Origin: Azolla caroliniana | Taxonomy: Eukaryota > Plantae > Polypodiophyta | Assembly (NCBI GenBank): GCA_043228905.1 | Contig: JBHGNT010000001.1 | Coordinates: 12,028,001-12,092,000, forward strand | Length of the DNA stretch: 64,000 nt | Reading direction: 5' to 3' | Shown here: positions 1 to 64,000 of the stretch, one piece after another | Layout of the letters: every line of letters begins with the position of its first letter | How positions within the stretch are numbered: position 1 is the stretch's first letter | The notes under the pieces: model-generated | The model's database searches: none | What the model saw: the letters and a program-made list of their open reading frames with translations, nothing else | Told to the model about the DNA's origin: nothing | Translations under genes and position numbers: made by a program

Positions 1-1048
1 ATGGGAAGATCACTTCTGATGGAGAAGCTTTATAGGAGCAGCTACGCATCTTGGTCATACAAGATGCACCAATACCTGTTAGGGCATGGGTATTGGAGTT
101 ATGTCAATGGAGCAAATGATGCAATATCAGATTCGACACACAAGGATTTTTCGGCCTGGGAACAATTGGCAAGCAGAGTTCTTTATTGTTTCACATCCAG
201 TGTCCGTGATCAACTATTGAGCTACATCCGGGACGCCAAGACCCCAAGACCCCAAGAGGCCAAAGGAGGCTTGGGGAACTCTGAAGAAGATTTTCGACGC
301 GAGCACTATAACTAGAAAGCTTCAGCTTAGGCAGGAGCTGAACAACGTCTAACAAAGAGACATGTCAATGGCTGACTACACCTCCCGGATCAAGGACATC
401 TGTGACTCTCTTGCCTCCATCAACGTGACTGTCGTGGAGGACGAAATGGTGCAGTTCTATCTCGGAGGATTGACGCAAAAATTTAGATAAATCCGAACAA
501 CGGTTTGCATGAGAGTTGCAATTGATACTTCTCGTTGAAGAGAACCACGCGGGTATGTCAACGAGTATGCACACCGACAACAAGATGTCGTACACGGAAG
601 AAATAGGCCCTGTGGTCTTGGTGGACAAGGGAGGTTGGCACGCAATGGAGGCGGCCAATAAGAGCAAAACTGAAGGCATAATTGAAATGCGAACAACAAT
701 TCTGGACCCTCCAGAAACAGGGGGAGTCAAAGCGGCGCCGGAAACTGGCAAGGAAAGACTGACACGGAATGTTGGTAATGTGGCAAGAAAGGCCATAGGG
801 AGAGCGAGTGTTGGAAGAAGCGGGCCGATTCGAACAAATCCGGATCCGGTAAGGCCGAACAAGGGAACCGGAAATGGATTGGGCCCAACCTTTAGGATGA
901 ACCACAAGGCTAATTCGAGGAAGACATGCATCTCGGAACTGAATGAGGTATGGTATGTTGATTCTGGTGCGTCAAACCATATAACGTACGATGAGAAGTG
1001 GTTCTCGTATTTGGAGAAACTGAAACCATCGAGGGTCGTCGAAACCGG
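1..1048 (+). pseudogene. gag: copia gag and protease of element A (frameshifts and stops)
   Basis: ORFs 1..315 and 516..1148 carry copia gag motifs. A CWxCG...H...C knuckle is present in another frame, and DSGAS is the aspartic protease motif. Confidence 0.85.
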
Positions 1049-1926
1049 TGTCTTGAAGATTCCGGGCCATGGTGAGAAACCGGGGAATGTCGGAAGAATT
1101 GGTGGGGTGGAGCATGTGCACTCACCCTTGTACAAAGGGTGTAGGTGATAGGGGTACCTTTATGGCGCCGAGTAGGAGTTAAGTCGGGACAGAGAATCCC
1201 ATGTAAATCGGGATTTATCCCACATTGTTACGCATCCCTCTCCTTGTTCTATAAAACGAAGGGAGGGTCCCTTGTAGAGGGGTTGCCCATTTTGAGTTAG
1301 GAGGGTATACCGTTAGATTTAGGGTTTGCTAGTTCTTGGTCTTCATCTTTCTCTTATTCCCTTGGCAGCTTCCTTCTTCTTCTTACTTTCTTGTTTTTGG
1401 TTAGGGTTCTTCGCCTTCTTCTTCTCATTCGTGTTTGTTTAGGGTTGAGTTCGATGAAGAGCTTGTATGTTTAGAGGGGTTTGCTTCTGCTCAGTCTCCT
1501 ATGCAAGTCCCCGCTCGGCGCGATGAGCCCGAGAGCTCCCCAATCGGCGGCTTGGCAGCAGACGGTTGTTGTAACCTAACCTACCTTGGTCCGGCTTGAA
1601 GCTGGAGTTGTACCTGGCTCTTGTAATTATATATATAAAAGGTTGGGCATATTTGTGTTTTTGTTGGTGTCGGATGCATTTCTTTCCCTTTGTTTCTTGT
1701 ACATAAGAGGCGTGTGTTGAGTCGGTGTTTCGAGCGTGGTCTCTCTCTCTCTCCCTCTCTCGTGTTCGGAAGGCGCCAGTATGCGTCCGAAATCACTCCA
1801 GTTTGCGCCGCAACCGGTACAACCGGAACTGGTGAGAACTCGGCTTCTCGACACCCATCTCTTCCTCATTTGAGACGCCTATGGTCCCCCCCCCCTTTCG
1901 ACACGTACTCGCGGATTACCTTGACA
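1049..1926 (+). repeat. 5' LTR of element B
   Basis: TGTCTTGAAG...CTTGACA, direct repeat of 25804-26689. TATA (CTATAAAA) at about 1249, TTAGGGTT motifs and a (CT)n tract. Confidence 0.85.
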
Positions 1927-1930
1927 TCTT

Positions 1931-1948
1931 TGGTGAACCCGATGTGAA
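1931..1948 (+). promoter_or_regulatory. Primer binding site, tRNA-Trp
   Basis: TGGTGAACCCGATGTGAA matches at 17/18 the complement of the plant tRNA-Trp(CCA) 3' end (...UUCACGUCGGGUUCACCA, recalled). Confidence 0.8.
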
Positions 1949-2364
1949 AGGGCAACAAGGGAGGATGGAGTCAGAAGACGATAACTTCGCGGAGATGGTG
2001 GTCGAAGTGGTGTTAGAGTTCAGATGAGTGGTGGTGAGACGGGAAGCGGCGCAACAAGCTATTGAGTGAGTGGTCGAAAGAGTTGGTTGTTTCAACGGGG
2101 ACAAAGTCCCATTCTACTTGGAAGCCTACAACGCAAAAATGGAGGAGCGAGACGAGGACGAGGCATTGAGGCTGGAGTTCTTCTGCCGGGTCGTCGCCGT
2201 CCATATGCACGCGGAAGTGAAGGAGCTCCGAGAAGCTCATAGTTTGTGGGAGGGCTTCGAAGAGGTGCTCCTGCAAGCATATGGAGGATGAAGGAAGAGC
2301 CATGGATGACACGGCTTCGACCAGTGGGTTGCATTGGCAAAGACCCACCGGGGCGCAACGAAGG

Positions 2365-2835
2365 TGTTATGTACACATAACGTTGGTGAGGGTAGGTCAC
2401 TAATATTTACATTAGTGAAGGGTATGTTCACTATTATTAAAAAGGGGACTAATGATTGGATAGAATGAATGATATGTGCATGCACTATCATGATTTAGAC
2501 AACCAATGAATAGAGAGCCTTTTAGAAAGGCACATCTATTCAAGGGGCCTAGGAAAAGGTATAAATATGAGGCTTAGCTACCCTCATAGGTATCAAGTCG
2601 GAAGGCTGCTGTCGTAGACACCGGTGGTGCGGGCTAGGCTTTCGTCTCGACGATCGTGTTTATCTCTTCCAAGGTATTAGTCATCCTAATATCCGGCGGT
2701 ATGGGACGTCGGTGGTAGGTTGGCTATGTCTAGATCATAGCTCGGGGGTGGTCGGGTGGAACGGGTTCTTCTATCCAATCTATTTTCTTCCTTTTTACTT
2801 GATTTGGTCTATTGATTAGTAATAGACTCTTAACA
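2365..2835 (+). repeat. 5' LTR of element C
   Basis: TGTTATG...TTAACA, with TATAAATA at about 2560. Confidence 0.97.
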
Positions 2836-2836
2836 G

Positions 2837-2848
2837 TGGTATCAGAGC
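2837..2848 (+). promoter_or_regulatory. PBS, initiator tRNA-Met
   Basis: TGGTATCAGAGC, 1 nt after the LTR. Confidence 0.95.
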
Positions 2849-3079
2849 TTTTACTAACAATTTTTTTGTTGTTTTGATGTTTTTGCGTGTGAGCGAGGGG
2901 GATCTAACAAGGCTCGTCATGCTCTTCTCAGGATCAAAACAACACTCTAAACCCGCTATTCTTCTTTTTTGATCTCTTCTCTTTTTCTATTATGCGTTCT
3001 TTATGGTCGAATCAAATTGGTATTACGTTTTATTCTCTTTCTTTCTACCTCCTACTACGCTACGATTTTACTTATTATT

Positions 3080-3610
3080 ATGCATCGGGCCGAGCGTGTT
3101 TGCACTAATCGCACACGCTCAACACATGGCCTTTTGCATATTGTGATATATATCCCACTCTCTCCTCTCTTGAACTCTTACGATAATAATTATTCTTGTG
3201 CATTGGGTCGAGCGTGTTTGCTCTAATCGCACACGCTTATCTCATGGCCGTTTTGCATATGATGTTGAGTATACCACTCTTCCCCTCTATTGAGCCATCA
3301 CTTGGCCGATTCTAAGGGATGATGTGGCCTTGACGAGGTGTATGTTGCCTACCTATGCCACTCTACTCTCTATTAAGCCATCAATTGGCCGATTCTATGG
3401 GATGTTGTGGCCTTGACAAGGTATATGTAGCTTACATATGCCACTTTCCTTTTTAATTAGCCATCAATTGGCCGATTCTAAGGGATGATGTGGCCTTGAC
3501 GAGGTATATGTCACTTACCTATGCCACTTTCCTCTTTAATTAGCCATTACTTGGCCGATTCTAGGGATATGTGGTGGTCTTGAGGAGGTGCATGTCAACT
3601 ACCCTAGGGT
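3080..3610 (+). repeat. Tandem repeats in the leader of element C: two units of about 120 bp, then about four units of 83 bp
   Basis: GCCAT(C/T)A recurs at 3294, 3377, 3460 and 3543 (83-bp period). GAGCGTGTTTGC...GCACACGCT occurs at about 3092 and 3210. Confidence 0.9.
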
Positions 3611-4599
3611 TTCGTATCTTAGGGCATGTTTGATTCCATACACCTAATTGTTGATTATTCTAATTAAATTTTAATTTCATAAGTATTGTTTCACTTATAT
3701 GATTTTCTAGTAATTATTATTTACCCGCCCACAATTAACTCTCCTTTTTCCACTTCCTTTTCATGTATAAAGTATTTACATCGTTTATTTTAATGTAACC
3801 TTTACGTGTAGACTATTTTTTTCGTATAGAGTGGCTTGTTGAACGATTTTTTTTTTTTTTTTTTTTCAACGGGTCATCTAGGTTTAACTCTTATCATCAA
3901 GCCTTAGAAAACGAGTAAAACCATATGAGTTTCCTTATTGATGTTTTACTCATGGATTTGAGTATTACATCTTTGCGCACAACACCGTCATCACTTGTAT
4001 CAATTTGTGGCTTATGTCACAATTGTGCAAGTTATAACAATCATATTGGGATGTATATGTGCATACCTTGCACTTCCCATTTATTTGTGACATTGTTTTT
4101 TTCGTAGGTAACACATGGGTTCTTTTTTTTTACCCTTGTTTTCGTCACTACTTAACTCTTATGAGTAGTGCCTTATTTTATCATTTTATCATCACGTTTG
4201 CTTATTGCTCGCAAGACTAGAATATTACTTGTGAGTGCACTTGTTTTTTCACGTAATACACTTTCTCGACCATATAATACATGATGGGTTGGCATTAATA
4301 TAAGGCTATCTAGGAAATTTCATTGATGTAAGAACCATGGTTGAGCCTCGGGGAGCCGCCATGATTACTCAAGATAGAGATCCGAGAAATACATCTTAGC
4401 TATGTTTTCCCCCATGGTTTTTAAAACACCATAGTGTTACCATAGTTATCGGATCTCGAATCACATCTCATATGTCTAGAGGGGTAAAGACATGAGATAC
4501 TTTCTTGGATAAAGTTCTTTCAATCAAAATTTCAAGCATTCATTTTGCTTGTGTATTTTCTGAACCTCCTTATTTTATTGCATACCCACAGCGTGCATC

Positions 4600-7500
4600 A
4601 TGGAACAAGTTTTGAACGCAGTTGGAACGATCTCTCCAAATGAGACCTCTCAACCCCAATCCGCATCTCGCACACAAGCTGAGATCACTATTGAGCAATT
4701 GCTCACTACTACCTTGAATCAATTGGCCGAAATGAGACAGGCCAATATGGCATTGGAAAAGAAATTCCAAGAATTAACTATTGAGTCCAAGAAAGAAGGT
4801 GAACCTTCCTTCGTAGTCACGCCTTTCAAGGGAGATAAGAAAGAAAGAACCGAGGAGGCTATTAGCACTTGGCTTGGTCGTTGGGAGTCTCACTTTGAGC
4901 TTCATCCCAAGCCCGATGCAGTAAAAATTGGTTATGTCGGTCGTGAGTTAGGTGGCCAAGCTGCTGCTTGGTGGCGTGGCCTAAGGACCGCAAAAAACTT
5001 ACCCACAACTTGGGAAGGTTTCGTTGATGTTTTTAAGAAACAATTCTTGCAGCCACCTTCTCAAACCGAACAAGCGCAACACTTGCTCACATTGTCTAGT
5101 AAGCCATTTACCTCTCTCGAGAATTATGTGCATCACGCTCGGACCCAGATCCAAAAATCGGGACTTACGGGTGAGAAATGGTTTGTCGCTTGTTTTTTGA
5201 ATGGTATTCCCAATGGGGATTATCATTGGATTGTCCATGACAAGGACCCCACAACTTTCGAGGAAGCCGTCAACATTGTGCTGCGATACCATAGGACTTC
5301 CAAGAAAGACCACAATAAACCTGAGCTCGCCAAAACTCCGAATGTCAAGTTCATTGGGAAACGTAAGCAATCCAGTGACACTCTTGACCGCAACTCAAAG
5401 AAACCGAACCTCTTCTGTGCATATTGCAAGAAGCGGGGCCACACAAAGGATACCTGTCGTCGTCTTGAGAGGAAGTCAATGAACACCCCTCAAGACAAAT
5501 CTACGAGTCACACAGGTGAGTCTTTTGATATTGTTGAAGTTCATACCAATCACTTAAGTTTATGTGAATGCACTTTTCCTTCACATTTACTTGGACCTAA
5601 TGATTTACTCCGAGCAGTCGGATATATCAATGGAACACAAGCACATTTCTTGTTTGATTCCGGTAGTTCTCACAATTTTCTTAATGATCACTTTGTGCAG
5701 CAAATGGAGCTCCACATAAACGGAAGTGATCATATCTATCAAGTTCACATGGCAAATGGAAACGTTCAATACATCAGTGGCATTGTTTGTCAACTGCCAA
5801 TTCAAATAGATACTTATTTGGAGAAGCTTGACTTTCATGTTATGAAATTACAATCCGCAGATGTCATTTTAGGATATCCTTGGTTTTTTAATAAAAACCC
5901 TTCTTTGTCCATTGATTGGGTTAATCACTCAATCACATTTGAACTTAATAATTGTAAACATTTTATTCAATGTTCCAAACTTCCTTCTCATTCACTTGTG
6001 TCTTCTAAATCTTTAAGTGAGTATTCTAGTTCATTAATTTATTCGTGTGTAATTGATCCTGCGGTTCAATTTTATTATTTTAATATTGACGCCACACAAT
6101 TACCACATTTTGAGCAACGATTACTCGACTCTATTTTAGAGGATTTTCAAGATGTGTTTCCTACTGAATTACCGCTTACTTTACCACCTAAACGTAATGT
6201 GGACCATCAAATTGAACTCATCCCTGGGGCTGCTCCTGTGAGCATTCCACCTTACCGACTTAGTCGATTAGAAGAGGATGAGATCGCTAAACAACTTAAG
6301 GAATACTTGAGTATGGGCCACATTAGGTATAGTAAATCACCTTGGGGTGCGCCAGTTCTATTAGTCAAGAAGAAGGAAGGTTCGTGGCGAATGTGTATCA
6401 ATTATCGCCGTTTGAATAAAATGACAATTAAGAATGCATATCCATTACCTCGTGCCGATGATTTGATTGATCGTTTGCACGGGGCTCGATATTTTACGAA
6501 AATTGACTTACGAACTGGTTATCATCAGATTCGCATCGCCGAGGATGATATTCCTAAAACCGCTTTTCGTACGCGCTATGGCCATTATGAGTTTTTAGTC
6601 ATGCCGTTTGGGTTGACTAATGCTCCAGCCACATTCCAACAAGCGATGAATGATGTTTTCCGAGATCAACTCGATGATTTTGTTGTCGTCTTCTTGGATG
6701 ATATTTTGATATATAGCCGTACCTTGCAAGATCATGTTCAACATGTTCGATTTGTTTTGCGAAAGTTGCGTGACAACTCTTTCTATGCAAAACATTCAAA
6801 ATGTGACTTCTTCCAAAAATCTATTGTGTACCTAGGTCATTTAATTACAGAAAATGGCGTTGAAATTGAACCTTCTCGTATTGAAAAGGTTAAACTTTGG
6901 CCCATTCCTCGTAATATTCGTGAACTTAGATCATTCTTAGGGTTTGTTGGATTTTTACGAAAATCAATTCGTAACTATTCCAAATTGACTACGCCATTAA
7001 CTGACCTTTTAAAAGGTCATCCACGTAAGTCTGTCAAACCAATTTCATGGAATGAACAACTTGACAAATCATTTGAGACACTCAAGGAGCATGTGTGTCA
7101 GGCTCCCACTCTTCTATTACCAGACCCTTCTAAGCCTTTCTCAATTGAAACCGATGCTAGTGATTATGCTATTGGTGCAGTTCTTTATCAAGGTGGTCAC
7201 CCTATTGCTTTTGAAAGTAAGAAGCTTGATGTTGCTCAATCTCGGTATTCGGTTCAAGAGAAAGAGTTGTTTGCGGTGATACACGCACTTAAAACATGGA
7301 GGCACTATCTCTATGGAAATAAATTTGTGGTTACAACAGACCATCAATCATTAAAGTATTTTTGTGACCAGCCCGATCTTGTTGGTCGTAAAGGCCGTTG
7401 GGCTGACCTTATGCAAGATTTTGATTTTTCCATACGCTATCGCAAGGGTTCTATGAACACCGTTGCTGATGCTCTTAGTCGCATTAAAGAAGTTAACATG

Positions 7501-9000
7501 CTTAGCTTCACGGAAATAAAATCTGATCTTTTAGATCACCTTCGAGGGAAATACCTTGATGACAGTTATTTCTCAAAATACTGGACGAAAGCCGAATCTG
7601 GTTTAGATGCCGACACTAGCACCCTACCCTCGAAGGCGACCTTTCACATTACAAACGGTTTGCTCTACCGTAGTGGAAAGGTCTGTGTTCCAGATTTACC
7701 AAATGTTAAACAGAAATTTTTTCATGAATGTCATGATGCACCATCTGCTGGTCATCCTGGAATACAACGCACACTCGTTCTCATCTCGTGTACTTTTTTC
7801 TGGCCTAAGATGCGCTCTGACGTGCATAAATACGTAACTCAATGCTTACAATGTCAGATTAATAAGTCGGAACGACTTAAAGCTGCTGGTCTTTTACATC
7901 CCTTAGATATTCCCAACAATAAATGGGAAAGTATCTCGATGGATTTTATTGTCAGTTTACCTCGTACACAGAGGGGTCATGATGCCATATGGGTTGTCGT
8001 TGACAGGCTAACAAAATTAGCTAGATTTATTCCTACAAAAACCACGGTAACCGCTCAACAGTTGGCTTATCAATTTGTTGATGAGTTATTTCGTTTTTAT
8101 GGATTACCGATGGATATTGTTAGTGATCGAGATTCCAAGTTTACTAGTGACTTTTGGACTCAGGTCTTTAAGAAACTAGAAACTACGTTGAGCATGAGTT
8201 CCGCAGATCATCCTCAGTCTGATGGACAAACTGAACGAGTTAATCAAATTATTGAGGACATGCTTCGAGCTTATGTAGCAAAAACCCCTTCTAAGTGGGA
8301 GCAATACCTTCCTATCTTAGAATTTGCCTATAATAGCTCTAAACATACATCCACTGGATATAGTCCTTTTATGTTGATGTATGGTTTTCAGCCACGTGCC
8401 CCAGTTGATGTCACGATTCATCGTGATACATTAGACAGTACACGCAATTTTTTGCAAGACATGAACCAAATGTTGCATATTGCCAAAGAAAATGTCAAGA
8501 CAGCTCAAGATCGTGCTCGATTTTATGCTGATCAGGATAGACGTCCTCGTGCATTTACTATTGGTCAAAAAGTTTTTTTGCGTGTCCCGACTGATTCTAC
8601 GTCATTATCTACGGGCAAGTGCGCTAAGTTAGCCCCACGATATTGTGGCCCATTTGAAATCCTTAAGCGAGTTGGGTCATCTGCTTATCACCTTGCCTTA
8701 CCTCGTAACGTTGGTATTCATCCTGTTTTTCACGTCAGTCGTCTAAAACCATTTTTAGGCTCTGGTGATAACACCATCACAATCCAAGATCTTGTAACAT
8801 TAGAGGATTTTTCTTACAAACCTCATGTTCCTGAACGAATTCTTGATTCTCGTACTAAACGTTTACGTTCTAAAGAGATTCGGCTATTCAAGATCAAATG
8901 GATGGATAAACCTATTGATGATGCCACATGGGAACGCGAGCATTCGCTTAATGCACAATTTCCTCACTTTATATTGCAAGAGTGCAATCTTTTGAAGTAG
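4600..9000 (+). CDS. gag-pol: Gag-Pol polyprotein (gag, CCHC, protease, RT, RNase H, integrase, chromodomain), 1466 aa
   Basis: Motifs in order: [14 protein letters not shown]; [11 protein letters not shown]; MPFGLTNAP...FLDD; ETDAS; [12 protein letters not shown]; SMDF/SDRD/TER; YCGPF; C-terminal PERILD..IKW..DATWE chromodomain. Confidence 0.98.
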
Positions 9001-9007
9001 GGGAGTA

Positions 9008-9478
9008 TGTTATGTACACATAACGTTGGTGAGGGTAGGTCACTAATATTTACATTAGTGAAGGGTATGTTCACTATTATTAAAAAGGGGACTAATGATT
9101 GGATAGAATGAATGATATGTGCATGCACTATCATGATTTAGACAACCAATGAATAGAGAGCCTTTTAGAAAGGCACATCTATTCAAGGGGCCTAGGAAAA
9201 GGTATAAATATGAGGCTTAGCTACCCTCATAGGTATCAAGTCGGAAGGCTGCTGTCGTAGACACCGGTGGTGCGGGCTAGGCTTTCGTCTCGACGATCGT
9301 GTTTATCTCTTCCAAGGTATTAGTCATCCTAATATCCGGCGGTATGGGACGTCGGTGGTAGGTTGGCTATGTCTAGATCATAGCTCGGGGGTGGTCGGGT
9401 GGAACGGGTTCTTCTATCCAATCTATTTTCTTCCTTTTTACTTGATTTGGTCTATTGATTAGTAATAGACTCTTAACA
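9008..9478 (+). repeat. 3' LTR of element C
   Basis: Copy of 2365-2835. Confidence 0.97.
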
Positions 9479-12264
9479 GAAGGCATTCCGAGAGTTTGAG
9501 CGTCGGCTTGCTCGGCTCTCGGAGCGGGAGCAAAGTCTGGTGGGGGCGGACAAAGTCCTGTTGTTTGTTAGGTCGATCGACCAAGCAGAACGGGAGGCCA
9601 TCAGGATTGAGCTCGAAGACGATGTCGGAGCGAATGGCCTTACCGAGGACTGGTCGGAAGTCGAACAAGTATGCCGACGGTTGGACGAGGAGAGGTCCTC
9701 GAAAGGCAAAGGGAAGATAACACGCAACGGCGTGTCATCATGGCAGGAAGCGGGCACAAAACAAGAAGGATTGGCGAAGCTTGATGTTGAAGCCTTGGTC
9801 TGGGAAGCGTACGAGGCTCTGAAGGCGATGGTTGAAGAGGAAGAGAGATCCGGCACGCGGACGGATTCCGAAGACATAGAGCAAGTTGGCCTTCCGGACA
9901 AGGCGGACATGGTCTAGGCAGAGGCTGACCGGGGAGGGTGTGGAGTGAGACGCCCTCTCGACTTGCGGAGAAAGACCGGCCAAGGAGGAGGTCGGTAGCG
10001 GAGAAGAGCCCTCCATGCGGATTCCGGAGACTCCGGCAGTCAAGCCCATGTGCCGACATAAGATTGGAGAGATGGAAGGCGCCACCAAGGAGTCCTGGCA
10101 CGATGCCAGCGAAGATGGATGGGGAACGGCTTGCGAGAAGGTCGAGGACGGAGCCGCGACAGAGAAGAAAGAGCAAATGAGAGCCAGCGCCGAAAGGAGC
10201 GGAATCGGAAGTCGACCTAACCGGGGATCGAATTGGTCGGCGTTGCGATTCGGGTGGAGCACGATCAGAGGTGGATCGTTCGACAGGGTCAAGGTTCGGT
10301 ATGAAAGTGCCGATACGGGAGAGGGTGCGGGACGAGCTGCCTTTTTCTACATGGGGAGAAAGACCGACCAGGCGAAGGTTGGGAATCGAGAAGAAGATGA
10401 TAGAGAGTACAAAACGAGTCCGGCGGGATAGGCATCGGAGCCGAAACTCCGGACATTGGAGAATCAAGGCCAGGCGAGCTTGATCAATCATAGAACGGAT
10501 GCTTTCCATCGACACCACTAAAAGGGTCAGTGGCCTGGGACAAGTCGTCGGAGTCATTACGAAATCGGTATCCCCACATCTTGACCGGAGACTTCGGCAG
10601 TTCGGCCGGCGTGGCAACGTGAGACTGAAAGAGAAGCGAGATGGCGGGGAAGCGCAAGGGAGGGGGTCGACGACGGCGGGAAAAACGAAAGAGGCGGTTG
10701 ACTGAAGTATGGGTCTTCCACACTCGTTCCCGAGACTTAGGCAGTTGCATCCTAGAACCAACGGAAGACCTAAGAGACTGAAAGTGGCGGCGAGGACGTG
10801 GAGGTCACGGCCAATACAATCAATCTGGAAGCGAAGAACGAAGACTGGTCCTATGGGTCACCTCACACCGGGCTAGAGACTTCGGAAGTCAGCAACGGAG
10901 CCAATGTAAGACCAATAGACTGACGGTGGCGGCAAGGGGACGAGGGCAAAGGCAACGATAGGACGGTCCTATGGGATCCTCACATCAATCCGGAGACACC
11001 GACAGTTCAAGCGGACATGGCAACATGAGACCGAGTGAGAAGGATGGTGGCGGCAGGAAACGGGAACCGGTGATGCGGGAAGAGAGAACGAGCGGGCATG
11101 GCGGTATTAGGATGGCAAGGCGGCCATTAACCAAAACCGGGCCTTCCGGCAAGGAACAAAGGGAGAATCAGGAACCGACCCGGCCATAAGACAATGCGAA
11201 AGACGAGAGGAGAGAAAGCAAGACGGTCCTTGGGATCCTCACACCGATCCGAAGACACCGGCAGATCAAGCCGACAAGGCAACGTGAAACTTAGTGAGAA
11301 GGATGGTGGCGGCAGGAAAGGGGAACCGATGATGCGGGAAGAGTGGACCGGGAGCCGGCGAACCAGGAGCTGGCGAGGCCAGAGTTGATAGGGGCCGAAC
11401 CCTTATCGGCTGGATACGATTTCGGAGGAAAGCCGGTGAGGGGTGAGCAGGGGCGGATCGGAAGACGTGTGTGTGGCCATCGAGGGCGAAAGCAAAGCAC
11501 GGGTATGGAACGTCATTCGACATAGGCGGTGCTGAACAAGGGAGGCGGAAGACGGCACACGGCGGTGCCGGGAATGAGAGCACGGGCGCGTAACAGACTA
11601 CACGGGTTGGAGACCGGAAACAGGATTGAGGGTCGGAGAAGGATCCTCCACACCTGCTTCGGAGATCTCGGCGGCTCAGTCAGAGCGGCAACGACTGGCG
11701 TGGCAAGCCAAACCCAAGGTAACAAACTAGTGGGGGCGAAGGGACGACGCCATGCGGAAGGCTCTGAACCAGTGACAACATCAGAAGACGGAAGTGGCCA
11801 AGCAGGTTACTACGGGGTGTTCCTCGTACGCGGAGAACACCGGTATGCGGAGAAGCGGCGATGCACGATCTAGCCAGACGAGGGCCAACGACGCGTGCAT
11901 GGGAAGTAACCGGAGTTCGGCACGGGCGGTGTCGAACATGAGAAGGGAATGCATAGCACACAGAGGTGCCGGAGCAGGAATATAATCGTGACGATGGGTT
12001 GCCGGTCCAGATGATCTCACGTTGTCGCAGTATTCCGCAAGTGTCAAAACCAAGGATAAAAGATAGAGTGATGGAAGAAGGATATTAGAGAACATGAGAA
12101 GAAAGGAACCAAATACTAAGAGAAGAATGGATGTATAAGATAGAGAAAGAAAGAGAATGGATACAAGATATGTAATGAGAGCTAAAAACTGGTGTTGATT
12201 CGAATTGATTTGAGAATACATGTATGCCCTTATTTATAGGTTCCTATAGAATAGCTTAGAGATT

Positions 12265-12325
12265 AGAATGTTCTAGAATGTTCTAGACCTAGAATGCTCT
12301 AGGACATTCTAGAACATTCTAGAAT
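12265..12325. promoter_or_regulatory. Heat-shock-element (nGAAn) array in U3 (second copy at 17593-17653)
   Basis: AGAATGTTCTAGAATGTTCT and CATTCTAGAACATTCTAGAAT each give four contiguous alternating nGAAn/nTTCn units, just upstream of the minus-strand TATA at 12231-12238. Confidence 0.75.
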
Positions 12326-12394
12326 AATCTAGAGTTTTTACAATAATCAATGTAATACAAGAAGTAGTGTTTATTTTTTCATATAACAATAAGC

Positions 12395-12460
12395 TATCTT
12401 AATGGTTGAGGTTTTCAAGTATGGATTACAAGGTTCGAGGTTCAAGTCTGGGTGACGCCA
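12395..12460 (+). promoter_or_regulatory. tRNA-like Pol III A-box/B-box module inside the LTR (second copy at 17723-17788)
   Basis: TATCTTAATGG at 12395 and GGTTCAAGTC(T/C) at 12439. The 44-nt offset is as in tRNA genes. Confidence 0.55.
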
Positions 12461-12529
12461 TAATGGTCATGTGTTCATGACACTATCCCTCCTTCGAGAA
12501 CGCCGAGTGGAAGTCGACGTTAACATTGT

Positions 12530-15500
12530 TGGGCCAGGCTTGTTTGGATAGTGACGATGGGAGTCATTGACCAGAGCTTCGGCATTACAAACGTTATCGA
12601 TGGGTTCCCAAGTGCAATCACTCAGAGATAGCCAAGCCAATCAAATAGATAATAAAGCTTATTGCGCACAATCTTAGAATCGAGAATAGCAGCTACCTCG
12701 TATTCGGGGCCGTCCACAAGTTGTACAGAAGGCGGTGGTGGCACGACACGATTAGGAATTTTAAAGAGGTGCGGCAAGGTTCCAAAAGAGAGCTATGAAA
12801 GACAGGGTGAAGCCGCATATGTGCAGGAAGGTTAAGACGAAATGTTGCATCATTAATCTGCGCTGTGATGACAAAAGGACCTAAGCGTTGATAGTCAAGC
12901 TTAGCACACGGTCGGGTAGTCTTGATGTGACGACGAAGCAACCATACACGGTCACCAACCTTAAACGGAGACTTTAGGCGATGTCGATCGGCATTGGTCT
13001 TATGGTGTGCTTGCGCTTTCTGAAGATGTGACGATAAGTCGAACTGGATTTGTTGTAGTCGGTGGAGGTGATGCGCCGCACTAGGGTTTCGTGACACCTC
13101 GGGAAGATCCAGTATACACCATCGAGGGTGGTTGCCGGTGTAGGCAAAGAAAGGTGTAACTTTGGTAGAAGAGTGGACCGTGTTGTTGTATGCAAACTCG
13201 GCAAGATGTAAAATATTACTCCAATCATCTTGTTGATAACTAATGAAACATCAAAGATATTGCTCGAGCGTTTGATTTGTGCGCTCTGTTTGTCCGTCAG
13301 TTTGTGGATGATAAGCCGAAGAGAGTTTGCAAGAGATTTTGAGGCCTGTCCATAGGTGCTTCCAAAAGTGTGAGATAAATTGAGGACCTCGATCGTTAAT
13401 CATATCATTCGGGAGACCATGATGGCGAAACACTTCACGCATAATGAGATCTGCAGTTTCTTCACTATTGATGGTCTTTACACATGGTACAAAATGTGCC
13501 ATCTTGGTGAACCGATCCACTACTGTTAAAATGGTATCAAAGCCTTTGGAAGGTGGCAGATCCGTAATGAAATCCATAGAAATAGATTGCCATGGCTTGT
13601 TGGGAGGGGGTAATGGTTGTAGTAAGCCATAAGGGTGATGCCGGGGTATTTTGGCACGACAGCAGGTGTCACAAGTGCGAACATAATCTTCGACAAATTT
13701 TTGCAAGTGAGGCCACCAAAACGAACGTTTCACCAGCTCAATGGTCTTGGATATACCAAAATGTCCAACCATGGGGGCATCATGACAATGTTCCAACACT
13801 TGAAGTCGAGGTGATCCGTCGGGGACGTAAAGGAGATTCTTGTAGAAGAGTAAGCCATCTTGCCACTTGAAGTCCTGATAATGTTGAGATGACCCTGGCA
13901 ATGTGGAGCAAGATGGACGACTTGAACCACAGTGGGCTAAGACATCCTTAGCAAAATCATCCGAATGAAGTTGTTGTCGAATAGTGTCAAGAAGGGTAGA
14001 ATCAAGTGGCGTGGCATAAATTGTTGTTACCTGTAGCTTTGATGGCCCGAGGAGAGTTTGCTTTTGATTGTCAAAGGCCAGATCTCCAGGTCGAAGTGCT
14101 AGATACGAACGCCGAGACAAAGCATCCGCTTTCCCTTGTTGTTTTCCGGGGCGAAAAATGATCTTGAAATTGAAACGCGTTAGAAATTGGGCCCACCGAG
14201 CTTGTCGTCTATTTAATACTAGAGATGTTTGAAAATATGTGAGATTTTTGTGATCACTATAAATGATAATCTGATGAGGTGATCCTTCTAGAAAATGACG
14301 CCATTGCTCGAATGAGTCGACCACAACTAGTAACTCCTTGTCATGCACCTCATAGTTTATCTCTGAAACAGTAAATTTTCTCGAGTGAAACGCGAGTGGA
14401 TGTGTCTGCTCGTCCTCGCCTGGTTGTGATAGGATACTCCCCAATGCAAAATCTGATGCATCCGCCTCAATAGTAAATGGCTTTTCAGGATCAATATGTG
14501 CTAGGATGGGTGTTGATGTGAATGCCTCTTTCAGCTGCGTAAAAGCCTTGTCCTCTTCGATACTCCAAAAAAATGCTTGATTTTTCTTGCTGAGTTGAGT
14601 AAGGGGCAACACAATGCTTGAATAATTATGTATGAATTTGCGATAGAAGTTCACAAATCTAAGGAAACACTGGAGATCCCGAACTGAGCATGGGGGTTTC
14701 CATTCCAATATTGTTTGGACTTTTTCCGGTCCATGAAAACACCCTGGGATGAAATAATGTATCCCAAAAATTTGACTTGTTTGCAATCAAAATTGCATTT
14801 CTCAAGTTTGGCATAAAGACCATACTTCCTTAGGCGTTCAAGTACTTGCCGCACATGTATATCATGCTCCCCCTGTGTTTTAGAGTAAATCAATAGATCA
14901 TCTACATAGATGATTAGAAAAATATCCAAGAAATCCCGGAAGATGTCATTTGCCATATGTTGGAATACTATAGGTGCATTTGTGAGCCCGAAAGGCATGA
15001 CTGTATACTCGAAATGACCATACCGAGTACAAAATGTTGTTTTCCACTCATCTCCCGACCGAATTCGAACAAGATTATATGCACCCCTTAGATCAATTTT
15101 GGTAAAATGCTTTGCCCCACCAATGTGTTCTAAGAGATTGGAGATTAAAGGTAAAGCATACCTATTTCTTATGGTGACTTTATTTAAGCCTCGATAGTGC
15201 ACGACCAAACGAAGGGAGCCGTCATTTTTCTTCACAAAAAAAGATAGGAGCACCACCTGGAGACTTTGAATGTCGAATAAACCCATGTGCAAGATTTTCC
15301 TCGATGTATTCTTGAAGAACCTCAAGCTCAGTGGGTGATAAATTGTAAATCGGATCCCACGGTGGCTCTTTTCCTGGTTGGAGATCAATAGGACAGTCGT
15401 ACGACCGATGCTTTGGAAGAACACTAGCTTTGACTTTGTCGAAAACATCAGCATAGTCTTGATATTTTTTGGGAATTTGGATGTTTGAATTCCCTTGAGT

Positions 15501-16130
15501 GACACGAGAAGGTGTCACTGATACTGCAAATAAGAAAAGGTCCTCCTTGCCTCCCACTTGGCGCAATTGTTGCAATGTGATGGCTGAAATTTGATGAGAA
15601 GGATATGGTGCATCGGTAGAACTATATACTTTAGGAGGATAATCCCGAGTTCGATCCTTGACAATGATATTTTCTACTAAAGGGCACCTAATTTCTCGCT
15701 TCCTCCAATCGATTCTAGGGTTGTGTAGCTTGAACCATGGCAAACTAAGGACAATTGGATGCTCAGGACTACGGATTATGTTAAAGGAAACTACACATCC
15801 TAAATCACCCAAGAGTATGTGTATTGGCTCAGACTCTTCAAATATCTTCCCGGAAGCTATGGGGCGTCCATCAATCACTACTACGGAAACTGGACAAGGA
15901 TGTGTATGCAAGGATATTTGGTGTTTTTGGGCAAAATCTCTATCCATGAAACAAGAATTGGCTCCAGTATCTAAGAGGACTTGGACTTGAAGTTGACAAC
16001 TGGGTGTCCTAACTTGTACTAGGGATGAGAAGACTCTACTAACATGCTTGGAAGAAATAGAACCCACACTAGGTTGTACATATCTAGGGTTGTCCAACCA
16101 AATGGCTCCTATTTTGGCTGAACTTATTCG
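12530..16130 (-). pseudogene. pol: pol of element E (PR-RT-RH-INT-chromodomain), few frameshifts
   Basis: LLDTGANSCF; YVDD; EADAS; HDAPMVGH..CDTC; SMDF; RLGPF. A group-I-like chromodomain (EYEVAAILDS...DWLGY...TWEP) lies at about 12560-12710. Confidence 0.93.
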
Positions 16131-17287
16131 TTTGACTCCTCTTCTAATTGGCTTAGGACTTCAAATTTATTGGACAAGGGTGGATTATTCATAATATTAG
16201 ATTCACTAACTACTTCTAAAATGTTGGACTCATTTTTATTGTCATAGTGAATTTGATTTACTTGACGTCTCGGCCTACGGGAGCAATGAATGGCTATATG
16301 TCCTGGACCTCTGCAATATAAGCACAGATGGTTTGCTCGACGATGTTGCTTCTCTTCGTCTGACAACGGTCCTCATCGTTGAGTCATATCAATCTCCATG
16401 GGTGCAGGACTATCCATTGGGACTGGACTACGTGTTTGCCTTAGAGTTGGACCAGGGCTATACATTTGCCTTGGGGATGATTGTGTCGTTACTGATGCAT
16501 AAGTTGGTGTGAATCTTGATCTTGTTATTTGTTGTTGTCGCTCACATCGACGCTCAAAAAGGCGATTATCACACCGTATTGCTCGACTAATAGCTTCTGT
16601 AAGTGACCTTGGATCCTCGGGGAAGGTAAGAAGTAAGTCTTTGACATCACTACGGAAGCTTGAACGGAATTGCTTCATTAGGGCTTGTTCATCCCAAGGA
16701 ATATCGCTTGCGATGAGACGGAAATTGGCAGCATATGTCGAAGCTGGTTGATCACGTTGACGAAGTGTACAAATCTTGTTGATAGCTGTTCTTGCCCCAT
16801 CAGTATCTCCGAAACAAGCCTTAAATTCCTTGATAAATTCCTCGAAATTATTCAGTAGAGGAGAATTGGTCTCTAGCAATGGAGCAAACCACCACAACGC
16901 TATGCTAGTCAATAAGGTGCCCACTAGCCCGACTCGTGATGCATATGTTGGATAACGCGCGGGATGCATTTGAATTACCAACCATACTTGATTCAAAAAA
17001 CCTCAGAAATGCGCCCTTGACCCATCAAATTTAGCTGGGAGCCTAATTTTGGGTTCCTTGATAAGTCCCTAACCTTCAACCCTTTGTTGTTGTAACACTA
17101 TGATTGTTGACTCTAACTGTTGCACTCGTTGCGTGAACTCCTCTTGTTGTTGTTGCTTCTCTATAGTAACCTTTTGTAGATCCCCAAGTAGACGTTGATT
17201 CTCTACTTCAAGAGATGCGAACTTGGATTTAAGGTTCTCCATTTCTGCAACAAGGGTGAGATATTCTTCTGAGTTAATGGCATCCAT
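16124..17287 (-). pseudogene. gag: gag of element E (Tcn1/PEG10-type, N-terminal coiled coil, CCHC)
   Basis: ORFs 17069..17287, 16373..16996 (RVGLVGTLL..WFAPLLE..FGD..PMEID) and 16124..16366 (CLYCRGPGHIAIHC). Confidence 0.9.
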
Positions 17288-17320
17288 GGTTTCAAGATGG
17301 TTACAAAGGAGGATAAGAGA

Positions 17321-17355
<35 letters not shown>

Positions 17356-17360
<5 letters not shown>

Positions 17361-17367
17361 GAATCAA
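17356..17367 (-). promoter_or_regulatory. Self-priming PBS
   Basis: Minus-strand TTGATTCGAATT, 2 nt after the 5' LTR, is perfectly complementary to minus-strand AATTCGAATCAA at 17534-17523 in the LTR. Confidence 0.8.
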
Positions 17368-17369
17368 AC

Positions 17370-17810
17370 TGTCAGAACCAAGGATAAAAGATAGAGTGAT
17401 GGAAGAAGGATATTAGCGAACACAAGAAGAAAGGAACCAAATACTAAGAGAAGAATGGATGTATAAGATAGAGAAAGAAAGAGAATGGATACAAGAAATG
17501 TAATGAGAGCTAAAGACTGGTGTTGATTCGAATTGATTTGAGAATACATGTATGCCCTTATTTATAGGTTCCTATAGAATAGCTTAGAGATTAGAATGGT
17601 CTAGAATGTTCTAGACCTAGAATGCTCTAGGACATTCTAGAACATTCTAGAATAATCTAGAGTTTTTACAATAATCAATGTAATACAAGAAGTAGCGTTT
17701 ATTGTTTCATATAACAATAAGCTATCTTAATGGTTGAGGTTTTCAAGTATGGATTATAAGGTTCGAGGTTCAAGTCCGGGTGACGCCATAATGGTCATGG
17801 GTTCATGACA
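17370..17810 (-). repeat. 5' LTR of element E
   Basis: Direct repeat of 12042-12482, with minus-strand TATAAATA at 17566-17559. Confidence 0.95.
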
Positions 17811-18868
17811 GCAAGTACGTGTAGGGTCTTAGGGGGGACCGCGGGGGTCTTGGACTAGGGAGACAGATGGTGGAGTCCTTAAACTTTGTAGGCTTCGATC
17901 TGGAACCGGCTTCTGGCTCTAACGAATGTAGGGTTTCACAAAAATATGGTTCACCGCGAATATGGACCCGACTCAAATATGTTACAAGGAAGATAGATAT
18001 ATGTAAAAGAATATATTGTGCGGAAGCAATAGAAAACCGAAAACAGAAACACACGTTTAATGGAGAGCTTAGAATATACACAGTATGCAGGAGAGATAGA
18101 GATAGAGCACACTGAAAATCTATTAAAAAATAATACTCAATCTGTACATCGTATGTGTCCAGTGAACACTTTTATACAAGTCCATACGGACTGACAGAAG
18201 TGTGGTGTACTTCAATGCTTACTCGAGCACCTGACACTAACTACGAGACTATTAACTACCTAGTAGTTTAGGTTACTACTAGTCTTCCGGTTACTGTTTC
18301 GTCTAGCTAACCGGCTCCCCAGCTCATCGGCTCCTTTGCTCGCCGGCTTGCTCATCCATCTCACCGATCTGGCTTCATCCTTCCGGACGTCGATCCGGCT
18401 TAGGCTTATTCAGCCAATCCGGATCCGGTTGAGCTTGCCGCTCAACACTCCCTCTCAAGCTCAACTTGAGGTCGGATCGTGGTGTCAGTCTCTGTGGCCG
18501 CCGGTCCTTCCACTCGGCTCCTTTTGGCATCGCTCTGCCTCACTCGCGCTCCTCGTCTGGTCCAGTCCTGTTTGCCTTGACCCCTCTGGTTCTGCGCGCC
18601 TCGACCTCCTCGGTTGGCTTGTCTGCTCAATGGGCCCAATTCAGCTCCCTCGCTGCTCTGACTTCGACGCGTGCCAGTTCGCCGATTCCTTCGTGTTGGC
18701 GTTGACTTTTGCTGCGTTATCGTCCTCCTGGCCTTTGAATTGATCCGGTTTTTCCGAATCCATCTGTTGAACCGAATCGACGGTCTCCGATTCATTGCCA
18801 CTGTTGTCCGAATCGGTCGCTCCCGATTCGTCTTCCGGTTCCAGGCCCTTCACCGTATCGGACCATGT

Positions 18869-21800
18869 CTAGTTCTTGGCCTTCTTGTTCCGGTCGGCTC
18901 TGTCCTCCTTGACTCTGCTGCCGCTACCACTTGTTTCGACTTGTTCGGATATGTCAACATCCTTTCTCCACTCGGCTCCTTTCTTCTTCTTGTCTCTCCC
19001 TCTATCCATTCTCCCCTCACCGGCGCAATCAGCAGTCTCTTTGCCTTTGCCTGTTCCGGTGTCTTTTCCCGTTCTCCCCCTCAAGTGTGGCACGTCGAGA
19101 TGCTGAAGACCAAGCATTTTGGTGAACTGTTGCAACTTGTCCAATCCGAGCGGTTTGGTGAAGATGTCGGCAACTTGCCGATCCGTATGAACATACCGAA
19201 GTTCGACTTCACCGCTCAGGACACGCTCACGCACGAAATGGTAGTGCACTTCTATGTGCTTTGTGCGAGCATGAAATACGGGGTTCTTGGCGAGCTTCAT
19301 GTGCTTATGTTGTCACAGTAGATCAGGATCGGGGTCGGCACCTCGATTTGCAAGTCTTGCCGAAGTCGTCGAAGCGGAATGGCTTCACAGGTGGCCACTG
19401 TCGCCCCGGTAATCAGCATCAGTGCTCGAAAGGGCCACTGTTGCCTGCTTTTTGCTGCTCCACGCAACAACCGCGCTACCAAGGGAAAACATATAGCCGG
19501 AGGTGGATCGGCAATCCGATGCATCGTCGGCCCAGTCAGCATCGGTGTAGCCGACTAGCTCTTCGGTTATACCATGCTAGTATAACAGTCCCCGATCCTT
19601 CGTGCCGCTCACATACTGGAGTATCCGGTGTGCGCACTGAAGGTTCTCGACGGTCGGCTTCTACATGAATTGGCTGATCACTCCGATTGGGTAACTGAGG
19701 TCTGGTCGAGTGATTGTGAAATATATAAGGCTTCCGACGATTTGTCGGAACCGCTTCTCATTGCAGGCCGGTCCGGAGTTGGGATGAAGCTTCTGGTTCC
19801 AGTCCAGGGGTGTGGAGATCGGTTGGCATTCCATCATGTCGAACTTGTACAGCATATTCAACACATAGTGTCTTTGTGAGAGCAATACGCCATCGGGGTT
19901 TCAGATCACCTCGGTCCCAAGGAAATAGTGAAGGTCCCCCAAGTCCTTCATCTCAAATGCGTCCGACAACTGGGACTTGACTCGGCTGATTTCATCGAGC
20001 CCGAGTCCGGTGATGACTAGATCATCAACATACAACAAGATGCAAACCGGACCGTCCGAACCTTGCCGGATGAACAACGAAGAATCGGACTTGGAGGCCG
20101 CAAACCCCATCTTACGCAACCGGTGCGTGATCTTCGCATTCCAAGCTCGGGGGGCTTGCTTCAGGCCATAGAGTAACTTCTTCAGACGGCATACCGCTGA
20201 CTTGTTCATCTCCGACTGGAAACTGGGAGGTTGGGTCATAATGACCTCTTCTTCAAGATCGCCTTGAAGAAATGCATTCTTCACGTCCATCTGGTGAAGA
20301 TGCCACTCCCTTGCTGCAACAACCGCCAGCACCACATGAACCGTCGTCATCTTCTCTACTGAAACGAAGGTCTAGTCGATTCCGTGGGTCTGCGCGTATC
20401 CCTTCACCACTAACCAGGCCTTGTACCGGTTAACCGAACCGTCGGCATTGTACTTTACCTTGTACACCCACTTACATCCGATAGGTTTACAATGTCGGGG
20501 AGCGTCGAATAGGTCTCATGTATCGTTGGCATCAAGTGCCCGCATTACTTCCTCCATAGCGGCACGCCAATTTGCGTCCTTTGCCGCTTCTGTGTAGCTC
20601 TTCAGCTCACGCACTTCCACCACCTTGGTCATGTACGCATAGTGATGCGCCATGTACTCATTGTACCCGTACCGTTTTACGGGGTTCTTCTGACGGGACG
20701 ACTTGCGTAACTTATCGTTACCCGGTTTGAGGCCCTTCTTGGCCGGTGCGGTCTTTGTTGCCGAAGATCCGCCTTCATCCTTTCCGGAGTCCGATTCGCC
20801 CCAATCCGACTCAACATTGTCGTAGTGTATTTCGTACACTACATGAAAAACTTATAAAGTAACGTTTTAGTAAATATGAAGAAATAGAAGAAAATGTCAA
20901 AATAAATCATACATGCATAGGGCAAGATTCGAACCTTGCACCTCCATGTTAATAATGTAATGTCTTACCCTAGACCCTAACATTTCATTAGTGTTAAAAA
21001 GTAAATGTTCCACATAGAAAGGTTAGTTCACCTAGGATAAACTTTAGTTAAAAGAAAACACATGCTAAAAGAAAAAGCTACGCATGCACATCTAGCGTGC
21101 ATGAACGCTATAGTTGATAAAAAATGCACAAGTTAGAAAAAAGCATGATCGCTTTAGATAAAGCATATAGTCTATCTATAGGAAAAGCATGGAGTCTATA
21201 GTTAGAGAAAAAAAAGCATGGATTCCTAAGATTCCCTCATCACTACATAAGGATGGGGAGCACAATGTAATAGAGGGGTGAAATACTTGGAAATTGGATA
21301 TATTTCCGAAAACACCAACCAATTAATATAATCGTGGGATTCACAAAAATAATATAATCTATACTTGTGGGATTCAAAAGTTTCTTATATATTTCTTTCA
21401 ATCTAAATACCTATTCTTATCGAAATACTGATTAATAAAATATATTATACTTGTGGGATTCGCAAGTTTATAATAATCTATTCATAATTAAAATCGTCTC
21501 AAATTCTTCCTCTTCCTAGTCCAAAACCCCAGCGGTTCCCACCTGACTCACGCAAACAATCTGACGTCGAAAGGCACGACAACGTTGCCGGTTTCATATT
21601 CCGGCATCTTCTTCTTCCCCTTCTCTTTGCGCGTGAACCGTCTCCTTGGTTCCTTGCGCGGGGAGAGCACGGTAGAGTCTCCATTAATCGCCGGTTCGTC
21701 ATCCCGACTCAGCCGCTCATTCGGTCCACTTAACCGAAATGAGATCGGACTCTCTTCTAGAGTGCCGAGATCTTCATCTTCTATCTGGACCGGTTCAAGC

Positions 21801-23931
21801 TCACTAGCCTCATCCTCTGGTATCGGGTCGGGGTTGGAAGTTGGAGCCGATAAGGCATACCATGATGTCGTCTCATCAAACTCAACATCCCGGCTAACTC
21901 GGACCTGCTTCATTTGGGGGTTATAGCATTTATAACCCTTTTGCTCATGCGAGTAACCGACCAGGATGCATTTCTCTGACTTTGCATCCAACTTCCTCTA
22001 CTTCTCTTCCGGCACATGCACATATGCAATGCTACCGAATATCCGAAGGTGTCTCAAATTCGGCTTGCGTCTGAAATATAGCTCATGCGTGAACACCTTG
22101 TCACCAATCCGGTTTTGGATATAGACAGTCGTTCGGACCACCTCAGCCCACTAGAAATGGGCCATGCTCTTCTCCTGCAACATTGCCCTTGCCGCGTCGA
22201 CAATCGACCAGTTCTTCCTTTCGGCCACACCGTTTTGCTCCGGTGTGTATCTATAGTTGAACTCTCTCCGAATTCCTTTTTGCTGTAGATAACTGTTGAA
22301 TTGGCCGAAAAAATATTCTTTTCCACCATCCGACCGCATGCACTTGATCTTCCTCTCCGTTTCCCGTTCAACCAGGCTTTACAGGTTCCGGAAACACTCG
22401 AAGACTTCGCTCTTCCACTCAATGAGGTAGATCCATGTATGCCGGCTATAGTTGTCGATGAAGGAGACGAAATACCGACTTCCACCAAGACTAACATTTT
22501 GTGACGATCCCCAGACATCCGAATGAATAAGGTCGAGCTTGTTACGGCTCTGGTTTCGTTCGGTGGAGAATGGAAGCCGGTGTTGCTTCCCGAGTTGGCA
22601 GGCTTCACATATTTGGGCCTTCCGGCCACTGAACTTTGGCAAAACCGAAAATAGCTTGTTTTGTTTGCAGGTCTTGAAGCCTCCGGTAATTGACGTGGCC
22701 GATCCACTTATGCTAGAGATCAATATCTGATTCAATCTTCTATCCTTTGGCGAACAAAGTGGTGCCGACGTCATTGGTGTCGAGGATGAACATCCTCCCT
22801 TCTCTGTGCCCTTGCGCAATAATCTGGTCCTCTTCCTTGATGAAGCACCCAAGGTGCGTAAACCGCACCTGCATCCCCTGGTCGACTATCTGTCCAACCG
22901 ACACCAAGTTCTTCGTGATGGTCGGAACATGTAATACGTTCATCAGCTTCCCCCTCTGTCCGACGTGGCTCAAAGGGACTTCTCCGACATGCACGATTGG
23001 GTGTGGAGTGTCGTTTCCGATTTCGACAACTCCTGGTTGTTCCGGTTTCTCCAAGAAGGAGAACCACTCTTTGTGGGTCATCATGTGATTCGACACACCG
23101 GAATCAACGTACCGCACTTCCTTCGATTCAGAAGTGGTCTTCTTCATCGAGTTAGCCTCGTGTTTCATCACCAAGGCTGGCCCTTTACTAGCTTTTCCGG
23201 TTTCAGATCCTCCCGATCCTTCTGCGTAGTGCGAGTATTGCCGGTTCTCTCTACAAGCCTTGTCGGATCTAGATCTGTCCAAATCGGTGCGCTTCTTCCA
23301 GCACTCGCTTTCTTTGTGGCCCTTTTTGCGAGCCGACCCGCCTCGTCCACCACGCCCACAGGGCCGATCCGCCTCCGTGTACAACATCCGGTTGTCGGTA
23401 GGTGCACTTGTTGACGCACCGGTGTGGTTCTCCTCCACAAGGAGCATCGACTGTAAGTCGAAAAATGATGGCGTATTCTCCCGTGTACACACAACAGTTC
23501 GAAACGTTTACATCGATAGAGGCTAAGGAGTCCCATATCTCTTGGATCTTCGAGGTGTAATCAACCATCGACAAGTCGCGTTGTCGTAAGTTGCTCAACT
23601 CCTGTCGGAGTTGAAGCTTCCTGGTTGTGGTGTTTGCGGCGAAAATCTTCTTCAGATTTCGCCAAGCATCCTTTGGCATTTTCACATCCCGAATATAGCT
23701 CAGAAGCTGTTCACCCACATAAGATGTGAAGCAGTACAGTACTTTGCTCACCGAGTGTTCCCACACCGGGAAATCTCTGTGTGTCGATTCGGGTGTTGTG
23801 TCATTTGCTCCATCGACATAGCTCCAGTAACCATGCCCGAGCAGGTACTGGTGCATCTTGTAGGACCAAGATGCGTAGTTGTTTCTGTCGAGCTTCTCGG
23901 TAGGAAGCGAGCTAGCCATGCCTCTATCCAT
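18869..23931 (-). pseudogene. copia polyprotein of element F, fragmented
   Basis: ORFs 23269..24003, 22740..23492, 22379..22852, 21548..21991, 19901..20350 and 18869..19300 follow copia domain order. Confidence 0.9.
20818..21581. mobile_element. AT-rich solo LTR G (764 bp) inserted in element F
   Basis: TGTCGT...ACGACA termini and a 4-bp TSD ACAT/ACGT. The host frame MPEYETGNV|ESDWGESD is restored on removal. Contains three GTGGGATTC motifs. Confidence 0.75.
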
Positions 23932-25803
23932 TTTGTTTTTCCTATTCTTCTTGGTTGGTTTTCTTTTCAAGCTATGTCGGCTGCAGTGGATCTCAACCCT
24001 CACGCTCTAATACCATGTAAAAGAATACGTTGTGCGGAAGCAATAGAAAGAAAACCGAAACGCACATTTAATGGAGAGCTTAGAATATACACAGTACGCG
24101 GGAGAGACTGAGACTGAGAGAGAGAGCACACAGAAACTCTATTAAAAAATAATACTCAATCTGTACATCGTATGTGTCCAGTGAACACTTTTATACAAGT
24201 CCATACGAACTGACAGAAGTACGGTGTACTTCAATGCTCACTCGAGCGTTTGACACTAAATACGAGACTATTAACTACCTAGTAGTCTAGGCTACTAATA
24301 GTCTTCCGGTTACTGTTTGGTCTAGCTAACCGGCTCCCCAACTCCCCAACTCAATTACTCGCCGACTTGCCGATTCGTCTCACCGATCCGGCTTCATCCT
24401 TCTGGACGTCGATCCGGCTCAGGCTTATTCAGCCGATCTGGATCCGGTTGAGCTTGCCGCTCAATAATATACACTAGCATGAATATATATTACAAGAATT
24501 TTATAACAAGACGGTTACATGCCCCAAATCCGGTGGCTATTACAAACAATCGGCTAATACAACAAGTTAAGAATGGGGAACCGGTGAAGGCGAATCAAGT
24601 GGGCCGCCGGAACTGCGACGTCCATTGTTGGTCACGCCCCGAAGACGATGGACTGTTCTCATGCCACTTCGCCCTCCCTTCTCGAACCGGCTGCCATGCG
24701 AAACGCTCTCCATCAAGGAGAGGAAACCGAACCTGCAAGTGCCGCCACCGGAATGCCGAAGAGCCGCCGTTGTACAAACCCCAAACCAAAATACTGACTC
24801 GACCAAGAAGAAGGTAAAAACCCAAAACCCCCAAGCTTATGAAACCTAGATCACATAAAGAAACCCGAAACCCTAAATCCCCCATAATCTCTCACAAGAT
24901 GAAGAACAAGACGAAGTACTAAACCTCCACTCAAGAAGAAGGAATCAAACCCATAAGACAAAGAAGAAGAAGACCCAAAATGAAACCCTAAACGAAATAG
25001 GGAGGAAGACCAAAGTAGAAACCCTACGAATAAGATGAAGAGGAAGAACACTACCAAACCCTAAATCTAAGGGTACACCCTCCTAACTCAAAAATGGGAA
25101 ACCCCTTTACAAAGGGCGCTCCCTTCCTTTAATAGAACAAGGACAAGGATGCATAACAATGTGGGATAAATCCCTTATTACATGCGATCCTTTGTCTCGA
25201 GTTAACTGCTCTTCGGCTGGCGCCCCTATCATTTACATGATTTGTACAAGGGTGAGTGCACATGCTCCACCCCGAAGATTCTTCCGATATTCCCCGGTTT
25301 CTCACCATGGCCCGGAATCTTCACGATAATGTAGAAGGCCAAAGAGGGATCCTCCACACTGGTTCCAGAGACCTTGGTAGTTCGGCCGTCGTGGCAACAT
25401 CAAACCAAGGAGAAGGTAGGTGGCGGTGAGGGGACGAAGGCGGTGGAGATCAGCGCGGAATGAGAATCGCAACGAGACGGAGGCCAAGCGGGCCATCACG
25501 GGTGCTCCTCGAACGGAGGACACCACGTATCCGAAGGAACGAGAAGCGTGAATGCGGTCGAAAGAAGGGCCAATGGGGAAGCACACGCACTACGGGATTG
25601 TAGCGAATGACCTATCGACGGGTCGAACGAGCCTACGGAGAGGCAAGCACGGAGAAGGAACCAGAGCCGACGGTTCGAACTGGCAAGGCCAACGCGGCAG
25701 CCGGAATGCGGATTACGGAAGACTGGTTCCTCACCGGCTGGAATCTCTCACCCTTCTCCGAACTTGGCACGTACCGGTGGACGTGCGGTTTGGTGGGGGC
25801 GGA

Positions 25804-26689
25804 TGTAGTGAAGATTCTGGGCCATGGTGAGAAACCGAGGAATGTCGGAAGAATTGGTGGGGTGGAGCATGTGCACTCACCCTTGAACAAAGGGTGTAGG
25901 TAATAGGGGTACCTTTATGGTGTCGAGTAGGAGTTAAGTTGGGACAGAGAATCCCATGTAAATCGGGATTTATCCCACATTGTTATGCATCCTTCTCCTT
26001 GTTCTATAAAAGGAAGGGAGGGTCCCTTGTAGAGGGGTTGCCCATTTTGAGTTAGGAGGATATACCGTTAGATTTAGTGTTTGGTAATTCTTGGTCTTCA
26101 TCTTTCTCTTATTCCCTTAGGGTTTGTACTTTGGTCTTTTCACCCTATTTCATTTGGGGTTTCATCTTGGCAACTTCCTTCTTCGTCTTCTTCTTCTTGT
26201 TCGTGTCTGTTTAGGGTTAAGTCCAGTGAAGAGCTTGTATGTTTAGAGGGGTTTGCTTCTGCTCGGTCTCCTGTGCAAGACCCCGCTCGGTGTGACAAGC
26301 CCGAGAACTCCCCGATCAGCGGCTTGGAAGTAGACGACTATTGTAACCTAACCTACCTTGGTCCGGCTCGAAGCCGGAGTTGTACCTGGCTCTTGTAATT
26401 ATATATATAAAAGGTTGTGCATATTTGTGTTTTTGTTGGTGTCGGATGTGTTTCTTTCCCTTTGTTTCTTGTACATAAGAGGCGTGTGTTGAGTCGGTGT
26501 TGCACGTGTAGTCTCTCTCTCTCTCGTGTTCGGAAGCCGCCGGTACGCGTCCACAAACGCTCCGGTTTGCGCCACAACCGGTACAGTCGGGACTGGTGAG
26601 AACTCGTCTTCTCGACACCCATCTCTTCCTCATCCAAGACCCCCGTGGTCCCGCCCCCTTTCGAGACGTACTCACGGATTACCGCGACT
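25804..26689 (+). repeat. 3' LTR of element B
   Basis: Direct repeat of 1049-1926 with many substitutions and indels. Confidence 0.85.
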
Positions 26690-26693
26690 CCGG

Positions 26694-29600
26694 CGACGAC
26701 ACCCAACATACCATTGAACATGTCGGTGAAGTTCCCTTAAACCACATCGGACAAAAAGGGAAGTTGACGAACATCTTGCACGTCCCGATAAAAACGAGGA
26801 ACCTGGTGTCAGTCGTACAGATTATCGACCAGGGGATGCAGGTTTGGTTCACACACCTCAGATGCTTCATCCAAGAAAGGGAAAAGTTGTCGCACAAGGG
26901 CACCAAGAAAGGAGGATGTTCATCCTCAAAACGAACGAAGTCGGAACCGCGATGTTTGCAAAAGGGCAAAAGGTCGAGTCGGACATCGACCTATGGCATA
27001 AGCGGTTCAGTCATGTCAACTTCCTACGGCTTCGAGAAATGCAGATGAAGAATTTGTTTTCGGATTACCAAAATTTAGTGGCCGCAACGACCAAGTGAAG
27101 CCTGCCAGCTTAGGGAAGTAGCACCGATTTCTATTCCCCAAGGAGTGAAATCGGAGTCAGAACCGGCTTGATTTGATCCAATCGGATATCTGGGGACCGG
27201 CACAAAACGTGAGCATCGGAGGAAGCCGTTACGTTGTAACCTTCAATGATGACTACACTCGGCGCACTTGGGTGTGCTTGATCGCGAAGAAGAACGAAGT
27301 TTTCGCTTGCTTCCTAAAGGTGAAGAGCCTTGCCGAACCAGAAATCGGCAGAAAAATCAAGTGCCTGAGGTCCGTTGTTGGTAAAGAGCACTTTTCTGAC
27401 CAGTTCTCGAGTTATCTACAGAAGGAAAGAATTTAGAGAGAATTCTCTTGTAGATACATACCGGAGTAGAACAGTGTGGCCGAGCAAAGGAATCAAACTA
27501 TAGAGGAGGCGGCACAGGCGATGCTCAAAGAGAAGCATTTGCCGAAGTTTTACTAGGCCGAAGCGGTCCGAACGGCCATCTACCTGTAGAATCAGGCATC
27601 TAGGAGTGGAGGAGTGTCACCACATGAGCTATATTTCAGGAAGAAACTGAATCTGGGACATTTTAGGATGTTCGACAACATTGACTATGTGCATGTGCCG
27701 AAGGAGAAGTAGAGGAAGGTAGACACGAAAGCCGAGAAGTGCATTCTCTTCGGCTACTGGGACAAGCAGATGTTGGGAAATCGTTCTCTCCGGATGGGAT
27801 CCGGTGATGAATAAAGAGGACCCGGTGAGAACTGGAAGAGAGCCAGTGAGAACCGGACGAGATCTGGAAACCGGATCGGTGGACCCGGTGAGAACCGCAA
27901 GAGAAGACAGATTTGTAAATATGTCTTGAATAAGCCCATTGAGGCTATATTTGTAAATATCCCTAAGTTAATATAACTATAAATATGACTTAGGGCAATC
28001 ACTTTTGTTATGGTGATTGTGATTGTGGTGTTGTCATATTGCTGTAACTGTTGTACAAAGTGAGAGGGAGAGAGAGAGAGAGAGAGAGAGTGAGAGTGAG
28101 TGATACTCTGTTGTAACCGCCACTATGCAAAGAAACAGAGCTCGAGGTCGTTTCCTTCGAGTCTCTGATTGTACCCGTTCTCTTCATAGTGAAAATTCAG
28201 AGTCTGTGGGCTCCCGTGGTTTTTCCCCATTAGGGTTTTCCACGTAAACATCCCGTGTCATTTTTCTTGTGTACTCTCCATTTCCCATTTCTATGTTTGA
28301 TTCTTATAGAAGAGACTTACTACTCGATTGTGGCCGAGCGATATTCCGTGCATTTCTCTACAATAGAAGGGTTATAAGTTTTATAACCCCCGAACCAAAC
28401 AGGTTCGGGTCAGTCGAGATGTGGTGTTCGATGAGTCGGCATCATGGTACTTGCCCTCGTCTCCAACCTCCGACAACTCCATTCCAATCTCTGAGGACGA
28501 TGTTAGTAAGCCCGAAATGCCTCAGGACGAAGAAGAAATCAGACCTCTAGGAGAGAGTCTGATCTCATTCCGGTTAAGTGGGCCGAATGAGGGATTGAGT
28601 CAGAACGACCAGTCGGATGAGGAGCCGGCGAGTAGTGGAGACCCGACCGTGCAATCCCCGTGTCAGAATTTGAGGAAACGGCTTATACGCAAGGAGAAAG
28701 GGAAGAAGAAGATGTCGGAATACGGCACAGACAAGGAAGAGTCGGATCAGAATGAATTTGACTCTGGAAAAGAGGTCGGAGTCGACCAAGAGGGCCATTA
28801 AATCGATAGAGCAAAAATTGTGTCGGTCTACGGATACAACAAATACACGGCGCATCACTATGCATACATCACGAAGGTGACAGAAGTGCGTGAGCCGGAG
28901 AGCTACGCAGAAATGGCAAAGGACATAAACTGGCGTGCCACTATGGAGGAAGAGATGCACACTCTCGCGGAGAATGAAACATGGGACCTTGTTGACACAC
29001 CGAAGGATGTGAAGCTGATCGGATGCAGGTGGGTGTACAAGGTCAAGTACAACGCCGATGGCTCCGTCAACCGATACAAGGCTTGGTTAGTGGCCTATGG
29101 CTATGTGCAACAACACGACATCGACTATGATGATACTTTTGTGTCGGTCGCGAAGATGACGATCGTTCGTGTCTTGCTCACGGTAGCTGCGGCAAAGGCG
29201 TGACACTTACATCAAATGGATGTAAATCCTGCAAGGTGAGCTTGAGGAACATGTGTGCATGGTACAACCCCCCGGATTTTAGTCTAGAATGAACACATCG
29301 GTTGTTTGCCGACTGAAGAAGTCCCTCTACAGATTAAAGCAAGCCTTGCGTGCTTAGAACACAAAGATCACGCACTGGGGTTTACCACGTCGAAATCGGA
29401 GTCTTCACTTTTCATCCGGCAAGGTCAGAGTGGGTTGCTTAGTATTTTACTTTGCGTTGATGATTTAGTCATTGCTAGTGCCGACCAAGAAGAAATTGGT
29501 CGCGCAAAGCCTCAACTTACAACATCATTTGAAATGAAGGATTTGGGGGACCTTCATTAATTCCACGCGATCGAAGGGATCCATACCCCCGAAAGCATAC

Positions 29601-29870
29601 CAATCAGCCAACGAGATTACATATTGACTATGCTCTTCAGGTTCGGTATGACGAAGTGCATGTCTGTCTCAACTCCTCTAGATAGGAATGTGAAGCTTCA
29701 CCCTGACTATGGAAAGAAATGCGACTCAAAAAGGTTCTAACTGATAGTCGGAAGCCTTATATATTTGAACATCACTCAGCCGGACCTCAACTATCTAGTC
29801 GGCTTGATTAGTCACTTCATGGCGCATCCGACCATGGAACAACTTTGGTGCATGCAATGAATACTCAAGT
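26694..29870 (+). pseudogene. pol: copia PR/INT/RT remnants of element A
   Basis: LWHKRFSH, IQSDIWGP, ENETWDLV, CRWVYKVKY, LCVDD and FEMKDLG are present, with many stops. Confidence 0.88.
27771..28362 (+). mobile_element. Solo LTR H of a Tork/Tnt1-like copia family
   Basis: TGTTGGGAAA...CTACA shares CCCGTGGTTTTTCCC..AGGGTTTTCCACG and TTGTGGCC motifs with LTR 49214-49891. Degenerate TSD GCAGA/ATAGA. The host frame DKQ|KGYK is restored on removal. Confidence 0.8.
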
Positions 29871-30490
29871 ATGAAGAAGAAGAAGAAGTCCGGAAATCTG
29901 AATTAGATGAAGAATTCGACTTCAAGATGGTTGAAGAAGCCAAGGGCGGATATAGGGGGAGCGACCAAAGGAACGAGCCTAAGCCGAAGCTAAGTGAACA
30001 AGGGGGGTGAAAAGCCAAGAACGACAGGAAGGCCATGACCAAGACATGATCAGATATGGTCAAGGGTCTCGAAGAAGCCGAATTGGAGACAATCGATTCG
30101 TAAGAGGTGTTCAATTCGGAGGAGCCGAATCAACTGAAGGCCAAACGGACGAGAAGGCAGCGGAAGTCAACACTGACATGGAGGAGCCGACAGGTCGAGA
30201 AGCACAGAAGTCATATCAGTGAAGGAGCTTAGATGGGCCTTATGAGTAGACAAGACGAACAAGAAGGTCGAGGTGCGTGGAACCGAACGGGTCGTGGAAA
30301 GCCGGATCGGACGGGACGAGGAGCGCGAGCAAGGCGGGAAGATGCCAAGAGGAGCCGGAGGAAAGAACCGATGGACACTGGCACTACAATCTGACCTCAA
30401 GTTGAGCTTGATGGGGAGTGTTGAGCGAGCAAGCTCAACATGATCAGGATCGGCTAAATAAGCCAAGGGCCGGATCGGTGTCTGAAACAG

Positions 30491-33400
30491 TGTCGCGGTA
30501 TTCCGCGAGTACGTGTAAGATCTTAGGTGGGACCGTGGGGGTCTTGGACTAGGGAGTAGAGGGAGAATGGAAGCTTAGCTCGAGAGGAGAGGAGAAAGAA
30601 TAGGACATAAACATAGAATGGATGGAGGTTGGATACACAAACAAGTTATATTAAGAAACACCAAACACTTTACAACCATGGCCGCATAGGCCAAACGAAA
30701 ACACTGTATGGAACCCTAACCAGATAAGTAAAGAAAAGAAGATGATGAAGAAGATACCCTAAGCGAAACCCTAAACCCGAAATGGTATAAAGAAGAAGAA
30801 GAATAGTAAAACCGTAGAGGAAACCCTAAAACTAAAATAGAAACCCTCGACCTAAGTGGTATACCTCTCTCACTCAAAATAGGCAAACCCTTAATAAGAG
30901 ACCCCTCTCTTCGTTTTATAGCCCAAGGAGGGAGGGACGTTACAATGTGGGATAAATTCTCCCCCTTATTCTATACACCATTTTCCTACTATACATGGGC
31001 ACATGTTGCACATTGCCTACTTGTCCATTCCATCCCGGTTCACACCAAAGCCAGAAATCTTCACGACATTCACCCCCACCAAACCGCACATCCACCGGTA
31101 TGTGCCATGAAAGGTAAAGGTGAGAGATTTCGGTGAAGGTGATCAACCTGGTCCTCCGCCGTCCCGGCACCCGACCGCCTTGCCGGCTCCTACCGACCCT
31201 GATCCGTCGGCTCCATCTGGTCCGCCATATTTGACGCTCACACTTTCCCCGATCGGTCCTCCCGAACACCTTTGTCGATCCAGTCGCTCCTCCTTTGTCC
31301 ACCGCGTATGCCCTCCAAATAGGCCCCCGGTCACTCCGGTTGTATGCCGGATTCCGCGCCTCACGTGTCGCGTGTGTCCCTCCTTTGGTTCGACCATCTC
31401 CTCGTCCTGAGCACCTCGGCGTGCCATCTCTCTCTATTCCTTCCTTGCCTTCCGTAGGCTCTTCCCGTGCATCGATGTCGTCCTCCGAATACGCGCTCGT
31501 TCTTCGGTCCTTAGGTGACCCCATTACGCGCTCCTCGCTTCTCCCTTCCTCGCCGTGCTCTCTCGCGGTAGAGCGTACCGTCATCCCAACCTTCATGTCG
31601 GGGTCCTTCGTGGCTCTCGATACCGCTTCATCCCGACTTCCATCCTCTTGGCCCGCTTGGCCTCACATGTCCTCCGAGACACCGCGTTTTCTCTTCCCGG
31701 TGTGTAGCCCTTTTCTCTCTGCGCACCATCCTCCGCTCTCGCCGTTCATCTGCCGATCCCAGCAACTCACCACTCCGCCTTCCGTCCCATGCTTGCCTCT
31801 CAAAGGCTCGACTGGACCGCTATCACCGGTCACTCGTTGCCGCTTTTCCGGGTGCGTTCTTGTTTCTTGGCCCATCGTCGGTCGTAATGCATGCTATGTT
31901 TCATGCCCTTCACTCGCCGTAGTCCCGACCTCCGCGTAGGCCTCTTTGTCCTTTGTCCTCGTAGTCCTTTCCGGCTCCGTTTGGCCCTCTTGGCCCCACT
32001 CGTCCATCTTTCCACACCAGATACCTGTTTCGGTAACCTCGTCCACTCCAGCCTCCGACTCCTCGCCACCACCCATCGTCTCTCCGGTCTTACATTGATC
32101 CGCAATTGCTGTCGGGTGGCGGGTTACACTTGTTTCCAGTCTTCCATTGGACTATAGTCGTCACGCCCGCTTGGCCTCCTTCTCGCGCTCACCAGATCCC
32201 ACCATGTGTCGTGGCTTGTGTACCTCGACCTCCAATCATGCCGGCATAGCCCTTGCCCGGATCGGTCTCGGTCGATCGGGTTCCGGCTCGGTCGGCTCTC
32301 TTCCATGATCGTAACTGGCTGGTACGGTGTCGCGGTACTCCGCAAGTACGTGTAAGATCTTAGGCGGGACCGCGGGGGTCTTGGACTAGGGAGTAGAGGG
32401 GGAATGGAAGCTTAGCTCGAGAGGAGAGGAGAAAGAATAGGACATAAACATAGAATGGATGGAGGCAAGATACACAAACGAGTTATATTAAGAAACACTA
32501 AATGCTTTACAACCATGGCCGCATAGGCCGAATGAAAACACTATATGGAACCCTAACCGGATAAGTAAAGTAAAGAAGATGATGAAGAAGAAACCCTAAA
32601 CCCTGAAATGGTATGAAGAAGAAGAAGAATAGTAAAACCCTTGACGAAACCCTAAAACCGAAATAGAAACCCTCGACCTAAGTGGTATACCTCTCTCACT
32701 CAAAATAGGCAACCCTTTGACAAGAGACCCCTCCCTTCCTTTTATAACCCAAGGAGGGAGGGAAGTTAGAATGTGGAATAAATTCTCCCCCTTATTCTAT
32801 ACATCATTTTCCTACTATACATGTGCACATGTTGCACATTGACTACTTGCCCATTCCATCCCGATTTCACACCAAAGCTGGAAATTTTCACGACAACGGG
32901 TTCGACCGAACAATCCCGACCTTGCCGGCTCTTCTTCAGTTCGGGCCCGGTTGACCCGCCCCTGTTCCAATCTTCTTCCGCGTCATCTTCCGGTCATGTC
33001 ACATTACCGACTGGTTCGTCTTCCGGTCGGGTGGGTTCCCGGCTCTCTCCTCTTTGCCGCTCCCGGCCTCCCTTTCGGTCCTTCCGCACGTGCCCGCTCC
33101 GGGCCTCACATCCTCCCGGCTACTACCCATCTCTCCGGTCTTATGTTGGTACGCAACCGCCCAAGTCTCTGGCCCCGGTGTCGAGGGATCTCTCCTCCGT
33201 TCGCTACAATCTTCCTCGTTCTCGTTTCGGTCACCCGCCTTGCCGCCGCCACCGTCCGTCATTCTAGGTCTCACGCTGGCTCTCGGGCCAACCGCCGGAG
33301 TCTCTAGAACCGGTGTGGGTAATGTCACGGCACCGCCGCTCGTCATGTCCGTAGTCACCTCCTTCTCCTTGTCGTCCTCTTGGTTGCCCGCCTTTCCGCT

Positions 33401-33610
33401 GCCACCGTCCGTCACTCTAGGCCTTATGCTAGCTCTCGGGCCAGCTGCCGGTGTGGGTAAGGTCCCGGCACCGTCGCTCGTCATGTCCGTAACCACCTCT
33501 GCCCGGACATCGTTGTCTACGGCTACCCCCTCCTTGATTACGCAAGCCTCAATTACGCTTGCCTCCTCCTCTCTTGATGTTTCGGGCCACCGTGTCCCGA
33601 ATCCTCCGTC
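30491..33610 (-). mobile_element. 3' half of Trp-group element I (3' LTR 30491-31068 plus GC-rich internal region)
   Basis: LTR TGTCGC...ACGACA. Minus-strand PPT GGTGGGGGTGAA at 31080-31069, preceded by the same GGCACRTACCGGTGGAYGTG motif as in B and N. The 5' part is lost. Confidence 0.75.
32328..32895 (-). mobile_element. Solo LTR J, same family as the 30491-31068 LTR, inserted in its own family's internal region
   Basis: Flanked by a perfect ACGG/ACGG duplication, with no adjacent PBS or PPT. Confidence 0.8.
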
Positions 33611-35894
33611 GGGCTTGTCGTTGATTCAAGACTCAAGCATTTTGGAAATATGTCAGGTTCTTATGATCATTGTAAACAATGATCTATTGAGAAGAACCTT
33701 CTAGAAAATGTCACCATTGTTGAAAAGAATCCACAATTGCAAGAAATTCTTTGTCATGGATCTCGTAGTTGAGCTCTGCAGCTTCAAACTTTCGGGAATG
33801 AAAAACGGCAGGGTGTAGCTGTCCATCATTTCCAGTCTGCGATAGGACACTCCCTAGTGCAAAATCGGATGCATTGGCTTCATGGATGAAGTGTTTTGTT
33901 GGGTCGACATGTGTTAAGATAGGTGCCGTTGTAAACACTCTTTTAAGCTTTCGAATGCCTCGGTTGCATCGGAACTCCATATAAATGGTTGATTTTTGTA
34001 TGTGAGTTGAGTGAGTGGAAGCATGACCTTGGAATAATCTTTAATAAATTTTCGATAAAAAATTGCAAAACCGAGAAAACATTGCACGTCGCACACTAAA
34101 AGGGGCATTTGCCACTCTAAAATTTCTTGCACCTTCATGGGGTCCATAGCAATACCATCTGATGATACAACATACCCCAAAAATTCCACTTGATTCTAGT
34201 CGAAACTACACTTTTCTAATTTTGCGTAGAGACCATATTCTCGGAGTTGACGTAGTACTTGACGAACATGTTCATCATGCTCCTCTTGGGTCTTAGAGTA
34301 GATTAAAATATCATCGAAGTAAACTATAGTGAAGATATCGAGAAAGTCTCAAAAAAGATCATTCGCCATATGTTGGAAAACTACAGGTGCACTCGTGAGA
34401 CCGAATGGCATCATAGTATACTCAAAATGTCCATAGTGAGTGTGAAAAGCAGTCTTCCATTCATCCCCTGGATGAATATGAACTAGATAATATGCACCGT
34501 GAAGGTCCAACTTCGTGAAATATTTTGCTCCACTAAGATGTTCCAAAAGATTCGGGATTTAATGGTAGAGCAAATCTATTCCGGATAGTCACTTTGTTTA
34601 GCCCTCGATAATCCACGATGAACCAAAGAGTCCCATTCTTTTTCTTAACGAAGAAGATAGGGACACCAACAGAGGATCTAGAATGCTGAATGAATCCGTT
34701 TGCCAGATTCTCATCAATAGGGCAGGCGTATGGCCGATACTCCGGTAATGTATTGGCATTCACCTTATCAAAGACGTTTAAGAACTCTTTGTATTTCTCT
34801 GGTAGTTTTATGTTCGCTTCATGTAAAGTGGATGATGGAGTTGCTACTATTGTGAGGACGAACATGGCTTGATTCCCCCCCTTCCTCATGCAACTGTCGT
34901 AGAGAGATGTTCGATAACTTAGGGGATCTAGTATCACATGTCAGAGATTTGAGGGATGGGGGGTTTGTGCTTTTTTCCGAGGTCTACTCAATTGTTCTTT
35001 TCATCCAATCAATGTTTGGGTTATGGAGTTCAAACCAAGGGAGACCTAGAACTATTGGGTGTTCTAGACTGTGAATAATGTTGAAAGAGATTATGCTTGT
35101 GAAATCGCGAAGAACTATCCGATTTGGCTCGGAATCCTCGACTATATCTCCTAATGCTATGGGACGGCCATCAACAACTCCTACGGCTACTAGGCTTGGG
35201 AGCTTATTCAAGAGAATGTTTTGTGACAATGCAAATTCATGATCCATGAAACAAGAGTTAGCTCCAGAATCTAGGAGGGCAAAGGCTAGGACTCGATGAC
35301 ATGTAGATGTGGTAAGCTCGACTTGTGCGGAAAAAACTCTACTCACTTGATTTGATGAAATGGAACCACGACTAGGAACTATCTCTACATAACTAAGATG
35401 GTCCAACCAAATGGATCCTATTTTGGCCAGACTTACTCGTTTAACACATCCTCTAATTGGCTCAAGACATCGAATCTATTCTCATGGCATGGACTATGAG
35501 GCTTACTTCTGTTATTAGAAGTAACAATGGAACTCGAAGTAGGATTGTCATGTGCACTTACTTGGTATACTTTACGTCTAGGTTTATGTGGAAAATTTAC
35601 GGCTATATGTCTTGGACCACCACAATACAAGCATAGGCGATGTGCTCGACGTCATTACTTCTCAGTATCTGATAAAGTTCCACGATGTTGTGTTAACTCT
35701 GCCATCGGAGTTGGGCCATCCCTTGCAATGGGTCTAGAAATTGGTGGACGCATTGCGACTATGGAAGCGTAAGTCATTAGTTAGTTGGCGGCGTAACATT
35801 TGTTGGCACTTAGAACGTCGCTCAAATAGGCAATTATCACAATGCACAGCTCGACTAATGGCCTCTGTAAGCAACGTCGGATCTTCAGGGAAAG

Positions 35895-38486
35895 TGTTGA
35901 GAGATCAAGCTCAACTTAGTTTAGTTAGTTAGTCAACCATGTAACTTCGTAGTTACCTAGATAGAATCTAGTTAGAAGTGTTGACTATAACGCCTTAAAT
36001 AGGACCTTGTACTTAAGTGGGATATTCTAGATCTTCCACTCCTAAGTACATTTAGTATAGGACTTACACTGTAGTACCTATATTCTACTCACACATGTGC
36101 ACCTTTGCACATGAGATGTATATATACCTCATTGTAGGTTATTTTGTATTTTGATGATGATAATGCTAATTTAATATACTTACTCATCCCCCATCTTGTG
36201 TTGTTAATAAGTGTACCTTTCTCTCTCTCTTCCTCTCACACACATACACACACATATCACTTAATCTTCTGCTTTTAACTTAATCACATAATTAGGTACT
36301 AATTAACCCATACTTACTTACCTAATTCTTAACATGGTATCAGAGCATGTCATTTAGTAAATCCACTAAGCCGACGACAAAATTCGACTATCAGCTATTG
36401 TAGTGCCGCTACGTAGCACGTGATTGTGTGTTCGATACGTCAACGACAAAATCCGGCTATCGGCTACTGTAGTGCCGCTACGTAGCACGTGTACGTGATC
36501 GAAGGAAGAAAAGAAAAAGAAGACAAGACACTACAATCAACATGAACACACAAATGGGTAGCTCGCTCCTTAGCGAAAAGCTAGACCAGACCAATTATTC
36601 ATCTTGGGAGTATAAGATGACCCAATACCTCGTCGGCCAAGGGTATTGGAGCTACATCAACGGCGCTCAAGAAAATCGACCCAACTCAAAGAACGCCAAC
36701 TATGCAACATGGGAGCAAGCGGCTAGTTGAGTCATGTATTGCTTGGCAACATGTCCACGACCACATACTTAGCCATATTCGAGACGCCAAGACGCCTAAA
36801 GAAGCGTGGGCGAACTTAAAGAAAATGTTTGCCACCAACACAACCACCCGAAAGCTTCAACTCCGACAAGAGTTGAATAACATTCGACAAAAAGACATGA
36901 TTGTGTCGGACTACACTGCCAAGATCAAGAGCATTTGTGACTCACTTGGCTCCATCAACATAAACATCGATGAAGACGAGATGGTTCAAGTATGCTTGGG
37001 CGGCCTCGCACAACGATTCGATCCATTACGGACGGCAATCTTGGCGAGAGAAAACCCTCCTTCATTCTTCGACCTCCAATCAATGTTATTGGTCAAAGAG
37101 AACCACGTCCGAACCAAAAGGAAGACGTTGGAAGGAAAAATGTTCTCGAATTCGGACAATGGCCGAGGAGGAGGTCACGGCGGTAGAAGAGGTCAATTTG
37201 ACCCATCACACGAAGGGAACTCAAACCTTGGACAACAAAACAGAAGCCATCAAGGAACATTTGGAAGAAGGGGGAGCTTCCATGCCGAACAAGATCGGGA
37301 AATGAGGCCTGCAACTTGCAACTATTGTGGCAAAATCGGCCACCGCGAGGAGTGCCGAAAAAGAAGAAACGAGTCAGCTTCCACAAGTCAACAACTCACG
37401 AATTACGCCGTCAACTCCGAATACGATGATTATGGCAGACTATTCGTAATGAGGCATAGAACGAACTCTATGTCGGCCTCCAACTCCGCAAGCACCTAAG
37501 AAAGTCTGATTACAACAAGACCTACTGGGCCACAATAGCCCCCACACGACCCAAGCACGTCGCGGCCAAGTACGAACTTGGACAAAGGCAAAGGTAAGAT
37601 GCCCGAATATGAAGTCGACCACCCCAACGACAATGATTCGGATGGATCGGCTCCCTCACTAGATAGTGTGTTTGGTGTACCCATCATGCGTACACCCAGA
37701 ATAAAGAAGGCTCTTACATCGGCAAGTGAAAAACTTCGACGCTCAACTAGAGCTAAGAACCCCGTCACTCGGCACAGCTACAACGAGTACATGGCCCATC
37801 ACTATGCCTTTGCGATGAAGGTAGCGGCCGAACAAGAGCCCAAAAGCTCCATCGAAGCAGCTCGTAACCCACGATGGGTGGAAGTAGTCAACCTTCGCCC
37901 ACACACTACAAGCCTTCCTCACGGGCTTGAGGGGGAGGAACCGAGATTGCCACGGCAAAGAAAGCCGAAGGCCAGACGGAAGCACATGAAGCCGACGAAA
38001 GCCAAAGCGGATGTCGGACGCCTCACACTTGAGCTTTAGGGGGCATGTTGAGAGATCAAGCTCAACTTAGTTTAGTTACTTAGTCAACCATGTAACTTCG
38101 TAGTTACCTAGATAGAATCTAGTTAGAAGTGTTGACTATAACGCCTTAAATAGGACCTTGTACTTAAGTGGGATATTCTAGATCCTCCACTCCTAAGTAC
38201 ATTTAATATAGGACTTACACCGTAGTACCTATATTCTACTCACACATGTGCACCTTTGCACATGAGATGTATATATACCTCATTGTAGGTTATTTTGTAT
38301 TTTGATGATGATAATGCTAATTTAATAACTTACTCATCCCCCATCTTGTGTTGTTAATAAGTGTATCTCTCTCTCTCTCTCTTCCTCTCACACACATACA
38401 CACACATATCACTTAATCTTTCGCTTTTAACTTAATCACATAATTAGGTACTAATTAACCCATACTTACTCACCTAATTCTTAACA
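35895..38486 (+). mobile_element. Non-autonomous copia derivative L (gag only, TR-GAG-like), 2.6 kb
   Basis: LTRs 35895-36334 and 38046-38486. TSD GAAAG. PBS TGGTATCAGAGC at 36335-36346 and PPT at about 38038-38045. No PR, INT, RT or RH catalytic motifs. Confidence 0.93.
36542..37499 (+). pseudogene. gag: copia gag of element L (one stop and one frameshift)
   Basis: EKLDQTNYSSWEYKMTQYL...KTPKEAWANLKKMF...CNYCGKIGHREEC. Confidence 0.9.
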
Positions 38487-39189
38487 GAAAGTAAGGAGAA
38501 GATCTTTGCCATCATTACGCAAACCCTGACGGAATTGATACATTAAGGCCACTTCATCCAAGGGATATCAAATCCCAAGAGACGGAAATCAGCTACGTAA
38601 GCCGACTCGGGATGATCTCCTTGTAGGAGCCTTCAAATCTTGTTTATCGCTATCCTAGTGTTGTCGGTGTCTCTAAAACTAGCTTGAAACTCCTTAACAA
38701 ATGCCTCGAAATCCTCCAACAACAATGATTTCTTCTCAAGAAGTAGGTCATTCTAGAATGTAGAGTAATATAGAATATTCCTATGATATTAGATTATATA
38801 TTCTAAAAATTATACATATAAGAATATTAATACAATGGTTAAGAATTTGACATGCGTATAACAATGTTTTGGGTTCAAATCCTTTCGAGGCATGATGTGA
38901 GTGTCATCATGACACTATCTACCCAATCCTTTCATGAACGCAATATAGAAGACTTTGGAATATTCTAGGTCATCCTAGAATGTAGAGTATTCTAGAAGGT
39001 TCTAGTGTATAGAATATTCTAGTCATTGTAGAATGTAGAATAATATAGAATATTCCTATCATATTAGATTATATATTCTAAAAACTATACATATAAGAAT
39101 ATTAATACAATGGTTAAGGATTTGACATGCGTATAACAAGGTTGTGGGTTAAAATCCTTTTGAGGCATGATTTGAGTGTCATCATGACA

Positions 39190-40890
39190 ACCGTCTTTTC
39201 CGAAACTTTCTCCACCGGCTCTTGTCTCCGGGTATCCGGCATTTCTTCTTGTTGCCGAGACAAGTCCCTTGCTATCCATCCGGGGTTGTGTTTTGCTAGG
39301 AGCTGCTATTGTTTGGATGGCTTGTTGGGCATGATCTCCGATCGGCCTCGCTTCTTCGACTTGATGGTGTGTGTGGGAGGTAACAATATCGTTAGCCACT
39401 ATGCTAATTCACCCCATCCTTTCTTCCCATTCATTACGGACGCGACTCCCACCCGTAGTGAGTCGCTCACTATCACCACTTTGAGCTGCTCTATTTCCGT
39501 TTTGGCCATCCTCCAGAGCTTGTCTTTTTCCTGCAGCAGCTTTTCTCTTTCTTCCTTCAGTTGGTTGTTGTTTGCATGACTCTTCTAGAGATTTTCCTCA
39601 CTCCTCCGTTTCTCTTCTTCGTCTATCTTCCTATGTTCTCTTTCTCGCTCTCTTAATGCTTCTTGAGCACCTAATTCCTCCCTTAATGTTTGCATTTCAC
39701 GTTTCGGCTCAACATCTTTTTCCGGAGCTTTTCTGGCCACCGGTTCTGCATCCGTTTCCAAAGCTTTCTTCTGTAAATTAGCCAGTTCTAACGGCTCTGT
39801 TCCGGAACTTGTATCATGGTCTATTTTTGACATGAGGTCCCCAAACTCCTTGGCCCTTTCCAGCTCCTCCTCTAGGCTCCGAATCTAATTTTGGGCGTTA
39901 TTCAATTCTTCGGTTGTTGTCCGCAATTGTTCCACCCGTCTCCGCTCCATCCGTTGCTCTTCATCTATCCGGTTAGGCACACCGGATACCTGCTTCCCAT
40001 GCCATTCTAACCATTGTCGTAAGTTCTAGGTTGTGTGAGGGAAGCGAACTGTTGTATTGGCTCTGGCCTTGCTTCTTGCTTCCCCCTTAGTCATTGTGCA
40101 AACGGCTCCACTTGCTCCGGTGTCCGCTCCAGTCAGCGTTCCTCCTCTTGTTGCTGCCCTAGAAGACCCGGTGTTGTATGTCCTTCTAACTCCGGTTCCG
40201 GTTGAACCGTCTCTCCAGCTTCTAGTTTGTTGGTTGGCTTCGTGTCCGGTCTCAGTTCCACCACTGTTGAGCGGGAAATCGGTGTACTCTCCTTTTCCGG
40301 ACCCAATCCTTCCCCCTGCTGCTTACTGTCCCCCTTTCTTCGGCAACACTAGAGGGTTTCGGTTGGTTCTTCTTGAGTCTCCTCTTCCGTGGTTTCCTGG
40401 TTTACCTTGTATACCAGTTCCTGTTGGTCTTTGTCATGTCGCACCTTCATCTTGATCGGTGTTGCCGTCTTTTCCGGAACTTTCTCCACCGACTCCTATC
40501 TCCGGGTATCCGACACTTCTTCCCTTTGAGACGAGTCCCTTGTTGTGCATCCGGGGTTGTGTTTTCCTAAAAGTTGTTGCCGTTTGGATGGCTTGTTCCG
40601 CATGATCTCCGGTCGGCTTCGCTTCGTTAGCTTGATGGTGCGCATCGGAGGTAATAATATTGTTAGTCGTAGTGAGTCGGTCACTATCACCGGTTAGTCC
40701 ACCTTAAGGCCTTCAAATGTGGCGATGATGAAACCGGCCCTTTTCTTCGGCATAGCAAACGAACCCATACTCGAGTAAATACCCGAGCCACTTCCCGGAA
40801 TAGGAGATTTTTTATGCCCTGTGTCTGGTACACCTTGCTGGCAGTTACGGGCATGACCATATAATATCCCGTGGTGAGAATTTACCGTAG
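39190..40890 (-). pseudogene. Decayed ORF for a coiled-coil/low-complexity protein, probably an accessory ORF of an older retroelement
   Basis: The minus-strand frame reads ...GFIIATFEGLKVD*PVIVTDSLR... then E/K/R-rich heptads (ELNNAQN*IRSLEEELERAKE; QLKEEREKLLQEKDKL). Internal duplication of about 39190-39400 and 40460-40670. Confidence 0.5.
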
Positions 40891-41554
40891 TATTCTATAC
40901 ACGTGGATAAGTGTGAGGGTTAAATGAGAGTGTAAAGAAGGGGAGGATTACTTTTAATCCTCCGGATTGAGACAACCCGTTAGGCCAAGTGTGAACTTGC
41001 CTAGGGCCCTTCGGTATCGCTATAAATAAGAGGCCTAGCTACTCTCATTTCATCATCTTGTTGACTACGTCGAGACTCTATTTTGTGGTGGATCAACTAT
41101 TGTAGCAAGTGCGCCAACACCAGGTACGACTCGACGCCACGGAGGTGGTATGGGACGCCGATCGAGGCTCTAGTCCGTCTCGATCCCTTCGCTCAGGGGT
41201 GGTAGGGTGGATCGACACCCTTCTTCCTCTCTCTCCTTTCTATCTAGATCTATCTTTTATCCTTATTTTATGCTTACATTAGTTCATGTCTCTAATAGTT
41301 GGTTTTAGAGCCTATGTTCTAATGTTACTTTTGTTGTCTTTTGTTTTGTTGATTGATGGTGATCAATCGATGTGCGGTCGGCCTTGATCTAGTCAAGGAT
41401 CAACAAAGGAACTTTGGTAACTCTTTCCTTATTTTATTTTTCTATTTTTTCTTCTCCCATCTAATCATGTGTATAGTCTATATGAAATTGTTTTAATTAA
41501 TTTAATGATGTTGTAGTGGTAATTAATTGGTTGTATAAAACATTTACATATGTG

Positions 41555-41812
41555 TATGAGGTCAATACCTCATTTGACATATATTGAATATGTGATTAGT
41601 GTCGCATGCGCACAAGGTTAATACCTCAATTGCGTATTACGCTCACATACATATGTTACGTATGCATATGAGGTCAATACCTCGATTTCGTTGTAAATGA
41701 TATGCGTTTGGTTTCGTGTGTGTAAGAGGTCAATACCTCAATTGCGTATTACGATGAACTCTTATTTTTGGATGTTTCGTTTGCGTAGAGGTATAAGCCT
41801 CGATTACGTATC
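41555..41812 (+). repeat. Five degenerate units of about 56 bp, each with a GAGGT-CAAT-ACCTC hairpin, in the leader of M
   Basis: GAGGTCAATACCTC-like motifs at about 41558, 41613, 41670, 41726 and 41788. Confidence 0.75.
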
Positions 41813-42537
41813 TTGATTATATCATTTATGGCTATTTGATGGAACGATTTGTTTAATATACGCATATGTGGTCACGTGTATACGTATTTGATCGTATATA
41901 TGTGATAATATACATATGTGTATATAAGTTATTACGTTGTCGTGAAGAATTTCGGCCAGAGGCGAAAACCGGGAAACATTGGCTACATCGGCGGGGTGCA
42001 GCGTGTGTACGCACCCATGTACATTTAGTGTGAATATCGAGGGCGCCTTTAAGGCGCCGACGAGTAGTCAAGTCGGGACAAACGATCCCATGTAAGTCGG
42101 GATTTGTCCCACATTGTAACGCATCCCTTTCCTTGTTCTATAAAAGGAAGGGAACGCCCTTTGTGTAAGGGTTGCCCATTTTGCATTAGCGGGTATACCG
42201 TTAGGTTTAGAGTTAGGTTTCTTCTTCTTCTTCTTCCCCTTCGTGTTTGCTTAGGGTTTGCTTTGGTTCGGCCTCCTGTGCAAGACCCCGCTCGGTGCGA
42301 CGAGCTGAGAGCTCCCCGACGGCGGCTTGACAGCAGACGACTACTGTAACCTACCTCAGTCCGGCTCGACGCCGGGAATGTATTCTTCCCTTTATATATA
42401 TATATATACGTTTGTCTGTGTATATTCGCGTTGTTGTTGGCGTCGGGTGCTTACCCTCTCCTGCGTTTTCTGTACATAAGGCGTGAGTCGGGTTGGGTTG
42501 TGCGTGTGTGCGTGTGTGTGTGAGTCGGTGTTAAGCA

Positions 42538-42575
<38 letters not shown>

Positions 42576-42709
42576 TCGGTTGCTTCCGGTGTGCTTCTGG
42601 GATGCCCCGGAAACGGTGAAGTGCGACTTCCTACGCTCCATCCCTCCCTAGTCCAAGACCCCCGTGGTCCCGCATTTCCCCACGCACGCGCGTAACAACG
42701 CGACATATT

Positions 42710-42727
42710 TGGTGAACCCGACGTGAA
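42710..42727 (+). promoter_or_regulatory. PBS, tRNA-Trp
   Basis: TGGTGAACCCGACGTGAA is an 18-nt complement of the plant tRNA-Trp 3' end (recalled sequence). Confidence 0.85.
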
Positions 42728-42742
42728 AGGCGGCAAGGGAGG

Positions 42743-44005
42743 ATGGAGTCGGAAGACGACGACCTTGCGGAGATGGTGGCCAAAGTGGTGTTGGAGTCGG
42801 CACAAGTGGTGATGAGGCGAGAAGCAGCGCAACAGGCGGTTGAGCGAGTGGTCGAAAGAGTCAGCCGTTTCAACGGTGACAAAGTCCCATCTTACTTGGA
42901 AGCCTACAACGCGGAAATGGAGGAGCGTGGCGTAGACGAGGCGTTGAGGCTGAATTTTTTCTGTCGGGTCGTGGCTGTCCGGATGCATGTGGAAATAAAG
43001 GAGCTCCGTGAGGCTCATAGTTCGTGGGAGGCCTTCGAAGAGGCGCTCTTGAAGGCATACGGAGGACGGCGGAAGAGCCGGGGACGACACGACTTTGACC
43101 AGTGGGTAGCATCGGCAAAGACCCACCGGGGCGCGACCAAGGCGTTCCGAGAGTTCGAGCGACGACTTGCTCGGCTCCCGAAGCGGGAACAAGGTTTGGT
43201 GGGGGCGGACAAGGTCCTATTGTTCGTCAGGTCGATCGACCGAACGAAACGGGAAGCCGTCGGGATTGAGCTCGAAGACGATGACAGAGCGAATGGGCTT
43301 ACGGAGGACTGGTCGAAGGTCAGAAGGGTGTGCCAACGGCTAGACAACGAGCGAGCCAAGAAGGCTAAGATGAAGGGACGCGACGGCGTGCCATCACAAC
43401 GGGAAGAGGCCAAATGGCAAAGAGAGTCGGCAAGGGTCAGCGTTGGGGCCAGGATTGCGGAGGCGTACGCAGCTCTCGAGGCGATGCTCGAGGAGGAGGA
43501 AAGACGGAGGCCGCAAGCCGAGACTGAGAAGACGGACTTGCCCCACGCGACGGCGGAAAATCGGTACCACGGTACCACGGGAGAGGGTGCGGAACGAAAC
43601 GCCCTCTCGACTTGCGGAGATAGAACGGCCAAGGACGAGGCCGAGATACAGATCGCGGAACTGGAACGTTGGGACCAGCGGTTTTGGGCGTGTCAGCCCG
43701 AGATCCCGGTCATTGGAGAAGCAAGCCCAGACGGGGCTTGCGCGATCGGTAAGAAGACGACCGCCGACCACGGAGAGTCGGTGGCTACGGACAGAAGCGT
43801 AAAACGGACGGGCGATTCTTTGTGCCTTCCCACACTTGCTCCCGAGACGATAGCAGTCGGGCCTGAGTGCCCACGTAAGTCTGAAGCGGAGGAAGGCGGC
43901 GGCGATAGACTGAGAATCACCGGCGAGACGATACGGGGAAGGAACGGACGAGCCCACGGACCCGATTCCGGAGAACTCGGCATTCGGGCCCGTATGCCCA
44001 TGTAA
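42743..44005 (+). CDS. gag: Gag-like protein (420 aa; conserved N-terminal capsid-like half, low-complexity tail)
   Basis: The ATG is 15 nt after the PBS. FNGDKV..YLEAYN.EME, SWEAFEEALLKAY, FDQWV and LLFVRSID are conserved with element B. No CCHC motif seen. Confidence 0.7.
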   Translation: MESEDDDLAEMVAKVVLESAQVVMRREAAQQAVERVVERVSRFNGDKVPSYLEAYNAEMEERGVDEALRLNFFCRVVAVRMHVEIKELREAHSSWEAFEEALLKAYGGRRKSRGRHDFDQWVASAKTHRGATKAFREFERRLARLPKREQGLVGADKVLLFVRSIDRTKREAVGIELEDDDRANGLTEDWSKVRRVCQRLDNERAKKAKMKGRDGVPSQREEAKWQRESARVSVGARIAEAYAALEAMLEEEERRRPQAETEKTDLPHATAENRYHGTTGEGAERNALSTCGDRTAKDEAEIQIAELERWDQRFWACQPEIPVIGEASPDGACAIGKKTTADHGESVATDRSVKRTGDSLCLPTLAPETIAVGPECPRKSEAEEGGGDRLRITGETIRGRNGRAHGPDSGELGIRARMPM

Positions 44006-44586
44006 GACCGAGGAGATGGATGGCGGTACCGAGGAGTCCTGGCACGATGCCAGTGAAGACGGATGGGAAACGGCCTGCGAGGAGGCCGAGGACGGACACG
44101 GCACGAGGAGATCGGCATTCCGATACGGATGGAGCAGAATCCGGTCGTGGATCGTTCGATCGGGGCCGGATTCGGCATGAAGGTGCCGATACGGGAGAGG
44201 GTGCAGGACGAGCCACCCTCTTTTACATGGGGAGAAAGACCGGTCGGGCGAAGGTCGAGATTTGGAAGGAGAATGAAAGCCGGTCCTATGGGATTCCTTA
44301 CACCGATCCGGCTGCAGGCCTGAGTGCCGGCGTGAGTCCTATAAGAGAGATCGGTGGCGATAGGAGAACGGGACTCGGCAATCCGGAGAAGGACGAATGA
44401 ACCCGAGCGAGAACCGGGCGGAACGAACTCCCGGATGACCATTCCGGGAGGGAGGAAGAGAGTTGGCCTACGAAGAGGCCGAGGACACGGTACGTCGGTA
44501 CCACGGGAGAGGGTGCGGAGTAAACCGCCCTCTCGGCATGCGGAAAAGGATGACCCGGGACAGGGTCGAGAAGGCGACGAACGCCC

Positions 44587-44806
44587 ACGGAGGATCCTTC
44601 ACACCGGTTCTAGAGACTTCGGCAGTCGGCAACGCAGTCGACGTAAGACCAAGATACTGACGGTGGCGGCGAGGTGACGAAGGCAAGGGCTACGAATCGG
44701 CGGTCTACGGAGGATCCTTCACACCGGTTCTAGAGACTTCGGCAGTCGGCAACGCGGTCGACGTAAGACCGAGATACTGACGGTGGCGGCAAGGTGACAA
44801 AGGCAA
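44587..44806 (+). repeat. 120-bp tandem duplication within element N
   Basis: ACGGAGGATCCTTCACACCGGTTCTAGAGACTTCGGCAGTCGGCAACGC... occurs at 44587 and 44707. Confidence 0.9.
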
Positions 44807-47800
44807 TAGGCATAAGGAAGTCCGGTCCTACGGGATCCCCACACTGGTTCCGAAGACTCCGGTTGTTCGGCCAACGTGGCAATGTAAGACCGAGGGAGAA
44901 GGAAGGTGGCGGCGGGAAACGGGACCCGACTACGCAGAAGACACGAGGAGAGTTTGGGAGGGACTCAAACAAAAGACACCTGAATGACGGCAAGCATAGA
45001 AATGGAGTCCGGTCCTATGGGACCCTCACCCCAATCCGGAGACTCCGGCAGTTCGGCCAACGTGGCAACATGAGACCGAGAGAGAAGGTTGGTGGCGGTA
45101 GGGAACGGGACCCGAAGACACGAGGTTTCGGAAGGAGCCGGTAGGGGCAAACACAGGGAGGTGTGTCAGGCCGGAAGGGCACACCTGGAACAGAACAAGA
45201 GTCTCGCAAATGGTCATCGCGGGCCGGATCGAAGCATGACTACGGGACGGTGTTCGGCGCGGGCGGGGCCGAACAAAGGAAGCGAAAGACGGCACAAGAG
45301 AGGTGTTGGGAACGAGGTGACAAGTGCCTAGTGGACTGCACAAGGCCGGAGTCAGGGGATGGCAAGAGAGGCCGGAGGAGGATCCTCCACACTCGCTTCA
45401 TAGATCTCGGTAGCTCCGTCGAAGTAGTGAAGACTGACACGGCAAGCCCGGGGTGACAAGCTGGTGGGGGCGAGGGGACGACGGCAAGCGGAAGACTCAG
45501 GACCTACCGCGGCAGCACGAAGACGGGAAGGGCCAAGCGGGCTACTACGGGGTGTTCCTCGGATGCAAAGGACACCGGTATGCGGGTGAGCGGCGATGCA
45601 CGATCTGGCCGGAAAAGGGCCGACAAGGCGTGCTATGAACCGGAGTACGGCACAAGCGGTGCCAAACAACGGGCGAGGGTACATGGCACACGGAGGTGCC
45701 CGAGCGGAAAGGTGAGCACGGAGATAGGTTGCGCGGTTCGGAGGTATCGCGGAGAAGACCGGAAAGGGATCCCCACCACTGTTCCGGAGACCATGGCGGT
45801 TCGAGCCGACGCGGCGATGTAAGACCATGGAGAAGGAAGGTGGCGGCGAGAGGACGAGGGCAACGCGAAACGACATGGGACGGCAATCAAGACGACGCGA
45901 ATGATCAATGGAGGCCAAGCGGGTCGCTATGGGCGCTCCTCAAACGGAGGACATCGGGCATACAGCGGGAAGCGGAGCGTTCATACGGCCGAACAAGGGC
46001 CAACAGAAGTACGCGTACTACGGAGATCGTGGCAGAGGACCCATCGACGGGTCAGACGAGCCTACGGGGAGGTTAGCGCGAAGGAAGAATCGAAGCCGAC
46101 GGATCAAACCGGCAGCGAGCCGGGATGCGGATCACGGGAGACCGGTTTCTCGCCGGACGAAATCTCTCACCCTTCAACCAGATTTGGCACGTACCGGTGG
46201 ACGTGTAGTTAGGTGGGGGTGGATGTCGTGAAGAATTTCAGCCAGAGGCGGAAACCGGGAAACATTGGCTACATCGGCGGGGTGCAGCGTGTGTACACAC
46301 CCATGTACATTTAGTGTGAATATCGAGGGCGCCTTTAAGGCGCCGACAAGTAGTCAAGTTGGGACAGACGATCCCATGTAAGTCGGGATTTGTCCCACAT
46401 TGTAACGCATCCCTTTCCTTGTTCTATAAAAGGAAGGGAACGCCCTTTGTGTAAGGGTTGCCCATTTTGCATTAGAGGGTATACCGTTAGGTTTAGAGTT
46501 AGGTTTCTTCTTCTTCTTCTTCCCCTTCGTGTTTGCTTAGGGTTTGCTTTGGTTGGGCCTCCTGTGCAAGACCCCGCTGGGCGCGACGAGCTGAGAGCTC
46601 CCCGACGGCAGCTTGACAGCAGACGACTATTGTAACCTACCTCAGTCCGGCTCGACGCCGGAAATGTATTCTTCCCTTTATATATATATATATATATATA
46701 CGTTTGTCTGTGTATATTCGCGTCGTTGTTGGCGTCGGGTGCTTACCCTCTCCTGCGTTTTCTGTACATAAGGCGTGAGTCGGGTTGGGCTGTGTGTGTG
46801 TGCGTGTGTGCGTGAGTCGGTGTTAAGCACGCTCTCTCTCTCTCTCTCTCTCTCCCTTCGGTTTCTTCCGGTGTGCTTCTGGGATGCCCTGGAAACGGTG
46901 AAGTGCGACTTCCTACGCTCCGTCCCTCCCTAGTCCAAGACCCCCGTGGTCCCGCCTTTCCCCACGCACGCGCGTAACAACGCGACAACGTGATTTTAAT
47001 ATCGAATGTTTTCCTTTTCGGGGAAAGGATCTTGGTGGCCGTCCTCACATTTTTGTGAGAATGGCGTTGTCACCATCCCTTTTTTCAACAATTTTTTATT
47101 GTTGACATTCCCGTTGGTGACTTCAATTTTATTACGTAAAGAAATGCCTATAGCCACAATGATGTTGAGAACGTAGGGCTTGACCCACTTCATGTGAGGT
47201 CGCTCCTATGACACACATATCCAACATCCCTCCCTCGTTACATGGATACGATGCCACCATGAGATCATTCTTACGAGAGGCATTCATAATGACGTAACCA
47301 TGTGATGCCACGTGGGTCTACTACGAAAACAGGGCTCATTTGGCTTGACCATTAGGTTGCACTTTGGCGTATGCCATCGTAATTACAAGACTTGAGGTTA
47401 GGTAATGTACCAACATATTTTGTAGTAAACGAGGGGGAGATAAGGACTCTTGACATATATATTTCTTTTAAAAAAGCATATATGGGCAAATGTCGCGCAT
47501 ATCTCTTATATGCATGGCACATTAAACATTCAAGAAGAGCAACCTACTTGGTCGGCGCAAGTGTTTAATGCATTTGTTCTCGAGGTCTCAAGTTCAAATA
47601 TGACCAAGACCATAAAACATCGTTGATACACATGACTATAACACATGTTTAGACTTGAGGTCTAAGTGCACTTCGGGGTCCCCTTAATAGGACTTAAAAG
47701 AACCGAAACCACATATGTGGGCACCGGAACATAGTTTATTGTTAACATTTTTTTCATGTATAAATTATTCATGATGCAAACATACATGCTTGAGCCTCGG

Positions 47801-48051
47801 GGAACCACTAGGGGAAAAAAATCGATATAGAGATTAGGGAAAGACATTAATTTGTCACCCCCATGGTTTTTAAAACACCTTCGTGTTACCATAGTAACCT
47901 CATCTTGAACCTCATCTCATACGTCTAGAGGGGTATTGACGTGAGATCATGATATCGATTAATGTTTGCCCATGATATGTTTACATCACGGCATGATGTT
48001 ATGACTATTTGTCTGACCTTATCATATTTCTTTGCCAGAAATAATCATTCA

Positions 48052-48430
48052 ATGGCTCAAAATAATGACTCGATGTCATCCGCTCAAGCGGAAGGAACTC
48101 AAGGAAATCCTCCTAGACAAATGTCCATTGAGATGTATTTTTCACAAATAACCCAATACCTTACTTTCACCACTCAACAGATGACCGAACTTCGGCAATC
48201 TCAAAGTGCTCTCGAGGCACGTCTCGACGAATAGACCTGATGCGCGACAAGGTGAACCATCATTTGTCGTTAAGCCATTTACAGGAGAAAAAAAGGAAAG
48301 AACCGAAGAAGCAATCTGCACATGGTTGGGCCAATGGGAGTCTCATTTTGAGCTCTATCCCACGCCAGATAGTACAAAGATTGCATATGTCGACCGAGAA
48401 CTAGGGGGTAAGGCCGCCGCCTGGTGGCGT
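48052..48430 (+). pseudogene. gag: gag N-terminus of element M
   Basis: Homologous to about aa 1-126 of the ORF at 4600. Ends at AAAWWR, where an LTR is inserted. Confidence 0.85.
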
Positions 48431-48541
48431 TGTCGTAAAGATTTTCGCCCACGGTGTGAAAATTTCATGGAATGTACAAAATCGAGTGTGGTTCTTCACA
48501 CACAATATGGAACAATAATAATGAAGATATTATTTTATATC
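48431..48541. mobile_element. LTR-end fragment resembling the Trp-primed group
   Basis: TGTCGTAAAGATTTTCGCCCACGGTGTGAAA resembles TGTCGTGAAGATTTCTGGCTTTGGTGTGAA. It is preceded by GCGT. Confidence 0.55.
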
Positions 48542-51500
48542 TTGTGTCACGTTGACACACATTGCTCAACTCCTCTGAGAGTTGGAGCTTCTTGGCTGTG
48601 GTGCTTGCGGCGAAAATCTTTTTCAGATTTCCCCAAGCATCCTTCGACGTTCTTGGATCCCGAATGTAGCTCAAGAGCTGTTCGATCACACAAGACCGAA
48701 GTAGTAGAGAACTCTGCTCGCCGATTGTTCCCAGGCCGGGAAGTCTCTGTGTGTCGATTCGGGTGCTACATCATTCGCTCCATCAACATAGCTCCAGTAT
48801 CCATGTCCAAGCAGGTACTCGTGCATCTTGTACGACCAAGATGCGTAGTCACTTCTGTCAAGCTTCTCAGTTGGAAGTGAACTAGCCATAGCTCTATCCA
48901 TTTTTTTTCCTTTTTGTTCTTCACTGATATTAGTTTTTTTTTGTTTCGAGCTGAAGTCGGTTGTAGAGGTTCTCAACCCTCACACTCTAATACCATGTGA
49001 AATGTTACATGCAGAAGTTATACGAGACAAAGAATACCGACAGGGAAAAACAGGTTTAATGGAGAGCTTAAGACATAATGTATGTGGGAGAGACAGAGAG
49101 GGAATGAACCCACAGAAAAAACTAAATTCAAAATAATGTGTAAAACTCTGTACATTATATACAAGTCCATACGGACTGACAGAAGTACTAACACGTACTC
49201 CAATGCTCATAATTGTTAGGAAACAAGTCCCTCTGGATGGGAAGTGAGAAGAATAGTGTTGATGAGCAAACTTGGCCAAGGTTGAGAACCGGATGTGGAG
49301 TACCCGGCAACAGAAGACCCAGTGAGAACCGGATGACGAGTACCCGGCAACGGAAGACCCGGTGAGAACCAGATGACGAGTGCCCGGCAAGGAAGACCCG
49401 GTGAGAACCGGATGTTGTAGGCCCAGTGAGAACCTCTCATCGGATGGAAGGGACGTATATGTAAATATGTTCCAGAGAGCCCACTGGGGCTATATTTGTA
49501 AATAGCCCGAAAGTCATATTAGTATAAATATGACCTAGGGCAAACTTAATAGCGATGATGATGATAGAGTTATTGGTGTAACGACTATATAGAGACAGAG
49601 ACAGAGAGAGCGATACAGAGCATGTCTCTGTTGTAACCGCCGCTAGGCGAAGATTGTGAGCAAGAGGTCGTTGCCTTTGTGCACCCTGTTGTATTACTTT
49701 ATAGAGTGATAGTTTGGAGTCTGTGGACTCCCGTGGTTTTTCCCTCTCAGGGTTTTCCATGCTAATATCATGTGTATTCTCTTTCTGTTTTTGTCGACTT
49801 TCCTCCATTCCCATTTCGTCTGTGTTTTGATTGTCATCAAGTGTTCTACGCTTCGGTTGTGGCCGGAGATTAATCCACGTATTTCACTTCAAGCTGGTAT
49901 CAGAGCGAAACGACACAGAAAAATGGACGATCTGTTGGGAGGCATGTTCAAGCTCACCGGCTCCAACTATTCAGTGTGGAAGTCGAAGATGAGGGACATG
50001 CTTGTAGTTAAAGATCTTTGGTTGCCGGTTCAGTTCGGGGACAAGAGACCGAACAAAATCGATGCCACGATATGGGAGGTGATGCACATGAAGACAACGG
50101 TGTACATACGGTGCTTCGTCGACATGAGTCTATACAACAACTTCAATGAAGAGAGCAAGGCTCATGAGCTCTGGGAGAAGATCGGCCTTATGTTTCAGAA
50201 CAAAAATGTTGTTAATCAGGTTTCGGTATTTCGGAAGCTAGTAAGACTCTGGTACCAAGATGGCTCCAGCATGGCGGAGCACATGAATGCCTTCTAGGGG
50301 CTGATACACTAGGCAACATCATTAGAAGTACCTCTCGCCGATGAGGTACTAGCACTACTCCTGTTGGGTTCCCTCCCAGATAGCTGGGAGACGTTGGTCG
50401 TCACTTTGGGCAACGCTGGGCCGGAAGGGAAACGGTTATCCCTAGCAAGAGTGAAGTCGATCTTGCTAGATGAGGAGGCGCGTCGGAGAGATAAGGATAC
50501 GAGCTCTGACTCCAAAGTGCTCCTTACCAAATCGGAACGCGGAAGGCAAAGGAACCGTAGTCCCTAGAACCGGGAGAAGTCAGGGACACGGTCAAAGTCA
50601 AGGGGGAGGCCTACCTGCTTCTATTGCGGTAAGCCGGGACACTTCCAAAAGAACTGTCGGCACTTCCGAAAAGACAAGGAAACTTATGGTACCGATTTGA
50701 AGCGGACATCAGACCGGAACGGTAAAGACCGGAGGGGAACGGACCGGAAGGGGACGACGGCAATCATGGCAAGTGAAGAAGAGTTCATGCTCATCATTGA
50801 GGAGAGTGAGTTGAACCTTGTCGGCGACGAGACAACGTGGGTTGTTGATTCCGGAGCGTCGTTCCACCTTACCCCGGACCGTAAATGCTTCTAATCCTAC
50901 TCAGCCGGTGATCACGGTTGTGTCCGGATGGGTAATGAAGGTACATGCCGAATTGTCGGCATAGGAGACGTGTGGTTGACAACACCAACCGGATGCAAGC
51001 TCCTGCTGAAGGATGTCTGACACGTTCCGGAGGCTCGTTTGAACCTGATATCAGCCGGTTGGCTAGATGATGAAGGCTACACGGGTAACATCCGGAACAG
51101 ACTCATGAAATTCAGCAAAGGGAGCCTGATAGTGGCTCGGGCCTAGAAGGTCAACACTCTATACCTAACGAATGCCCGGTTATGCCCAGAAGAAGTGAAC
51201 GTGGCTTCCGACACTACCGATGAGTTGTGGCACAAGAGGCTGTGTCACATGAGCGAGAAGGGGATGACGAGGCTTGCAGACAACAACCTCATTCCAGTGA
51301 AGAACGTGCACTTGGAGAAGTGCACTGATTGTCTGGCCGGTAAACAAAGCTGGACCTCCTTCCGATCGAGGCCACCGATGAGACGTAATGCACCACTGGA
51401 GTTGGTGCATACTGATGTGTGCCAAGTGGACACGAAGTCACATGCCGGATCGCAGTACTTCGTGACGTTCATAGATGACCACAGCCAGAAGTTGTGGGCC

Positions 51501-53175
51501 CCACCGTTGAAGACAAAGGATCAGGTGTTATCCGTCTTCAAAGAGCTCCACGCGAGAGTGGAAAGAGAAACCGGTCAGAAGCTGAAGGCAGTTCGAGCAG
51601 ATAATGGAGGTGAATACCGGGGGCAGTTCGAGGAGTATTGTCGCTTGAAGGGAATCCGGCTCGAATTTACCGTGCCGAAGACGCCGGAACTAAACGGGTT
51701 GGCCGAGAGGATGAACCAGACCATAATGGAGAGGGTCCGGAGTATGCTAGCGCATGCAAAACTACCAAGGACATTTTGGGTTGAGGCGTTGTCGACAGCG
51801 ACGTACGTGATAAAAAGATCACCCTTAGTACCCTTGGACGGAGACACGCCGCAGAGAGTATGGACCAGTAAGGAAGTGTCCTACCGGCATCTGAAGGTGT
51901 TCGGGTGTCTCGCGTACGTGCATGTAGCTAAGGACCGGAGAGGAAAGTTTGATCCAAAGACCCGGCCATGCATATTCCTCGGTTACGGTGACGATGAGTT
52001 CGGCTACCGAGTGTGGGACCTGGCCGACAAGAAGGTATTCCGGAGTCGAGATATTATCTTCATGGAGGACAAGACGCTCGCTGACTAGGATTCGTAGAAG
52101 AAGATAATGAACTCTGAGTCGACCGGTAAGGATCAATTCTACGATGAGCAGACCCAACCAGCAAGAGACCGGTTAGCACTCGATGAACCGGCCGGTGACG
52201 GTAAGGAGACAAGACAGGCCAAAGAAGAAGGAATAGGCGAAACCGGAACCGGCCAAGACCCCGAATCGAATTCGGATGAAGAACAAATAGAGGAGCCGGT
52301 TACCGAAAGCCAAAGACGGAGATATCCTCTCAGAGAGAGAAGGGCCCCCCAGAGATTTCCAGATGCAGAGCATGTGCTACTGACCGATGAGGGAGAACCA
52401 GAAAGCTTCGAAGAAGCGAAGGATGACACCCACAGCCACAAATGGTTAAGTGCCATGGAGGATGAGATGGATTCCCTGCATGAGAACCATACGTACAAAT
52501 TGGTGGAGTTGCCGAAAGAAAAGAGGGTACTCCGAAATAAATGGGTGTACAAGTTGAAATCGAGAGATGCCGGCAAACACCCGAGATACAAAGCCAGGAT
52601 CGTGGTGAAGGAGTTCCAGTAGAAGAAGGGTGTGGACTTCGACGAGATATTTGCCCCGGTAGTAAAGATGACTTCCATCCGAACGGTGCTAAATATAGCG
52701 GCAAGCATGCACCTCGAGGTAGAGCAGTTGGACGTGAAGACGGCATTCCTTCACGGTGACCTCGAAGAGGAGATCTACATGCAGCAACCGGAAGGATTCG
52801 TGGAGGAAGGGAAGGAGCACCTGGTTTGCCGATTAAAAAAGAGCCTCTATGGGTTGAAGCAGGCTCCCCAACAATGGTACCGGAAGTTCGACTCCTTCAT
52901 GACCGATCAAGGGTACCACAAGACGTAGGCCGATCGCTGCGTATTTGTGAAGAAGTTCGAAGGTGGAAACTTCCTGATACTCCTTCTGTACGTGGACAAC
53001 ATGTTGATCGTCGGACGAGACCAAGCCAAAATATGGATGCTGAAGAAGGCTCTCAACCGAACTTTCTCAATGAAAGACTTCGGTCCGGCAAGACAAATAT
53101 TGGGGATGCACATCATCTGGGACCGGTCAAAGAAGCAATTGTGGTTGTCACAGGAGAAATATGTGACAAAGGTGC

Positions 53176-56100
53176 TGTTAGGAATTGACGCTTTCAAAAC
53201 CTTCACCTCTCGGCCACAACCGAGGAAACACGAGTCAATGCAGCAGTAAATCGAAAACACAGAGAGAGACTCGAATGCACAGGGTTTAGCGTGGAAAACC
53301 CTAGACGGGAAAAACCACGGGAGTGCAAGACTCCAACTATCACTATACGCAGGGAATGTACAATGGCGAGCTGCAAGGCGACGACCTTGAGCTCGCTGTC
53401 CTCGCCACAGGCGGCGGTATTACACAGAGGCGTCGACCTCTTCCTTTCTCTCTCTCTCACTCTCTCTCTCTCGGCTGCTCTCACTTCCCTCCCTCTAAGT
53501 GGAAAACAGAAAAAATGAGCAACAACCACAAAACTGTTTGCCCTAAGTCATATTTATACACATATGACTTTCGGGCTATTTACAAATATAGCCTCAAGGG
53601 CCCTTGGCAAACATATTCACAAATATGTCCCCGCATCCGGATCTCTCTCCGGGTACATTCATCATCCGGCTCCGTAGCCGGGGTCTTCATCATCCGGATC
53701 CGGAACCGGGTCTTCATCATCCGGCTCCAGAACCAGGTCTTCATCATTCGGGTCTTCATTCCCGATTCCCGGACATCCAACCATCCCATCCGAAGGGACC
53801 GTAATCCCAACAAACTCCCCCTTCACTTCGGCATGGGATGTCTTTCCAGTCCGACCCTCTTCCGGCACGCTTCCAGCTTGTCGGGTGTGAGCACTTTGGT
53901 CAGCATATCTGACCCGTTCTCGTCCGTGTGGATCTTCGTCAGCACGAACTCCTGGTCTTCTATCCTTTCCCGGATCCAGTGATATCTTCGCTGGATGTGC
54001 TTTGTCCGGGAGTGATAGGCCGCATTCTTCGCAAGGTGGATGGCACTCTGATTGTCGCAGTAGAGTCGGTACTCCTCCTGCCGGATACCGAGCTCTCTAA
54101 TGAAGTCCTTCATCCATATTATTTCCTTGCCGGCTTCAACAGCCGCCATGTACTCCGCCTCCGTGGTTGACAATGCAACCGTCTTCTGCAGCCTCGACTG
54201 CCACGAAACAGCTCCCCCTGCATACGTCATCACATACCCTGATGTGGACCGGCTGGTATCTGCATCAGCCGACATATCCGAATCGGTAAAGTCGTCGAGT
54301 TCGGGCTTACCGGAGCCGAATCGGAGGCACACGTTTGCCGTGCCCTTCAGGTATCGGAGTATCCACTTGGCCGCGTTCCAGTGCTCTTTGCCGGGATTGC
54401 TCATGTACCGGCTCACCACTCCTACTGCATATCCTATGTCCGGTCTTGTACACACCATTGCGTACATCAAGCTTCCGACGGCAGAGGCATATGGTACTTT
54501 CATCATGTCCTCCTTCTCAGCCTTTGTCTTGGGGCTTTGCTTGCTGGACAGCTTGCAGTTTTCCGGGAGGGTTGACCCGACCGGTCTTGCTTCCGACATG
54601 TTGAACCGGTGAAGCACCTTTGTCACGTACTTCTCCTGTGACAGCCACAACTGCTTCTTTTTCCGGTCCCGGATGATGTGCATCCCTAGTATTTGCCTCG
54701 CCTGACCCAGGTCCTTCATTGAGAAGGTTCGGTGAAGCGCTTTCTTCAACATCCGTATCTTGACCTGGTCCCGTCCGACGATCAACATGTCGTCCACGTA
54801 CAGGAGGAGTATTAGAAAGTCTCCTCCTTTGAACTTCTTCACAAACACGCAGTGATCGGACTGCGTTTTGTGGTACCCTTCGTCGGTCATGAAAGAGTCG
54901 AACTTCCGGTACCATTGCCGGGGAGCCTGCTTCAGTCCGTAAAGGCTCTTCTTCAACCAGCATACCAGGTGCTCCTTCCCTTTCTTCTCGAATCCTTCCG
55001 GTTGCTACATGTAGATTTCTTCTTCGAGGTCACCGTGAAGGAATGCCGTCTTCACGTCCATCTGTTCTACCTCGAGGTCCATGCTTGCCGCTATGCTCAG
55101 CACCGTCCGGATGGAGGTCATCTTCACTACCGGGGCAAATATCTCATTGAAGTCGACGCCCTTCTTCTGCTGGAACCCCTTCACCACGATCCTGGCTTTG
55201 TATCTCGGGGGGTTTCCGGCATCTCCCGGTTTCAACTTGAACACCCACTTGTTTCGAAGTGCCCGCTTTCCTTTCGGCAACTCCACAAGTTCATATGTGT
55301 GGTTCTCATGCAGGGAATCCATCTCCTCCTGCATGGCACTTAACCACCTGCGGCTATGGGTGTCAAGCTTTGCGTCTTCAAAACTCTCCGGCTCCCCCTC
55401 GTCGGTTAGCAGCACGTGCTCTGGTTCCGGAAATCTCCGGGGGGCCCTTCTCTCTCTTAGAGGATATCTCCGTTCCGGAGCTTCGGTAACCGGCTCCTCC
55501 GTTTCCTCTTCATCCGAATCCATTTCGGGATCGGGGCCGGTTCCGGTATCAGTTTCATCTTCCTCAGCCGGTTCTGTTTCTTCACCGTCTTCGGCCGGAT
55601 CCTCGAGTGCTAACCGGTCCCTTGCCGGTCGGGACTGCTCCTCGTAGAGTTGATCCTCACCGGTCGACTTGGAGCTCTTCATCTTCTTCTCCGACTCCCA
55701 GTCGGCGAGTGTCTTGTCCTCCATGAAGATGATATCACGACTCCGGAATATCTTTTTGTCGACCGGGTCCCATACTCGGTAGCCGAACTCGTCATCGCCG
55801 TAACCGAGGAATATGCATGGCCGGGTCTTTGGATCTAGCTTTCCTCTCCGGTCCTTTGCCACATGCACATATGCGAGACACCCGAACACCTTCAGATGCC
55901 GGTAGGATACTTCCCTACCGGTCCACACTCTCTGCGGCGTGTCTCCGTCCAAAGGTACTGAGGGTGATCTGTTTATCACGTATGTCGCCGTCGACATTGC
56001 CTCAGCCCAAAACCCCTTGGGTAATTTCGCATGCGCCAGCATACTCCGGACCCTCTCCATTATGGTCCGGTTCATCCTCTCGGCCAGCCCGTTCAGTTCC

Positions 56101-58564
56101 GGCGTCTTCGGCACAGTAAACTCGAGCCGGATTCCCTTCGAGCGACAGTACTCCTTGAACTGCCCCCGGTATTCCCCTCCGTTATCCGCTCGTATCGCTT
56201 TCAGCTTCTTGCCGGATTCCCTTTCCACTCTCGCGTGGAGTTCTTTGAAGACGCACAACACTTGGTCCTTTGTCTTCAACGGTGCCGTCCACAGCTTCCG
56301 GATGTGGTCATCAATGAATGTCACGAAGTACTGGGCTCCGCCATGTGACTTCGTCTCTACTTGACACACGTCAGTGTGCACCAACTCCAATGGTGCGCTA
56401 CGTCTCGTCGGTGGCCTTGAGTGGAAGGAGGTTCAGTTCTGCTTACCGGCCAGGCAATCGGTGCACTTCTCCAGGTGCACATGCTTCACTGGAATAAGGT
56501 TGTCTTCTGCAAGCCTCTTCATCCCCTTCTCACTCATGTGGCACAGTCTCTTGTGCCACAGCTCACCGGCAGTGTCGGCTGCCACGTTCAACTCCTCCGG
56601 ACACAACCAGGCATTCATAAGGTACAGTGTGTTGACTTTCCGGGCCCGAGCCACTATCAGGCTCCCCTTGCTGAACTTCATTACGCAGTTCCGGATGCTA
56701 CCTGTGTAGCCTTCATCGTCTAGCCTCCCGGCCGAAATCAGGTTCAATCGAACCTCCGGAACGTGTCGGACATCCTTCAGCAACATTTTGCATCCGGTCG
56801 AGGTTGTCAAGCACACGTCTCCTATGCCGGCAATCCGGCACGTACCTTCATTTCCCATCCGAACACAGCCATGCTCACCGGCTGTGTAGGATGAGAAGTA
56901 TCTTCTTTCCGGGGTCAGGTGGAACGACGCTCCGGAATCGACCACCCAGGTAGTCTCATCGCCGGCAATGTTTAGTTCACCTTCTTCGGTGATGAGTATG
57001 ATCTCCTCTTCACTTGCCGCGAGTGCCGTCGTTCCTTTCCGGTCCTGCCCTCGCCGATCCGAACCATTCCGGTCCGTGGCTCCCCGGTAAGCACCGTTCC
57101 GTTCCGAAGACTTCTTCGAATCGGTGTCGTCGGCGCCGTTGTCTTTTCGGTAATGCCGACAATTCTTTCGGAAGTGCCCCGGCTTCCCACAGTGGAAGCA
57201 TGTGGGCCTTCCTCTTGACTGCGACCGGGTCCCCGACTTCTCCCGTCTTTGCGGACTCCGGTTCCGTTGTCTTCCCCGATCCGATTCGGTAAGCAGCATC
57301 TTCGGATCGGAGGCCGGTTCTTTATCTCTCCGACGCGCTTCTTCGTTCAAAATGCTTGTCTTTACCGTTTGTAGGGACAAGTTATCTTCGGTGCAGGAGG
57401 TGCTGAGAGTCACCACCAAGTTCTCCCAGCTTTCCGGCAATGTACACATCAGCATGATGGCTTGCATTGCATCCTCCAACGGGAACTTGATCGCCGCAAG
57501 CTGGTTCACGAATCCCATGAACGTGCTTACGTGTTCCACCATACTCTCGTCGTCCCGGTACTTGAGGTTCACTATCTTCCTCATCAGGGAGGTCCGGTTC
57601 AACGCATTCTTCCTCTCGTAGAGGCCCGACAGCTTCTGCCACATCTCATATGCGTTGGTGTCGTTCGCCACATGTTGTAGAACGCTCACGTCGACGTATT
57701 GCCGAATGGTTGCAACGGCTTTCCGGTTCAAAAGCCTCCATTCCGTCTCAAGTACCCCCTTGGGTATTTCCGACCTGTCGATCGGTTCATACAGGTCCCG
57801 AACAATGAGCAGATCCTCCATCTTTATCTTCCAGTCGGCGTAGTTCTGCGCATTCAGCACCATCATCCCCGGCTGCCCGCTGCTGCCGCCTTCCATTTTC
57901 TGCACTGCAATCGCTCTGATACCAGATTGTTAGGAATTGACGCTTTCAAAACCTTCACCTCTCGGCCACAACCGAGGAAACACGAGTCAATGCAGCAGTA
58001 AATCGAAAACACAGAGAGAGACTCGAATGCACAGGGTTTAGCGTGGAAAACCCTAGACGGGAAAAACCACGGGAGTGCAAGACTCCAACTATCACTATAC
58101 GCAGGGAATGTACAATGGCGAGCTGCAAGGCGACGACCTTGAGCTCGCTGTCCTCGCCACAGGCGGCGGTATTACACAGAGGCGTCGACCTCTTCCTTTC
58201 TCTCTCTCTCACTCTCTCTCTCTCGGCTGCTCTCACTTCCCTCCCTCTAAGTGGAAAACAGAAAAAATGAGCAACAACTACAAAACTGTTTGCCCTAAGT
58301 CATATTTATACACATATGACTTTCGGGCTATTTACAAATATAGCCTCAAGGGCCCTTGGCAAACATATTCACAAATATGTCCCCGCATCCGGATCTCTCT
58401 CCGGGTACATTCATCATCCGGCTCCGTAGCCGGGGTCTTCATCATCCGGATCCGGAACCGGGTCTTCATCATCCGGCTCCGGAACCGGGTCTTCATCATT
58501 CAGGTCTTCATTCCCGATTCCCGGACATCCGACCATCCCATCCGGAGGGACAGTAATCCCAACA
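53176..58564 (-). mobile_element. Young near-intact Tork/Tnt1-like copia Q
   Basis: 637-bp LTRs at 53176-53812 and 57928-58564, with about 7 substitutions by eye. TSD GGTGC. PBS at 57924-57913 and PPT at 53815-53824. Confidence 0.97.
53823..57905 (-). pseudogene. gag-pol: Gag-Pol of Q: one continuous frame with two premature stops (56433-56435 TGA, 55005-55007 TAG)
   Basis: ORFs 56433..57905, 55005..56390 and 53823..54956 share a frame. CFHCGKPGHFRKNC, DSGAS, HTDVC/RADNGGEY, YVDD and YCDNQS are present. Confidence 0.95.
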
Positions 58565-59436
58565 GGTGCTTCAGCGGTTCAACATGTTAGAAGCGAAACT
58601 GATCGGATCGACACTCCCGGCAAACTGCAGATTATCCGGTAAGCAAAGCCCGAAGACGAAAGCAAAGAAGGCAGATATGACGAAGGTTCCATATGCTTCT
58701 GCCGTCGGGAGCTTGATGTACGCAATGGTGTGTACTCGACTGGATATTGGATACACAGTCGGAGTGGTGAGCCGGTTTATGAGCAATCCCGGCAAGGAGC
58801 ACTGGAATGCGATCAAATGGATACTCCGGTACTTGAAGCACACTTCGAATATGTGTCTCCGATTCGGTTCCAGTAAACCTCAACTTGACGGTTTTACCGA
58901 TTCGGACATGTCGGCTGACGTGGATACCAGTCTACATCCGGGTATGTAATGACATATGCAAGGGGAGCTGTTTCGTGGCAGTCAAGGCTGTAGAAGACGG
59001 TTGCGTTGTCAACCACGGAGGCGGAGTACATGGCGGCTGTGGAAGCCGGCAAGGAAATATTATGGATGAAGGACTTCATCGGTGAGCTCAATATCCGGCA
59101 AGATGAATACCGGCTCTATTGCGACAGTCAAAGTGCCATCCACCTTGCTAAGAACGCAACGTACCATTCCAAGACGAAGCACATCCAGCGAAGGTATCAC
59201 TGGATCCGGGAGCGAGTAGAAGATCAAGAGTTCGCACTGACGAAGATCCACACGGCCGAGAACGGGTCAGATATGCTGACCAAAGTACTGATACCCGACA
59301 AGCTGGATGCATACCGGAAGCGGATCATACTAGTAAGACATCCCATGCCGGAGTGAAGGGGGAGTTTGTTAGGAAATAGGTCCCTCTAGATGGGAAGTGA
59401 GAAGAACAATGTTGATGAGCAAACTCAGTCAAGGCT

Positions 59437-59670
59437 AAGAACCAGATGTGGAGTACCCGGCAACGGAAGACCCGGTGAGAACCGGATGACGAGTACCCGG
59501 CAACAGAAGACCCGGTGAGAACCGGATGTGGAGTACCCGGCAATGGAAGACCCGGTGAGAACCGGATGTGGAGTACCTGGCAACGGAAGACCCGGTGAGA
59601 ACCGGATGACGAGTGCCCGGCAAGGAAGACCCGGTGAGAACTGGATATTGTAGGCCCGGTGAGAACCTCA
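59437..59670 (+). repeat. 40-bp tandem array in U3 of the P LTRs (also about 49284-49437)
   Basis: GAGAACCGGATG(TG/AC)GAGTACCCGGCAACGGAAGACCCGGT units. Confidence 0.9.
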
Positions 59671-60287
59671 CATTGGATGGAAGGGATATATATGTAAATA
59701 TGTTCCAGAGAGCCCACTGGGGCTATATTTGTAAACAGCCCGAAAGTCATATTAGTATAAATATGATCTAGGGCAAACTTAATAGCGATGATGATGATAG
59801 AGTTATTGGTGTAACGACTGTACAGAGACAGAGACAGAGAGAGCGATACAGAGCATGTCTCTGTTGTAACTGCCGCTAGGCGAAGATTGTGAGCAAGAGG
59901 TCGTTGCCTCTGTGCTCCCTGTTGTATTACTTTATAGAGTGATAGTTTGGAGTTTGTGGACTCCCGTGGTTTTTCCCTCTCAGGGTTTTCCACGCTAATA
60001 TCTTGTGTATTCTCTTTCTGTTTTTGTCGACTTTCCTCCATTCCCATTTCGTCTTCGTTTTGATTGTCATTAAGTGTTCTACGCTTCGGTTGTGGCCAGA
60101 GATTAATCCACGTATTTCACTTCAATAACTGAGCTCCTACACTAACTCCCAAATATATTCCCTTGCAGAATATCTGTCCAACGGCCTCCCGGTTTCTGCA
60201 CCGATCCGGCCTAACCGATCGGTCCAAACTGATCCGGTTCTCGGCTTGCACAGCCGATCCGGCCAATGTTGAGCTTGTATCTCAACA

Positions 60288-60565
60288 AGAAGGCCAAGAC
60301 CCGGACGTGGTCCGATGTGGTAAAGGGCTTGAAGACTGATGATGATTTGGAGAAAGCCAATTTGGACAAGAGCTGGAACGAATCGGAGGCAGCCGATTCT
60401 GAAGGGGAGTTCGGTTAGGAGGAGCCGGATCACCTGAAAGCCAACCAAACGGGTCGAGGAGCGCGAGCTAGGAGTGTTGAGCGGAACAGCTCAACCGGAT
60501 CCAGTTTGGCTAAATAAGCTAGAGCCGGATCGGAATCCGAAAAGGAGAACCAGATCTGTGTTTGG
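60288..60565 (+). mobile_element. 3' end and 3' LTR start (60475) of another A/F-lineage copia R
   Basis: AGAAGGCCAAGACCCGGACGTGGTCCGAT..AAGGGC is homologous to the 3' region of F. The LTR begins TGTTGAGCGGAACAGCTCAAC. Confidence 0.65.
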
Positions 60566-63500
60566 TGACGGGAACTACACGCTCCGATGAACACCGCTCG
60601 GCCACAACTGAGCTTAGAATCAAACACAGAAAATGGGAATGAAAGACACGACACAAAGGACAGAAGAGTACACAGGATGTTTAACGTGGAAAACCCTGAG
60701 AGGGAAAAACCACGGGAGTCCACAGACTCCAAACAATCACTATATAGGAATGTACAATGGTGGAGCATCGAGGCAACGACCTCGAGCTTGCTATCTTCGC
60801 CACAGTCGGCGGTTACAACAGAGGCAACGACCTCTTCCTCTCCCTCTCTCTCTCTCTCTCTGTACACTGTTACGCGCTCTCTAGTTTTTTCACAAACAAG
60901 AATAACAAAAAAAACACCCCACACAGTTTGCCCTAAGTCATATTTATACTAATATGACTTTTCGGCTATTTACAAATATAGTCCCGATGGGCTCTCAGAA
61001 ACATATTCACGAATATGTCCCTCCATCCGGTGAGCACTCCTCACCGGGCCTACATCATCCATCCGGTGAGCCCTCCTCACCGGTCCTGCATCATCCGACT
61101 CTTGTCGGGTACTCGTCATCCGGTTCTCACCGGGTCTTTTGTTGTCGGGTCTTCACCATCCGGCTCTTGCCGGGTACTTGTCATCCGGTTCTCACTGGGT
61201 CTTCCGTTGTCGGGTATTCCACATCCGGTTTCACTTCCCATCCGGAGGGACCTGTTTCCTAACAAACTCCCCCTTCACTCCGGCATGGGATGTCTTACTA
61301 GTCCGATCCGCTTCCGGCATGCATCCAGCTTGTCACGTATCAGTACTTTGGTCAGCATATCTGACCCGTTCTCAGCCGTGTGGATCTTCGTCAGCGCGAA
61401 CTCCTGGTCATCTACTCTTTCCCGGATCCAGTGATACCTTCGATGGATATGCTTCGTCCGGGAATGGTAGGCCGCATTCTTAGCAAGGTGGATGGCACTT
61501 TGACTGTCGCAATAGAACCGATATTCATCTTGTCGGATACCGAGCTCTCCGATGAAGTTCTTCATCCATAATATTTCCTTGCCGGCTTCCACAGCCGCCA
61601 TGTACTCCGCCTCCGTGGTTGACAACGCAACCATCTTCTGCAGCCTCGACTGCCACGAAACAGCTCCCCCTGCATATGTCATTACATACCCGGACGTAGA
61701 CCGGTTGGTATCCACATCAGCCGACATGTCCGAATCAGTAAAACCGTCAAGTTGAGGTTTTCCGGAGCCGAATCAGAGACACATGTTCGAAGTGCCCTTC
61801 AAGTATCGGAGTATCCATTTGACCGCATTCCAATGCTCCTTGCCGGGATTGCTCATAAACTGGCTCACCACTCTGACTGTGTATCCTATATCTGGTCGGG
61901 TACACACCATAGCGTACATTAAGCTCCCAACGGCAGAGGCATATGGAACCTTCATCATATAAGCCTTCTCTACTTTCGTCTTCGGGCTTTGCTTACCGGA
62001 TAACCTGCAGTTTGCCGGGAGTGTCGATCCGACCGGTTTCGCATCTGACATGTTGAACCGTTGAAGCACCTTTGTCACGTATTTCTCCTGTGACAGTCAC
62101 AATTGCTTCATTGACTGGTTCCGGATAATATGCATCCCCAGCATCTGTCTTGCTGGACCCAAGTCTTTCATTGAGAAGGTCTCGTTGAGAGCCTTCTTCA
62201 GCATCCGTATTTTGGCTTGGTCCCGTCCAACTATCAACATGTCGTCCACGTATAGAAGGAGTATCAAGAAGTCGCCTCCTTCGAACTTCTTCACAAACAC
62301 GCAGTGATCGGCCTGCGTCTTGTGGTACCCTTGATCGGTCATGAAGGAGTCGAACTTCTGGTACCATTGTCGGGGAGCCTGCTTCAGTCTGTACAGGCTC
62401 TTCTTCAACCGGCATACCAGGTGCTCCTTCCCCTTCTCCACGAATCCTTCCAGTTGCTGCATGTAGATCTCCTCTTCGAGGTCACCGTGAAAGAATGTCG
62501 TCTTCACGTCCAGCTGCTCTACCTCGAGGTCCATGCTTGCCGCTATACTCAGCACCGTCCAGATGGAGGTCATCTTTACTACCGGGGCAAATATCTCGTC
62601 GAAGTCCACGCCCTTCTTCTGCTGGAACGCCTTCATCACGATCCTAGCTTTGTATCTCGGGGGGTTGCCGGCATCTCCCGGTTTCAACTTGTACACCCAC
62701 TTATTTCGGAGTGCCCGCTTTCCTTTCGGCAACTCCACCAACTCGTACGTATGGTTCTCATGCAGGGAATCCATCTCATCCTGCATGGCACTTAACCATT
62801 TGCGGTTGTGGGTGTCATCCTTCGCCTCTACGAAGCTTTCTGGCTCCCCCTCATCGGTTAGCAGCACATGCTCTGCATCCGGAAATCTCCGGGGGGGCCT
62901 TCTCTCTCTGAGAGGATATCTCCGTCTTTGGGCTTCGGTAACCGGGCCCTCCATTCGCTCTTCATCTGAATCCGATTCAGGGTCTTGGCCGGTTCCGGTT
63001 TCAGCTTCCTCTACTTCTTCTTCCGCCGGTTCGATATCCTCACCGTAACCGCCTAGTTCCTCGAGTGCTAACCGGTCTCTTGCCAGTTGGGTCTGCTCAT
63101 TGTAGAATCAATCCTTACCGGTCGACTCGGAGTTCATTATCTTCTTCTCCAACTCCCAGTTGGCGAGCGTCTTGTCCTCCATAAAGATAATATCTCGACT
63201 CTGAAATACCTTCTTGTCGACCAGGTGCCACACTCGGTAGCCGAACTCATCGTCGTCGTAACCGAGGAATATGCATAGCCGGGTCTTTGGATCCAACTTT
63301 CCTCTCCGGTCCTTAGCAACATGCACGTACGCAAGACACCTGAATACTCTCATATGCCGGTAGGACACTTCCTTACCCGTCGAGACTCTCTGTGGCGTGT
63401 CTCCGTCCAAGGGTACTAAGGGTGATCTGTTTATCACATATGTCGGCGTCAACAGTGCCTCAGCCCAAAACTTCTTGGGTAGTTTTGCATGTGCTAGCAT

Positions 63501-64000
63501 ACTCCGGACCCTCTCCATTATGGTCTGGTTCATCCTCTAGGCCAGACCGTTTAGTTCCGGCGTCTTCGGCACGGTAATTCGAGCCGGATTCCCTTCAAGC
63601 GACAGTACTCCTCGAACTGCCCCCGGTATTCACCTCCGTTATCTGCTCGAACCGCCTTCAGCTTCTGGCCGGTTTCTCTTTCCACTCTCCCGTGGAGCTC
63701 TTTGAAGACGGATAGCACCTGATCCTTCGTCTTCAACGGTGTGGCCCACAGCTTCCGGCTATGGTCATCTATAAACGTCACGAAGTACTATGATCCTGCA
63801 TGTGATTTCGTGTCTACTAGACACACATCAGTATGCACCAACTCCAATGGTGCATTACGTCTCATCGGTGGCCTTGGTCGGAAGGAGGTCTGGTTTTGCT
63901 TACCGGCCAGACAATTAGTGCACTTCTCCAAGTGCACGTTCTTCACTGGAATGAGGTTGTCGTCTGCAAGCCTCTTCATCCCCTTCTCGCTCATGTGACA
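60566..64000 (-). mobile_element. Tork/Tnt1-like copia S (3' LTR about 60566-61264, then RH-RT-INT; runs off the window)
   Basis: The LTR is related to those of P and Q. PPT at 61267-61276. ORFs 61275..61727, 61773..62078, 62097..62954 and 63108..63533 are very similar to P and Q pol. Confidence 0.9.

What the first reader, a model, noticed from the sequence alone, without database searches (positions are those of the whole stretch)
1045..48434. Trp-primed LTR group inserts at CpG with a 4-bp NCGN target duplication
Seen: every insertion of the TGTCG...CGACA LTR group has a 4-bp TSD centred on CG. The pairs are CCGG/CCGG (1045, 26690), ACGT/ATGT (12019, 25329), ACAT/ACGT (20814, 21582), ACGG/ACGG (32324, 32896) and ACGT/ACGT (41934, 46988). 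Two unpaired ends are flanked by GCGT (48427) and ACAG (30487). All deviations are CG>TG or CG>CA decay. The seven other delimited elements have 5-bp TSDs without CG (GAAGG, GCAAG, ATATA, GCAGA, GAAAG, ATAAT, GGTGC), which serves as an internal control. Established: plant LTR integrases usually give 5-bp TSDs with weak sequence preference. Inference: the integrase that mobilises this group reads CpG, possibly methylated CpG, which would steer insertions into CpG-rich TE bodies including its own family.
Basis: partly seen in the sequence, partly recalled or inferred. Interest (0 to 1): 0.8.

Follow-up and report, generated by a model that had tools for sequence, protein, structure and literature searches.

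The report
Phygy-type retrotransposons insert at CG
Copies of this plant jumping-gene family nearly always sit in a four-base duplicated site with CG, or its decay products, at the centre, a real pattern that is already published for the moss Phygy lineage, to which these elements likely belong.

Summary
All 12 flanks are as quoted, and empty-site comparisons show exactly 4 duplicated bases at 5 of 5 paired sites. In 95 related metagenome loci, 56 of 73 distinct right junctions have central CG and 11 have TG/CA, against a CG background of 3.3%. It is not new: Neumann et al. 2019 list the Phygy lineage as 186 elements, 4-bp TSD 100% NCGN, tRNA-Trp primer 81%. The window copies are gag-only elements and solo LTRs. 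An intact Ty3/gypsy relative (L050) shares their termini, PBS and PPT, has no chromodomain, aRH or methyl-CpG-binding domain hit, and itself follows CCGT. Added here: the motif is VCGB with ACGT commonest, a sharpened form of the foamy-virus VYRB consensus. Methyl-CpG reading is untested. Steering into the family's own copies is weakly supported (2 of 7 window sites, 2 of 71 outside). Formal Phygy membership by RT phylogeny could not be tested.

The parts
1045..1048 (.). left TSD copy CCGG of element E1, in a Copia pol region
   Evidence: 3 of 3 paralogues give a 4-bp overlap
1049..1926 (+). E1 5' LTR (termini decayed to TGTCT...TGACA)
   Evidence: LTR pair 89.8% identical
1931..1948 (+). E1 primer-binding site, same type as E5 and L050; tRNA-Trp assignment is recalled, not tool-tested
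1958..25803 (+). E1 internal region: gag-like sequence and repeats, no RT/INT of its own family; interrupted by a chromovirus (2365-9478) and by solo LTR S12
12019..12022 (.). left TSD copy ACGT of solo LTR S12 (insertion into its own family)
12023..25328 (-). solo LTR S12, split by a Gypsy element (12042-17810, TSD GCAAG) and a Copia element (18002-24466, TSD ATATA)
20814..20817 (.). left TSD copy ACAT of solo LTR S20
20818..21581 (+). solo LTR S20 inside a Copia element
21582..21585 (.). right TSD copy ACGT of S20
25329..25332 (.). right TSD copy ATGT of S12
25804..26689 (+). E1 3' LTR, preceded by the family PPT
26690..26693 (.). right TSD copy CCGG of E1
30487..30490 (.). unpaired flank ACAG of element U30, in a Copia LTR
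   Evidence: paralogue reads AAGG
30491..31068 (-). 3' LTR of U30; PPT at about 31069-31090; internal region runs to about 33590; 5' LTR not found in the window
32324..32327 (.). left TSD copy ACGG of solo LTR S32 (insertion into its own family)
32328..32895 (-). solo LTR S32, 92.6% identical to the U30 LTR
32896..32899 (.). right TSD copy ACGG of S32
41934..41937 (.). left TSD copy ACGT of E5, in an AT-rich high-copy repeat
41938..42705 (+). E5 5' LTR, TGTCG...CGACA
   Evidence: LTR pair 97.2% identical
42710..42727 (+). E5 primer-binding site (tRNA-Trp type, recalled)
42743..44005 (+). E5 gag-like ORF (420 aa); first 215 aa 40% identical to the gag of autonomous L050
46224..46987 (+). E5 3' LTR, preceded by the family PPT
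46988..46991 (.). right TSD copy ACGT of E5
48427..48430 (.). unpaired flank GCGT of U48, in a chromovirus-like gag
   Evidence: paralogue has GCGT
48431..48545 (+). U48: truncated LTR start, cut off by Copia-like sequence

Best explanation
The window holds seven insertions of a gag-only LTR family and its solo LTRs, each in a 4-bp site centred on CG or its decay products, likely mobilised in trans by an autonomous Phygy-type Ty3/gypsy element whose integrase likely reads the CG bases directly, with no need for methylation. Shown: 4-bp duplication; central CG; T avoided at the first and A at the last position, ACGT commonest; no RT/INT in the window copies; an intact relative (L050) with the same termini, PBS and PPT. 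Inferred: L050-type elements supply the enzymes. Inferred from the foamy-virus intasome: a 4-bp stagger needs a sharp kink at a central pyrimidine-purine step, which gives the VYRB pattern; this integrase would add base contacts that narrow YR to CG. Candidate contacts (inferred only) are an invariant acidic residue at or next to PFV Ala188 and a conserved Gln/His/Lys-bearing segment in the C-terminal SH3 domain. TG and CA centres would be C-to-T decay after insertion.
For: 56 of 73 right junctions CG, 11 TG/CA, 1 TA, although TG, CA and TA are each about twice as common as CG in the flanks. TG/CA share at the TSD (11 of 74) is close to decay of the LTR's own terminal CpG (9 of 74), and ends with an intact CGACA keep CG more often (51 of 61 versus 6 of 13, Fisher p 0.008). 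Among 57 CG-centred ends, T first in 1 and A last in 1 against 36% background; ACGT 23 against 5.3%. PFV consensus VYRB and its reproduction on naked DNA: PMC4422553 passages. L050: two overlapping open ORFs, RT-RH-INT, D-D-E aligned to PFV, preceded by CCGT; window gag and L050 gag group at 96/89. Phygy row: 4 bp 100% NCGN, tRNA-Trp 81%, 7656-9968 bp; L050 comes to about 8.8 kb. Drosophila ZAM-group elements prefer CGCG (PMC5408687 passage) in a genome essentially without CpG methylation (recalled).
Against: No experiment separates methylated from unmethylated CG. All seven window targets are repeats, which are presumably methylated. Only 1 of 8 metagenome solo LTRs with both ends had matching 4-mers; chimeric assembly is the likely cause (L021 and L027 share a left flank but differ on the right), but this was not proven. 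Six of 73 junctions fit neither CG nor simple decay; at least two of them have poorly delimited termini. L050 comes from a metagenome, not from the window's genome, and its LTR is about twice as long as those of the window copies. The residue mapping to PFV is ambiguous by one position and did not reach Arg329.
Confidence: 0.72

Rival explanations
1. The integrase prefers methylated CG, so that the insertion step itself aims the element at methylated repeats.
For: All 7 window targets are repeats and 2 are the family itself; at least 25 of 69 outside flanks match a repeat in the small local library. A precedent for methyl-CpG guidance exists through a captured MBD in arthropod Copia elements (PMC6673714 passages).
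Against: The window is all repeats, so its targets carry no information. No MBD or chromo hit in L050 at E 0.05. Outside flanks are not CpG-rich (o/e 0.76) and 2 of 71 are self-insertions. Local base preferences of PFV and HIV-1 hold on naked DNA.
Confidence: 0.15
2. The integrase reads CG but is hindered by the methyl group, so it uses unmethylated CG sites, which become methylated and decay only after insertion.
For: An invariant acidic residue near the target-contact loop (E in 82, D in 15 of 97) could read unmethylated cytosine (inference). Outside flanks have ordinary composition.
Against: Many insertions lie inside old repeats. The equivalent PFV residue contacts bases outside the duplicated 4-mer.
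Confidence: 0.07
3. There is no base reading: CG is chosen only because it is a bendable pyrimidine-purine step, as for any 4-bp integrase.
For: The outer positions follow the retroviral VYRB rule exactly.
Against: TA is used in 1 of 73 and TG/CA in 11 of 73 although each is about twice as common as CG; retroviral YR enrichment is only about 63% over random.
Confidence: 0.05
4. The pattern is an artefact of misplaced LTR ends or of chance in a GC-rich window.
For: Mismatched 4-mers at 7 of 8 two-ended metagenome solo LTRs.
Against: The 3' end is fixed independently by 16 LTR-PBS junctions, where T follows the terminus in all 16; empty sites give a 4-base overlap at 5 of 5 window pairs; p 5e-69 for 57 of 74.
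Confidence: 0.01

Closest known systems
Phygy clade, non-chromovirus Ty3/gypsy of Physcomitrella patens (Neumann et al. 2019, PMC6317226; read: passages, section 9, Additional file 5)
   Same: 4-bp NCGN TSD, tRNA-Trp primer, no chromodomain or aRH, coding region fills the internal part, size range fits L050; gag homologous to P. patens A9U5C3 (E 2e-55).
   Different: Gag only 29% identical to the P. patens protein, so a different family and probably a different host; the window copies are non-autonomous; the paper gives NCGN without the VCGB/ACGT detail in the parts I could read and offers no mechanism.
TR-GAG non-autonomous LTR elements (Chaparro et al. 2015, PMC4350172; read: abstract, passages)
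   Same: Two LTRs, PBS, PPT and a single gag ORF with no pol.
   Different: TR-GAGs are under 4 kb, from angiosperms, with a 5-bp TSD of varied sequence; E5 is 5.05 kb with a 4-bp NCGN TSD and a long repetitive internal region.
Prototype foamy virus integrase (PMC4422553; read: passages)
   Same: 4-bp TSD, central YR step, T avoided first and A last; best sequence and fold matches of the L050 integrase together with Ty3.
   Different: PFV preference is weak and accepts any YR; this family is near-obligate for CG.
Drosophila errantivirus-derived gypsy, ZAM and Idefix groups (PMC5408687; read: passages)
   Same: Ty3/gypsy integrases with sequence-specific 4-bp palindromic targets; ZAM group uses CGCG.
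   Different: Central step of CGCG is GC, not CG; animal lineage.
CopiaMBD of arthropods (PMC6673714; read: passages)
   Same: Proposed guidance of an LTR element to CpG-rich methylated DNA.
   Different: Works through a captured MBD at regional scale; L050 has no MBD hit and the signal here is at the cut site.
TatI clade (PMC6317226, Additional file 5)
   Same: 4-bp TSD and tRNA-Trp primer.
   Different: TatI carries an aRH domain in 100% of elements and no NCGN is listed; L050 has no aRH-type hit.

Membership tests
Phygy | Clusters with P. patens Phygy elements in RT-RH-INT phylogeny | not testable with these tools
   The REXdb reference FASTA and element table were too large to read. Indirect: gag homologous to a P. 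patens protein that carries no lineage label.
Phygy | Ty3/gypsy domain order RT-RH-INT | tested here: met
   L050 pol: RVT_1 285-459, RNase H 525-654, zinc finger 781-835, rve 855-946. The window copies have no pol of this family.
Phygy | No chromodomain and no aRH | tested here: met
   No Chromo or RVT_3 hit in L050 at E 0.05, while Chromo is found in the window's chromovirus.
Phygy | 4-bp TSD with NCGN motif | tested here: met
Phygy | PBS complementary to tRNA-Trp | tested here: inconclusive
   A conserved 18-nt PBS starting TGG follows the LTR in E1, E5, L050 and 16 loci. The match to plant tRNA-Trp is recalled; searches found no tRNA record to confirm it.
Phygy | Length 7.7-10 kb, polyprotein spans nearly the whole internal part | tested here: met
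   L050: LTR 1534 bp, internal 5753 bp filled by two ORFs; about 8.8 kb if the truncated 3' LTR equals the 5' LTR.
TatI | aRH domain in the polyprotein | tested here: not met
TR-GAG | gag ORF only, no pol, with LTRs, PBS and PPT | tested here: met
   E5
TR-GAG | under 4 kb and 5-bp TSD | tested here: not met
   E5 is 5050 bp with a 4-bp TSD
Chromovirus (Tcn1 and others) | chromodomain after integrase, 5-bp TSD | tested here: not met

The most novel reading that the evidence does not exclude
The Phygy-type integrase is a methylation sensor: its own target-binding surface prefers 5-methyl-CG at the cut site, giving these chromodomain-less elements a direct route into methylated heterochromatin, the first LTR integrase to read an epigenetic mark on the very bases it cuts around.
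Probability: 0.15. Interest if true: 0.8.

Novelty: new member of a known kind. Interest (0 to 1): 0.3.

Why it matters
The headline property is published, so the finding mainly shows that Phygy's NCGN rule holds in a divergent family (gag 29% identical to the P. patens protein) and passes in trans to gag-only elements. It does supply material for an open question: in my searches NCGN with LTR retrotransposon occurs in one paper and I found no mechanism. L050 is an intact element with a near-obligate CG target, so the residues that turn a weak retroviral YR bias into CG specificity, and any effect of methylation, can be tested directly. Because methylated CG decays, the family's target sites would also wear away in old heterochromatin.

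Tried and rejected
No whole genome is held, so no genome-wide logo from the window's own assembly. Viral contigs gave 0 matches to the LTR motif. Paired TSDs from metagenome solo LTRs were not used for length because 7 of 8 pairs mismatch, probably through chimeric assembly. I considered that 30491-32895 is one short element with TSD ACAG/ACGG; rejected because a PPT, not a flank, lies inside the 30491 LTR, no PBS lies next to the 32328 LTR, and paralogues give a 4-bp overlap around 32328-32895. Read-laying tables show mixed flanks breaking off after ACG or ACGT in 3 runs, but rows are truncated and alignment extension biases them, so they are qualitative only. Confirming the tRNA-Trp identity failed. 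A labelled Phygy pol was not found among protein hits; named hits were Riccia. The ESM Atlas only returned generic RT/INT clusters. The integrase model (pLDDT 71.9) matched PFV and Ty3 but gave no residue mapping to Arg329. A link to fungal Ylt1 elements was considered from memory; PMC2864245 passages did not bear on it. PMC7466625 does not give TSDs. The count of source assemblies failed and is ignored; the 80 contigs listed come from 13 assemblies with neighbouring ids, which may be one campaign, so they are not independent species. Host not identified; a non-seed plant is inferred from the TE content.
Full report
Observation. The window is a nest of LTR retrotransposons. The family has two full-length copies (E1 1049-26689, LTRs 89.8% identical; E5 41938-46987, 97.2%), three solo LTRs (S12, S20, S32) and two unpaired ends (U30, U48). 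A shared U5 motif occurs 7 times against 0 expected.

Length of the duplication. Left and right flanks were aligned separately to uninterrupted paralogues. The overlap was 4 bases for E1 (3 of 3), S12 (the 1 of 9 segments that aligned on both sides), S20 (2 of 2) and S32 (2 of 5; two gave 24 and 35 in repeats, one failed). For E5, contigs in 3 of 3 public runs carry the left flank, one ACGT and the right flank. The U48 paralogue has GCGT; the U30 paralogue has AAGG, so CG there is inferred. Five of the seven 5-bp controls are exact pairs, two are imperfect, none holds CG.

Larger sample. No genome is held. An exact search for the U5 motif gave 95 metagenome loci, from the same or related hosts (one is 90% identical to E5). 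Two lack a terminus, 16 run into the PBS and fix the LTR end independently, 77 run into flank; 3 duplicates and 1 internal duplication were dropped. Of 73, positions +2,+3 are CG 56, TG 6, CA 5, GG 2, AG, GA, AT and TA 1 each; background CG is 3.3%. Eleven distinct left junctions show CG (8) or CA (3) at -3,-2 (PPT-preceded starts and one misassigned start left out), which again gives 4 bp. Against this, only 1 of 8 two-ended solo LTRs has matching 4-mers; two loci share a left flank but differ on the right, which points to chimeric assembly. The exact-match search favours young copies.

Fine structure. Among 57 CG-centred ends, T is first in 1 and A last in 1 (36% expected) and ACGT makes up 23 (5.3% expected). 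G is mildly enriched at +5 (28 of 73, p 0.0002). TG/CA centres (11 of 74) occur at about the rate at which the LTR's terminal CpG has decayed (9 of 74), and ends with an intact terminus keep CG more often (51 of 61 versus 6 of 13, p 0.008). The data therefore fit near-obligate CG with later C-to-T decay, not general YR use.

What the elements are. The window copies encode a gag-like ORF with no Pfam hit and no RT or integrase of their own family. Locus L050 is an intact relative: LTR 511-2044 preceded by CCGT, the same PBS and PPT, a gag-protease-like ORF and an overlapping RT-RH-INT ORF, with no chromo, aRH or MBD hit. Its gag is 40% identical to E5 gag, and the two group at 96/89 in a 25-row gag tree. 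Gag relatives are named from P. patens, Riccia and Adiantum; pol relatives from Riccia at about 52-76% identity. Mobilisation in trans is inferred from the shared cis elements.

Comparison with print. Neumann et al. 2019 (PMC6317226) state that Phygy elements have an insertion preference for NCGN and tabulate 186 elements, 4 bp 100% NCGN, tRNA-Trp 81%, 7656-9968 bp, no extra domain. Jedlicka et al. (PMC6911290, passages) also report 4-bp TSDs as commonest for Phygy and GC-rich centres in 4-bp TSDs. Phygy-classified elements are reported in a liverwort (PMC12885004, passages). L050 meets every feature I could test; the defining RT phylogeny was not testable because the reference files were too large, and the tRNA-Trp match is recalled. 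TatI shares 4 bp and Trp but needs aRH. A search for NCGN with LTR retrotransposon found only the Neumann paper; a search for methylated CpG with integrase and retrotransposon found only the arthropod CopiaMBD paper.

Mechanism. The L050 integrase keeps the D-D-E triad and best matches PFV and Ty3 in sequence and fold. PFV makes a 4-bp duplication with consensus VYRB by kinking the target at the central step, and these preferences hold on naked DNA (PMC4422553). VCGB is that consensus narrowed to CG. In 97 aligned clade integrases the residue at or next to PFV Ala188 is E (82) or D (15), and an SH3-domain segment carries conserved Leu, Gln, His, Lys and Phe; these are candidate readers by inference only. 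Nothing here shows a role for methylation. Outside flanks are 41.5% GC with CpG o/e 0.76. The family's own DNA has 9-10% CG against 3-7% in neighbouring elements, so some self-insertion follows from site density alone; 2 of 7 window sites and 2 of 71 outside flanks are self-insertions, the latter a lower bound.

Verdict. Observation confirmed; property already known for Phygy; this is a likely new family of that lineage with gag-only partners. Interest 0.3; the methyl-CG-reading case has probability about 0.15.

Noticed in passing
window 2365-9478: Chromodomain-bearing Ty3/gypsy element with identical LTRs (472 of 472) and an open 1478-codon frame, inserted into the gag of E1; a very recent insertion.
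   Followed up: partly
window 50376-64000: At least three copies of one Copia family nested in each other in opposite orientations; the copy at 53176-58564 has 98.9% identical LTRs and long open frames.
   Followed up: no
window 42743-46223; P0001-P0003; L007, L080: The gag-only elements keep long open frames (880-1518 aa in relatives) in which the gag domain is followed by repeated Gly/Glu/Arg/Thr-rich modules with no Pfam hit; function unknown.
   Followed up: no
window 41500-41933 and 46992-47030: The target of E5 is an AT-rich high-copy repeat with short internal tandem motifs; many empty copies keep ACGT at the site.
   Followed up: partly
window 27766-27770 and 28363-28367; 49209-49213 and 60126-60130: Two control TSDs are imperfect (GCAGA/ATAGA, ATAAT/ATAAC), so C-to-T decay also hits non-CpG cytosines here.
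   Followed up: partly
window 39191-41400: A further repeat with an internal duplication (39191-39395 and 40465-40666) and similarity to a flank of L041; not classified.
   Followed up: no
L082:361-618: An insertion at ACGG directly into the pol of an L050-like autonomous element (58% amino-acid identity).
   Followed up: partly
L047, about 585-610 on the motif strand: The LTR 3' end is duplicated in tandem just before the PBS.
   Followed up: no
P0078, P0184-P0283 (Riccia); P0076, P0085 (Adiantum): Annotated liverwort and fern proteins are gag or pol relatives of this lineage, so it extends well beyond P. patens; their TSDs could not be fetched.
   Followed up: partly
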